This document shows, piece after piece, positions 1 to 64,000 of a DNA stretch of 64,000 nucleotides (its first letter is position 1; each line of letters starts with the position of its first letter). The stretch lies in contig JBNZDD010013398.1 of assembly GCA_050575255.1 (NCBI GenBank), positions 225,360 to 289,359 of the forward strand. The letters run 5' to 3'. A program made the translations under genes and the position numbers. The stretch comes from Harriotta raleighana (lineage: Eukaryota). A model generated the notes under the pieces. That model was given only the letters and a program-made list of their open reading frames with translations. It had not been told where the DNA came from and did no database searches.

Positions 1-421
1 GTTCTTGCACTGAGTACATGTGAAATGCTCATTTCAGTAACCCTGTCACACAGTCCAGATTTCATTCACAGTTTATATCTGTTCTTAGAGCAGAATCGCA
101 ATATTTACAAAAAATTGATTGACGCACATTTGGTCTTTTTATTGATACATGTTTGGCAATGTTTACATTTTTAATGCACAAAACATTTTATTCCTTGTGT
201 TTACTCTTCTATTTAGAAAAATATATATATTTATGAAGACACCTCACTTTTTTTGCATCGCTAATACTATGCATTATTCATTTGCGTGCTGAAATGTTCA
301 TCAACATGTCAAAATAAACTTAATAAAGAAAGTAAATTATTACAGATTGGCTGTTAGAATTTTTATTTCAGGGGTATAACAATCGAGCGTTTTGGTCGCT
401 CTAGGTCTAGGCAATGCACAA

Positions 422-491
422 TGCAGTTATTGCGCGAGATTCCTTGCATCGCTGTCTAGTAATAAGGTGCTGAAACCATGCCAGAGATGTC
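422..491 (+). promoter_or_regulatory. Degenerate Pcdh CSE promoter (unit 1, pseudogene)
   Basis: TGCAGTTATTG...GCATCGCTGTCTAGTAATAAG...GAGATG. CGCT box kept; CCAAT changed to GTAAT and GATC to GATG relative to the 15 other copies. Confidence 0.85.
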
Positions 492-721
492 TCACTCTCT
501 CTCATTTTCAGTCGCAGATAAGGAGAATCAAGAAAGAGAGAGAGAGTATCTGCTTTTGCACAGTGCTTGTCCGACCCTATTCAGAATGACAGAAGTCAGG
601 AATCTTTCGGAAAACATTCTACAATTTGATATGTTATCAGCAATGTTTTTAATGTCGATTTGAAATGAAATAAATTGCAGTTTTAGGTGTGCTCTCGTTT
701 CAAAATCTTATCTTGCAACAA

Positions 722-2930
722 ATGAGAAAATTAACAGCGACTGGATGTTGTGTTGGAAAGTCATCTACTCGGTCATTTGCTTGACGTCCCAGAGCTGATA
801 AGAAGACAAATTGGCTACTACATTCTCGAAGAACTCGAGTTTGGCGCCTTTGTTGGGAATGTTGTTGAGGATTTGTGTATGAACACTCCAGGACTACCAA
901 TAAGAAACTGTAGGTTGGTTTTTGAGGAAATATAAGAATATGTCGAGGTAAAAGTCAAACCTGGGTGGATATTTGAAAGTGCCGGTAGATAAGAACGGCG
1001 TAGACAAACACCTAACTGTTTACTTTAGTTTGAGAGAACGATGGAAAATACTTTCGAAATGCACAGCGTTCATGTGGAGATATTAGATATAAATGATAAT
1101 CCTCTGAGTTTTCGGAAGAACAACATTTCCTTGCAAATCCCTGCGTTAATAGGACCCGGAGCGCAATTCCCCCTGGGGAGCAAGGAAGTCCAAGACGAGG
1201 GAATGAATGGAACTAACACTTATCGGATAAATTCGTGTGGGCACTTTATCTTGCAAATCCAAAATGTAACTGGTGGTAGATAGGTGATCGGAATACGCTT
1301 ACAGAAGCCGTTAGACCATGAACTGAGTAGAGTGTATAGATTCAGTCTAACGAAAAACACGCTAGGCTGGTGATAAAGTTTAACGCTGATGAAGCCGATG
1401 AGGGACCTTATGGTGAGTTTAGATATTATTTTAGTAATGCTGCCACACAGAAAGTGTGAGTATTGTTAGATCCCTTACACTGGAAAGGTTAGTGCTCAGA
1501 GTTCATTAGATTTTGAAGAAACAAATGGCTAAGAAGTTAACTTGGACGGCTTAGTACATTACCCATGGCAGGATATTCTAATCTTGTTATTGCACTAATT
1601 GACGTGAACGGTATCGCTCCAATTATAAAGTTGATTTATCTATCCAGCACTACCTGGGAATGCGCTGTATCTGGAATTGTGACAACTACAATTATTGTAA
1701 CAGACAAAGATTCTGGGAAGAGTGGGCAAGTCCGATGCCCGATACCTATGAATGATCCGTTTAACCTTTATTCTGTGTTGGATAGTCAATCAAGCTTGGT
1801 CACAAGCAATATGCTGGACCGTGAATTATCCCAATTTTATAATATAACCTTATTTGCCTGGGATGCAGGCTACCACAATCTTATTTTACCACAAATAAAA
1901 CTATCCTGGTGTTCGTGCCTGGTATCAATGAGAACGCGACCCGGTTTGACCAGATCTCATACATTGCATATGTGATGGAGAACAATTCTTACATCTCTTA
2001 TGCCATCCTGGAGAATCAGACGAGGACTGGGTCATCATTTCCTTACCTAAGTATTGACTCAAAAAGTGGGAACGTTGTGCTCTTTTGAATACGAGCAGTT
2101 AAAAAATTTCAGCTCCAAGTCTAACACGGGATTCCGGGTCCCCACCAGTGAGCAGCAGCGCCTTAGCGAATGTGATTATCTTGGATCAAAATGACAACGC
2201 TGCCGAGGTGGTTTCTCCTGCAACCCGGAACGGATCAGCAACGATAGATCTGGTGCCACAGTCTGCATCTGCAAGCCACTTGGTGACCAAGGTAATGGCG
2301 ACTATGCTGATTCTGGTTAGACCGCACAACTTCCCTACGAGGTTATGAAAGCTATTGAACGCATCTCGGTCAGTAAAGGACTTGCCTCTGGAGAAAGCAG
2401 ATGAACACGATATTTGGTGGATCAGGATTTGACTGAGTAACTTTTGGATGTCAAGTAAAGGACAATGGACAACCAAGCCTCTCCACCAGCGTCGCCATGG
2501 TATTTGTAATCGTACCAATGCTTTCGTGACGACGCTGCAAACAGTGATCAACTGGAACATTCTGAGCATTTCTCTGAGCTGCATCTGCAACTGATTATCA
2601 CGTTTGCCATCAAATCGATTATATTTCTGATTACCCTAATGTTGCTTGTTGGCATCAAATGTCGCCAGGATGAGAACATTACGCACGGATACAACTCTGG
2701 ATTTTCTTGTTGCACAAGGGATTTGTTTGCCGGTTTTAATCGCAGATCCGCTCTAAAGGATACCCTAAATTATGCGGTATAAGTACTCCCATTCCTTACC
2801 TTTATTCCTGTAGATGTCCTCCACTATATGAGGTAACCGAAAGCGAATTTTATTGGAGTCGTACCGTTCAACTTTGGTACAAAATAACGCGAAAATAGTT
2901 GGTGCTAATGTGGATAACCCAGCGCTGAGG
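722..2930 (+). pseudogene. Heavily degraded clustered protocadherin pseudogene (unit 1, group A); ends approximate
   Basis: Cadherin fragments in several frames (RQIGYYILEELEFGAFVGNVVEDL; VEILDINDNPLSF; LIDVNGIAP; [11 protein letters not shown]), with many stops, frameshifts and internal deletions (~1325, ~1985). Confidence 0.9.
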
Positions 2931-3658
2931 GGATATGTACCGATGGCTTTCAATGGGCGAATTCTTCAAACTCAAATGACTTAATTGACAACACACTTTT
3001 TCTCTCTCGCAGAAATGATCCTGTCTTGATCTCGAAAACCTTGGTCTACATTGCAATTAGTGGTTGCAAGGAATCGTACGAATCGTGCAGGATATCGACA
3101 GGTTAAGTCCCCACTTTGTTAGATTTCGACTTGATAACTTTACATCTTACATCACTATTTCATGGATTGTCCTAAGTTAATGGCTAAGGAGATGCTGATT
3201 TTTTATAGATCCAAATGCACACCATTGTTTTGCCAGATGTGGATGGAATCTTTGGGCATGTAAAGCATCATTCATGCTCAAATAGATTGATGATGGGCTT
3301 ACTGGTACGGTTTCATACTTTCTTTATTTAATATAATCTAAAACGACATTGAATAGAGAAGCGTTTTGTTGTTTGAAGTATGGTCGAGTTTCAGTGGCCA
3401 ATCGCTGGTTTGCAACAAAATCAGTTTGTTTTTAGTAGGAAACCACAGACGGTTAGCAGCATTAAATACATTAGAACTTTATTACACATGTTCAAAATAA
3501 CATTAAATAATCAATCGTTTTAATGTCCATATGTACTTGTCAATGGTTTAATTGGAAGGTACTAACATATCATGTTTTGATGGTGTGATGTTCGTGCAAC
3601 AACAACCACAACAAAACTACACTTGGAGAGGTGCAGTACAACTTTAAGATTAGTTTAG

Positions 3659-3728
3659 TGCAATTAGTGGTCAAGCCTGCTCGTGTCGCTGTCTACCAAT
3701 GAGGAGCTTAGAGGGTGCGAGAGATCTA
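3659..3728 (+). promoter_or_regulatory. Pcdh CSE promoter (unit 2)
   Basis: TGCAA...GTGTCGCTGTCTACCAATGAG (3683-3703)...GAGATCTA. Confidence 0.9.
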
Positions 3729-3940
3729 CCCCCTTTTTCAGCCTCACAAAAGCCTGACCATATTCACAGAGGAAAGACAAACGTTTAAGCCGTGGTAATG
3801 TTCCGAACGATTCGAGTCGATTATTTTCAGATGTTGCGGTCTCATGTGGGTATTTATGAATCATTAACAAATGTGCTCTGTGGATTAGCAAAATTATTTT
3901 GGTGTTTAAGCTTTTTTGTAGTTTAAAAACCCACTTAAAG

Positions 3941-6365
3941 AGGCGAATGGACTCGGCTGCTGGGCGTCTTTCTTTTTCCTGATAACATTCCCAGATTTGG
4001 TTTTTGGACAAATTCGGTATGCGATTGTGGAAGAACTGAAACACGGCGCCTTTGTGGGGAATATTCCAGAAGATTTGGGATTAAAGGTGCAGGCCCTGAG
4101 GAATCGCAAATGCCGGCTGCTCTTCGCTAACAACAAACAATATTTGGCCATGAATCTGGATAATGGGATTTTATTTGTCAACGAAAGAATAGACAGAGAA
4201 GCGCTGTGCGGCCATAGCTCCGTGTGTTCCTTTGCCTTTGAGGTAAGGATGGAAAACGCTTTGGATATGTTTGGTTTTGAAGTGGAGGTTTTAGAAGTAA
4301 ACGACAATTCTCCCACGTTTCCGCAGAGCTCATTCTCCATACAATTCGCAGAGTACATTGCACTAGGAGCGCGCTTCCCTATCGAGAGGGCGCAAGATCC
4401 CGATGTGGGGACTAACACAGTCAGTACCTATCAGATCAGTTCAAACAAACATTTCGGGCTGAAAATGCAGACGAGAAGCGATGGGAAAATAGTGGCCGAG
4501 TTGTCCTTGAAGAAACCATTGGATCGAGAAAGACAGTCTGCTTTTAAACTGGTGCTAAGTGCCTTTGACGGTGGAAGTCCAGCGAGATCTGCTACAGCTC
4601 AGATCGTAATCACAGTATTTGACAGAAATGACAATATACCCATATTTGATCGTGAAATTGGTAGAGTACGTATGTTAGAAAACGCTTCCAAGGGTAGTTT
4701 TGTGACAAAAATTGAAGCTGAGGATTTGGATGAAGGAACAAATGCTGAGATAAAATATTCTCTCAGTGGTCACGCCACACAGGAAGACTAAGAATTATTT
4801 ACAATAGATTCGAAAACTGGAGATATCAGGGTTCAAGAAATATTGGATTATGAAAAAGCAAATGTGTTTGAACTTGATGTACAAGCGGTGGATAATGGTG
4901 CATTCGCCTTGACGGGGCGCTCGAAAGTTGTTGTTTCACCAATTGATGTGAATGGTAACGCCCCTGAGATCAAATTAACCTCAGTGTCCAGCACTGTGCG
5001 TGAAGATGCTGTACCAGGGACTGCGATAGCGATGATCAGTGTAACAGACAGGGATATTGGGAAAAATGCAGATGTTCAATGTCAGATCCCTATGGATCTT
5101 CCATTGAAACTGCAGAAACCTCAAATTAACAAATATAAGTTAATCACAAACTATAGGATGGACCGCGAAAAAGTAGAATTCTACAATATATCCATAACCG
5201 CCTGGGACTCGGGGTCTCCACAAGTCTCAACAAATAAAACTATCCTGGGGACAGTGCCTGATATCAATGACAACGCGCACCGGTTTGAACAGCCCTCATA
5301 AACCGCATATTTGATGGAGAATAACGCTCCGGGTGACGCCATTCTGTGAGTTAGAGCTTTGGATCTTGATTCAGGCCAGAATTCCTACGTCTGCTATTCC
5401 ATCCAGGAGAATCACATACAGGATCCGATGTCCTTTCCTTACATCAGCATTGATTCGAAAAGTGGGAACGTTTTCGCGATGCGATCCTTTGATTACGAGC
5501 AGCTCAAAAACTTTCAGCTCCAAGTCCAGGCGCGGGATTCCGGGTCCCCGCCACTGAGCAGCAGCGCCGCAGTCAATGTGATTATATTGGATCAAAATGA
5601 CAACGCTCCCGTGGTGGTTTGCCCTATAACCCGGAACGGATCAGCAGCGGTGGATCCGGTACCTCAGTCGGCAACAGCAGGATACGTGGTGACCAAGGTA
5701 GTGGCGACTGATGCTGATTCTGATCAGAACGCACGGCTTTCATACCAACTGCGTAAAGCTACTGATCCCTGTCTAATCAGTGTCCGACTCAAAATTGGAG
5801 ACATCAAGTTAATCCGAAGTGTATCGAGCCAGGATACCACCATCCAAACTCTCCTTATCATGGTAACTGACAACGGGCAGCCAAGCCTCTCCGCCACAGT
5901 GACTGTCGTATTTTCAATAGTTCCCAATGAAACAGAAAAATATTTTGAACGTAGCAATATTCTGGATCACTCTAAGAATTTTTCTGATTTGAATCTGTAC
6001 TTAATTGCTGCATTAGGATTAACCTCCTTGATATTCCTTTTGACCATAATGGTGCTAATTGTCATCAAATGCCGCCAAGATATTATCAATGGAGACGACG
6101 TTAATTTCTGCTGCTGCCGAATGAGTGATTCGGTGAATAGTTTCCCGCGGAGATCTGCACCAACAGAGCCGCTGAACGCGCTGAGATAAGAGATAGTGTC
6201 CCTGTTCCCAGTTCTTACAATTATAGATTCAGTCTTTCTCCAGATTCTGCCCAAACTGATTTTTTGTTTCTAAAAACCTATGCTCCAACCCGACCCCATA
6301 ACACACTCAGAATGTCTGAAAACAATGCGGTAAAAGAATTTGTCCAGAAAGATCACAGATATTGA
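3941..6365 (+). pseudogene. Full-length clustered protocadherin pseudogene (unit 2, group A)
   Basis: Start codon lost (AAGAGGCGAAT versus paralog AAGATGGCGAAT). In-frame stops at 4789, 5299 and 5347; frameshift near 6180; otherwise colinear EC1-EC6-TM-cytoplasmic sequence to the paralogous TGA at 6363-6365. Confidence 0.93.
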
Positions 6366-6715
6366 TTCACTCGCAGTAGTTGAATCATTTGGTCTAAGAA
6401 TCTAAACTGGATTGATATGGTAGCCGATAGAAACATTAGCTGTCAGATAGAAATTTTCAAAAACATTGTGAATACCATTAAATTACTGTCTTGGAGAAAA
6501 TGTTCCTCCAAATAAGGAACTTCTACAATTTTAAGAAAATAATTAATGTACGTTAGATAGCAGTAGGTTGCAGCATCACGATTAAAGTAAGAAAGTAATA
6601 TTAAATTAAAAAATTAAATGAATACTAAGTAGAATTTGAGAATTTTGAATGGAGTAGAACATAAAACGCATCGATCGTATGATATTTGTGCAAGCCAGCT
6701 TTAAGGAAATGTCAG

Positions 6716-6785
6716 TGCAGTTATTGGTCGGGGCTCTTAGTGTCGCTGTGTGCCAATAAGGAGCTGAAATGCAGTGAGAGATCTA
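6716..6785 (+). promoter_or_regulatory. Pcdh CSE promoter (unit 3)
   Basis: TGCAGTTATTGG...GTGTCGCTGTGTGCCAATAAG (6740-6760)...GAGATCTA. Confidence 0.9.
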
Positions 6786-7002
6786 CCCCCTTCCCTTCAC
6801 AAAGGACAGGCTACAATCAGAGGGAGGGAGAGAGAGAAGTACAGTCCCCGTGCTTGGCTTCTGGCTTCATACACAGAGCGAATGAGGCCGATTGATTCTG
6901 ATGTGCAAGTTGACCGATGTTTGCGTTCATCAACAAACCGCTTTTATATTGAAAAACAAAACAGTATTGGTGGAAACTGTGACGGAATTAACTCAGCCAA
7001 AG

Positions 7003-9429
7003 ATGGCGAATACACACAGCATTTGGGCGTCTTTCGCTTTCCTCATAATGGTATCGGGTTTAACGGCTGGACACGTTCAGTATTCAATTCCCGAGGAACT
7101 GGAACCCGGTGCCTTTGTAGGGAATATTGCTGAAGATTTGGGATTGAAGATTCGGGAGCTGGCCATTCGAAAATGTCGTTTGGTCTCTCACAATAAAATG
7201 CGATATTTAGAGGTGAATCTGGACAATGGGATTTTATTCGTAAACGAAAGAATCGACAGAGAACAGATTTGTGGACCAAGCTCGACCTGCTTCCTTTCCT
7301 TTGAGGTAACGATGGAAAACCCTTTACAAGTGCATGATTTTGAAGTCGAAATATTAGACGTAAACGACAATTCTCCTTCCTTTCCGAAGAGTTCATTTTC
7401 CATACAGATTGCAGAGTCGGTCGCTCCAGGCGCCCGTTTTCCTCTCGAGATGGCGCAAGATCCCGACGTGGGATTGAACACAGTAAACAATTACGAGATA
7501 AACACAAATGAACACTTCGGCCTAAAACAGCACACAAGAAGCGATGGAAAAAAAGTTGCGGAGTTATCCTTAGAGAAGCCTTTAGACCGCGAAAGACAGG
7601 CAAGCATTCAGCTGGTGTTGACAGCCTTTGATGATGGCCGACTGCAGAGATCCGGCACAGCTCAGATCCTCATTAATGTACTGGATGCCAATGATAACCC
7701 ACCCGTGTTTGACAGTGAGTTGTACGAAGCCAGATTGGTAGAGGATGCGCCACTGGGTACTTTAGTGACAACAGTTAAAGCCGGTGATTTAGACGAAGGA
7801 ACAAATGCGGAGGTAAGATATTCTTTCAGCAACTATGTCTCACAAACAGAGCGAGAATTGTTCGCTATAGAGCAAAACACTGGAGATATTCGACTGCAAG
7901 GGGCGCTGGATTTCGAAGAATCGCAGGTTTATGAACTGACTGTTCAAGCTGTAGACAATGGTGCGCCTGCAATGGCCGGACATTCCAAAGTTGTTGTCAC
8001 GTTGATTGATGTGAATGATAACAATCCTGAGATTAAACTCACATCAGTATCCAGTAAAGTGCGCGAGAACGCTGCACCGGGGACGGTGATAGGTGTGATC
8101 AGTGTGACAGACCGTGATTCGGGGAAAAACGGTGTGGTTCATTGTAAGATTAATGCGAATATTCCATTTAAGCTGCAGAAAAGTCGAGCAAACCTCTACA
8201 AGTTAGTCACAAGCCAAATGTTGGATCGTGAGAAGGTCCATGTATTTAACATCTCTATTTTAGCTTGGGACTCGGGATCTCCTCCTCTTTCATCTAATAA
8301 AACCCTGCAAGTGACCGTGTCTGATATCAATGACAACGCGCCCAGGTTTGACCAGCCCTCATACACCGCATATGTGATGGAGAATAACGCTCCGGGTGAC
8401 TCGATTCTATCAGTTACAGCTTTGGATCCCGATTCTGACCAGAATTCCTACGTCACCTATTCCATCCTGGAGAATCACATAAAGGATATAATCTCCTTTC
8501 CTTATATCAGCGTTGACTCCCAAAGTGGGAACGTTTACGCGCTGCGGTCCTTTGATTACGAGCAGCTCAAAAACTTTGAGCTCCAAGTCCAGGCGCGCGA
8601 TTCCGGGTCCCCGCCACTGAGCAGCAGCGCCGCAGTCACTGTGATTATATTGGATCAAAATGACAACGCTCCGGTGGTGGTTTCGCCTATAACCCGGAAC
8701 GGATCAGCAACGGTGGATCCGGTGCCTCATTCGGCAACAGCAGGATATTTGGTGACCAAGGTAATGGCGACTGATGCTGATTCTGGTCAGAATGCACGAC
8801 TTTCATACCAACTGCGTAAATCTACTAATCCAAGTCTTATTAACGTTGGTCTCAAAAGTGGAGTCATCAAGTTAATCCGAAGTGTATCGAGCCAGGATGC
8901 GACGACTCAAACCGTCCTTATCATGGTAACTGATAACGGGCAGCCAAGCCTCTCTGCTGCAGTGACTGTCGTATTTTCAATAGTTCCCAATGTAACAGAA
9001 AAATATTTTGAACGTAGTAATTTTCTGGAACACTCTAAGAATTTTTCTGATTTGAATCTGTATTTAATTGTTACATTGGCATCAACCTCCTTGATATTCC
9101 TTTTGACCATCATGGTGCTAATTGTCATCAAATGCCGCCAAGATAGTATCAATGGAGACGACTGTAATTTCTGCTGTTGCCGAATGAGAGATTCAAGGAA
9201 TAGTTTTATGCGTAGGTCTGCACCCAAAGAACCTCTGAACTATACTGGTGTTAGAGACAGTGTCCCTATACCTAGTTCTTACAATTATAGATTCAGTCTT
9301 TCTCCAGAATCTGCCAAAACCGATTTTTTATTTCTGAAAACCTACGCTCCAACCCTCCCCCATAATACACTCAAAATGTCTGATACCAATGCGGTAAAAG
9401 AATTTGGCCAGGAAAACAATAGATATTGA
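7003..9429 (+). CDS. Clustered protocadherin, single-exon type (unit 3, group A), ~808 aa
   Basis: Intact ORF from MANTHSIW: signal peptide, six EC repeats (DxNDN, LDRE, AxDxD), TM, YRFSLSPESAKTDFLFLK tail, own stop. An upstream in-frame ATG exists at 6901. Confidence 0.93.
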   Translation: MANTHSIWASFAFLIMVSGLTAGHVQYSIPEELEPGAFVGNIAEDLGLKIRELAIRKCRLVSHNKMRYLEVNLDNGILFVNERIDREQICGPSSTCFLSFEVTMENPLQVHDFEVEILDVNDNSPSFPKSSFSIQIAESVAPGARFPLEMAQDPDVGLNTVNNYEINTNEHFGLKQHTRSDGKKVAELSLEKPLDRERQASIQLVLTAFDDGRLQRSGTAQILINVLDANDNPPVFDSELYEARLVEDAPLGTLVTTVKAGDLDEGTNAEVRYSFSNYVSQTERELFAIEQNTGDIRLQGALDFEESQVYELTVQAVDNGAPAMAGHSKVVVTLIDVNDNNPEIKLTSVSSKVRENAAPGTVIGVISVTDRDSGKNGVVHCKINANIPFKLQKSRANLYKLVTSQMLDREKVHVFNISILAWDSGSPPLSSNKTLQVTVSDINDNAPRFDQPSYTAYVMENNAPGDSILSVTALDPDSDQNSYVTYSILENHIKDIISFPYISVDSQSGNVYALRSFDYEQLKNFELQVQARDSGSPPLSSSAAVTVIILDQNDNAPVVVSPITRNGSATVDPVPHSATAGYLVTKVMATDADSGQNARLSYQLRKSTNPSLINVGLKSGVIKLIRSVSSQDATTQTVLIMVTDNGQPSLSAAVTVVFSIVPNVTEKYFERSNFLEHSKNFSDLNLYLIVTLASTSLIFLLTIMVLIVIKCRQDSINGDDCNFCCCRMRDSRNSFMRRSAPKEPLNYTGVRDSVPIPSSYNYRFSLSPESAKTDFLFLKTYAPTLPHNTLKMSDTNAVKEFGQENNRY

Positions 9430-10008
9430 TTGACTCGCAGTAGTTTAATCATTTGGTGTAAGAACCGAAAGTCGACTCATATGACAGTCGATGGAATTTT
9501 TTTTAGACATAGTTTGGACCATTAAATTACTATCTTGGAGAAAATGTTCCTCCAAAGAATGAACTGTATCAATCAACACAGTGGAGACATGCAATGAGAA
9601 AATAATTATTATCAATACTAAGAGTAATACAATACGCAATACTATCTGATTGAAAATGACAGCATTGATATTCAAAGTGAGTTTCTTGGATTAAATATAT
9701 CACAGATTTTTGAAAATCAAGATGATGCACTTAATAATACCTAAAAGGAAGTGGGAAATGTATGAGTAACGCACGAAAAAGAAAATATTATTGTTTGAAG
9801 TGTAGGAAAATGCAACAATTTTAAGATCAAAATTAATATACCTTAGATGGTAATAGGTTTCCTCCACCACGATTAAAAGAAACAAAGTAATATAACTAAA
9901 ACAAACTTAATGAAATTCTACATCGAATTTGAGAATTTTGAGTGTAGTAGAGAATATAACTCATCGTTCGGACGATATTTGTGCAAGCCAGCTTTAAGGA
10001 AACGTCAG

Positions 10009-10078
10009 TGCAGTTATTGGTCGGGGCTCTTAGTGTCGCTGTGTGCCAATAAGGAGCTGAAACGCAGTGAGAGATCTA
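10009..10078 (+). promoter_or_regulatory. Pcdh CSE promoter (unit 4)
   Basis: Near-identical to the unit 3 promoter; GTGTCGCTGTGTGCCAATAAG at 10033-10053. Confidence 0.9.
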
Positions 10079-10295
10079 CCCCCTTCCCTTCACAAAGGAC
10101 AGGCTACAATCAGAGGGAGGGAAAGAGAGAAGAACAGTGCCCGTGCTTGGCTTCTGAATTAATGTACAGAGCGACTGAGGCCGAGTGATTTTGGTGTCCA
10201 AGTTGAACGATATTTGCGTTCATGAAAAAAACGGTTGTATTATGAAAAACAAAACAGCATTGGTGGAAACTGTGACGGAATTAACTCAGCCAAAG

Positions 10296-12707
10296 ATGGC
10301 GTCTTTCGCTTTCATCATAATGGTATCGGGTTTAACGGCTGGACACGTTCAGTATTCAATTCCCGAGGAACTGGAACCCGGTGCCTTTGTAGGGAATATT
10401 GCTGAAGATTTGGGATTGAAGATTCGGGAGCTGGCCATTCGAAAATGTCGGCTGGTCTCTCACAATAAAATGCGATATTTAGAGGTGAATCTGGACAATG
10501 GGATTTTATTCGTAAACGAAAGAATCGACAGAGAACAGATTTGTGGACCCAGCTCGACCTGCTTCCTTTCCTTTGAGGTAACGATGGAAAACCCTTTGCA
10601 AGTACATGATTTTGAAGTCGAAATATTAGTCGTAAACGACAATTCTCCGTTTTTTACGAAAAGCTCATTTTCCATACAGATTGCCGAGTCGGTAGCTCCA
10701 GGCGCCCTTTTTCCTCTTGAGATGGCGCAAGATACCGACTTGGGATCGAACACAGTAAACAATTACGAGATAAACACAAACGAACACTTTGGCCTAAAGT
10801 TATACACAAGAGGCGATGGAAGAAAGGTCCCGGAGTTGTCCTTAGGCAAGCCTTTAGACCGCGAAAGACAATCACGATTTCAGCTGATGTTGACAGCCTT
10901 TGATGATGGTCGACCACAGAGATCGGGCACCGCTCAGATCCTCGTTGATGTAAGAGATATCAATGACAACACACCCGCGTTTGACAGTGAGTTGTACGAA
11001 GCCAGTTTGGAAGAAGATGCGCCACTGGGTACTTTAGTGACAACAGTTAAAGCTGCTGATATAGACGAAGGAATAAATGCCGAGGTAAGATATTCTTTCA
11101 GCAACTATGTCTCACAAACAGAGCGAGAATTGTTCGCTATAGAGCAAAACACTGGAGATATTCGACTGCAAGGGGCACTGGATTTCGAAGAATCGCAGGT
11201 TTATGAACTGACTGTTCAAGCTGTAGACAATGGTGCGCCTGCAATGGCCGGACATTCCAAAGTTGTTGTCACGTTGATTGATGTGAATGATAACAATCCT
11301 GAGATTAAACTCACATCAGTATCCAGTAAAGTGCGCGAGAACGCTGCACCGGGGACGGTGATAGGTGTGATCAGTGTGACAGACCGTGATTCGGGGAAAA
11401 ACGGTGTGGTTCATTGTAAGATTAATGCGAATATTCCATTTAAGCTCCAGAAAAGTCGAGCAAACCTCTACAAGTTAGTCACAAGCCAAATGTTGGATCG
11501 TGAGAAGTTCGATGTGTATAACATCTCTATTTTAGCTTGGGACTTGGGATCTCCGCCTCTTTCATCCAACAAATTCCTGCTGGTCACAGTGTCTGATATC
11601 AATGACAACGCGCCGCGCTTTGACCAGCGCTTATACACCGCATATGTGATGGAGAATAACGCTCCGGGTGACTCGATTCTATCAGTTACAGCTTTGGATG
11701 CCGATTCTGACCAGAATTCCTATGTCACCTATTCCATCCTGGAGAATCAAATAAAGGATATTATGTCCTTTCCTTATATCAGCGTTGACTCCCAAAGTGG
11801 GAAAGTTTACGCGCTGCGATCCTTTGATTACGAGCAGCTCAAAAAGTTTCAGCTCCAAGTCCAGGCGCGGGATTCCGGGTTCCCGCCACTGAGCAGCAAC
11901 GCGGCAGTCACTGTGATTATATTGGATCAAAATGACAACGCTCCAGTGGTGGTTTCCCCTGTAACCAGGAACGGATCAGCAACGGTGGATGCGGTGCCTC
12001 AGTCGGCACCTGTAGGATACTTGGTGACCAAGGTAATGGCGACTGATGCTGATTCTGGTCAAAACGCACGGCTTTCATACCAACTTCTTAAAGCTACTGA
12101 TCGCAGTCTAATCAAAGTTGGACTCAAAACTGGGTACATCAGGTTAATTCGACGTGTATCGATCCAAGATGCCACTATGCAACGTCTCCTTATCTTGGTA
12201 ACTGATAACGGGCAGCCAAACCTCTCTTCCACAGTTACTGTCGCATTTTCAGTTGTGCCGAATGTCACAAAAAAATATTTGGAACACAGTAATGTTATGG
12301 AAATCTATAAGAATTTTTCTGATTTGAATCTGTACTTAATTATAACTTTGGGCTCAACCTCATTGATATTTCTTTTGACTATCATGGCGCTTATTGCCAT
12401 CAAATGCCTCCAAGATAGTGGCAGTGTTGTCGACTCTGTTTTATGCTGTTGCAAAATAAGAGATTCCGGGAATACGTTTACGTGGAGATCTGCACCCAAA
12501 GAATCTCTGAACTATACTGGGGTTAGGGTGAGTGTCCCTGTTCCTGCATCTTACAGATTCGGTGTTTCTCCAGAGTCTGCGAAAACAGATTTTCTGTTCC
12601 TAAAAACCTATGCTCCAACCCTACCCCAAAGCAGCCTCAAAATATCTGATACCAATGGGGAAAAAGAAATTGCCCAGGAAATAATTACTGGTGGAAATAT
12701 GTATTGA
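10296..12707 (+). CDS. Clustered protocadherin, single-exon type (unit 4, group A); alternative start at 10242
   Basis: Intact ORF with 6 EC, TM and SPESAKTDFLFLK tail. Has a 21-nt signal-peptide deletion and DVNDN->VVNDN relative to unit 3. Confidence 0.9.
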   Translation: MASFAFIIMVSGLTAGHVQYSIPEELEPGAFVGNIAEDLGLKIRELAIRKCRLVSHNKMRYLEVNLDNGILFVNERIDREQICGPSSTCFLSFEVTMENPLQVHDFEVEILVVNDNSPFFTKSSFSIQIAESVAPGALFPLEMAQDTDLGSNTVNNYEINTNEHFGLKLYTRGDGRKVPELSLGKPLDRERQSRFQLMLTAFDDGRPQRSGTAQILVDVRDINDNTPAFDSELYEASLEEDAPLGTLVTTVKAADIDEGINAEVRYSFSNYVSQTERELFAIEQNTGDIRLQGALDFEESQVYELTVQAVDNGAPAMAGHSKVVVTLIDVNDNNPEIKLTSVSSKVRENAAPGTVIGVISVTDRDSGKNGVVHCKINANIPFKLQKSRANLYKLVTSQMLDREKFDVYNISILAWDLGSPPLSSNKFLLVTVSDINDNAPRFDQRLYTAYVMENNAPGDSILSVTALDADSDQNSYVTYSILENQIKDIMSFPYISVDSQSGKVYALRSFDYEQLKKFQLQVQARDSGFPPLSSNAAVTVIILDQNDNAPVVVSPVTRNGSATVDAVPQSAPVGYLVTKVMATDADSGQNARLSYQLLKATDRSLIKVGLKTGYIRLIRRVSIQDATMQRLLILVTDNGQPNLSSTVTVAFSVVPNVTKKYLEHSNVMEIYKNFSDLNLYLIITLGSTSLIFLLTIMALIAIKCLQDSGSVVDSVLCCCKIRDSGNTFTWRSAPKESLNYTGVRVSVPVPASYRFGVSPESAKTDFLFLKTYAPTLPQSSLKISDTNGEKEIAQEIITGGNMY

Positions 12708-13335
12708 TTTACTGAGGCTATTATTTGAAATTATATCCAGGTATAATAAGAGCAGGACTAAATAAACAATCTTTGAAGGGTAGATGTATAATTCTTCTTA
12801 AGATAAAAGCTGAAGGAACTTTTTTTAATTTGAGAATTGTGCTTATCAAACATAAATGCTTGGCGTAAATGTATTTTAGTAATGTTCTTCTCGTATCCTA
12901 AAGAATGGAAATTATTTTATTTTTAGTAGATTGTTACCTGGGTCCCAACTTCAACAGCTCATATGCTAACCTCTCCAGTACCTGTACTTTTTAATTGGAA
13001 AACGCATCTGTGTAAGTTTGAATCAGGTATAAGGTACACATTTAACTATTAAGGATGCATGTATTATCTTCACAGTAGATGAAATAATGTAAGTATTTTG
13101 GTTATCGCTTGTTTCCCGCTTGCATTTGGTCTGAGTTTGATTTATAATTGTGATTATATTAATGCTTCACAATATAATGTATAAAAGCATTTTCTTTCTT
13201 GCATACTTTCAGGACAATCTATGATGGATTTGGTTGCACAACATTCCTATTGTTCACACTAAAATAATCAATATGCATGGACTCTAATTGCACTCTTCAT
13301 AAGGCTTAAGTTCGTTGCTAGATCTAAATCTTTTC

Positions 13336-13438
13336 ATAATAATAATAATCCTTGCATTTGATATAGCGCTTTTCACATCTTATCAATGTCCCAAAGCGCT
13401 TCACAGAATATACTGTAAAGTGAATTGACTGTATATTT
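13336..13438 (-). mobile_element. SINE 3' end (tRNA/Deu-domain SINE with L2-like tail)
   Basis: (AAT)n-CCTTGCATTTGATATAGCGCTTTTCAC...CAAAGCGCTTCACAG...GTGAATTGACTGTATATTT, matching the copy at 51680-51790. Confidence 0.8.
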
Positions 13439-14229
13439 AAGTGCACAGAACATTTATAGTTCTTATTTGTCTGGATAATACTTTCTGTTCTGTAATGTGC
13501 ATTCACATATTATTTAACGTTTTGCCAATAAACGGACAGCTACTTACCAACAATAGTATTGTATGGTACTTTCTTTGGGATTATAGTTGCAGCTGTCAGA
13601 ATGGGATAGTTCCCTTCTTCTTATAAATTAGGTAAACGTAATCTTCTTTTCGGAAGAAGTTGATTGCAAAGGTTAGGACATTGCTTTTGTCAGCCAAGTC
13701 AGTGATCACAAGTGTGCAATCCATGTCCTTTCTGGTTTGTTTAATTCAAGATCATAGCACGGGGAGAGTTTAACCAGAGAATGATGCTCTCTATGTTTTA
13801 AAGAGAAGCTTGGATTCTTATTTTAATCCCTTTACATGTATCAGGCAGGTTTTGATGAACTTTTTTTTCCAACCAAGTCTGGTGTTGGATACCCATTTTC
13901 TTTTATGATTAACGTTTAAGAAAACATAGTCATATTTTGAGACCATTTTGTTCAATTTACATTATCTACCATTAACTGAATAAAACACAATTTATGACCT
14001 CGAATGGATAGGTGTATTCTGTGCAAAGTACAAAATCTCATACCATGATTGTGAAGGAAAAAATGGCCCTTCATTATCCCAGGATGAATTTATTACACAT
14101 TGCGAAATATTCATCAATTCGTAACAATATACATAGATCACGAAACATATGAGATTTGGTTTATAGAATGCTAAAAGATAGTTCATTGGTATTACACTTC
14201 CATGTATTCTCGCTTTAAGAAATGCTCAA

Positions 14230-14299
14230 TGCAGTTGTTGACCGGGACTCTTTGTGTCTCTGTCTACCAATAAGAAGCTGAGTCGCTGGGACAGATCTA
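14230..14299 (+). promoter_or_regulatory. Pcdh CSE promoter with mutated CGCT box (unit 5, pseudogene)
   Basis: GTGTCTCTGTCTACCAATAAG at 14254-14274 (CGCT->CTCT); other modules present. Confidence 0.85.
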
Positions 14300-14537
14300 A
14301 CCCCTCCCACTTTACAAAAAAACGCAGAAACAGTCCTGTGACTGAGGCAGTCGAATGGTGCCTACGTTTGCTTTTTGGAGCTATGTTTAGAAAGAAGGAA
14401 CTAGAAGATTTGCAATGCTCAGTTTAACATGAACATTACCATTTATTTAAAAGCAGATATTATGGTATGAAAATATATCGAATTTGAAGGATTCGAGGAA
14501 ATATAACTACATAAAACAAATTTAAACCGAGTCAAAA

Positions 14538-16131
14538 ATGGCGAGTGCTTTGAACAACAATGCTTCTTTCATTCTCTTCTGGTCTCTTTATTCTCTTCTG
14601 GTTTCCGATTTGGTTTTCGGACAAATTCGGTACTCCATTCCCGAGGAATTGGAGCAGGATGCTTTAGTTGGGAATATCGCTGAAGATTTGGCACTGGACG
14701 TTCAGCGGTTGTCAGCTCGCAAGCTCAGACTGGTTTCCGATGATGGAAAGCGTTATCTGGAGGTAAATATGCTGAATAGGATTTTGTTTGTGAATGAGAG
14801 AATCGACAGAGAAAAGGTCTGTGGACAGAGCTCTACCTGCTTCATTTACTTTGAAGTGTCGGTCGAAAAACCTTTGGAAATGTATCGTGTCGAAGTGGAG
14901 AATTAGACATAAATGACAGTTCACCCAGTTTTCCTAAGGGTCTATTTTCCTTGCAAATATTTGAGTTGGTTGCAAGGGGAACATCCTTCCCTCTCGAGCG
15001 CGCGCATGATCCGGACGCAGGGATAAACACAATAATCACGTACCAGATAAGCCCAAATGAGCATTTTGGCCGAGCAATCGAGACGAGAAGTGATGGCACC
15101 AACACTGCTGAACTGGTTTTGCAGAAGCCTTTAGATCGCGAACAGCAGTCAACCTTTCAGCTGACGCTGACGGCCATTGATGGTGGCATCCCGCACAGAT
15201 CTGGCTCGGCTCAGGTTTTTAACACTGTCCTGGATGCTAACGACAACGGCCCCGTTTTCAGTCAAAAGATATACAGGGCGAACTTGTTAGAAAATACACC
15301 CAAGGATACCTTAGTGATCAGAATACAAGCTGTCGATTTAGATGAAAGTCAAAACGATGAGGTGAAATATTCTTTCAGTGATCGCGCTTCCCTAAAGGTC
15401 CGCGAATTATTTAATGTGGATCCGATTACGGGAGATATGAGAGTTCAAGGGTTACTGGATTTTGAAGAAAAAAATATTTGCGAACATGATGTACAAGCGG
15501 TGGACAATGCCCCGCATAATATGGAGGGATATGCTAAAGTTCCTGTCGGAATAATTGATGTCAATGATAACGCTCCCAATATAAAACTAACATAATTGTC
15601 TGGCACGGTGTCAGAAGATGCTTTTTCCGGCTATGTAATTGCTCTGATCACGGTAAGAGATCGTGATACTGGCAAGAATAGACAAGTTGATTGCCAGCTA
15701 GCGAGGAACTTGATAACGGTACTGAACAATTCCTTGAACGAAATGGACACCCTGTAACAGTTGGATATTTTTCGCCATTAAATATTTATTTATTCATTGC
15801 TTTGGGAACGAAGTCCGTGATATTTCTTGCCATATTAACTTGCCTGGTGAGCATCAAGTGTAAGCAAGACAGCAGTATCATCCAGGGGTACAACGGCTCG
15901 GCTTGTTGCTGTCTCGGGCCTCAGAGTTCAGACAATACACTTTACAGGAGACCCACGGCAAAAGAATATTTAAACTATACTGGGAGAGGGAAGACGCTTC
16001 CGATGCCTGATAAGTGTAATTTCAGTGTCTGTTTATCTCCAGAATCCTCCAAGAGTGAATTCCTGTTTCTGAAGCCCTGCAATCCAATTCTTGGTGATAT
16101 CAATTTTGGTGACGCCGGCAACTACCAATGA
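14538..16131 (+). pseudogene. Clustered protocadherin pseudogene with large internal deletion (unit 5, group A)
   Basis: 1-nt frameshift near 14901 and TAA at 15593. Sequence jumps from mid-EC4 (DCQ, ~15697) to the juxtamembrane/TM region, so EC5-EC6 are missing. Tail FSVCLSPESSKSEFLFLKP retained. Confidence 0.93.
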
Positions 16132-16419
16132 TACACACTGACATAGTTATGCGATGGATTCATGTAACAGCAGTACATTTGGCTCGTGAGGTTCACCTTT
16201 ATGAAAAAGAGTTGGTACAGTTATATATGCATGGTGATAGGGAAACATTGTCTATAAATGCTAGATTTTATATAGTTCCTAGTTGTACATTTGCTTGTTG
16301 TAGTGTGATAGTTCGATTGTCAGTGATAAATGTTCTGAACAAAAGCGAGAAACGAGATCCTCCCAACTACTCGCGGGTGTTCTCGGCCTATTTAGATGTT
16401 CTTCCCAAACACCCTGTTT

Positions 16420-16620
16420 GATCTGTTACTAACTATATCATCATCCATCCCCCCAAAAATGGCCATTTCTTGCACGACTGTTTGTGGGTCACTAATGTGT
16501 GCAACTGGGTGCCATCTTTCGCCCACAAAATATACAGTCAACTCACTCTATACTTTTTCTTAGAAGCGCTTTTAGCCGTCTCGAAAACGCAATATGGCTC
16601 TATATCAAATGCAATGGTTA
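16420..16620 (+). mobile_element. Deu-domain SINE fragment
   Basis: TGTTTGTGGG...GTGTGCAACTGGGTGCC...CCCACAAAATATACAGTCAA...AAGCGCTTT...TATATCAAATGCAA. Confidence 0.7.
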
Positions 16621-16702
16621 CAGGTATTTTTATTTTGTTCATGGAGCGTTAAATGTTGCGCTCAATGTTGGAAGATGCAACCTTGCTTTAAGAAACGCAG
16701 AT

Positions 16703-16772
16703 TGTAATTATTGGATGAGGCTGTTTGTGTCGCTGTCTACCAATAAGGAAGTGAAACGTCGCTAGAGATCCA
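16703..16772 (+). promoter_or_regulatory. Pcdh CSE promoter (unit 6)
   Basis: TGTAATTATTGG...GTGTCGCTGTCTACCAATAAG (16727-16747)...GAGATCCA. Confidence 0.9.
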
Positions 16773-17024
16773 TCAGTTTTCCTCCTCCCCCATCATCCAG
16801 TACAAAAGCGCAGAGAGAAGCCCAGTTGTTTCTTTCTTTATGTCTCGCTGCCACGTTCAGAGCCAGGGAGCCTTTATGCTACTTATTTTTGGACCAAATA
16901 CCATTATTTATAACATATATACATATATATATGCAGAATTCGCATAACCGCTGAATTACAAAATTCAGATTATTTATTTATTTAGTTCTGATTATTTATT
17001 TTCAAAACGGATTTAGTGTGTAAA

Positions 17025-19472
17025 ATGGCGAACCTACAGAGCAGAAGGATATTTAACTGCCTGGCGTTTCATTGCGTTTTCCTGTTGTGTGTTTCGGACA
17101 TGGCTGACGGTCAGATTCGCTACTCAATTCTCGAGGAACTGGAGATCGGAGACTTTGTGGGGAATATCGCTGAGTATTTGGGAATGGACGCTCCGGCAAT
17201 GTCAGCTCGGGACTTGCAGCTGGTCTTTGATGGCAACACACGGTATTTTGAGGTAAATTTGGACACTGGAATGTTATGTGTAGATGAACGAATTGACAGA
17301 GAACAGCTTTGTGCTCAGAGCCCCAGCTGCTTCCTTTCTTTTGAGATTACCATCCAAAACCCTGCAGAGATGTACAGCGTGGAGGTAAAGATATTAGACG
17401 TGAATGACAATTCGCCCAGTTTTCCGAAGAGTGATTTTTTCTTGGAGGTCGGCGAGTCAATCTCTCCGGGTGCTCGATTCCCCCTGGAGAGCGCGTATGA
17501 TCCCGATGTGGCTACAAACACGATTCAAAATTACGAGGTCAGTTCAAACGAGTATTTCGGCCTGAATATACAGACCACGAGCGACGGAAATAAAGTTGCC
17601 GAGTTATTGTTGGAGAAATCTTTAGACCGGGAAAGAGAGACAACCTTTCAGTTAATACTGACAGCAATTGATGGCGGCTTCCCCGAGAAATCAGGCACCG
17701 CACGGATTATCATCAGTGTCTTAGATGCAAATGACAACGCGCCTACTTTCGATCGTGAACTTTATGAAGTAAAATTACGAGAGAACTCGCCAACGGGTAC
17801 CCCAGTGGTCACAGTTAATGCGGTTGATTTAGATGAAGGTGCAAACGCTGAGGTGACATATTCTTTCAGTAATCACGCTTCCCAAAGGGTTCGTGTACTG
17901 TTCGGTTTGGACTCAAAAACGGGAGAAATTAGAGTAAAGGGAACGTTGGATTTTGAAGAAGCAAAGGTTTATGAATTGGCTATACAAGCCACGGACAACG
18001 GTCAATTCGCCCTGAAAGGTCATTGCAAAGTTTTGGTGGAAATAATCGACATAAATGATAATCCTCCAGAGATAAAACTGAGATCAGCTTTCAGCACTGT
18101 GCCTGAGAACGTGGCGCCGGGGACGGTGATAATTCTCATCGGTATTACGGATACAGATTCTGGAGTAAACGGGCAAGTGGACTGCCAAATCCCCGACATC
18201 ATTCCCTTTACACTCCAATCGTCTTCGGAAAACCAATACAAATTGGTGACCAGCGGCTCGTTGGATCGGGAAGCGACCCCCACGTATAACATCACAATTC
18301 TGGCCTGGGACCTAGGGTCTCCGCCTCTTTACGCAAACAAAACCATTTCGGTGTCGGTGTCGGACGTCAATGATAATGCACCACGGTTTGAACAGCCCTC
18401 ATATACCATCTACCTGACAGAAAATAACACTCCCGGCGCTTCTGTTTGTTCAGTCCCCGCCCTCGACCCTGATTTGGATCAAAATTCTTATGTCACATAT
18501 ACTTTATTGGGTGGTTTGATTCAGGGAGAATCGGCTTCGGCTTATATCAGTGTTAATTCCATCAATGGGGACGTTTACGCGCTGCGATCCTTTGATTACG
18601 AGGCATTGAAGAACTTCCACATCCAGGTTCAAGCCCGCGATGCTGGCGTCCCCCCACTGAGCAGCAGCACAACAATCAACATGATTATTTTGGATCAAAA
18701 CGATAATGCGCCAATGGTCATCTCGCCTTTAACCCGGGATGGATCAATCGCGGTGGAAACTGTGCCCAGGTCAGCGGGGATAGGTTACCTGATCACCAGG
18801 GTGGTGGCGGCTGATGCAGATTCTGGGCAAAACTCAAGGCTATCCTACAAGTTGCTAAAAGGTACTGATCCCAGTTTATTCGGTGTGGGGCTTTACTCCG
18901 GGGAAATCAGAACGACTCGCAGCTTTTTAGACGAAGACTTCGCGACTCGAAGACTGGTTATAACGATAAGAGACAACGGCCAACCAATGCTGTCTGCCTC
19001 TGTCGCCATTTTCTTTTCCATTGTAGATAATGTTACTGAAAATCACCACGGCCGAAATGATTTGCAATCAAAGCCAGAATACTTCTCGGATCTGAATATG
19101 TATTTGATCATCATTTTAGCGTCAATTTCATTTATATTTTTAGTGGCAATTCTTGCCCTTGTTGCTGTGAAATGCCAGCAGGACAGAAACGCTGGCTCCG
19201 ATTGCGTCACTGCAATATGCTGCTGGGGGTGCAAGAGATCGAGAGATGTTTCTGATCGTGCATCCGCACCAAACGAATGTCCGAATTACACAGGATATAA
19301 TCCTGGAGTTTATAATTATCAGGTGTGTCTATCTCCAGAATCAGCAAAGAGTGATTTTCTGTTTTTAAGAAGTTATAATTCAACCCTCCCCAAGGGTAAT
19401 ATGGAGGTCACTGACCCTAAGGCAGACAAAGCAATTTGCGAGCAAACTAGAGCTGCTGATTATAAACATTGA
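17025..19472 (+). CDS. Clustered protocadherin, single-exon type (unit 6, group A)
   Basis: Intact ORF MANLQSRR..., QIRYSI mature N-terminus, 6 EC, TM, YNYQVCLSPESAKSDFLFLR. Confidence 0.95.
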   Translation: MANLQSRRIFNCLAFHCVFLLCVSDMADGQIRYSILEELEIGDFVGNIAEYLGMDAPAMSARDLQLVFDGNTRYFEVNLDTGMLCVDERIDREQLCAQSPSCFLSFEITIQNPAEMYSVEVKILDVNDNSPSFPKSDFFLEVGESISPGARFPLESAYDPDVATNTIQNYEVSSNEYFGLNIQTTSDGNKVAELLLEKSLDRERETTFQLILTAIDGGFPEKSGTARIIISVLDANDNAPTFDRELYEVKLRENSPTGTPVVTVNAVDLDEGANAEVTYSFSNHASQRVRVLFGLDSKTGEIRVKGTLDFEEAKVYELAIQATDNGQFALKGHCKVLVEIIDINDNPPEIKLRSAFSTVPENVAPGTVIILIGITDTDSGVNGQVDCQIPDIIPFTLQSSSENQYKLVTSGSLDREATPTYNITILAWDLGSPPLYANKTISVSVSDVNDNAPRFEQPSYTIYLTENNTPGASVCSVPALDPDLDQNSYVTYTLLGGLIQGESASAYISVNSINGDVYALRSFDYEALKNFHIQVQARDAGVPPLSSSTTINMIILDQNDNAPMVISPLTRDGSIAVETVPRSAGIGYLITRVVAADADSGQNSRLSYKLLKGTDPSLFGVGLYSGEIRTTRSFLDEDFATRRLVITIRDNGQPMLSASVAIFFSIVDNVTENHHGRNDLQSKPEYFSDLNMYLIIILASISFIFLVAILALVAVKCQQDRNAGSDCVTAICCWGCKRSRDVSDRASAPNECPNYTGYNPGVYNYQVCLSPESAKSDFLFLRSYNSTLPKGNMEVTDPKADKAICEQTRAADYKH

Positions 19473-19939
19473 TTCACCCAGATGGGTATTTAAATTCCCA
19501 AATTCCAAATTAAGATAAATGTATTCATATGACTGTTCTATTTCGTAGACTGTAAACACATGATTCACGTGTGTGCATGTGTAGACATTTTCAACCCACC
19601 ATGTGTATCTAAATCTATAGCAAGTATACAATCCTAGATTGATATTTGGCAAAGCTATTTTGATGCATTGGACAACCTTAAACAAGTTGTGATAATCAGA
19701 TGAACAAGAGAATGATAAAAATTCGTATTGAACATATCGAAATCATATAGTTCCTCTATATTATTTGTTTTGGTGCAAAGTAGTTACTTGTTTTACTGTT
19801 AATTGCAGCATAGTTTATATCATTTCTAATCAGAGCATATGTTGTACAAAGAAGAACATAATTTATATAGTTGCAGGAAAATAAGTTAATACGTAGCCTT
19901 TCCAAAGCAGCACAAGTTTTATCAAATCTGCTTTACAGT

Positions 19940-20330
19940 GTTTTACGACTTGTCAATGTCTTTGTCACCTCTCAGCTGGACTACTCCAACGCCCTCCTCA
20001 CTAGTCTCCCCTCCACCAATATTCACAAATTCCAGCTCATACAAAATTCTGTCGCCCACGTTCTTACATGAACAAAACTTTACTCCCCAATTACCTCTAT
20101 CCTCGCCAAACTTCACTGGCTCACTGTCACAGAGCGGATTGATTTAAAGATTCTCATTCTTGTGCTTAAGTTCCTCCATTGCTCTGCACTCCCCCTACGT
20201 CTAACCTACTCTTTCGTCACAGCAGCACCCGCTGACTGCGCTCTCCTGGGTTTGGCCTCCTCCTTGTCCCTCGGATCCTCCGAACTGCCGTCAGCGGCCA
20301 TGCTTTCCGTCACTGTGCTCAGCAATTGTA
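19940..20330 (+). mobile_element. L2-clade LINE 3' fragment
   Basis: Translates to FVTSQLDYSNALLTSLP...FQLIQNSVAHVL, typical of the L2 ORF2 C-terminus; degraded. Confidence 0.8.
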
Positions 20331-21116
20331 GAACCACCTTCAGTTTTATATGAATACACGTTGTTATTAATTATGGCAGGTTGGAGTGGGACATATTGAT
20401 GTTTAGCTTTTTTTCTGCTAAACAAGCGAACTTCCCTCTTGGAAATTATGTCATCTCGTGTTGGTACCGAATCCAAACTGATTCAGTACTATCACACAGT
20501 GCAGGTTTCTGCAAATTCTTATTTGTCTCTGCTGTGCTCATTGTCTGGTAGAATGCCTCGCCAAAGGCCTGAAATAAAACATAGCAAACGTTTCCATTGA
20601 AATATACATAACTGCAATCATAAAACAATTTGGTAGAAACTATAAAACAGTAACTCTTCAGGTGCAAAAATTAATATTGCAGCATTGTAGAAAATATCAG
20701 GAAAAATAACGTCGTTTAAGATTTAAGACCAGCTTTTTGTATCTATTGTAACTAGTTTGTCGAGTTCCATGGAAGTTTTCACCATGTTTACCTCAAAACT
20801 GCTATGCAAAAATCAAAAAGAATTGGCCCGAATATCTCGACTCTTCAAATTATAATATTACTCTAATTTAAAATGAACCAGAACACGAAAGTCTATGAAA
20901 GGTCTTTAGGAATTGATGGTTTTCTTTCAGGCCGTTGGGGAGAAAGTTTCTCAATGTGTTATTTGTGAAAACCTTAATTACATTTTAAAACAATAGCGCT
21001 GATTCGGTTTTACTAAAATGCAACAGTATAAATGCTGTATTTTTACGCAAAGGAATATTGGTTTGTAACTGATTTTGAATGCGAATAAAACTAGACCAGC
21101 TTTAAATATCACTTGA

Positions 21117-21186
21117 TGCAGTTATTGGGCGTGACTCTCTGTGTCGCTGTCTACCAATAAGAAGCTGAAACGTTTGTGGAGATCTA
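21117..21186 (+). promoter_or_regulatory. Pcdh CSE promoter (unit 7)
   Basis: TGCAGTTATTGG...GTGTCGCTGTCTACCAATAAG (21141-21161)...GAGATCTA. Confidence 0.9.
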
Positions 21187-21379
21187 TCAGCCCTCCCCCA
21201 TCGCCACATCGCAGGCCAGACTCAGAGAGACAGTCTGCATTTGCGCATTCTAAACCCGATCGGAGAAACAAAGGCCGAGTCTTAGCATTTCTGGATTTAC
21301 ATTCGATATTTCCATTTTAAGAGTCGCGTTTTGGTAGTATAAGGATCTAGGGTTATTTTTCAGAATATTTTAAACTCGA

Positions 21380-23857
21380 ATGCATGGAATGGTGGAGCCC
21401 AGCATCACCGGGATATTAAACCGCTTGGCGATGCATTTTATTGTCCTGCTGTTCGCCTGCGACATGGTTTCTGGACAGATTCGGTACATGATCCCCGAGG
21501 AACTGGAGCTCGGCGCCTTTGTGGGAAATATCGCCGAAGATCTGGGATTAAACCTTCGACAATTATCGGCTCGGAAATTTAGACTGGTCTCCGATGAAGG
21601 CAAACGAAACCTAGAGGTAAATCCAGAGAACGGAATTGTTTTTGTCAATGAAAGAATCGACAGGGAGCGGCTTTGTGAACAGAGCCCCACTTGTTCCCTT
21701 TCTTTCGAGGTAATAGTCACAAACCCTTTGGAAGTGCACCGTGTCGCTGTCGAGATATTAGACATTAATGATAATTCACCTAGTTTTCCGAAGAGTGAAT
21801 TTTTCTTGGAAATCTCCGAGTTGATACCGCCCGGTGCTCGATTCCCTCTCGAGAGCGCGTACGATCCTGACGTCGGCAAAAACAGTATCAGGACTTATCA
21901 AATCAGTTCAAATGAATATTTCAATCTGAACCTGCAGGTCACAAGTGATGGCAACAAAATATCCGAGTTGTTATTAGAAAAATCATTGGATCGCGAACGG
22001 CAGTCAGAATATCATCTAACCCTGACGGCAATTGATGGTGGGGTACCAGAGAGATCTGGCACAGCTCAAATTATTATCAAGGTGGTGGACGCCAATGATA
22101 ACGCACCTGTGTTTGATCATGAACTGTACAAAACGAGTTTACCGGAAAATACACCTAAAGATACATTAGTCATCAAAATCAATGCTGCTGATGTGGACGA
22201 AGGTACAAATGGCGCAGTTAAATATTTTTTCAGTAATCATGCTTCTCAAAGAGTCCGCGAGTTGTTTAGCCTGGAGCCAGAAACAGGCGAGATTAAAGTG
22301 AAAGGAGTCCTTGATTTTGAAGGATCCAACGGTTACGAACTTGCTGTACAAGGTATGGACAATGGCTCGCCCGCAATGACGGGACATGCCAAGGTGATTG
22401 TGGGAATATCCGACGTGAATGACAACGCCCCTGAGATAAAAGTCACCTTATTGTCTAACACGATTCCTGAAAATTCTGAAGCCGGAACGCTGATAGCTTT
22501 GATCAGTGTCACAGACCGCGATTCTGGTAAAAACGGAGAGGTTCACTGTCAGATTCCCACCAGCATACCATTTAAATTACACTTGACTTCCAAGAACCAC
22601 TATAGGTTGGTGAGCAGCGGCGTGCTGGATCGTGAGGCTATTTCCATGTACAATATATTAGTATCAGCTTGGGACGCTGGATCGCCGCCTCTTTTGACAA
22701 ACAAAACAATAACGGTGTCACTTGCTGATGTAAACGACAATGCCCCCCGATTTACACAAAGCGCATATACTGTTTACGTGACAGAAAACAATGCCCCAGG
22801 GGCTACTATTTTCACAGTTACTGCACTGGATCCTGATTTGGAGCAGAATGGATATGTATCATATTCTGTACTACCATCGCGGGTTAAGGAGATTGCTGTG
22901 TCTACTTACATCAGCATCAACTCAAACAATGGGAATATCCACGCGTTACAATCGTTCGATTACGAGCAGCAAAAGACAATACAGTTCCAAGTTCAAGCCA
23001 AGGATTCTGGAGTTCCTCCTCTTTGGAGCAAATGTACAGTGAAAGTGATTGTTTTGGATCAAAATGATAATGCTCCGATGATTGTCTCCCCATTAGCGTG
23101 GAATCAGTCAATATCGATTAGGTTAAAGTCTCAAACTCTGTATCCAGGTTACTTGGTGACCAAGATAATTGCAACAGATGCCGATTCAGGGCAGAACGCA
23201 CGGCTTTCTTACCGTCTAGTCAAATCCACCGACTCTAGTTTATTCAGTGTTGGACTGTTTTCCGGAGAAATCAAAACAATCCGGAGATACATGGATAAAG
23301 ATGCGGGAACACAGTTTCTGTCCATTCTGGTGAGCGACAATGGACAACCTTCCCTCTCGGCCTCCGTAACTGTTTCTTTTTCAGTAGCCACCAATGCGAC
23401 TGAAAAACATTTGGAACGTGTTGACTTGGTTCATAGTCCAGCTACGACTTTTTCCGATCTAAATCTTTATTTGATAATTACTTTCGGCTCAACCACGTTG
23501 ATATTTCTGCTCACCATAATTATTCTGGTCGCTATCAAATGTCATCAAGATAGAAATGGTATTCACGAGTACAACTCCATGCATTGTTGTTGGATTCACA
23601 GGAATTTGAGAAGTTCCAGAGATGCATCAATTCGGAATGGAGCAACGGCTCTAAATTACACTGGAGCCCGGGAAAGAGTTTCCATGCCTGGGGCTTACAA
23701 TTATAACAACGGTCTGTCTCCGGAATCAGTAAAAAGCGACTTTCTCTTTTTAAGTACTTGCAATTCAAACGCACTGGCGAGTACTGTCAAAGTCACTGAT
23801 ACCAATGTGACCAAAGAATTTGTGCAGGAAATAGTTTTTGGGAAGAACAGATGCTGA
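21380..23857 (+). CDS. Clustered protocadherin, single-exon type (unit 7, group A); start may be 21389
   Basis: Intact 825-aa ORF, 6 EC, TM, LSPESVKSDFLFLS tail. Confidence 0.95.
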   Translation: MHGMVEPSITGILNRLAMHFIVLLFACDMVSGQIRYMIPEELELGAFVGNIAEDLGLNLRQLSARKFRLVSDEGKRNLEVNPENGIVFVNERIDRERLCEQSPTCSLSFEVIVTNPLEVHRVAVEILDINDNSPSFPKSEFFLEISELIPPGARFPLESAYDPDVGKNSIRTYQISSNEYFNLNLQVTSDGNKISELLLEKSLDRERQSEYHLTLTAIDGGVPERSGTAQIIIKVVDANDNAPVFDHELYKTSLPENTPKDTLVIKINAADVDEGTNGAVKYFFSNHASQRVRELFSLEPETGEIKVKGVLDFEGSNGYELAVQGMDNGSPAMTGHAKVIVGISDVNDNAPEIKVTLLSNTIPENSEAGTLIALISVTDRDSGKNGEVHCQIPTSIPFKLHLTSKNHYRLVSSGVLDREAISMYNILVSAWDAGSPPLLTNKTITVSLADVNDNAPRFTQSAYTVYVTENNAPGATIFTVTALDPDLEQNGYVSYSVLPSRVKEIAVSTYISINSNNGNIHALQSFDYEQQKTIQFQVQAKDSGVPPLWSKCTVKVIVLDQNDNAPMIVSPLAWNQSISIRLKSQTLYPGYLVTKIIATDADSGQNARLSYRLVKSTDSSLFSVGLFSGEIKTIRRYMDKDAGTQFLSILVSDNGQPSLSASVTVSFSVATNATEKHLERVDLVHSPATTFSDLNLYLIITFGSTTLIFLLTIIILVAIKCHQDRNGIHEYNSMHCCWIHRNLRSSRDASIRNGATALNYTGARERVSMPGAYNYNNGLSPESVKSDFLFLSTCNSNALASTVKVTDTNVTKEFVQEIVFGKNRC

Positions 23858-24886
23858 TTGGCATAGGTGAGGCATTCATTAGCCCGTGACAACCTGATTA
23901 TGGCCATTTCAATTCATATTATGAATTTGCAATCATCCCCTCATCGACATATATGTAATGATGATACCAGGTAACCAATTTTGAAAAGCTCCTAATACCG
24001 TAAAAAACAGAGATTACATTTTACAGTAATGGTAACATTGGTTAGTGCTCGGGGACCACCTATCACGAATTCAGTTTAATTTAGCCAAATAATCTGTTTT
24101 ATGCGCAATAATCTAACATTTTAAAACATTTGTATTTTGATAGAACAGATGATATCTGTGGCCTCGACATTACTTTCATCTAAAGTAAAATGCAACGAAG
24201 AATTCTATCATGGTTTTGTAATCCGAAAAATTCCCCCACCACCCCTCAAAGTGGTAGCACAGCATTGCAAAGCTGTTTTATTACCAGGTATGTTTCCCTC
24301 TGCCTTTGTGTTCCTGGACATAAGACTTGAAGCTATGTTCGTGGAAGGGCTCCAATGAGATGCCAATTCTACTTTCCAGGGACATGCTTATTGTCTGCTT
24401 CATTACAATGGATTAACGCAATGATGAGTATTAGGTAATTTAGGCGAACTATTTATTATTTTGATCGTATCACGTTGATCGTTGGGGAACAGAATGCAAA
24501 ATATGCTACAGCCTGTTGTTATTGTCATTGAATAATAATAAGGGATCCCAAATGAATCTTTCAAATGACACTATTCCCAATTACAGTGATGAATTGTTTT
24601 TATTACAAGCACTGGCCAAGACGAAATATTTTATTCAGTTAACACAAACGGTTTTTAAATGGCTTTGTTGGGGAAGCAGATATTATTATGCGGATAGATT
24701 CGTATAGCATATCAATACATGGGATACTTTATAATGTCAATCATATAAGATAATATAAGTAACAATGCAGTTGTTAATACATAGGAACTTGTAAAATACG
24801 AAGAATGGTATTTTGGTTCCAGGGTAGAAATATAAATTTTTCATTGGTATTAACCTTGAAGCAGTTCGCCTTTAAGGAGCGCTCAT

Positions 24887-24956
24887 TGCAATTATTGGCC
24901 AGGACTCTTTGTGTCGCTGTCTACCAATAAGGAGAGAAAACGTTCCTGGAGATCTA
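24887..24956 (+). promoter_or_regulatory. Pcdh CSE promoter (unit 8)
   Basis: TGCAATTATTGG...GTGTCGCTGTCTACCAATAAG (24911-24931)...GAGATCTA. Confidence 0.9.
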
Positions 24957-25192
24957 TCGCCCCTCCCACATAGAAGGAGCAGATCAGACAATCGCCGAGG
25001 AAGCTGGCGTTCACGTCAGGCAAACCAGACCAGCTCCGAGAGTGATCAGTCCCCCTTTATTTTGTCTATTTCCCACATTTCAATTCAGCATTTTTGGCAG
25101 ACTCGCGGATGTATTGTAACCTCAGTTGGACATACAGCAATTGGTGAGCGATTTGTTGCCTTTGTTCATATCGAAAACTGGATGCAGCAAAA

Positions 25193-27625
25193 ATGGCGAA
25201 TTCGTGCGGCAGGATTCTAACATCCACGGTGCTTCCACTTGTTTTCCTGCTTTGTGCCTGGGACCTTTGTGTTGGAGAAATTCGCTACTCGATTCCCGAG
25301 GAACAGGAACGCGGTACGTTTGTTGGCAACATCGTTCTTGATATTGGACTGACCGTTCGCATGTTAGCAGCTCGCGAATTCCGGCTGGTTTCTGATGAGC
25401 CAAAGCAATATTTCAAAGTGAAGTTAGAAAGCGGCGTTTTGTTTGTGAATGAAAGGATCGACAGAGAAGAACTGTGCGGGCAAAGCGATGCCTGCTCCCT
25501 GTTTTTTAAGATAATAGTCAAAAACCCGTTGGAAATATTTCGAGTGGAAGTGGAGATAAAGGATATAAACGACAATTCCCCCGGTTTTCCGAAGACTGAA
25601 TTCTCCTTGCGGATCGGGGAATCGATTGCTCCGGGAGCTCGCTTCCCTCTTGAAAGCGCGCACGATCCGGATGTGGGCGCAAACGGCATTAAGTCTTACC
25701 GAATCAGTTCGAATCAATACTTTGGCCTAAAAATGCAGGAGGGAAGTGATGGCAGTAAAAGTGCCGATTTGTTGCTGGAGAGGGCCTTGGATCGCGAACT
25801 CGAATCAACCTTTAAGCTGCTGCTGACAGCCATGGACGGTGGAGTTCCAGAGCGTTCGGGGACAGCTCACATTACAATTAATATAGTGGACGCCAATGAT
25901 AACGCACCTTTATTTGATATGCAAGTTTACAGGGCCAGTTTGCTAGAAAACTCACCCAAGGGAGCTTCTGTGACCAGAATCCACGCTACTGATTTGGACC
26001 AAGGTGCCAATGCTGAGATAAGATATTCCTTTAGCAACCGCGCATCCAAGAGAGTCCGTGACTTGTTCAGTGTGGACTCGGAATCTGGGGACATTAACGT
26101 TAAAGGTTCACTGGATTTCGAAGAATCAAATACTTATGAACTCAATGTGGAAGCTACTGACAGCGGCCAACCAGCTATGACAGGATACTCCAAGGTCCTG
26201 GTGGAGTTGATTGATGTGAACGATAACGCTCCCGAAGTGAAGCCCACGTTAGTCTCCGGCATGCTCTCAGAGAACACTCCAGTTGGGACCGTTGTAGCCC
26301 TGGTTAGTATAATGGACTCGGATTCTGGAAAAAACGCTAATGTACGATGTCAAATTCCCACTGGCATCCCTTTTAAACTTCAGCCAGTTGTGAAGAATCA
26401 CTATCAGTTAATTACAACCGGTGGATTGGACCGTGAATCGAAATCAACGTACAATATCTCTATCGTGGCCAGGGATGACGGATCACCGCCGCTAACAACA
26501 AACAAAACAATATTAGTCACCGTTTCAGATGTAAACGACAACTCACCACGCTTTACGCAATCCTTATACACTGTTTATGTGACAGAAAACAACACCCCTG
26601 GTACTTCTATATTCCACGTCACGGCAGTAGATGTTGATGCTGAACAGAATGCACATGTGACATATTCTGTCTGGGAGAATCCGATGGAGGATGTGACGGC
26701 TTCCGCTTATATCAGTCTCAGCGCTAACAATGGAGACATTTACGCACTGCAATCGTTTGACTACGAACAGCTGAAGAGTTTTCAATTCGAAGTTCGAGCT
26801 CAGGATTTCGGAATCCCCCCGCTGAGCAGCAGAGCTCGAGTTAAAGTCATTGTTTTGGATCAAAACGACAACCCTCCGCTCGTTGTTTCTCCCCCATCGT
26901 GGAATGGATCCGCCTCGGTGGATGTTGTGCCTCAATCAGTATATCCGGGCTATCTGGTCACCAAAGTGATTGCAACCGACGCCGATTCGGGGCAGAACGC
27001 ACGACTTTCCTACCTGACCACAACCGATTCCAGTTTATTCAGTGTCGGCCGCCATTCTGGGGATGTCAGAACAACCCGCAGAATTCTGGATGAAGACTTA
27101 ACCACTCAACGTTTGACTATTCTGGTAAAGGACAACGGGCAACCCACTCTCTCCACCTTGGTCACTATTTCTTTCTCAATCGGTGTCAATGTGACTGAAA
27201 AGCCCCTGGAGCGCACAGACGTGTATAGAAAGCCAGCCCCATTCTCCGAACTAAATTTCTTTTTGATAATTACTTTGGGAGCAACCTCCTTGATATTCCT
27301 CGTGACCATAATCATCCTTTTCGCGATAAAATGCCACCAGGATGGGAATCACATTTACGGATACGGTTCCACAATATGCTGTTGGAGGCACAGGAATCTG
27401 AGGAGTTCCCGGGACGTGTCCAATAGGCATTCTGCACAGAACGAATTTCACAATTATCCTGGGGAAAGGGTACCGATGCCCGGGGCTTACAATTATAATG
27501 TGTGTCTGTCTCCCGAATCAGCGAAGTCTGACTTTTTATTTTTAAGTACCTGCAACCCAACCATGCCAATGAGCAGTGTGAAGGCCAACCGCAGCAACTT
27601 AAGTCAAGAGGTTTCAGGCCAATAG
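25193..27625 (+). CDS. Clustered protocadherin, single-exon type (unit 8, group A)
   Basis: Intact 810-aa ORF, 6 EC, TM, YNYNVCLSPESAKSDFLFLS. Confidence 0.95.
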   Translation: MANSCGRILTSTVLPLVFLLCAWDLCVGEIRYSIPEEQERGTFVGNIVLDIGLTVRMLAAREFRLVSDEPKQYFKVKLESGVLFVNERIDREELCGQSDACSLFFKIIVKNPLEIFRVEVEIKDINDNSPGFPKTEFSLRIGESIAPGARFPLESAHDPDVGANGIKSYRISSNQYFGLKMQEGSDGSKSADLLLERALDRELESTFKLLLTAMDGGVPERSGTAHITINIVDANDNAPLFDMQVYRASLLENSPKGASVTRIHATDLDQGANAEIRYSFSNRASKRVRDLFSVDSESGDINVKGSLDFEESNTYELNVEATDSGQPAMTGYSKVLVELIDVNDNAPEVKPTLVSGMLSENTPVGTVVALVSIMDSDSGKNANVRCQIPTGIPFKLQPVVKNHYQLITTGGLDRESKSTYNISIVARDDGSPPLTTNKTILVTVSDVNDNSPRFTQSLYTVYVTENNTPGTSIFHVTAVDVDAEQNAHVTYSVWENPMEDVTASAYISLSANNGDIYALQSFDYEQLKSFQFEVRAQDFGIPPLSSRARVKVIVLDQNDNPPLVVSPPSWNGSASVDVVPQSVYPGYLVTKVIATDADSGQNARLSYLTTTDSSLFSVGRHSGDVRTTRRILDEDLTTQRLTILVKDNGQPTLSTLVTISFSIGVNVTEKPLERTDVYRKPAPFSELNFFLIITLGATSLIFLVTIIILFAIKCHQDGNHIYGYGSTICCWRHRNLRSSRDVSNRHSAQNEFHNYPGERVPMPGAYNYNVCLSPESAKSDFLFLSTCNPTMPMSSVKANRSNLSQEVSGQ

Positions 27626-28461
27626 TGGGAATTGACTCAATTGGGTCAGACATTAGTTAAGTTACATTTTAGATTAACTTTGATTAACATGAAGTGTCTT
27701 TGCACTCTTGTAATATACTCATTTGTTTGATGGCCAATTTGCATTGAGGAATATTTTGGTGATATTATAAACCCAACCTCTATTGTTGTTTTAGGTACAA
27801 GTGAAACACTTAATTCGGAATTGTTTTTGATGATTTTCGTTTGATCTTATTTCCTTATTGTATTAAATTGCAAATTATAAAAGGAAAATGGACAAGTCCA
27901 CGATCTAAAATAATTTTCTATCGTTTCTTACCTGATCAGTTTTCCTTCATTTTACATGTTCTTGTCACGTGAAAAGATTCATCTCATTTACTCGATTTAT
28001 GTTATTTGTCTTCTGTGTTGTTACATGTGGCAATATAATAGAAATCTTGATGGAATATTGCAAAGTTAGTTTTGTTGCAGGCATGCTATGCATTCTATGT
28101 TGAATAAGTTTTCAATCACCTTCAATTCAAAGTGCTATAAACGATGGTTGTGGTGTGGGAACCCTGGTTAAATGTTGTATAATTACGCCAAGACTCAAAC
28201 GATACTCATTTCATGCCAAATAACTTCCCACTTTTGATCAGCTAAAACGAATAGCCTTGAAAGCAACATATGATTCTACTTGTATTCATGCCTTTTTTTC
28301 TCTATGGTCATTAGAGACATCAATGAGAAATTAAAATAGGACCTCTTACCAATTAAATAAGACAACAGATATCCATAATTTACCAAGCGATATGTTGGCT
28401 ACACGATAATATATGATGGCTGATTGAGAATATAGACAGTCTAGCTTTAAATAACGTTGAG

Positions 28462-28531
28462 TGCAGTTTTGGGGCGTAACAGTTTGTGTCGCTGTCTACC
28501 AATAAGAAGCAGAAACGTTCTTGGAGATCCA
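28462..28531 (+). promoter_or_regulatory. Pcdh CSE promoter (unit 9)
   Basis: TGCAG...GTGTCGCTGTCTACCAATAAG (28486-28506)...GAGATCCA. Confidence 0.9.
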
Positions 28532-28739
28532 TCAGCACTCCTCCATCGCCATAACGCAGAGAAGAATCAAAGAGACAGCCTGTATTTGCGCCTTGGAGTC
28601 TTGATCGGACAAACAAAGGCCCAGCCTTGGTAATTAACGATCTTAATTCTGTATTTCTGTGTGTTAGTAGTCGCAATTTACGGCAACACGCAGACTATGA
28701 TGTGATCTGAATCAGTGTTTTTAAACAGAATTGGAAAGA

Positions 28740-31163
28740 ATGGCGAATTCACGTAGCGGAGAGATGTTAACTGGCATGGCGATTCAGCTCATCTTCCTGC
28801 TGTCTGCCTCGGATTTAATATGGGGATTAATTCGGTATTCGATTCCCGAGGAGATGGAGCGCGGAGCTTTTGTGGGAAATATTGCTGAAGATTTGGGCCT
28901 GAAGGTTTGGGAATTGTCTGCTCGGAAATTTGGATTGGTGTCTGATGAGAGAAAGCAATATTTCCAGGTAAACTCCGCAAATGGGAATTTGTTTGTGAAT
29001 GGGAGAATCGATAGAGAGCAGTTGTGCGGACAACGCAATGTGTGTACCCTTTCTTGCCAAGCCATGATGGAAAATCCTTTCCAAACATACCGCTTTGAAG
29101 TGGAGATCTTAGATATAAACGACAATTCACCTAGTTTCCCGATGAGCCGATATTCCTTGCAAGTGCCCGAGTCGGTTGCACCAGGGACGCGCTTCCCTCT
29201 CGAGAGCGCGCAAGACCCCGACGTGGGAACAAATGCAATCAGAATTTACGAGATCAGTCCAAACGATCAATTCGTTCTGCATGTACGGACCACAAGGGAT
29301 GGGAAGAAGGTGGCTGAATTGGTGTTAGAAAAGTCTTTGGACCGAGAACAGCAATCTAATCTTCATCTTACCCTGAAAGCTATAGATGGAGGAGAACCGG
29401 AGAGATCTGGTGTAACACAGATTATAATTGATGTGGTGGATGTCAACGATAACGCCCCTGTATTTGACAATGATTTATACAGGGCACGTTTGAAGGAAAA
29501 CTCGCCCAGGGGTACCTTGGTAATTGAAATTTACGCTGTTGATGCGGACGAAGATTCAAATGGCGAGGTGCGATATTTTTTCAGTAAACACGCTTCGAAA
29601 AAAGTGCGTGAAATATTTAGAATAGATCAGGAATCAGGAGCGATTAGAGTTCAAGGAATAATCGATTTTGAAGAATCGGATGGGTATGAGTTTTCTGTTG
29701 AAGCTATGGATAACTGCGCAGTGGCTTTGGTGGGACATTCCAAGGTTTTGGTGGAAATAATTGACGTGAACGACAACGCTCCTGAGATACAGATCACCAT
29801 ATTTTCCAGCACGGTTCCCGAGGACACCGCTCCCGAGACACTAGTAGCTTTAATCAGCGTCACAGACCGAGATTCTGGGCGAAACGGAGATGTTCAATGC
29901 CAGATTTCCACTAAAGTTCCTTTCAAACTTCAAAAGAATTCTGAGAACCATTACAAATTGGTTTCGAGTAATAAATTGGATCGTGAAACCAAACCTTTGT
30001 ACAATATATCAATATCGGCTTGGGACAATGGGTCTCCACCTCTCTCTACAAACAAATCCATGATGATATTAGTTTCTGATGTAAATGACAACGCACCACG
30101 GTTTGAAAAGCCTTCATACAATATATATGTGGCAGAAAACAATTTACCCGGGGCCTCTATTTATGTAATTACTGCCATAGACCCTGATCTGAATGAAAAC
30201 TCCGACCTTTCATATTCTGTCCTGATCCAGGATTCTGCGGTGACGTCTTATATTAGCATCAACCCAAACAATGGGAATATCCATGCTTTGCGCTCGTTTG
30301 ACTACGAAGAGCAAAAGAACTTTGAGTTTCAAGTTGAAGCCCGTGATACTGGGATGCCTTCTCTGAGTGGCACCACCAAAGTTCATGTCATTATTCTGGA
30401 TCAAAACGACAACGCCCCCGTCATTGTATCGCCGTTAACATGGAATGGATCGGCTGTTGTGGGAGATGTGCCTCTCTCAGCCTATCCAGGATACTTGGTC
30501 ACGAAGGTGGTGGCAACGGATGCCGATTCCGGTCAAAACGCACGACTTTCATACCAGGTGCTCAAAGCTACAGCTCCCAGTTTATTCAGTGTGGGGCAAT
30601 ACTCTGGAGAAATTAGAAGCGCCCGCAGTTTTTCAGACCAAACCCCAATCACACAAATTCTAGTCATCTTGGTGAAGGACAATGGGCAACCCACCCTCTC
30701 GGCTTCTGTGACGATTTTATTTTCAATGGCTGCCAATGTGACTGAAAGACTCTCTGAGCGTGCTAATTTATATCACGAAAATCCCACCTCTTTCTCTGAT
30801 CTGAATATATATTTGATTATCACCTTTGCTTCCACTTCGTTCATATTTCTGATCACCATAATTATCCTCGTCGCTGTCAAATGCCACCAATCGAGAAATA
30901 TCACATATGGCTACAAATCGACTATTTGCTGTTGGAGACTTGAGAATTCACAGGACAGGTATAATCGTCGACCAATTCGAAGGGATTGTTTGAATTACGC
31001 CGGAGTTGGAGAACGCGTCGCTGTTCCAGGTCCTTATAATTACAGGGTTTCATTGTCCCCAGAATCAGCAAAAAGTGACTTTCTGTTTCTGGGTACCTGT
31101 AATTCAACCATACCCATGAGTTCTATGAAAGCCACTGACACGAATGTGACAAAAGAATTTTAA
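28740..31163 (+). CDS. Clustered protocadherin, single-exon type (unit 9, group A)
   Basis: Intact ORF MANSRSGE..., 6 EC, TM, YNYRVSLSPESAKSDFLFLG; ends TAA TAG. Confidence 0.95.
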   Translation: MANSRSGEMLTGMAIQLIFLLSASDLIWGLIRYSIPEEMERGAFVGNIAEDLGLKVWELSARKFGLVSDERKQYFQVNSANGNLFVNGRIDREQLCGQRNVCTLSCQAMMENPFQTYRFEVEILDINDNSPSFPMSRYSLQVPESVAPGTRFPLESAQDPDVGTNAIRIYEISPNDQFVLHVRTTRDGKKVAELVLEKSLDREQQSNLHLTLKAIDGGEPERSGVTQIIIDVVDVNDNAPVFDNDLYRARLKENSPRGTLVIEIYAVDADEDSNGEVRYFFSKHASKKVREIFRIDQESGAIRVQGIIDFEESDGYEFSVEAMDNCAVALVGHSKVLVEIIDVNDNAPEIQITIFSSTVPEDTAPETLVALISVTDRDSGRNGDVQCQISTKVPFKLQKNSENHYKLVSSNKLDRETKPLYNISISAWDNGSPPLSTNKSMMILVSDVNDNAPRFEKPSYNIYVAENNLPGASIYVITAIDPDLNENSDLSYSVLIQDSAVTSYISINPNNGNIHALRSFDYEEQKNFEFQVEARDTGMPSLSGTTKVHVIILDQNDNAPVIVSPLTWNGSAVVGDVPLSAYPGYLVTKVVATDADSGQNARLSYQVLKATAPSLFSVGQYSGEIRSARSFSDQTPITQILVILVKDNGQPTLSASVTILFSMAANVTERLSERANLYHENPTSFSDLNIYLIITFASTSFIFLITIIILVAVKCHQSRNITYGYKSTICCWRLENSQDRYNRRPIRRDCLNYAGVGERVAVPGPYNYRVSLSPESAKSDFLFLGTCNSTIPMSSMKATDTNVTKEF

Positions 31164-33816
31164 TAGGAAACGATTACATGGAGCAACAGATCCTGGTTAA
31201 CATTGGTGAGGCATCGATTTAAAAATAGAATGTAATTGTTGCATAATTGCTTTTCTCTCAGGATTTAAAATTAATTTTCTGGCTTTCTAAACGGACATAC
31301 ATATTTGAGGGTACATAAGAGACCAGATTGTGATTTGACAAGATCTTCCCAATTTAGGCTAATAGAGTGACATTATATTCGACAGCTCTCATAATTACAG
31401 GTGACGTGAAGAAATTCCTGGATTGTTTTTACAGATGATTTAATTATGGATTGCATACTTATATTCTAGACTATTTTATATCCAGAGGTCATCAATCTTA
31501 ACTCTTTTCAAGCTATTGCTGTTTGTGTTTACCATTTTATCAGTTTAATGGTTCAATATTTTTAACCAATAATACTGTAGTTGTCCAATATATGTATACT
31601 GTGATTAATTGAATGCAACAGATTAACCCTACAATATAATTTTCTCTCTCCAATTAAAGCAACCAGACTCTCCAACACAAAGAGAGATGAGAACTGTGAA
31701 TGGACATTTATGGGAAAATAAGATCCCGTCAAGAGCAAACGCATACTTGTTTTCGAAGAATACAAAAGGTTTGAATCAATGACTAGCTGAAGATTTTATT
31801 GTTTAAATGCTGTAACTGCGTATCTTTTCAAAACCTTTTAAGATCCTATAAACATCTAAAAGGTCGAACAGTACTGAGGTATTTTGCAAGATTTGTAATG
31901 TCCTGAAGAATAGAGGATCATTGGGGATCACTGATAATTCTTAATTTACATTGTGTGAATATCAGTTGTTTTTACTTACAGTAACATTTGTTTGAACAAC
32001 TGAAATAGTTTAAAATTGTATATAATCATGAATTACTTCACTAATCATTGTATCCAAACGAAAAATCTGCTTAATTAGACTATGGACTATTTCTCTACAA
32101 AACCCAAAATAACAAGCATCAGAGATTTTGAAAAATATGCCTGTGGTATTACTTGTATATTATATTTAATTTAAAAAATTGTAAGCCATTTAATCGCATT
32201 AAGATGACATTAAATGGATGCTTCTTCAGTTGCTAACAAACATTTACAAGAATGATGTACTGTTTATCTACTAAGATTAAGTTTACAGTGATAAATTTCA
32301 TTTTTGTTCAAGACACGCTATTGAGCCCAGAAAAACGTTTTGCATTTAATGATATCAATCAAAATCAAAATTTTATTTATATAGCGCCTTTGAAGGAGTA
32401 TTTGCTTTGTACAATACCTGTGCTCAAATAACCATATATCATTGCATGACGTACAATCCAATCGATGTACTGTGGACAAAATCATTGTCTTCAAATTATA
32501 TTATTAAATAATGTTTCTGATAGCAAGAATCACCAGACTTGAAGAAATTGTTGAATGAAAACACAAGAGTGGCAATTTCATTTGTAACACAATCTCCCAC
32601 CTTGTCTGTAACAATATGAAGTTATGACAATTCTATTTGTGTGTCGTAAAGATCGTTTCAAATAAGATGTTTGTCGAAATGCAAAATGAACATGTTGTTG
32701 TATTTCCACAATAGTCTATTGAAAACACATCTTATTTGTATCTGATCCAGTTTCGCATCCAATTCATTGGATAATGCATTGTAATAGTAGTAGCATTTTG
32801 GCAAAGCAGCAATACATTATATTAAAACATGTAAGTGTTGACAAATTCACAAGAGTTAAAAATGTTTGTATTTTGTTGTCCAATTGTTAACACTTCATAA
32901 TATTAGTTCCAGATGAATATTTGAAAGTTATCAGATGCAATAGTAACCGGTATTCTCAATCTAGTTTGAATATAAATAATGTAGTAAACAAACCTCAGTT
33001 ATGACTGGCTAGCATTTTTATTTGTTTTCTTTGTGTATGTATGTTTTAGGATATTAAACAACATTTTACTGATACCTTTAATGTTGCCCCTCATATGCAT
33101 TTAATTGAGGCAACTTGCATCTTGACAATTATTCATCACCGAGCGGATTATAATATTTATGAGCCGAATCTGTTATACTTGATCACTTGCAGAACTCTCC
33201 CATTCTCTGTGGGGATGTTTGCAGAAGGGCCCATATGGTGAATTTTATCAGTCAGTGACAAATTAATTTGTACAATAATTACATACAAGTAGAAGATATG
33301 TAAACATGCCACTTCTGGAATTGTAAATCTCATAAAGATTCAAAAGGTCGTGCCAGAAATAGATGTACACATTTTATCATATAATTAGGATGCAATGTGT
33401 TCTGAACTTCACATCCACATTATTTTAATTCTGGTATTATTTGACTTTTTTTTAATCTATGTGAATATTATTTCCTAGGGTCTCGAGATGATTTTTTATT
33501 TAAAAAAAATTAGAAACGTAAGTAATGGTTACTGCTACTGTTGTAGTCCGGCAAAATTTCTTTTAAACTAAGGAGAAATTCAATTATAGTAGATCAATTG
33601 CTAAATTTGCTATGTAAACTATAACAAATTAATAAAAAGATGTTCTGTTTCAATTTGATAATGGAATTTAAACAGTGAAAATCTAATGGTTTGGTGTTTC
33701 AAGGTAAGACAGGAATTATTACAATTCATTTCACATATTTTGGTTGGACACTCCAAATGACTGTGGCTCACTGTTAATATTATTGTCACTACAGTCTACC
33801 TTTAAGAAATGCTTGT

Positions 33817-33886
33817 TGTAGTTATTGGCCAGTACTCTTTGTGTCGCTGTCTTCCAATAAGAACATAAAACGTCATTGGGGATCCA
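33817..33886 (+). promoter_or_regulatory. Pcdh CSE promoter (unit 10)
   Basis: TGTAGTTATTGG...GTGTCGCTGTCTTCCAATAAG (33841-33861)...GGATCCA. Confidence 0.9.
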
Positions 33887-34126
33887 TCAGCCCTCCCCAC
33901 CTCCATACGCACAACAGAGTCAAAGAGAAAGGCGAATCATTCCTGCGTTTTCAACCGTGGTGCAGTGGTCGGAACGAGATGTCTTGCCTTTTTGTTTCTT
34001 AGTTCATAGGGGGACTCGTTTCATACAGGTCCCACCCTGTAATTGGATTTAGCGATAGAATCGACCAGCGATTGCAAATAACAAGCGATGTTTTACACGT
34101 TTACACCGGGACAGAATTCGCGAGCA

Positions 34127-36520
34127 ATGGCGAAACCAGGCGGCCAGGCAGCTCTTTATATTTTCCTGCTGTGTGTCTTGCACCTCGTCACGGGTCAAAT
34201 CCGCTACACCATTCCCGAGGAAGCGGAGAGGGGTACCTTTGTGGGCAATATTGCTGGGGATTTGCGACTGAATGTTCGGACGCTGCCAGCTCGCGAGTTA
34301 CGGCTGGTCTCTTACGACAGTGAAGAGTACCTGGAGGTAAATTTGGACACTGGGATTTTACTTCTTCGCCAGAGAATTGATAGGGAACAAATCTGCGGGC
34401 AAAGCCTTTCCTGCTCCCTATCATTTGAAGTGATGGTTGAAAGCCCTTTGGAAATACATCGCGTTGAGGTGGAGATACTTGATATAAATGACAATTCTCC
34501 CAGTTTTTCTAAGAAAGAATTGTCCTTGCAGATCGGTGAATCCACTGCTCCTGGGGCTCGGTTTCCTTTGGAAAGCGCACACGATCCTGATGTTGGCACG
34601 AATGCAATCAAAACATATCAGATTAGTTCAAATGATTATTTCGGCATCAATGTTCAGAGCAGAAGCGACGGGAGTAAACGTGCTGAATTGTTACTGGAAA
34701 AGCCACTAGATAGAGAACAAGAGTCAAACCTCAAGCTGGTTCTTACAGCCATTGATGGAGGTATCCCACCCAGATCTGGAACCTCTCAGGTTGTGGTTAC
34801 TGTACTGGATGCTAATGACAACGCGCCTGTGTTTGATCATGAAATATATAGGGTGAGTTTGGCAGAAAACGCTTCGAAGAATGCATTTGTTGTTCGCGTC
34901 AAGGCTGCCGATTCAGATTCCGGTTTAAATGCTGAGGTAAAATATTCTTTCATTAACCACGGTGTGATTGATCTGTTCAGTTTGGACGAGCAAACGGGAG
35001 ATATTCGTGTACAAGGAATACTGGATTTTGAGCAGTCTCACGTTTATGAACTCGAGGTACAAGCTGTAGATAAAGGCACACCTGGTCTGGCTGGACATAG
35101 CAAAGTTTTGGTCGCAATAGTGGACGTAAACGATAATGCCCCCGAGGTAAAGCTGACCTCTGTGTCCAGTACTGTCCGTGAAAATGCATCGCCCGGGACT
35201 GTTATATGCCTAATCAGTGTGACAGATAGGGATTTTGGGAAAAACGGTCAAGTACACTGTCAGATTCCCAATAACATCCCCTTTGAACTACAAAAATCTT
35301 TGGCTAATCAATATAAATTGATTACCAGCGATAAACTAGACCGTGAGACGAATCCTACCTATAATATATCCCTATTTGCCTGGGATGCAGGGATTCCTCA
35401 GCTTTCTACACACAGAACCATTTGGGTGTCGGTTTCTGATGTGAATGACAACGCGCCGCGGTTTGCTCAGTCGGTATATACGGTCTATCTGAAGGAAAAC
35501 AATGCTCCCGGCGCCTCTATCTTTGCGGTGACGGCTATGGATCTTGATCTGGATCAGAACTCTTATGTAACATACTCCATGCTGGAGAACCAAATCCAGG
35601 GTACGTTTGCGTCTTTTCACGTCAGTGTGAACTCCAACAATGGGAATATTTACGCGCTGCATTCCTTTGATTATGAAGAACTCAAACGCTTTCAGATTCA
35701 GATTCAGGCCCGGGATTCCGGAGTGCCTCCGCTCAGCAGCAGCGTCGCAATCAGTGTGATCATACTGGATCAAAACGACAACAGACCCGTCATTATTTCA
35801 CCTCTAACGTGGAATGGGTCAGCGGCGGTGGAGGTGCCACCTGGAGCTCCATCGCCAGACTACCTGGTGACCAAGATAATCGCCACTGATGCGGATTCTG
35901 GTCAGAACGCTAGGCTATCGTACCATTTACTCCAAGCTACTGACGCCAGTTTGTTCACAGTGGGGCTGTATTCCGGAGAAATAAAAACAACGCGCAGATT
36001 TCTCGGGCAAGATACGAACACACAGAGTTTGGTGATTGAAGTCACCGACAATGGACAACCAACTCTCTCCACAAGCGTCACGGTGCTTATCTCTACGGCG
36101 CCGAATGTGACTGAGAAATACTCTGACCAGCGCCCAGTGATGGACCCAAAGCCTGATGCCACTTTTCATCTAAATCTATATTTAATTGTCATTTTGGGTT
36201 CTACGTCAATGATATTTCTAATCATCATAGTTTTGCTGATTGTCATAAAATGCCACCAAGACAGGCACATTGGTTACGACTGCTGCTGTTGGGAAACGAG
36301 GAATTTAAGGAATGTTTCTCATGGAAGAGCTACACCGAAAGAATCGCTACATTACACCGAGGTTGGTGAAAGGATTCCTATTCCTGCCACGTATAATTAT
36401 AGGGTTTCCCTTTCTCCAGAATCGGCGAAGAGTGATTTTCTGTTTCTAAAAACATACAATCAGAACATCCACAGTAGCAGCGTCACTGACACCAACGTTA
36501 ACAAACAATATTGTCAATAA
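34127..36520 (+). CDS. Clustered protocadherin, single-exon type (unit 10, group A)
   Basis: Intact ORF MAKPGGQ... (upstream in-frame ATG at 34088), 6 EC, TM, YNYRVSLSPESAKSDFLFLK. Confidence 0.95.
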   Translation: MAKPGGQAALYIFLLCVLHLVTGQIRYTIPEEAERGTFVGNIAGDLRLNVRTLPARELRLVSYDSEEYLEVNLDTGILLLRQRIDREQICGQSLSCSLSFEVMVESPLEIHRVEVEILDINDNSPSFSKKELSLQIGESTAPGARFPLESAHDPDVGTNAIKTYQISSNDYFGINVQSRSDGSKRAELLLEKPLDREQESNLKLVLTAIDGGIPPRSGTSQVVVTVLDANDNAPVFDHEIYRVSLAENASKNAFVVRVKAADSDSGLNAEVKYSFINHGVIDLFSLDEQTGDIRVQGILDFEQSHVYELEVQAVDKGTPGLAGHSKVLVAIVDVNDNAPEVKLTSVSSTVRENASPGTVICLISVTDRDFGKNGQVHCQIPNNIPFELQKSLANQYKLITSDKLDRETNPTYNISLFAWDAGIPQLSTHRTIWVSVSDVNDNAPRFAQSVYTVYLKENNAPGASIFAVTAMDLDLDQNSYVTYSMLENQIQGTFASFHVSVNSNNGNIYALHSFDYEELKRFQIQIQARDSGVPPLSSSVAISVIILDQNDNRPVIISPLTWNGSAAVEVPPGAPSPDYLVTKIIATDADSGQNARLSYHLLQATDASLFTVGLYSGEIKTTRRFLGQDTNTQSLVIEVTDNGQPTLSTSVTVLISTAPNVTEKYSDQRPVMDPKPDATFHLNLYLIVILGSTSMIFLIIIVLLIVIKCHQDRHIGYDCCCWETRNLRNVSHGRATPKESLHYTEVGERIPIPATYNYRVSLSPESAKSDFLFLKTYNQNIHSSSVTDTNVNKQYCQ

Positions 36521-36694
36521 ATCTGCAATATGAACAATTGATAGCTTGTGAGGTTTTAGGCCCTACTGTATTATAGTGTCACTTGTATTCAAATAGCAGA
36601 TCTCTCATTATCTTCTACAATACATACACTCGTGGAGAAGTGACCCTATGGCATACATTTATAATTGTATAATCAATCGGCAAGGGGATATGAT

Positions 36695-36850
36695 AAACAA
36701 CAACAACAAAATTACATTTATTAAGCGCCTGTCACTTCAGGAGGACGTCCCAAGGCGCTGGACCGGTTACTGCTTGAGGCCCGACCTAAGGGCTGGGGTG
36801 AGGGGTGGCAGGAGTCGCCGATACGACCATCGAAAAGGAGAGTTTTGAGA
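36695..36850 (-). mobile_element. L2-type 3' tail fragment
   Basis: (AAC)n-AAAATTACATTTATTAAGCGCC...GTCCCAAGGCGCT, same as the tail at 37873-37940. Confidence 0.6.
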
Positions 36851-37872
36851 AGTGTCTAAGACATCCCTAAATAAAATTCCAGTTTTCGAATTATACCACT
36901 GTGATAGTTTTCTGCGAGTGACTAGGATTACTTTTCACATTAAATAAATAGAACAAGAAGGGACGAAATACAATTGTTTTGAAAATTGCTTACAATGGGA
37001 ATGAAATAGTACCTCTTCTGTGTTTCCAGACAAACAGTTGACATTTGCAGCTGTTGATGTTACATTAATGAATATCCTATCATTTTCTGCATTGTTTCTC
37101 CAGGCAGGCGTAGTTCATTTCAGTGTTTGGTAAAATACCAACGTGGCAAAGTCGTGGTTTTCATCCATTATACCATAAAAACGCTTCCTTTGAAACTCAT
37201 ATGAGAAATCCACAGCAACATTCTTTCTGAAACTCCATCATCTGCACTGAACTCAATCACACCCATGAAAATAATGCTTCCATTTACTGTTGAAATTCTC
37301 AAATGCATGTATCAAAATAATATACAGGCACAACAAGATAAAGCATGCACAATTATGAAATAACTTTTGCATCTTTATATTGTTTAACAATCTCTTTTTA
37401 AGATGCACACGAAACCATTTACCCTTTTGTTTGTCATTTTGGGGAGCTTTTCTGCAGAAATAAATAAAGGATTAAATGGTAGTCCATTCAAGTGGTAGTG
37501 AAAAACTTCTATCATTGAAGCACATTCCTAGGTTCAGAACTACATTTCTTTTGTAAATAATTTGAAAAGGCCTACATTATTTGCTCTTCTTCAATAAAAT
37601 TCATGTATGATGACCCTCTTTGTATATTTATTTGCTTCTTTCTAGCAGGAAACTGATGGCAATAAATGGGTTGCAACACTCTAGGGTTTCCAAAACTACT
37701 TTACACAATTTCACCCACACTAAAACAGTGAATTCGGTTTACATTACATCCTATGAAATGATCTGAGTCGTTTCGAATTAGAGATAATGCACCATATCAA
37801 TGCGAAGGATGATTACTATAGTCATTATTGTCAGAACCAATGAGTTAAAGCAGTCACTGACAAGCCACTGGC

Positions 37873-38850
37873 AAAAACAACAACAAAATTACATTTATAT
37901 AGTGCCTTTCACATCAGGAAGATGTCCTAAGGCACTGAACAGTCAATGTTTCAGACCCGAGCTGGGGTTGGGGATAGGGATAGGGTGGAGGAGTTAGATG
38001 GAAAGGGAGGGATTTGGGGTGACAAGTGGGAACATTGAAGAGAAAGTCTTCAGGCAGAACTTGAAGGAGGCCAGGAAGGAGACATGCTGGAGGGAATGTG
38101 CAATGGAATTTCAGAGTTTATGGGCAGAGGGGCTGAAGGCTTACCCACCAATGCTGGGGTGAGTGTGCAGGGCATGTGGAGCCGTCCATGCCCCCTTCAA
38201 GGCCATGCCCCCTCTGCTCCCCCTGCTGAATGGAGGGGCCATGCCTATGAAAATGAAGACGAGGATGTTGAATTTGATCATCTGAGGGACGGGGAGCTAA
38301 TTGAGCCGGGTGAGAGTAGATTAGTGGGGTCAAGGAAACTGGAGTGGTAGAGGACATGAGCTGCAGAATTTTGGATGGTCTGCAGCTTGTGAAGGGTAAA
38401 GCTGGAAAGGCCGACAATGAGGCAGTTTATGTAGTTGAGCCTTGATGTTAGAAATGCATGGGTGAGAGTTTCGGCAGGCTGAGGGATGAGACAGTTCGAG
38501 TCCAGCAATGTTACAGAACAACATAAGTAATAGGTGAAGGAATATGCCATTCAGCCAATTGAGCTTGTCACACAATTTAATAAGATCATGGCTGATCATC
38601 TAACCTAATTTAATTTGCAGAGGTGGTGGAAGGTCACGTGGGGGTGAACGGACAACTCAGGGTCAAACAGGACTCTGCCCCAAGTTCCTGTCAAGCTTCA
38701 AGAGATGGAGTGTGAATCCTGGATGTTGATGTTGTTGAGTCCTCCGCCCAGCCCCAAAGGTAGAGAGGTCTTGACTCGAGCCAATCAGGTGGGCCTCAGT
38801 CTTGCTGACATTCAGCTGGAGAATGTTGTGCCTTGACCAAGATACAAGCA
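37873..38850 (-). mobile_element. Degraded L2-clade LINE (3' ~1 kb), interrupted by a CR1-like tail
   Basis: Minus-strand peptides AETLTHAFLTSRLNYINCLIVGL...LQTIQNSAAHVL and SWSRHNILQLNVSKTE, plus an L2 tail with (AAC)n. Confidence 0.8.
38515..38610 (-). mobile_element. CR1-like LINE 3' tail nested in L2
   Basis: ACATAAGTAATAGG...GCCATTCAGCC...AATAAGATCATGGCTGATC resembles chondrichthyan CR1 3' ends and lies between two L2 ORF segments. Confidence 0.6.
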
Positions 38851-40552
38851 CATTTTTTTAGTGGAAAACAGTCAGAGATTGAGTGCTGCTGGATTCACAC
38901 CAAAATCACAACACAACTACACGTGTATAACGCCTTTCACGTCCCGAGGTAAAATAAGAAGAAAATAAACTTGTAGACCGCGAAAGCGTGACTTAATCAC
39001 TGAGATAAATATATTGGAAAGCGATGTTTGTGATACCCTCATTGGAGGATCAAGATAATAACTTTCGTATCAGTGTTCAGTCGTCAACCAAATGCAAGGG
39101 AGAATAAAAGCAATAAGAAAAGTAAATGAACTCACCGCCCAAAAGTTACTCACTTTTCTTTCTCCATAGATTCTGATAAAATGAAGAATACGATCTATAA
39201 CATGGTTAGAGTAAACAGATATCACAGCGTTAAAACGCCGGGAACATCCTGTAGCTCGACATCAATGAAATCGCACTACAGCAAGTTGGTGGGTGTGAAA
39301 TTAGCAATTTAAAGACGAAGTTGAACATATTGTCGATACGCCAACCTCTGGCCAAAGCATGCCGGAATCCAAAATAATCCAACACTCAATCACTAACCTT
39401 TCGAGCAAATGTCATAACAAACAACACATTGGTCAAAGAAACCATCACTTTTTGAAATAAGGTATATATTAACAAAAAGTGCAAACATACTATTCCCAAA
39501 TGAAACTAGCCAGAGTTCAATGGGTAACTTGAGCCATTGAACTTGTTTAGAAGACGACTTTACACAGCAGAAATTTACATCAGTATAAATAGGCGCTGTA
39601 TGTTTATAGTAATATAATAACCCTTACATGTTTCAAGCGCTTTTCTCATTTTATCGACGTCTCAAAGCCCCTAATGTTTGAATAAAAATAAAACACAATT
39701 CAGATGCAATCATCCATCTACCGACACACGAATCGAAACAGTGATTTCCATAACACACACACATACCCTTTTCGATCGAATACAACACCTCGATAAAAAC
39801 CAAATGCGAAAATCAAAACTAAAAAGAGACCAAATATATTACGCAGCAGGATATCAACGTTTTGGTTATATAAAAGCAGATTATTTTCAGATCGTTACGA
39901 AAATAATTCAATGAGCGAACAAGCTAGTGAGCCGCCGTAGTTTAATAAAGTCGAATTGATAATTGAGCAATTCGAAATTAGTGAAGTAGAGCGAGTGGAA
40001 AACACTGGACTGGATTTGGCGTTGCGTGAATGGTAACAGCTGCCAATGTTTCAAACATAATCTTACCAGCACATGTCAAGTTTTGAATCACGAATTCAAC
40101 TCTGTTTGCAAAAAACAGAACATGGATATGAGCTGGTAAGGAGCTTTTTCTTGCCTTTACAATGCAAAGACATGCAATTACAATGATCATTGTGTATTGT
40201 GGGCAATTTGATAAATGTCCCTGCGTGGATGAGTATTGGAATCACTTATAAATTATAACTTTGTACAGATAACTTGTAATTCGTATAAATGTAATTGGAG
40301 GGTGCTTTTGGATAAAACAATTATGAGCCATATTTCCCTGAACTGCTTGTGCAATCAATGCAATCATTGGGTGTTTTGTCTTAATCTAAACTGATGAATT
40401 CACAATCATTCCACTCCATTGTATAAATCAAGTGAAAAAATTTGTGTGGTCTCGATGACGTGTTAAAGCAATATATCAAATGTCCATTGTGCATCAATAG
40501 GTAACGAGGTGTTTCCCATTTTTGAGACATTCAAGCTTTAAGGGGTGTAAAG

Positions 40553-40622
40553 TGCAATGATTGGCTTGAGTCTCGTTGTGTCGCTGTCTACCAATAAGGG
40601 GCATAAAGCGGCTGGAGATCCA
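40553..40622 (+). promoter_or_regulatory. Pcdh CSE promoter (unit 11)
   Basis: TGCAATGATTGG...GTGTCGCTGTCTACCAATAAG (40578-40598)...GAGATCCA. Confidence 0.9.
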
Positions 40623-40861
40623 CCAATACCCCCGCCACACCGCGCACAATTCACAGTCAGCCGGAAAGAAGGCTTCCCGGGTTTCAATCGGAGCCATCTT
40701 TTCCAAATCGTCATCCAACTAGTCGATGTTTGTATTATTTCAAGATTTTCCTAAAAATCTAATGCAGATGCAATCAATTATCGCGATTTATATTACCGAC
40801 ATCCTGGTATCATATCCGAGAAGACGAATTAACAAATAGGAACCGATTCTGTACGGTAAGA

Positions 40862-43294
40862 ATGAACCCTTTGTCTTATGTTGCCGTCTTTTATATCTTG
40901 GGTCTGGCGTTTGGAGAAATTCGTTATTCTATTCCCGAAGAATTGGATCACGGTGCTTTTGTTGGAAATATAGCTAAGGATCTCGGTTTGAATGTTGAAT
41001 CTCTATCGAAAAGAAGGTTTAGGATAGTCTCTGTCGCCAGGAAGCAGTATCTGGAGGTGGATATACAAAATGGAGTTTTGTTTGTCAATGCGAGGATAGA
41101 CAGAGAACAGCTGTGTGGAGCAAATGCTGCTTGTTTTCTGCGTTTAGAAGCCGTGATCGAAAACCCGTTGGAGTCTTTCGAAATAAAAGTGGAAATTCAT
41201 GATGTAAATGATAATGCTCCCAAATTCGAAAGGAGCGAACAACACATAGAAATCCCCGAGACAGCAGCACCGGGGACTCGCTTTCTGCTGGACAGCGCAC
41301 AAGACCCTGACGTCGGTACAAATTCTCTTGATAGTTACCTGCTGAGTCAGAATGATTACTTCTCGCTGGATGTACAGACTGGGAGTGATGAGGGTAGATT
41401 AGCCGAATTGGTGCTTCAAAAAAATCTGGACAGGGAAAAACAAGACGCCTACAAGCTGGTCCTCACAGCACAAGACGGTGGCTCCCCGGCTTTATCAGGG
41501 ACCACATTGATCAAAATTACTGTGTTGGATATTAACGACAATATGCCTGTTTTTGATCACACTGTCTACAGGGTTAGAGTACTGGAAAATGTTCCGAAAG
41601 GAACATTGATCATCAAACTGAATGCCACAGATGCAGATGAAGGTGCAAATGGCGAGGTCACGTACAACTTCCGCAGGCGCACACCCATGAAAATCCTTGA
41701 GCTCTTTAAGTTAGAGCCCAACACTGGAGAGATTCGAGTTCAAGGAGTGATTGATTTTGAAGAAAACAATGTTTATGAGATGATCGTAGAAGCTAAAGAT
41801 CAAGGTGCGTCTGCAGCTCCAGTTCATTGCAAAGTTGTGGTCACAGTCTTAGATGTGAATGATAATTCACCCCAAGTCATCCTCACTTCACTGTCCAGTC
41901 CAGTTCCCGAAGATGCCCCGCCTGGAACAGTGGTGGCTCTGATCACTGTAACAGACCAAGATTCAGGAGACAACGGCGAAATACGCTGTCAGATTCAACA
42001 CGATGTCCCCTTCCAATTGAATTCTTCCTCAAAGAACTCCTACACATTAGTCACCCGATACTCCCTGGACAGAGAAACATCTTCTCAATACAGCGTTATT
42101 ATCTCATGTACGGATTTGGGGCTGCATCCTCTGGTATCCAACAAAACCATCCAGGTGGACGTGTCAGATATCAATGACAACGCGCCACATTTTGCGCAAC
42201 CTTCATTCACAGCCTATGTAACAGAGAACAACTCACCTGGTTCATCAATATTCTCAGTCACCGCTTTTGACCCGGACACGCTCCAGAACACGCTTCTGTC
42301 GTACTCTATTCTGCACACTGAGGTGAAGGGTACTCCTGTTTACGATTACGTATCCATTAATTCAGAAAGCGGAATTATCTTTTCACAGAATTCGTTTGAC
42401 TATGAACAACTGAAGAATTTTCAGATTGGTGTTCAAGTGCAGGATGGAGGCTCCCCACCACACGCAGCCAACGTTACAGTAAATGTAGTTATCTTGGATC
42501 AGAATGATAACGCGCCAATCATTGTATTGCCTATATCAGCGGATGGCTTTGACGCAATGATTTCTCCATCTGTGGATCCGGGTTACCAGGTGACAAAAAT
42601 CATCGCCACGGACGCTGATTCCGGACAAAACGCACGCCTTTCCTACCAACTGCTAGACGCGACACAGCCAGGTGTGTTCACTGTGATACCGAAATCTGGA
42701 GAAATCAGGACGATTCGGCGTTTGGAAGACATGAAAGGCACTGTGCACCGACTTATTGTTGTGGTGAAAGACTGTGGCCATCCTCCGCTCTCAGCCACAT
42801 GTACCGTTAGCCTGTCCATTATTGATGGTGGGGCAGAAATGTTAGCTGACTTTAGTGGGAACCTCCCCAAATCGACGGATTCCTCAGATTTGGCCTTTTA
42901 TATCATTATATCATTGGGATCAATTTCATTTGTACTTCTGTTGACTATAATTGCCCTTGTTGCTACCATATGTCACAATAACATTGGTTCCTACAGTACC
43001 CGCTGTTGCTTCAGACCGAGGAATCTGAATGACATGTTCCAGAATTCCCACGTCAATCTGCAGAGAGAGCATAATGCCGAATTGGTTTCAAACTTCATGG
43101 AAGTTCGAGGAACCGGTTCGCTCTCCCAAACCCATTGTTATAAAGTTCATTCGGCTTGTGAATCTGGCAAAGGCGATCTGGCATTCCAGGAATCCGCTCC
43201 AGCGACTCTGGCAACCCGTGAGAAATCGATGGCTATTGCCAAAGCCGAATGGAATGGAAGCGCCACAGGCAATTGGGTCAAAATACCTATCCAG
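40862..43294 (+). CDS. Clustered protocadherin variable exon (unit 11, group B), spliced to constant exons outside the window
   Basis: 6 EC, TM, MEVRGTGSLSQTHCYKV; phase-0 donor CAG|GTAAAT at 43294/43295 (unspliced ORF would end at 43303). Confidence 0.92.
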
Positions 43295-43703
43295 GTAAAT
43301 TGAATCAATCTCTAAAATTCTCTTCAAGCTTTCGCTGCGGTAAACGTCATTGCAAATATAATTTTAAGGTAACCATATTTGCCTAATCATACTTTGATAA
43401 GTTACAAATTTACGCATTTTCAGATTTCCGAATTAAACTGCAATTTAACTACAATAAACTAGATGGAATAGTGTTTCCTTACAATTATTCATACCCAAAG
43501 GGAAAATATTGGATACCCTTAGATTGAACAGCTCAGTGAGATGAGAATAACACGAGAAGTTCTGTACTTTCATGTAATATGTTTCTCCACAGTATTCTTA
43601 ATGAACAGATCTTATTAGGTTTTAATTGCAACCAATTTATCTTTGTGGCAAGCGTCCAGTGAGTTTATAACATGGGAAAAGTTATCGATTAATTTAAATT
43701 ATG

Positions 43704-43847
43704 GAAAACACAAAATACTGCAGATATTGGAAATCTGAAACAAAAACGAAGTTGCTGGGAAAACTCAGCAGGTCAGGCAGCATCTACGGAGAAAGTCAAG
43801 TGAGTCAACGTTTCGGGTTCACGATCCTTCATCAGAACTGGGGTATG
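43704..43847 (-). mobile_element. Short Penelope-related chondrichthyan repeat with probable target-site duplication
   Basis: AATACTGCAGAT...CTCAGCAGGTCAGGCAGCATCT...ACGTTTCGGG...CCTTCATCAGAACTG, flanked by TAATTTAAATT(A/G)TG direct repeats (43690-43703, 43848-43861). Family assignment is from recall. Confidence 0.65.
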
Positions 43848-44157
43848 TAATTTAAATTGTGTGTTTGATGTGCATTTAGTTTGCAACTAATCTGCAAAAC
43901 AACTGCAAGATTGATGGTTGGTTTCACAAACTTTTTTTAAAAACAAATTCAGGCGACGCAGAAACGTTGGTTTGCTAGGATGGAAACCAGGCTAATATTG
44001 TTTAGATTACATCAAGTTAAATACAATCCAGCGACAACAGTTTGGAAAGTCAGTTGGCTCTGCTCACACACCCACTATGCATCAACTAAACAAAATGTGA
44101 TTTAAAAAAAAATGAAAAGTGTAGTGGAGCTTTAAGAGATTGCCATGTTCTGCTCTA

Positions 44158-44227
44158 TGCAGTTATTGGATGAGACACTTTGTGTCGCTGTCTACCAATC
44201 AGGTAATGTAACGAGGCTCCAGATCTC
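44158..44227 (+). promoter_or_regulatory. Pcdh CSE promoter (unit 12)
   Basis: TGCAGTTATTGG...GTGTCGCTGTCTACCAATCAG (44182-44202)...CAGATCT. Confidence 0.9.
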
Positions 44228-44429
44228 CAGTCCTTCCCCCTACCACATACAGTGATGTCGGAGAGGGAGGAACGCACAACCTCCATTGTTTATACTCAGA
44301 AATAGGGAGCCATTTTAGTTCAACACTGCCATTAATTCACCAGGATGTTTGAGCACAAGATAGGTTTCTTTTGTACCTAAGATAAAATGCCCACAGATTT
44401 TTGGAAATGACAATTTTTTTGAAGAAGGA

Positions 44430-46907
44430 ATGGCAAATCTAGATGGACACAGTGAGATAAGTTTCCGAGCGATATTTCTTGTTTTTTTCCTTTCTTCCTG
44501 GGATTCAGCTTGTGCGCAGATTCGATATTCTGTCTCCGAAGAACAGAAGCACGGGACTTTCGTTGGGAATATCGCTAACGATTTGGGTTTACATGTGAGA
44601 AATTTATCCTCCCGGAGATTGCGAATGGTGTCTTCTGTCCGGGAGCAATATTTCAAGGTAGATTTACGAACTGGTATATTGCTTGTGAATAAACAAATAG
44701 ATAGAGAACGGCTGTGTGCACAGAGCCTTGCCTGCTCGCTTACACTGGAGCTTGTTGTTCAAACTCCGCTAGAAATATTCCATGCTAACATAGAAATTTG
44801 GGATATAAATGACAACGCTCCCAATTTCGAGAGTAATGAACAACATTTGCAAATTCCAGAGTCAGCAGCTTTGGGGACTCGTTTTCTGCTGGAGAGTGCG
44901 CATGACCTTGATGTGGGCAGCAACTCGCTCCGGACCTATACCCTCACTCCCACCGAATACTTCACTTTAGATGTCCAGTCCAGCATCGATAACAAAAAGT
45001 TTGCAGAATTGGTCCTTGAGAAGCATCTGGACCGAGAAAAGAATGCGATTTATGATTTAGTATTGACGGCCATCGATGGAGGAACCCCGGAAAGATCAGG
45101 AACATCCAGAATAGTTATTACTATACTGGATGTAAACGATAATGTACCCGTTTTTGATAAAACAATTTATCAAGTGACTTTGGTGGAAAATGCCCCTGTG
45201 GGTACACTTGTAATCAAACTGAACGCTACTGATATCGACGAAGGTAGGAATGGCGAGATTGTTTATAAATTACACAGTCACACCTCCGAGAAAGTGCGTG
45301 AGTTGTTCAGTGTGGACCCACAGTCTGGGGAGATCAAAGTGAAAGGAATTGTTGATTTCGAAGAGGCAGCTTTTCTGGAAATTAACATAGAAGCAAAAGA
45401 TAAGGGCCCCCTTGCTGTTCCCGTGCGTTGTAAAGTAATAGTAAACATAGTGAATGTGAATGACAATGCTCCTGAATTTACAGTCAGCTTATTTTCCAGT
45501 CCAGTTCCAGAGGATGCGCCTCTCGGCACAATGATTGCTCTCATTAGTCTGACAGATCACGAATCAGAGGAAAATGGAGGAATTCAATGTTATATTCCCG
45601 ACAGAACTCCTTTCCTACTTAAACTCTCTTCCAAAAATTCTTATACGCTAGTTACGCATCAGTTGTTGGACAGGGAGACTGCTCCACGGTACACTTTTAT
45701 AGTCACCTGCAGAGACTCGGGGACTCCTCCTCTATCCTCTACCAAGACGTTTTTGGTGGAGGTTTCGGACACAAATGACAATGCGCCACATTTTACGCAG
45801 TCATCCTACACAGCACATGTAATGGAGAACAGCGCCCCCGCCTCTTCTATCTGCACTTTGACTGCCTTTGATGCTGACCTGGGTGTTAATGCTCATGTGT
45901 CCTATTCTATACTGGAGATCCATATCCAAGGCATGCCCATGTCTAGCTATGTCTCCATCGGTTATGAGAGCGGCATTGTGTTTTCCAATATGCCTTTCGA
46001 CTACGAGCAGATAAAGAGCTTTCAGTTAGTAGTTCAGGCCACGGACGCTGGAGTCCCACCGCTTAGCGACAACGTCACTGTGAATGTGATTATCCTCGAT
46101 CAGAACGATAACACGCCGGAAATCGTCTCGCTGCTCAGGATGAAGGGGTTGGAAGTAACAGTTCCTCGTTCTGCTGATCCCGGATATCTAGTCACGAAAG
46201 TAATCGCGTTTGATGCCGATTCTGGGCAGAATGCGCGTCTCTCCTACCAGTTTCCGAAAATGAAAGACACGGAGCTGTTTCGAGTTGGTTTGAACTCTGG
46301 GGAAGTCAGGACTGCTCGACGTGTCGGTGACAGAGATGCAAGTGTTCACCGTTTGGTGGTGTTGGTAAAAGACCAAGGCCACCCACCACTTTCCGCCAGT
46401 GTCACCATCCACCTATCTTTGCTGGAGGACCTTGCGCAAATCGTGTCTGATGTGAACCTCTTGACCCGAAAATCCGAGCAAACCTCGAATATAGCGTTTT
46501 ACTTAATCATATTTTTGGGGACGCTGTCCTCGGTGCTTTTCGTGACTATTATCTTTTTGGTTATTACCATCTGCCAAGCTGACAGAAATGCTGCCCAGGG
46601 TTCCTTCAACACCTCCTTCATTGCGCGGAGATATACAAACGACTTGTTTCTGGATTCCAATATTAATCTCCATACAGTGCCTGATTCTAAACAGCTGACA
46701 AATATGGTTGAGGTTCGTGGGACCGGATCCCTTTCTCGCACCTACTGCTACCAAGTTCAGTCTATCCCAGAATCCGCCCAAAGTAAAGTTATAATCCCAT
46801 CTTCAAGAAACCCAACTGTGTCCAGAGTGTATGACAAGGAAAGTGAACAGCACGAGATAGAGTGGAATGAGAGGAGAAAAAATAAAAAAATCGAATTCCC
46901 AGTTAAG
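44430..46907 (+). CDS. Clustered protocadherin variable exon (unit 12, group B)
   Basis: 6 EC, TM, VEVRGTGSLSRTYCYQV; phase-0 consensus donor AAG|GTGAGT at 46907/46908 (unspliced stop at 46925). Confidence 0.94.
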
Positions 46908-48139
46908 GTGAGTTTTATTTTCTAGATCTAAGATTCGTATTGATATCTAAAAGTTCGAAGGTCAAGCAAGGAACAATGCGAAAACAATTGTTCAAATGCG
47001 AAAGTGTTGCACAATAGTAATTCTCAAAACAATGGGTTATTAGAGGTTCAGAAATTAATTACCTAAATTGATAACTTGTCCATGATAGAAACTAGAAGAT
47101 GATTTGTTGAATGCATTGATATATGCTATTACATTTGAGATTTACATTCATTGTCTTAGTCATTAACGGGAATTATAATTCGGTAAATCTCCTCAGGAAT
47201 AATTTTATGAAGTAACATACCATATACCTTATGGACTGGATATATGAACAGGGCTAATCATATTAAACGTTTCCCCAAAAAGGTAACCAATGCAGTATAT
47301 CAAGCTCTTCTGAATCTACGTTTCCTGAAAATAAAATAACTCGAAAACAAATAATTGGTTTTGCATTTTATAAATAATTGGACCCAGATGGGTTACATTT
47401 CTTCGCTTATTTACTGTTACCTGTAGATTTTATGGAAATATTATTTTTCCATTGAGACTATTCATATTGAATAATAGACATATTTTTGTGTGTTTTTCCG
47501 TAATTGTCCAGTTTGAACAGTTTGCATTATCTGGTCCATTCTACACTAATTCTCTGATACGTTGGAGATGTGTAATTGCTATACATTCGTTATGTTTCCG
47601 TTGATATCAGGAGTACACATGGGTCCTTGAAATTGCCTCTATGGTTAGGCAGTTTGTGGATTCGTTAATTCACCACTGCTCCACTGAAACATGTTGTTGC
47701 TTCCGAGGAAGTTTCATCAAATTTTAGATTGATTTGGTTAATTGGTATCCAGCAGATTTCTTTCCACCGATTAATGATGTATCTCATCCACTGTTGGAGA
47801 GCTTGTTCTAGCTATTTCCCATACACATAACCCATCCTTGCTTTTTTTGCAATCGCTTATGGATTTCATCGATATTCTATTTTCATGAGCTATTTCATAC
47901 CAGACAAGATTAAAAGTATTTTCAGTCGACGACTGAATATTTGGAGGGGTGGGGCTTTGGTCAGTATATTGTAAACATGTATTTGTGTATATTGCAACTG
48001 ATGGAAGAAAGTTATCATTTCTACTGCACAGCTAACATTATTTATGCCTCACAGCTAGGACTGACTCCTCATTATTAAGATACTCCTGGTATGTTAACAT
48101 TTTTGTAAAATATTTAAGTAATTGGGAAGTTCAATCCAC

Positions 48140-48290
48140 GAATGTTCTGTGGGACCACTCTGTGCGCAATTGGCTGCCACATTCGGCCCTCAATCTATAC
48201 AGGATATTATGTGCATCGATTTCAGTCATCTCAATAGTGCGAAAAGGCGCTATGTCAATTGCAAAGATTATTTTTATATTATTATTATCA
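48140..48290 (+). mobile_element. Deu-domain SINE fragment
   Basis: TGTGGGACCACTCTGTGCGCAATTGGCTGCCAC...AAAAGGCGCTATGTCAATTGCAAAG(ATT)n. Confidence 0.7.
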
Positions 48291-48421
48291 CTATTTATCG
48301 ACCATTTGTAACTCTTAAACAGTAACCAGAAGCTTTCTGTTAATTTTATATGGACTTTTAAAATATGTTAAGTTGAACATAGTTCCCCAGTGTTGAAGAT
48401 AACACTGTAAGAAGGACCCAT

Positions 48422-48491
48422 TGCAATTTTGGGCTGAAACACTTTGTGTCGCTGTCTACCAATAAGGATCTGAAATTCGATTGGAGATCCA
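48422..48491 (+). promoter_or_regulatory. Pcdh CSE promoter (unit 13)
   Basis: TGCAA...GTGTCGCTGTCTACCAATAAG (48446-48466)...GAGATCCA. Confidence 0.9.
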
Positions 48492-48672
48492 CTACCCATC
48501 CCACTTTGCGCGGAGGAAGGACCCACGGAGCTTATTTTCTGTGTAAAGAGCTCGGAGCAATTCTTGCATAGCGCTTTATCGTGAAGAACCAACAGACTGA
48601 CTGAAAGGTATTTGCAATGCTTTGGATTCAACTATCAGGGTGATTTATCAGGGAGTGATCCAGAACGTGATC

Positions 48673-51105
48673 ATGGTGAATTCAGGAAGGCTTTACAGAA
48701 TGAGAAAACAAGGTTTGTCGTCCATTTTATTGCTTTGTGTCTGGGATATCGCTTTTGGGCAGGTTCGTTATTCGATTCCAGAAGAAACGGACAGCGGTAC
48801 CTTCGTGGGGAATATTGCTAATGATTTAGGTTTAGATGTGAAGGAACTGTCAGGTCGAAGGTTCCGAATTGTCTCAGGCTCTCGACAGCAGTATTTTGGA
48901 CTTAATCTGCGTAATGGAATTATGTTTGTGAACAAAAGAATCGACAGGGAACAGCTGTGTGGACAGATCCCTGATTGTGTCCTTCCTCTGGAGGTTGTCA
49001 CCGAAAACCCTGTGAGTCTGTACCGTGTGGAAGTAGAAATCCAGGATATTAATGACAATTCACCAATTTTCCCGAAGAGTGAGATCCGTTTGGAGATTTT
49101 CGAATCAGCTTCCCCAGGGACTCGCTTCCTGTTGGAGGGCGCGCAAGATTCTGACGTAGGTAGGAATTCAATACGAACGTACGAGCTGAGTACAAATAAT
49201 TACTTTAGTTTGAACATACAGACCCGCGGAGAACGCAAATTAGTAGAAATGGTGCTGGAAAAATCCCTGGACAGAGAACACGAGTCCCTGCATAATATCT
49301 TGTTGACAGCTATTGATGGTGGAAAGCCAGAGAGATCAGGCACCGCTTATATCACAGTTGTGGTCCTGGATTCTAATGATAACTCGCCAGTTTTTCAGCA
49401 GTCTTTGTACAGGGTCAATGTACATGAAAATACCCCAGTGGGCAGTTTGGTAATGATGCTTAACGCAACTGATTTGGATGAAGGCCTTAACAGTGATGTG
49501 GACTATTTTTTAAGTAATTACAATTCAGATAGAGTGGGCGAACTTTTCAGTCTGGATTCCAAAACCGGACAGCTAAGGGTGAAAGGGGCATTGGATTTTG
49601 AAGAAGCTAAAATGCACGAGATTAATGTCGAGGCGAAAGATAGAGGTTCTTCTGCAGTTCCGGGGCATTGCACGGTTGTGGTGAATATTGAGGATGTCAA
49701 TGATAACGTCCCCGAGTTGACATTCGTCTCGCTGTCCAGCACAATTCATGAAGATTCTCCCCCGGGGACCGTGGTCGCCCTGATTAGCGTTAAAGATCTT
49801 GATTCGGGTCATAACGGCAGGACTAGTTGTCAGATTTCCAACGCGCTTCCATTTGAACTCGAATCTACATTTAAGGGATCGTACACTTTAAAAACAAAGT
49901 ATACACTGGACAGGGAAATCGCTCCGGAATATAACATCAACATCACATGCAGAGATGATGGATCCCCTGCTCTGTCCAGCCATAAAATCATGGTGGTCAC
50001 AATTACAGATATAAACGACAACGCACCAAAGTTTGAAAGTGGTTCCTTCACAGCTTATGTGACAGAAAACAACGCACCGGGAACTTCGATTTGTTCTGTG
50101 ACTGCTTTGGACGCAGATTTGGACCAAAACTCCCACCTGTCCTACTCTCTACTAGAATCGCAAACAAAAGGTATTCCCATATCTTCTTATCTCTCTATTA
50201 ATTCAGAAAGTGGCACCATATACGCGCAACGTTCGTTTGACTATGAGCATCTTAAAAATCTCCTATTTCACGTGCAAGCCCAAGATGGCGGCATCCCCTC
50301 ATTGGCCACAAATATTACCGTCAACATGATTATTCTGGATCAGAATGACAACCCGCCAGAAATCCTGTCCCCGCTGACAAAAAGGGACCTTAAGATAACA
50401 GTTCCACAATCTGCAGAGCCAGGTTTCCTGATTACCAAGGTCAGCGCAACCGACGCTGATTCCGGCCAGAACGCAAGGCTCTCATATCATCTGGTCCAAG
50501 CTACAGACCCAAGTCTTTTCACGGTGGGACTTAGTTCTGGGAAAATTAGAACGGTTCGCCGTGTGGCTGATCAAGATTTAAGAGGACAACGACTCGTCAT
50601 TAAGGTGCGAGATAATGGGCATCCGCCTCTGTCAGCCTCAACCATTATCCAAATTTCAATAGTGGACAATAATCCGGAAACACTGACTGATTTTAAGGAT
50701 GTGCCACAAACCCCACAACGTTCATCTAATTTGGCTACTTATATTATAATTTCTCTAGGCTGCCTGACGTTTATTCTTATGTTGATTGTAATTGGTCTAG
50801 TGGTTTTCATGTGCCAATCTCACCCAAACCGTTGCAACTTGGGAAGAAAGAATGACAAACATAGGTTCACGAATTCTCATCTGAACTTTCAAATTGCGAC
50901 GGACTCAAAACTAATTTCTAATTATGTGGAAGTTCGAGGAACGGGAACGTTGAGCCAAACTCACAGCTACAAAGTACCTCCAGAAGTTATGGTTTTCAAA
51001 CCGTGCAGTCCGCCAGGATACAGGCATTCTGTTCAGAAAATTGATCCTTATTCTTCCGAGTGGAGTGCCAATGCAACAAATAATTTGACCAATGTAATTA
51101 ATGAG
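48673..51105 (+). CDS. Clustered protocadherin variable exon (unit 13, group B)
   Basis: MVNSGR..., 6 EC, TM, VEVRGTGTLSQTHSYKV; phase-0 donor GAG|GTAAGT at 51105/51106 (unspliced stop at 51189). Confidence 0.94.
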
Positions 51106-51528
51106 GTAAGTTTGGTGAATTGTAAGAATCAATATACATTACATTCCTTTCTCTGCGATGAATTATTTATCGAGCCCTATGTTACGTGACATTCGTAAGA
51201 TATGTTGCTACAAGGATGGAATTCTGCAAGTTTTTTTTCAGTTTGTCTTACTGAAAATATCAATTGGAAATGATTTGCAAGTTATATGGATATATGGTTT
51301 ATAAAAATGATCAATTAACTATCCACTGGTATAGATGGGTTACTGCATGGCCTATCAATACTTTTGCTGTGAGATTTCCGAGTTGCAACCAATTCTGGTT
51401 TTGAATACAAATTGAACATTTAGGAGAGCATCTTGAAGTTTTTCTTAATTATTCAGGATTATTGGCTGAGATAAAAATGCAAAGTCCTTTCTGAGTTTTA
51501 AGTTTTGTTGATAATTTGTCCTTCAAAT

Positions 51529-51551
51529 CTGTGTATGTGTGTGTGTGTGTG
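51529..51551. repeat. (GT)n microsatellite
   Basis: Short imperfect GT run. Confidence 0.6.
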
Positions 51552-51677
51552 GGGGGTGGGGGGCTGGGGTGTATGTAGAATAGCACCAATCATACATGAT
51601 CTGTTGGAAGGGAGACAATAAATAGAGTTAATAGGCAATCTAGTTTTCATGGATGCTTCCACACCGTTTTATTCACT

Positions 51678-51967
51678 ATTGATAATAATAATCATAATCC
51701 TTGCATTTCATACAGCACTTTTCACGTCTTCTAGATTTCTCAAAGCACTTCACAGAATATACCGTGAAGTGAATTGACTGTATATTTGTAGGCAAACTGC
51801 AGCAGCCAGTTGCATATACAGCAGTGCCCACAAACGGTCGTGGATTGAAATCACCGATTTTTTTTGAGCGATTATTATTATTAGGCATGTGGAGTAAGGA
51901 AACTTGCTCAAGGTTTTGCCCTGCCTTGATTCGAACATGGCGAGTGCTCTAAACACTGAGCTACAGA
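51678..51967 (-). mobile_element. Near full-length tRNA-derived Deu-domain SINE
   Basis: Minus strand: head CTGTAGCTCAGTG...GTTCGAATC (Pol III A/B boxes), central TTTGTGGGCACTGCTGT...CTGGCTGC, L2-like tail ending in (ATT)n. Confidence 0.85.
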
Positions 51968-52530
51968 ACTGCATCCTATCCTTAAAATATTGTAGCATTG
52001 ATGGAGAAATTCAGAGAAAAATAATTGTTCCCTTATCCCTACATAGAATTTAAAGACCAAAAAAAAACTTTAAATTGTACAGAATCGATCCCTGGAACCC
52101 AACAGTTTGTAAGAGAGGATCTGAAGATTCCTCATAGAGTCAACAGCGCCACTACATTTTGACAACATTACACGTCCCCCATCGAAATTCTAGCATTGAT
52201 CTTTTGCATTTGTTTGTACTGTAAAGGCGGCTTATGCAGAAGATGCTATGGTGATACTATCTTCAGAAATATTAAATTAAAGGGATTACTTCATGGATTA
52301 TTATTACGGTTTACTTTAAAGATTATAAAATGGACTTGTTTGTAGATGTACCTAAAAGTACAACTTGTGATTATTGGATAGTTTTCTTACTCAATGTAAA
52401 AAACTTTCATATTTTTAAAGAAATGTCATTTACTGATATTTGGTGCTGATGTGATTCCTTTATTCACCCAAATATTACTGATCATGGTTTCCTCAAAATC
52501 TCACCAAAAGTACAATCATGGGCCCAGTGT

Positions 52531-53395
52531 TAGAATCATAGAATGTTATGGCACAGAAGGAGGCCATTTGACCCATCGAGTCTGTGTCGGCTCTTTGACA
52601 GAGCAAATCACTTTCATTAACCCCAATCACCAGATTTCTCCCCATAACCCTGCAAACCCGTCTTCCCCAGATACCTATCCAGTTCTCTCTTAAAAGCTGT
52701 TATCGAATCGGATCTCACTACCGTTTCAGCCAGATTATTCCAAATTCGAACAACCCACTGAGTAAAAAAAATTATTCTAAACTCCCCTCTGCTTCTTTTG
52801 GAAGATATCTTAAGACTGTAACAACGGCTCACAGAAACACCTACCCGTGGAAACAGCTTTTCCTTATCCAGCCTGTCGAAACAATTGATGATCTTGAACC
52901 TAACCTTCTCTGCTCTAAGGGGAAAAGTCCTAACTTCTCCAGCCTTTTTTCATAGCTAAGGTTCCCCATTTCTTCAGTCATTCTCGTGAACATTCTCTGC
53001 ACCCTTTCCAATGCCTTACTGTCCTTCCTGCAGTAAGGTGCCCAGAAATGGACGCAGTACTCCAGCTGAGGTCTAACCAGTATTTTGTATATATTAACTA
53101 TAACCTCCCTCCTCTTGTGCTCTATGCCCCTACTAATGAAGCTCGGTACACCAAATGCCTTTTTTTACTGCCTCATCTATCTGCCCTGCTACCTTTAATG
53201 ATTTGCTTCCTTGAACACCCAGATCTATCTGTACGTTCACCCCCCTTAAGATTCAGCTACCAAGTGTATATTGCCTCCTATCATTTTTCCTACCTAAGTG
53301 TATCACCTCACACTTATCCACATTGAAATCCATCTGCCACGTCAGGCCATTCCACCATTCTGTGTATGTCGGCTTGCAGTTGGTTACAGTCCTCC
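52531..53395 (-). mobile_element. CR1 LINE 3' fragment
   Basis: Minus-strand FFTQWVVRIWNNL...SITAFKRELDRYL (CR1 ORF2 C-terminus) and an (ATTCTATG)-type 3' tail. Confidence 0.88.
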
Positions 53396-53849
53396 TAACT
53401 ATTTAGCAGATTCTTGGTGAACTTTAAATAAAAAGAAAATGCTAGGTATATTGAAACGTCATCAATTTTGAAATCAATATTTAGCACATGTAAAGTGAAA
53501 TGTTCATCTATGTTTGTGTGTATATATGTATATGCACACGCATATACAGAGGACACTCTCTCTCTACAATGTATATATACACCGTGTGGTGTCGAGGATT
53601 CATGGAATAATCAAGCACCATTTTCCGTTTGAATATACAATGAGATAGAGCATGTTCTTTTGTATCTGGGTAAATATGAGTACATGAAACAACGATATAA
53701 TTGAACATAGTTTGTTTGGGGATCTTGTTACATTGTTGGAGATTCCATCCTTCGGATGAAATTCGAACCGAAATCCCTGAGAAGCCGGCTACCAATGAAC
53801 CCGCAGCACCATTCGAAAAACGAAGCAAGTTAATTTCTCCAGGTGTCCT

Positions 53850-54040
53850 GGCCATCAAATCCCACAAATAAAATTCGTGATTAATTTCATCGCTGTTTGT
53901 GGGACGTTGATGTGCGCAAACCTGCTGCCAGGATTCGCCCACAAAACAAACAGCATAAAAACAACACTTTCCAGTATATCATCTGAAGCGCCTTGAGGCG
54001 TCTCGAGCGTGTGAAACGGCGCTACGTCAAATGCAATGAT
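53850..54040 (+). mobile_element. Deu-domain SINE fragment (older)
   Basis: GCTGTTTGTGGGACGTTGATGTGCGCAAACCTGCTGCC...GAAGCGCCTTGAGGCGTC...GTGAAACGGCGCTACGTCAAATGCAA. Confidence 0.75.
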
Positions 54041-54158
54041 AATTGATATTTATTTAGGTTAAACTATAATGTTTGACATATTAAATCGCATACAAGTCAT
54101 GGTCAATAAATTGGGACTATGACTTTTTTGGTGAAAACCAGCTTTAATATGATCTCAG

Positions 54159-54230
54159 TGCAGTTATAGGCTGAGACTCTTTGCGTCGCTGTCTACCAAT
54201 AAGGTGATTAAATCAAGCGGGAGAGATCCA
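54159..54230 (+). promoter_or_regulatory. Pcdh CSE promoter (unit 14)
   Basis: TGCAG...GCGTCGCTGTCTACCAATAAG (54183-54203)...GAGATCCA. Confidence 0.9.
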
Positions 54231-54438
54231 CCCCCCACCCCCCCACCCCCACCACCAGAGAGAAGGAAGCAGCCATACTAGCGGTCATGTTGATATTCAT
54301 GTACTGAGCTTTTGCGCAACACCTCTAGTCGTACGAAAGAAGATAATCAAAGGTATGATTTTCTTTGGATGAAGTGGAAGATAGTAGGACCGGCAAGAAA
54401 AAATTGCAGTTTACAATTGCTTGTGTTAGCCCGAAAAT

Positions 54439-56910
54439 ATGAAAAATTCAGTCAGCCCCTGCACGCTGAGGAAGCAAACCTTATCGTCCATTTTCCTTCT
54501 TTGTGTCTCGAATCTGGTTTCTGGACAGATTCATTACTCGATTCCCGAAGAACTGAAGCCGGGAGCCTTCGTAGGGAATATCGCTGAAGATTTGGGATTC
54601 AATGTGGAAGAACTCTCTGATCGTGAATTGAGGATTATATCTGACACGCAGACGCAATATTTGGATGTTAATCTACACAGTGGAATACTGTTCGTAAGCA
54701 AAAGAATGGACAGGGAACAGCTCTGTGCAGAGAATCCTACCTGTTTCCTCGCTTTGGAAGTAGTGATTGAAAAGCCCATGGAACAGTATCATGTAGAATT
54801 AGAAATTCTAGATATAAATGATAATTCACCCAGTTTCTCAAGAAGGGAAATCCATTTGGAAATTGCAGAATCCGCTGTACCTGGAACGCGCTTTCCATTG
54901 AACAGTGCAAACGACCCTGACTCGCTGGCAAATTCTGTTCGTACCTACCAGATCAATTCCAACGAATATTTCACTTTAGACCTAAAAACTCGTGGGGAAT
55001 GGAGGCTGGCCGAGTTGGTGCTAGCGAAGTCTCTGGACCGAGAAAAACAACCGAGTCACCAGTTATTGCTCACAGCCATTGACGGGGGATCCCCAGAAAG
55101 GTCAGGTACAGCCATCATAATTATCACTGTTTTGGATACTAATGACAACGTTCCTGTTTTCTATGAATCGTTGTATAGTGTCAGTTTGGTTGAAAACACC
55201 CCCGTGGGTACTTTGGTAATTAAACTCAATGCCACTGATTTAGATGATGGATCTTATGGTGATATATTGTATTCGTTCAGCAATTATGGCAAGGATAGGA
55301 TGCGTGAACTATTCAATATTGACTCGCAAACTGGGGAAATCAGGGTAAAGGGAAAGTTGGACTTTGAAGAAGCGAGTGTTTTTGAGATTAACGTGGAAGC
55401 CAGAGACAAGGGTCCGCATCCAGTTCCTGTACATTGCACAGTGCTGGTGGATATCAGAGACGTGAATGACAATGCTCCTGATTTGACGTTGATTTCAGCG
55501 TCCAACACAGTGCGTGAGGATGCTGTGCCCGGAACAATGGTGGCTCTGATCAGCGTCACTGACCGGGATTCGGAGGAAAACGGGAAAACTAATTGTGAGA
55601 TTGGAAAAAACCTCCCTTTTGACATCAAATCATCCTTTAAGAATTCGTATAGAATTGTTACCACCGATTTACTGGACCGGGAAACTAACTCTGAATACAA
55701 AATAAATATTCTGTGCAAGGACTCGGGTTCCCCTGCGTTGTCCGCCAACAAAACTATGGTCGTGCATATTTCAGATGTCAACGACAACGCGCCACACTTT
55801 ACTCAGAGTTCCTATACGGCCTACATCATGGAGAACAACGTGCCCGGCGCATCCATCTATTCAGTGACAGCAATGGATCCTGACGTGACCGAAAGTTCAC
55901 AAATCCATTACTCGATACTCGAGAACTGGATTAAAGGGCTGCCGGTGTCTTCTTATGTTTCCATCGACTCTGGTCATGGTATCATATTTTCACAAACTTC
56001 CTTTGACTACGAACAGCTGAAGAACTTCCAGATTCAGGTCCGTGCTCAAGATGATGGATTTCCACCACTGAGTAACAACGTGACAGTCAACGTCATTATT
56101 CTCGATCAGAACGACAACCCTCCTGTCATCACCTCTCCAAGGGCAAAGAACCGATCTGAGATGTTGATGCCTCTCTCTGCGCCTCCAGGCTACTTGGTGA
56201 GCAAGGTATATGCCACCGATGCCGATTCTGGCCAGAACGCGCGCCTCTCCTTCCAGCTGGTCCAGGCTACAGACCCGAGTATCTTTACGCTGACGCACAG
56301 TTCAGGCGAAATCAGAACCGCTCGCCGATTGGAAGAGAAGGATGCTTTGAAACAAACTCTGGTCATCCTGGTGCGGGACAGTGGACACCCATCTCTTTCG
56401 GCAACAGTGACCATTGGGTTATCGCTGGTACAGAATATTGCAGAAGTTCTTTCCGATTACAGTGATGCGCCACCAAAAATCGAGCCATCCTTTAATTTAG
56501 CCTTTTATATCATAGTCTCTTTGGGTGTATTATCAACCATACTGCTAGTGACTATAATTGCCCTTGTTGTAACCATATGTCACAAAGCTCAGGGCAACAT
56601 ACTTTCTCTTCACAACTGCTGCTCAAGAGATAGCAAAGCGAATGACAGATTCCAACATTCAAATTTCAACCTTCAGATAGTGCCGGAATCCAAGTTAATC
56701 ACAAACTATGTTGAAGTTCGTGGGTCTGGGTCCCGTTCCGAAACCCTGTGTTATAAAGTGCAGTCAGCCGCAGAAAACGATGAGGTGGACTTCATGCTGT
56801 TTACCCCGTACAGTCCAGGAACACACCGAAGCAATACCAACGAACCTGAAAATCGACCAACTGAATACAGCAGGAAATCACTGAATAATAGGTCTGCCAT
56901 GCGCAGTGAG
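54439..56910 (+). CDS. Clustered protocadherin variable exon (unit 14, group B)
   Basis: 6 EC, TM, VEVRGSGSRSETLCYKV; phase-0 donor GAG|GTGAGT at 56910/56911 (unspliced stop at 56940). Confidence 0.94.
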
Positions 56911-58819
56911 GTGAGTAATATATATGCGAGTAATATGTGAGTAATTCGGACTTAATCAGAATTCAGGGTGTGTAGCAATATGGCTGTTTAATGGTTTACC
57001 AATTGCATCCAGGCGAACTTAGGCAATCGTAATAATAGGAATGGCAAGGCCAATGTCGTGGACAACTGTGGTGCAATTGAACACTTGAAAAAATTAATTA
57101 TCTATTAAATAAATCAAATTTGAAGGTTACTAACATATTAGAGGATACCTCTTTCAGTCTTTACTGGTTTATTTGGCATGGTTAGTAACATTGCACTTAC
57201 TGGCAGCATCCCAGTAGCCAAAATACATGTTATTGACAGCGGGATATCTATTGCACGTCAATAATTAAACGATTCGGAGTAATTCAGAAACCCGGAAATA
57301 TTTTGAAAAATTAAAGCGACCTGTTTATTTATTTGCCTGTAAAATTGGTTACATTTACCGAAAACCATCTCCACATTATTTGCTTTTTGCGTAAAATTTG
57401 CTGAAATTCTGTTCCAACGATGTTCTCCATTGGATTCCAATACCTCATTCCGGAGCCATTTTTAATGTTCGAATTCACACTGTGCTCCCATTCAAATAGT
57501 GCGACGTAGAATCCTCTGGTTTCAGAGCCCAGTCATTGGATCCTTAATGTCAATACTTGAGCAAACTGCACAACCATAACTGTATTGTTGACTTTGTTCT
57601 GGTGAAGTTGAGTTGCGTCTGTTGCCAGCTTCAATAATTTTCTCTCCGCGCAGGGCTATCATACGTGTGGTGCAATGTATTCTATAGAAACTTCAGAATG
57701 TTTACACGGTTGTAACATCTACATTCTTTATGTTTGGCACCTATCTCAGTGACTGTGCAAAGCTATTGCAAATTACATCCGAATCATGGGCATTTTTTCC
57801 CAATAAGGATTTGTGAGATGTAACAGCAACCTTGAGGGCTCCTGTGAATAATGAATTTATTGCTCCAGTATATCACTGAGCTCATCGTAACTTCGAGTTT
57901 GTCAATGCCAAACTTACACGATTGGCTGTCAAATTCGCCTGTAAACAAGGAGAATAGCAAACCAAAATCCAACAGGGGCTATTTTGTTGCTGGAGTAGTG
58001 GTTCGGGTAGACTTTTCGCGCCCATTTCTCGGCATTCGGAAACCGGAAGTGAGATGGATAGAACCGGTTGTATGTTTCAAATGTTGACTTTCCATTCCAA
58101 TGTGGGACGTGATGTGTGGTTTTCTTAGTGAACATTCTTTGCGAATCATCAACTAACTGACGAAGATTTGGAGTGATAATCCACATTTTACAACTATATG
58201 ATATGAAGAAGTCATGTTCATTTTCTATTGATTATTAGAAACTTTATGGAGTTAAGTGATAAATTTAATTACCATAATCAAAATGTCATTCCTTCATCAG
58301 TCAATGAACATGAATGAATACTCATATTTCCTTTGAACACCTTGAACGTGCAATGCTATATTTGATAGTGATACGTTTGAGAAATATGTTCAGAATTTAA
58401 TTACAATTCTGATAACCATTTCACACTGCTTCAATTATTATTTGTCGTCTGACCCTTATATGTATATTTAAGTAGATTGTTCGGAAAAATACTTACTACT
58501 GTGAATGGTGCACATATAATTATGATGGTATTGTTTTGCGAAGAATTATTCTCTGGACATATTTACAGACTAAGTTTCTTGAACAAATCACGTCTATTCA
58601 AATACACTTCTATTCAAATATATAATATTACAAACAAACTAGAGATTAATTATGTAACTGGTATTATATTTATTCTCCCACTCCTCAGTAAATACTCTCA
58701 TAGTTTTTTTTTGGGGGGTGAGGTTAAAGGCAAAGTTCATTTTCAAGTTACAATAAATATAGCCATACCTTCTAACTCCATCAATTGGGGGGTAAATACT
58801 ATCTTTAATGGGAACCCAG

Positions 58820-58889
58820 TGTAGTTATGGTCTGAGACTCTCTGTGTCGCTGTCTACCAATAAGGAGAAGAAATTGAGCAGGAGATCCA
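58820..58889 (+). promoter_or_regulatory. Pcdh CSE promoter (unit 15)
   Basis: TGTAG...GTGTCGCTGTCTACCAATAAG (58844-58864)...GAGATCCA. Confidence 0.9.
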
Positions 58890-59088
58890 CCAACCATCCC
58901 CCAACACCGAGGACACGAGGCATGCGCAGTGATGGCCTTTATATTCACGTTCCGAACCATCTCTCCACAAGGTATACCGGATTTTCCAACTTGGAGCTGA
59001 AATATATGGGATTATTTTTCGTGTGGACATAGATCATTGATCAAGGGAACCATTTATACCGTCAGAAATTTTCACCCTGCAAAGAGAA

Positions 59089-61566
59089 ATGACACATTCG
59101 GGCAATCTGAGGGTGCTGAGAAGGCAAGTATCGTCCATTTTCCTGCTTTGTGTTTGGCGTGTGGTTTCGGCGCAGATTCGGTATTCCATTCCCGAGGAAC
59201 TGAAACACGGTGCTTTCGTGGGGAAAATCGCATCGGATTTAGGATTAAATGTAGAGGAATTGCAAAATCGCAGATTCAGGATCGTGTCTGACGCACAGAT
59301 TCAATACTTGGATGTGAATCTCAACAGTGGGGTGTTGTTTGTAAATAAAAGGATAGACAGGGAGCAGCTATGTGGAGAGAGCCTTTCCTGCCTCTTGCCA
59401 TTGGAAGTGGTGATCGAAAACCCCGTGGAACAGTATCGAGTGGAGGTGGAGGTTTTGGACATAAACGATAATTCTCCCAGTTTCCCAAAGAATGAAATCA
59501 TTTTGGAAATCGCCGAGTGGGCGACAGCTGGAGCGCGCTTTCTGTTAGAGAGCGCGCACGATCCCGACGTCCGCACGAACTCTATCCGCACTTACCAGCT
59601 CACTCCAAACGATCACTTTGCTCTGGATGTACAGACTCGTGGAGAATGGATTCTAGCCGAATTGATTCTGGAGAAGCCACTGGACCGAGAAACGCAATCG
59701 AACCATCAATTGTTACTCCGAGCCTTTGACGGTGGAACTCCGGAGAGAACAGGTACAGCCAGTATATCTATCATTGTATTGGACGCGAATGACAACGCAC
59801 CGGTTTTCCAACAATCTCTCTACCGTGTTGGTCTAACGGAAGACGTACCATTTGGTACTCTGGTGATCAAACTTAACGCCACCGATTCAGACGAGGATTC
59901 TAATGGTGAGATAGTTTATTCTTTCAGCAGCTACAGCAAGGAGAGGATTCCGGAACTGTTCAGTATTGATCGTAATTCCGGGGAGATTAGGGTGAACGGG
60001 ATCTTGGATTTCGAGGAAGCGAGTTTTTATGAGATTAGCGTAGAAGCTCGAGACAAGGGTCCACTTCCCTTACCCGCACATTGCACAGTTCGCGTTAGTA
60101 TTAAAGATGTCAATGATAACACTCCGGAACTGGCATTCAATTCAGTGACTAGCACAATAAGTGAGAAAGCAGATACTGGAACTTTGGTGGCTCTGATCAG
60201 TGTAACAGACCGGGATTCCGCTGAAAATGGGAATACCGATTGTCAGATCTCGCCAAATCTCCCCTTTGAGCTCAAATCTTCCTTCAAGAATTCATACAGA
60301 CTGCTCACCAATGGTCCGCTGGATCGAGAAAGCGCTGCCGAATATCAAGTGACTGTTAGCTGCACGGACCAGGGATCTCCTCGATTATCTACCAACAAAA
60401 CCATCGTTGTGCATATCTCAGACATAAATGACAACGCGCCCAGATTTCCCCAATCATCGTCTACAGTCTATGTCACGGAGAATAACGCCCCTGGCACTTT
60501 AATTGGATCAGTTACAGCTTCGGATCCTGACATGGAGCAGAACTCTCACCTCACGTACTCTGTCTGGGACACCCAGATCGAGGGGATGCCAGTAACTGCC
60601 TATGTATCCATCAACCCACAGACTGGTGACATCTATTCACAGCGCTCCTTTGATTATGAACAACTGAAACATTTTCGGATCCAAATTCAAGTTCAAGACT
60701 CGGGATCGCCATCACTTTCGGGTAATGCCACCGTTAACGTGATTATTCTTGACCAGAATGATAACACTCCTGCAATCATATCGCCCACGACCACGAAGGC
60801 CATGCAAATAAGGGTGCCACGGTTTGTGGGTGCTGGGTACTTGGCGACCAAGATCACCGCAACTGATGCAGATTCGGGCCAGAATGCGCGGTTGTTCTTC
60901 CAGCTTCTACAAGCCACCGACCCCGGTCTGTTTACCGTTACGCACAATTCAGGAGAAGTCAAAACAGCTCGCCGTCTTGAGGAGAAGGACTCCACTATAC
61001 AAAGGCTCGTGATCCAAGTCAAAGACAAGGGACACCCGCCACTCTCAGCCACAGCTACTGTGACTCTTACCATCGTTGAACCTGTTGGGGAGTTAAGTTC
61101 CGATTTCCGTGAAACCCACACGATTTCTGAACATTCTTCTAATATGGCCTTCTATATCATCATTTCCTTAGGTGCAATCTCATCCATCCTTCTTGTAGTT
61201 ATTATTGCCCTTGTCATTACCATCTGTCCCAATAACAGACACCAAGCCTATGGTAGGACTTGGCCTCCTGTAAATTGCTGTTGTGTCAGGGAGTTGAACT
61301 CCAACGGTAGACTCCAGAGTGCCAACACCACCCTTCAGATAGATTCCAAGTTCATGGCAAATGTTGTCGAGGTGCGTGGAAATGGATCTCTTTCTGATAC
61401 ATACCGTTACAAAGTCAGATCAGCACCGGAACCAAACAAAATGGAATTCATGTTTGTCACACCTTACAGTCCAACAACCTCCGGGAGTATGAAGAGGGTC
61501 CCCAAAACATATTCGTCAGAACAGAGTGCGCCATCAACAAACAACTGGCCTAATAGATCAACTGAG
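59089..61566 (+). CDS. Clustered protocadherin variable exon (unit 15, group B)
   Basis: 6 [21 protein letters not shown]; phase-0 donor GAG|GTGGGT at 61566/61567 (unspliced stop at 61674). Confidence 0.94.
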
Positions 61567-61850
61567 GTGGGTAGTAGATGCAGTAACATAGCAAATATAT
61601 GTGAGACGCAGAAGCAGTTTACTTGTGTGCCTACTTTGTCCCTTTTGCATTTTAGTCTATCAAAATATGCATGATTGCCATAATTCTATTTCGTAGTAAG
61701 ATACACCCTTGTAGATTTTTAAAATTATTAAATGAATTTAATCTAAAGATGGTGGTTTCAACATAACAGATTGGATGGACACTTCGTGCTAACGAGGAGG
61801 TATTTGATGACAAATGTATGTATGTTTACATTTAACAATTCAGAATTGGA

Positions 61851-62032
61851 GCCCTGCAGCTCAGTGGTAAGAACATTTGCCTTACAAATAAGACACCTGG
61901 GTTGAGTTCCAGTCAGGACAAAACCTTGGGAAGTTTTCCTTATCCCCATATGCCTAATAATATTCCCTCTAACAAAATAAATTGGTCATTTCAATCCACC
62001 AATGTTTGTGGGACACTGCTGTGTGTCAAACT
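61851..62032 (+). mobile_element. tRNA-derived Deu-domain SINE, 5' part
   Basis: GCAGCTCAGTGGTAAGA...GGGTTGAGTTCC...AAAACCTTGGGAAGTTTTCCTTA...TGTTTGTGGGACACTGCTGTG, homologous to the 51678-51967 copy. Confidence 0.8.
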
Positions 62033-63873
62033 ATATCATAATGAATTTTAGCTGTGCTCGATTAATGTTTTTAAATATGTTTGGCTAATCTTAATTTCTA
62101 ATGTCATCTAATCCTTGGAATATAATTTGACGTAAGGCAAAACTCATGTATTCTAGAGAGAAAAAGAAGGAAAAGCAGATCATCTGCAAAAGTGGATTTT
62201 GTTTTGCGTAAATAAGGCAATTAGAGTGCTACATAACTATTTGTGCCAAGATCAAATATAAAGTTTGTCTTTTACCGTCACATCAAATTAATAACTTTTT
62301 CAAGTGTATATTGGTATATAAACCATGTTCTGCTTATATGTTCTGAAGTGCTTAATAGACTTGTTACAGCATAGCAAATCAATATTTTTCATAGAGATAA
62401 TTGTAGCAAAGGCTGCCAATTTACTCGGAATTACACATGATTGATCCAAAGAACATCACGAGCTTGTGATTATATATCATACAGACGTTGAAAATCAATG
62501 CAGCGACCTCCAACGAGGTTACCTCATAACAGCAGTAATAGATAGTGTGATCTTAAGAAAATAAGATGTAATCATATTCGTCAGCATTATGCGTTGCCGT
62601 GGCACAAATAGAGTATAATTTGAAGCATTTTTCCTTCACTGCAAGAATCTAAACAATGTCACATTGAAGGAGGTTGGTCCCGTTTCAGAAATCTATGCAA
62701 GTGTAATGTGGAAGTTTACCTGAACACCTGGACCTGGGAAGTTAAACGCTTTACCTAATTTTATATGCTTAATTTCAGTGGACATTCAATTAGTGGTGGT
62801 ATGTTCTATGTTGAATTCTTTTTCGGTAAAGAGTGATATTTAACATTATACAATTATTTTCCAAAAATATGAGGTTCGTTTTCTTTCAAACGTATCATAT
62901 AATTTACAATATTCAGTTGGTATATTTTATTCTGAAGCAAAAGACACTTCAAATGTCAGATTCAAACCGTACAAACCATGGGTGGTCTGCAATTAGATTA
63001 TTACATGCAGTTCCAGTCCCAGCAACATTATGGGGAACGAGGCAGCGAGGCAGCACAGAGAGAACAAACAAGTCTGACCATCATTAAATATTACAGGAAT
63101 TATTTACGAGGAGCAAATAAGATACATTAAGGTCCTTTAGCCTTGAAATTGAATGTTTTGCAGAAACCATACCAAGGTACTTATTTGTTATACTAGATGA
63201 GATTGAGAAGTTAAGCATTGCCTTCAGGTAGTCAGAGTCACTTGGAGAAATCTGCACGGTTTCAGACTGATGAAGAACAACTTATTTCAGTACATGTCCA
63301 GTACATATTTTTTTACATGGAAAAAATACTTCCTGGTGTACTAGTATAACTTGATTGACTTGTCTCTGCAAAACTGGAAGGGAAGTAAAGGCAAGAAAAT
63401 GGGAATCAGTTAAAAAAAAAGCTTGATTTCGTAATGTTAATAAGTTATGATATATTTTCCTAAATGAAGGAAGCAAGTGGGCAGATGGATCATAATCTGA
63501 AACAATCCCGTGATCTTGTATCTTGAGTGGTGATGTTCCAAGCTTCAAATGTGTGTTGGTAACATTTCGATAGACTATGCAATCTGAGGATGGGAAATTA
63601 GTGTTGTTTTATTTAGGTGAGTCAACTTTTTTTCTGTACATGCGTACTATGGCTTTATAAAAATCTTCGCGCTGTGTTAATAACAGCAGATGCACTAAAA
63701 GAAACATATTTACTATATATTTACCTTGGATATAAGCATAAATAGGAAATTTAGTTTTGATTTGAAGAAATACTTCAGCCATTGCTTGAATGAGATTCTG
63801 GGTCAATCTATGGTTGTGTTCTGCCAAAGAGTTTGGGGTTCACAGGAATATATATCTTTGAGAAACTGCTACG

Positions 63874-63943
63874 TGTAGTTATTGGGCGAGACACTTTGTG
63901 TCGCTGTCTACCAATGAGGAACTGAAATATGACCAGAGATCCA
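63874..63943 (+). promoter_or_regulatory. Pcdh CSE promoter (unit 16; exon lies beyond the window end)
   Basis: TGTAGTTATTGG...GTGTCGCTGTCTACCAATGAG (63898-63918)...GAGATCCA. Confidence 0.9.
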
Positions 63944-64000
63944 TCAGTCCTCCCCCAACACCATACAGGGTGGAGGAAGAAGGCAAGCTGGAGCGCCGTT

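What the first reader, a model, noticed from the sequence alone, without database searches (positions are those of the whole stretch)
9427..36553. Fossil splice donors ~9 nt after a shared TGA in the 'single-exon' group A genes
Seen: group A 3' ends align as TGA + about 3 codons + a variably decayed 5' splice site. Unit 7: TGA TTG GCA TAG|GTGAGG (23867). Unit 9: TGG TTA ACA TTG|GTGAGG (31206; still phase 0, but behind an earlier TAA TAG). Unit 8: TGA CTC AAT TGG|GTCAGA (27645). Unit 10: TGA TAG CTT|GTGAGG (36548). Unit 6: TGA TTC ACC CAG|ATGGGT (19482; compare unit 15's live GAG|GTGGGT). Unit 4: TGA TTT ACT GAG|GCTATT. Established: single-exon cPcdh subclusters lacking constant exons exist (mammalian beta, elephant-shark epsilon). 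Inference: these genes descend from a spliced variable exon that gained a stop just before its donor. Units 7, 9 and 10 might still splice, making the constant exons a non-coding 3' UTR, either as a shared UTR or as an NMD-linked control on tail-less isoforms.
Basis: partly seen in the sequence, partly recalled or inferred. Interest (0 to 1): 0.75.

Follow-up and report, generated by a model that had tools for sequence, protein, structure and literature searches.

The report
Decayed splice donors in chimaera protocadherins
A chimaera's one-exon 'epsilon' protocadherin genes keep, just behind their stop codons, the worn remains of the splice signal that joins related genes to a shared tail, showing they descend from spliced genes, much like the leftover signals known in mammalian beta-protocadherins.

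Summary
The window is the epsilon/mu boundary of a chimaera clustered-protocadherin locus: unit 7 matches C. milii epsilon18, unit 15 matches mu5. The quoted sites are real. Fossil origin is well supported. Counted from a conserved tyrosine, the site lies exactly 55 codons downstream, phase 0, without gaps in five units, and is the best U1 match of 397 offsets (z 4.4). Live junctions of 25 spliced delta- and mu-type proteins lie at 49-57 codons. The epsilon tail motif is most like delta's. Corrections: the TGA is the true stop in only 4 of 7 intact genes; pseudogene unit 5 has a fourth GTGAGG; unit 10's site is weak. Only units 7 and 9 pair with U1 as well as live donors. Current use is untested: no RNA run was listed. 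None of 89 epsilon-type database proteins carries a constant tail. GTGAGG survives in 3 of 5 gap-free units despite near-saturated synonymous sites (P 0.0003-0.006 at the fixed site, 0.05-0.41 blind), so residual selection is possible, not shown. Mammalian Pcdh-beta is the precedent.

The parts
2941..2958 (+). u1 (epsilon pseudogene): CGA at the aligned TGA position, then three codons and a dead site (AT for GT, first base 2953)
6363..6380 (+). u2 (epsilon pseudogene): aligned TGA 6363-6365; no recognisable donor
6886..9429 (+). u3 open frame (tail 82% identical to C. milii epsilon14), ends at the aligned TGA 9427-9429; no recognisable donor behind it
10179..12707 (+). u4 open frame, ends at TGA 12705-12707
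12714..12722 (+). u4 dead site GAG|GCTATT, 55 codons from anchor 12552, U1 dG -3.1
14595..16131 (+). u5 epsilon pseudogene of a subtype closer to shark/ray epsilon-like proteins than to its window neighbours; tail stop at codon 37
16992..19472 (+). u6 open frame (orthologue of C. milii epsilon17), ends at TGA
19479..19487 (+). u6 dead site CAG|ATGGGT (+1 G lost), 55 codons from anchor 19317
21374..23857 (+). u7 open frame (orthologue of C. milii epsilon18, same stop position), ends at TGA
23864..23872 (+). u7 site TAG|GTGAGG, 55 codons from anchor 23702, U1 dG -10.0 (live range); two in-frame stops ahead of it
25148..27625 (+). u8 open frame, ends at TAG, 19 nt before the site
27642..27650 (+). 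u8 site TGG|GTCAGA, 151 nt from anchor (14 short); U1 dG -5.1; a C. milii gene model reads across the same stretch
28725..31163 (+). u9 open frame, ends at TAA (then TAG), 42 nt before the site; frame between the stops and the site is open
31203..31211 (+). u9 site TTG|GTGAGG, 55 codons from anchor 31041, U1 dG -8.6 (live range)
34082..36520 (+). u10 open frame, last epsilon gene, ends at TAA, 27 nt before the site
36545..36553 (+). u10 site CTT|GTGAGG, 150 nt from anchor (15 short, phase 0), U1 dG -4.9 (background range)
43292..43300 (+). u11 (mu) donor CAG|GTAAAT, codon 52 (comparison)
46905..46913 (+). u12 (mu) donor AAG|GTGAGT, codon 53 (comparison)
51103..51111 (+). u13 (mu) donor GAG|GTAAGT, shorter tail (comparison)
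56908..56916 (+). u14 (mu) donor GAG|GTGAGT, codon 53 (comparison)
61564..61572 (+). u15 (mu5 orthologue) donor GAG|GTGGGT, codon 53; the C. milii mu5 protein enters its constant region at this point

Best explanation
Group A is the Pcdh-epsilon subcluster, and the motif is the vestige of the phase-0 donor that ends every spliced clustered-protocadherin variable exon. Steps: (1) Shown: the site matches live delta- and mu-type junctions in position and phase, and in sequence looks like a donor. (2) Inferred: the epsilon founder was a copy of a spliced variable exon with a delta-like tail that lacked its own constant exons downstream. A stop arose three codons before the donor (codon 52) and made it a one-exon gene. 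(3) Shown in part: tandem copies then gained earlier stops and frameshifts independently (codons 37-48 in chimaeras, mostly 26-30 in sharks and rays), and the donor decayed by different changes in each copy. (4) Inferred: epsilon mRNAs are normally unspliced and end at their own poly(A) sites. u7 and u9 could leak at a low rate to the mu constant exons, giving the same tail-less protein from an NMD-prone message with no special role.
For: Family identity: u7 tail 83% to C. milii epsilon18, u15 tail 89% to mu5; the 24 epsilon-type rows form one side of a branch with SH-aLRT 100 (quick tree). Position: exactly 55 codons, no gap, in 5 of 10 units; top of 397 offsets, z 4.4, phase 0. Live junctions at 52-53 (5 mu-type) and 49-57 (20 delta-type) codons in 25 of 25 spliced proteins examined. 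u9 W-x-N-R-S falls on the same codons 47-51 as u15 without gaps. Tail motif 11-14 of 19 identical to gar delta-type versus 6-7 to mu5. Decay is patchy and independent: GT lost in 5 of 10, exonic AG lost in u5, u8, u9, u10; all 5 mu donors keep AG|GT. 0 of 89 epsilon-type proteins held show a constant-region start, against 30 of 49 delta-type. No constant-exon remnant in the window (best tblastn E 0.11, HMM E 8.4). Precedent: Pcdh-beta (PMC3601302 passage), where 3'-RACE and first-round RT-PCR in mouse cerebellum found no spliced product (PMC3431597 passage).
Against: Pure neutral decay fits less well than the origin does. Fourfold-site identity among u4 and u6-u10 is 0.32-0.49 (JC 1.1-1.7), yet identity at +1..+6 is 0.61 across 7 lineages against 0.25-0.31 at +11..+80 (partly circular for u8 and u10; 0.47 in the four-unit gap-free set u4, u6, u7, u9). 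Three of five gap-free units share the hexamer: simulated P 0.00025-0.006 at a fixed site. The tree is unrooted with three groups and lacks nu, alpha, beta and gamma, so a delta parent is not shown; the delta-like motif may simply be ancestral. A transcript that splices behind its stop gives the same protein, so the 0 of 89 count cannot exclude it.
Confidence: 0.68

Rival explanations
1. Same origin, but the donors of u7 and u9 (perhaps others) are kept by selection because they are used: splicing behind the stop to the mu constant exons makes NMD substrates that set epsilon dosage, or U1 binding alone delays the nearby poly(A) site.
For: u7 (-10.0) and u9 (-8.6 kcal/mol) pair with U1 within the range of the five mu donors (-8.3 to -12.4); only 19 of 1266 intergenic GT sites reach -8. 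GTGAGG is the only non-coding hexamer shared by 3 of 5 gap-free units over offsets 111-299. No sign of 3' gene conversion in the coding tail (fourfold identity 0.43 versus 0.32-0.49 elsewhere). u7 has no AATAAA or ATTAAA within 1500 nt of its stop. A frameshift in mouse Pcdhgc5 lowered its transcripts, attributed to NMD (PMC12981507 passages).
Against: Blind over 135 offsets the hexamer sharing has P 0.05-0.41. Two of the four GTGAGG sites (u5, u10) lost the exonic AG and pair at background level, and u5 is a pseudogene. Half the subcluster in view lost GT with genes and promoters intact. No post-stop pair of 28 aligned at the site with p below 0.13. Several other frameshifted mouse Pcdhg isoforms were not reduced (PMC6957209 passage).
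Confidence: 0.17
2. Some epsilon lineages (u9 above all) were spliced in frame until recently, giving epsilon-mu hybrid proteins; the stops are late and the donors are young fossils.
For: u9 has TGG at the TGA position and an open frame from codon 43 to the site. Late loss would explain above-neutral retention.
Against: TGA at the aligned position in 7 of 10 units, including u6, u7, u8 and u10 around u9 in the tree, makes TGG the derived state by parsimony. C. milii epsilon18 stops at the same codon as u7. 0 of 89 epsilon-type proteins has a constant tail. The C. milii orthologues of u9 and u10 were not retrieved.
Confidence: 0.08
3. Not a donor: chance, shared paralogous UTR, or another element (transcription-factor site, antisense signal) that happens to contain GTGAGG.
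For: The conserved block extends beyond the donor (TGATT upstream; +7..+10 identity 0.46).
Against: Best U1 match of 397 offsets, in phase 0, inside the 49-57 codon band of live junctions. The alternative TGAG|G register scores 1.5-5 of 9. No Rfam family in the window.
Confidence: 0.07

Closest known systems
Elephant shark (Callorhinchus milii) Pcdh-epsilon subcluster (UniRef entries epsilon14, 17, 18; Yu et al. 2008, not readable here)
   Same: Orthologous genes, same order before mu, one-exon proteins; epsilon18 and epsilon14 end at the same codon as u7 and u3.
   Different: Another chimaera species (tails 81-94% identical). epsilon17 ends earlier through a frameshift. I found no text describing donors behind epsilon stops, but could not read the primary paper.
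Mammalian Pcdh-beta retained 5' splice sites
   Same: One-exon subcluster without constant exons, lying upstream of a spliced subcluster, with a donor near the end of the variable exon; rare intercluster transcripts reported (PMC3601302 passage).
   Different: In beta each exon is said to keep a consensus site; here only 5 of 10 keep GT and 2 of 10 pair like live donors. Here every site is behind a stop, so no hybrid protein can result; the passage does not say where the beta site lies relative to the stop. Independent lineage.
Pcdh-delta variable exon (spliced single-gene subcluster)
   Same: Nearly the same tail motif (11-14 of 19) and a junction at 49-57 codons, 56-57 in the ray-finned fishes examined.
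   Different: Delta keeps an open frame to its donor and its own constant exons. Only one hit (P0130) is named delta by its source; I labelled the rest by motif and tree.
Pcdh-mu variable exons (group B, u11-u15)
   Same: Phase-0 donor at codon 52-53; nearest downstream constant region any epsilon donor could reach.
   Different: Open frame, AG|GT in 5 of 5, U1 pairing -8.3 to -12.4; tail motif less like epsilon.

Membership tests
Pcdh-epsilon subcluster | Orthology to C. milii epsilon genes | tested here: met
   u7 pairs with epsilon18 and u6 with epsilon17 (support 100), u3+u4 with epsilon14 (99); tail identities 81-94%
Pcdh-epsilon subcluster | One open frame from signal peptide through six cadherin repeats, membrane segment and short tail to a stop | tested here: met
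   7 of 10 units intact, 812-847 codons stop to stop; u1, u2, u5 broken
Pcdh-epsilon subcluster | Lies upstream of mu with no constant exons of its own between | tested here: met
   u15 = mu5; no constant-region match in the window by tblastn or HMM; very diverged non-coding exons would be missed
Pcdh-epsilon subcluster | Own promoter with the conserved sequence element | tested here: met
   Element found before all 15 units (decayed before u1) and a 16th at 63898
Variable-exon 5' splice site (homology) | Same position and phase as live delta/mu donors | tested here: met
   55 codons, phase 0, versus 49-57 in 25 of 25 spliced proteins examined; junctions read from proteins, not DNA
Functional U2-type donor | GT at +1/+2 and U1 pairing in the range of live donors | tested here: inconclusive
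   Met by u7 and u9; GT but weak in u5, u8, u10; not met in u1, u2, u3, u4, u6. MaxEntScan was not available; U1 duplex energy used instead
Functional U2-type donor | Junction-spanning transcripts | not testable with these tools
   No RNA run listed; no genome held, so constant exons could not be located
Pcdh-beta-type retained donor | Consensus donor in every member of the subcluster | tested here: not met
   5 of 10 keep GT, 4 of 10 GTGAGG; works like beta's in kind but is further decayed
Pcdh-beta-type retained donor | Rare splicing to the next cluster's constant exons | not testable with these tools
   needs RNA data
Regulated unproductive splicing (AS-NMD) | Stop more than about 50-55 nt upstream of the last junction | tested here: inconclusive
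   Stops are 9-54 nt before the site; mu constant region is 140 codons; multi-exon structure assumed from alpha/gamma (PMC2764143 passage)
Regulated unproductive splicing (AS-NMD) | Isoform rises on NMD inhibition and site is conserved across orthologues | not testable with these tools
   no RNA data and no orthologous DNA; paralogue test equivocal

The most novel reading that the evidence does not exclude
The donors behind the stops of u7 and u9 have been kept by selection since before the chimaera families split. They route part of each epsilon transcript, without changing its protein, onto the mu constant exons, creating an NMD-sensitive isoform (or a U1-dependent delay of polyadenylation) that tunes the dose of tail-less protocadherins. 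This would be a whole-subcluster case of a coding splice site turned into a purely regulatory one.
Probability: 0.15. Interest if true: 0.65.

Novelty: new variant of a known kind. Interest (0 to 1): 0.36.

Why it matters
One-exon protocadherin subclusters arose at least twice in jawed vertebrates (beta in lobe-finned fishes and tetrapods, epsilon in cartilaginous fishes; PMC2764143 passages). The vestige shows how epsilon became one-exon: a stop three codons ahead of a still visible donor, then independent shortening of the tail. The delta-like tail offers a testable origin for a subcluster described as having no bony-vertebrate orthologue. That is a neat footnote for specialists, not a new mechanism. 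It would matter more if RNA data showed regulated use of u7 or u9.

Tried and rejected
No genome is held, so constant exons and acceptors could not be located. RNA search of 21300-31290: no RNA holder listed; this is no evidence either way, and no reads could be laid. The cluster look-up for the u7-u10 proteins and four database proteins could not be made, so the C. milii orthologues of u9 and u10 are missing. Yu et al. 2008 is not held; it and its supplements may already mention these sites. Earlier findings: nothing by place, words or sequence. Epsilon-specific constant-exon remnant between u10 and u11: none. Alternative register TGAG|G, suggested by the mu exon ends: rejected, 1.5-5 of 9. 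3' gene conversion as cause of the shared motif: not seen in the coding tail; a tract under about 40 nt would be missed. Unanchored local alignment of post-stop 300-nt stretches: 1 of 28 pairs below p 0.05 (u8-u9, p 0.032, elsewhere in the UTR); the site itself was the best alignment in 2 of 28 pairs, p 0.13 and 0.37. Stop read-through plus splicing: u7 and u10 have a second in-frame stop before the site. Rfam: 0 matches. Tandem repeats: 3 short arrays, none at the sites. The profile search of 1.84 billion representatives gave 30 unnamed hits; those with the closest motif were delta-type, none an epsilon-type spliced form. Literature: 8 searches; none of the listings showed a paper on donors behind epsilon stops; (4 of 6 terms) returned 0.
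Full report
WHAT THE WINDOW IS. Fifteen tandem plus-strand cadherin units, each behind the same promoter element. The tail of unit 7 is 83% identical to C. milii Protocadherin epsilon18 (best of 43 hits); the tail of unit 15 is 89% identical to C. milii mu5 (best of 14 hits). So the source is a chimaera other than C. milii (inference from these identities), group A (u1-u10) is the end of the epsilon subcluster and group B (u11-u15) the start of mu. u1, u2 and u5 are broken; seven epsilon units are intact. A quick maximum-likelihood tree of 50 variable-exon proteins (12 window units and 38 of the 144 database proteins then held; pseudogenes left out; the careful search did not finish; five mu rows were cut late) puts 24 epsilon-type, 11 mu-type and 14 delta-type rows each on one side of a branch (SH-aLRT 100, 99, 97) and pairs u7 with epsilon18, u6 with epsilon17 and u15 with mu5.

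CHECK OF THE OBSERVATION. All quoted sites are present at the stated coordinates. The aligned TGA is found in 7 of 10 units (u2, u3, u4, u6, u7, u8, u10), is TGG in u9, CGA in u1 and not clearly alignable in u5. It is the working stop in 4 of 7 intact genes; u8, u9 and u10 stop 19, 42 and 27 nt before the site. GT is kept in 5 of 10 units, GTGAGG in 4 of 10; 4 of 9 plus-strand GTGAGG in the window lie here.

A TEST THAT DOES NOT RELY ON THE MOTIF. I counted from the conserved Tyr of the tail motif (Phe in u5). In u4, u5, u6, u7 and u9 the site lies exactly 165 nt (55 codons) downstream without any gap; in u5 this may include compensating small indels. u8, u10, u2 and u3 are 14, 15, 12 and 12 nt short. 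For the five gap-free units, offset 165 is the best match to the U1 consensus among 397 offsets (6.1 of 9; mean 2.77, sd 0.76, z 4.4) and is phase 0; the runner-up (126) is a coding stretch without GT. In 25 spliced proteins picked from the hits for having a constant region, the junction lies at 52-53 codons (5 mu-type) and 49-57 codons (20 delta-type; 56-57 in the nine ray-finned fish proteins). These junctions are read from proteins; unspliced database forms continue with Val at the same point, as phase 0 predicts. The mu donors of the window lie at 52-53 except the shortened u13. For u8, a C. milii automatic gene model (P0002) reads 13 of 22 identical residues across this stretch in a shifted frame, including the residues over the site, which implies the same GTC decay in both species (inference from protein).

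WHERE EPSILON CAME FROM. A profile of the seven intact epsilon tails found 163 proteins (120 listed): shark and ray epsilon-like one-exon proteins first, then delta-type proteins of bony vertebrates, the closest spliced relatives (one of them, P0130, is named 'protocadherin delta 1' by its source, the rest I labelled by motif and tree). The 19-residue motif of four epsilon units is 11-14 identical to the gar delta-type protein and 6-7 to mu5. Among 173 proteins held, 0 of 89 epsilon-type show a constant-region start after the motif, against 30 of 49 delta-type. Stops are scattered: 59 of 78 epsilon-like database proteins stop at codons 26-30, others at 33-52, and two gene models run longer. 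C. milii epsilon17 ends early by a frameshift relative to u6. The tail beyond about codon 30 is thus dispensable. The simplest history (inference): a spliced, delta-like variable exon without its own constant exons gained a stop at codon 52; copies then shortened further and let the donor decay. The tree is unrooted and lacks nu, alpha, beta and gamma, so a delta parent is a lead only.

IS IT STILL USED? Not testable here: no genome, no RNA run listed. U1 duplex energies (stand-in for MaxEntScan; U1 end recalled): mu donors -8.3 to -12.4; u7 -10.0, u9 -8.6; u5 -5.2, u8 -5.1, u10 -4.9; u4 and u6 lack GT. Of 1266 intergenic GT sites, 120 reach -5 and 19 reach -8. So only u7 and u9 look usable. 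For selection: fourfold sites among u4 and u6-u10 are near saturation (JC 1.1-1.7; identity 0.32-0.49 along the exon with no clear 3' rise), while +1..+6 identity is 0.61 over seven lineages against 0.25-0.31 at +11..+80 (0.47 against 0.25-0.37 in the gap-free set u4, u6, u7, u9). On a star tree with 0.45-0.65 changes per branch, three of five identical hexamers arise with P 0.006-0.00025 at a fixed site but 0.41-0.05 at any of 135 offsets. Position and donor-likeness were expected beforehand, which favours the first figure, but the motif itself prompted the test. Against use: two of four GTGAGG sites have lost the exonic AG, one is in a pseudogene, half the units lost GT, and unanchored alignments of the UTRs find nothing significant at the site. 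If u7 or u9 spliced to the 140-codon mu constant region, their stops would sit well ahead of the last junction, assuming several constant exons as in alpha and gamma (PMC2764143), and the recalled 50-55-nt rule predicts NMD. A stable shared UTR is therefore unlikely. Mouse data on NMD of variable-exon stops are mixed (PMC12981507 reduced; PMC6957209 several not reduced).

COMPARISON WITH WHAT IS KNOWN. [quoted passage not shown] The epsilon case works like this but is further decayed and lies behind stops. It fails the 'donor in every member' feature, so it is a variant, not the same thing. What I saw of papers: passages found by term search in PMC2764143, PMC7811963, PMC3601302, PMC3431597, PMC7339444, PMC4978886, PMC8787164, PMC1852091, PMC12981507, PMC6957209 and PMC10849722; no whole text and no supplements. 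Yu et al. 2008, Wu and Maniatis 1999, Tasic 2002 and Wang 2002 were seen only as citations. None of the passages says outright that epsilon lacks constant exons; that rests on the C. milii proteins ending at these stops, on epsilon's absence from the constant-exon list in PMC2764143, and on recall. Eight searches showed no paper on epsilon donors, but the primary paper could not be read.

VERDICT. Observation real with corrections; fossil-donor origin about 0.9 in total (0.68 plain vestige, 0.17 kept for use, 0.08 young fossil); not a donor 0.07. New variant of a known kind; interest 0.36.

Noticed in passing
P0103, P0105, P0133, P0135 (shark and ray proteins): A delta-like clade annotated as about 860-886-residue proteins without constant region; three of four end in a read-through pattern that suggests an in-frame donor about 71-75 codons from the anchor. 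Could be an intermediate between spliced delta and one-exon epsilon, or unspliced models of a spliced gene. P0141 groups with bony delta (support 89) and has an apparent donor at 57.
   Followed up: partly
window 447, 3683, 6740, 10033, 14254, 16727, 21141, 24911, 28486, 33841, 40578, 44182, 48446, 54183, 58844, 63898: Promoter element with CGCT core and CCAAT is nearly invariant before every unit, including pseudogenes u2 and u5 (u5 has CTCT), with about 100 nt of 70-85% similarity around it; the last one marks a 16th unit beyond the window.
   Followed up: partly
window 14595-16131: Pseudogene u5 scores higher against shark/ray epsilon-like proteins (best 575 bits) than against its window neighbours (412-528); in its shifted frame the tail ends like the shark subtype that stops at codon 39. 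It also lacks a large part of the middle repeats.
   Followed up: partly
window 6886-12707 and 3922-6365: u3 and u4 are recent duplicates or converted copies (fourfold distance 0.16); the spacers after u2 and u3 are 81-86% alike.
   Followed up: no
window 12707-36548: All seven measured stop-to-site distances are 9-54 nt, inside the 50-55-nt NMD boundary; relevant only if a site spliced to a single local 3' UTR exon. Most shark stops lie further upstream.
   Followed up: no
window 31206-31261: A pyrimidine-rich AG acceptor-like stretch ends about 56 nt after the u9 site; probably too short for an intron.
   Followed up: no
window 36690-38900: Two similar repeat-like stretches and a purine-rich segment between u10 and u11, probably retroelement remnants.
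   Followed up: no
P0050 versus P0047: A shark mu-type isoform lacks three residues inside the constant region, suggesting an alternative splice site there.
   Followed up: no
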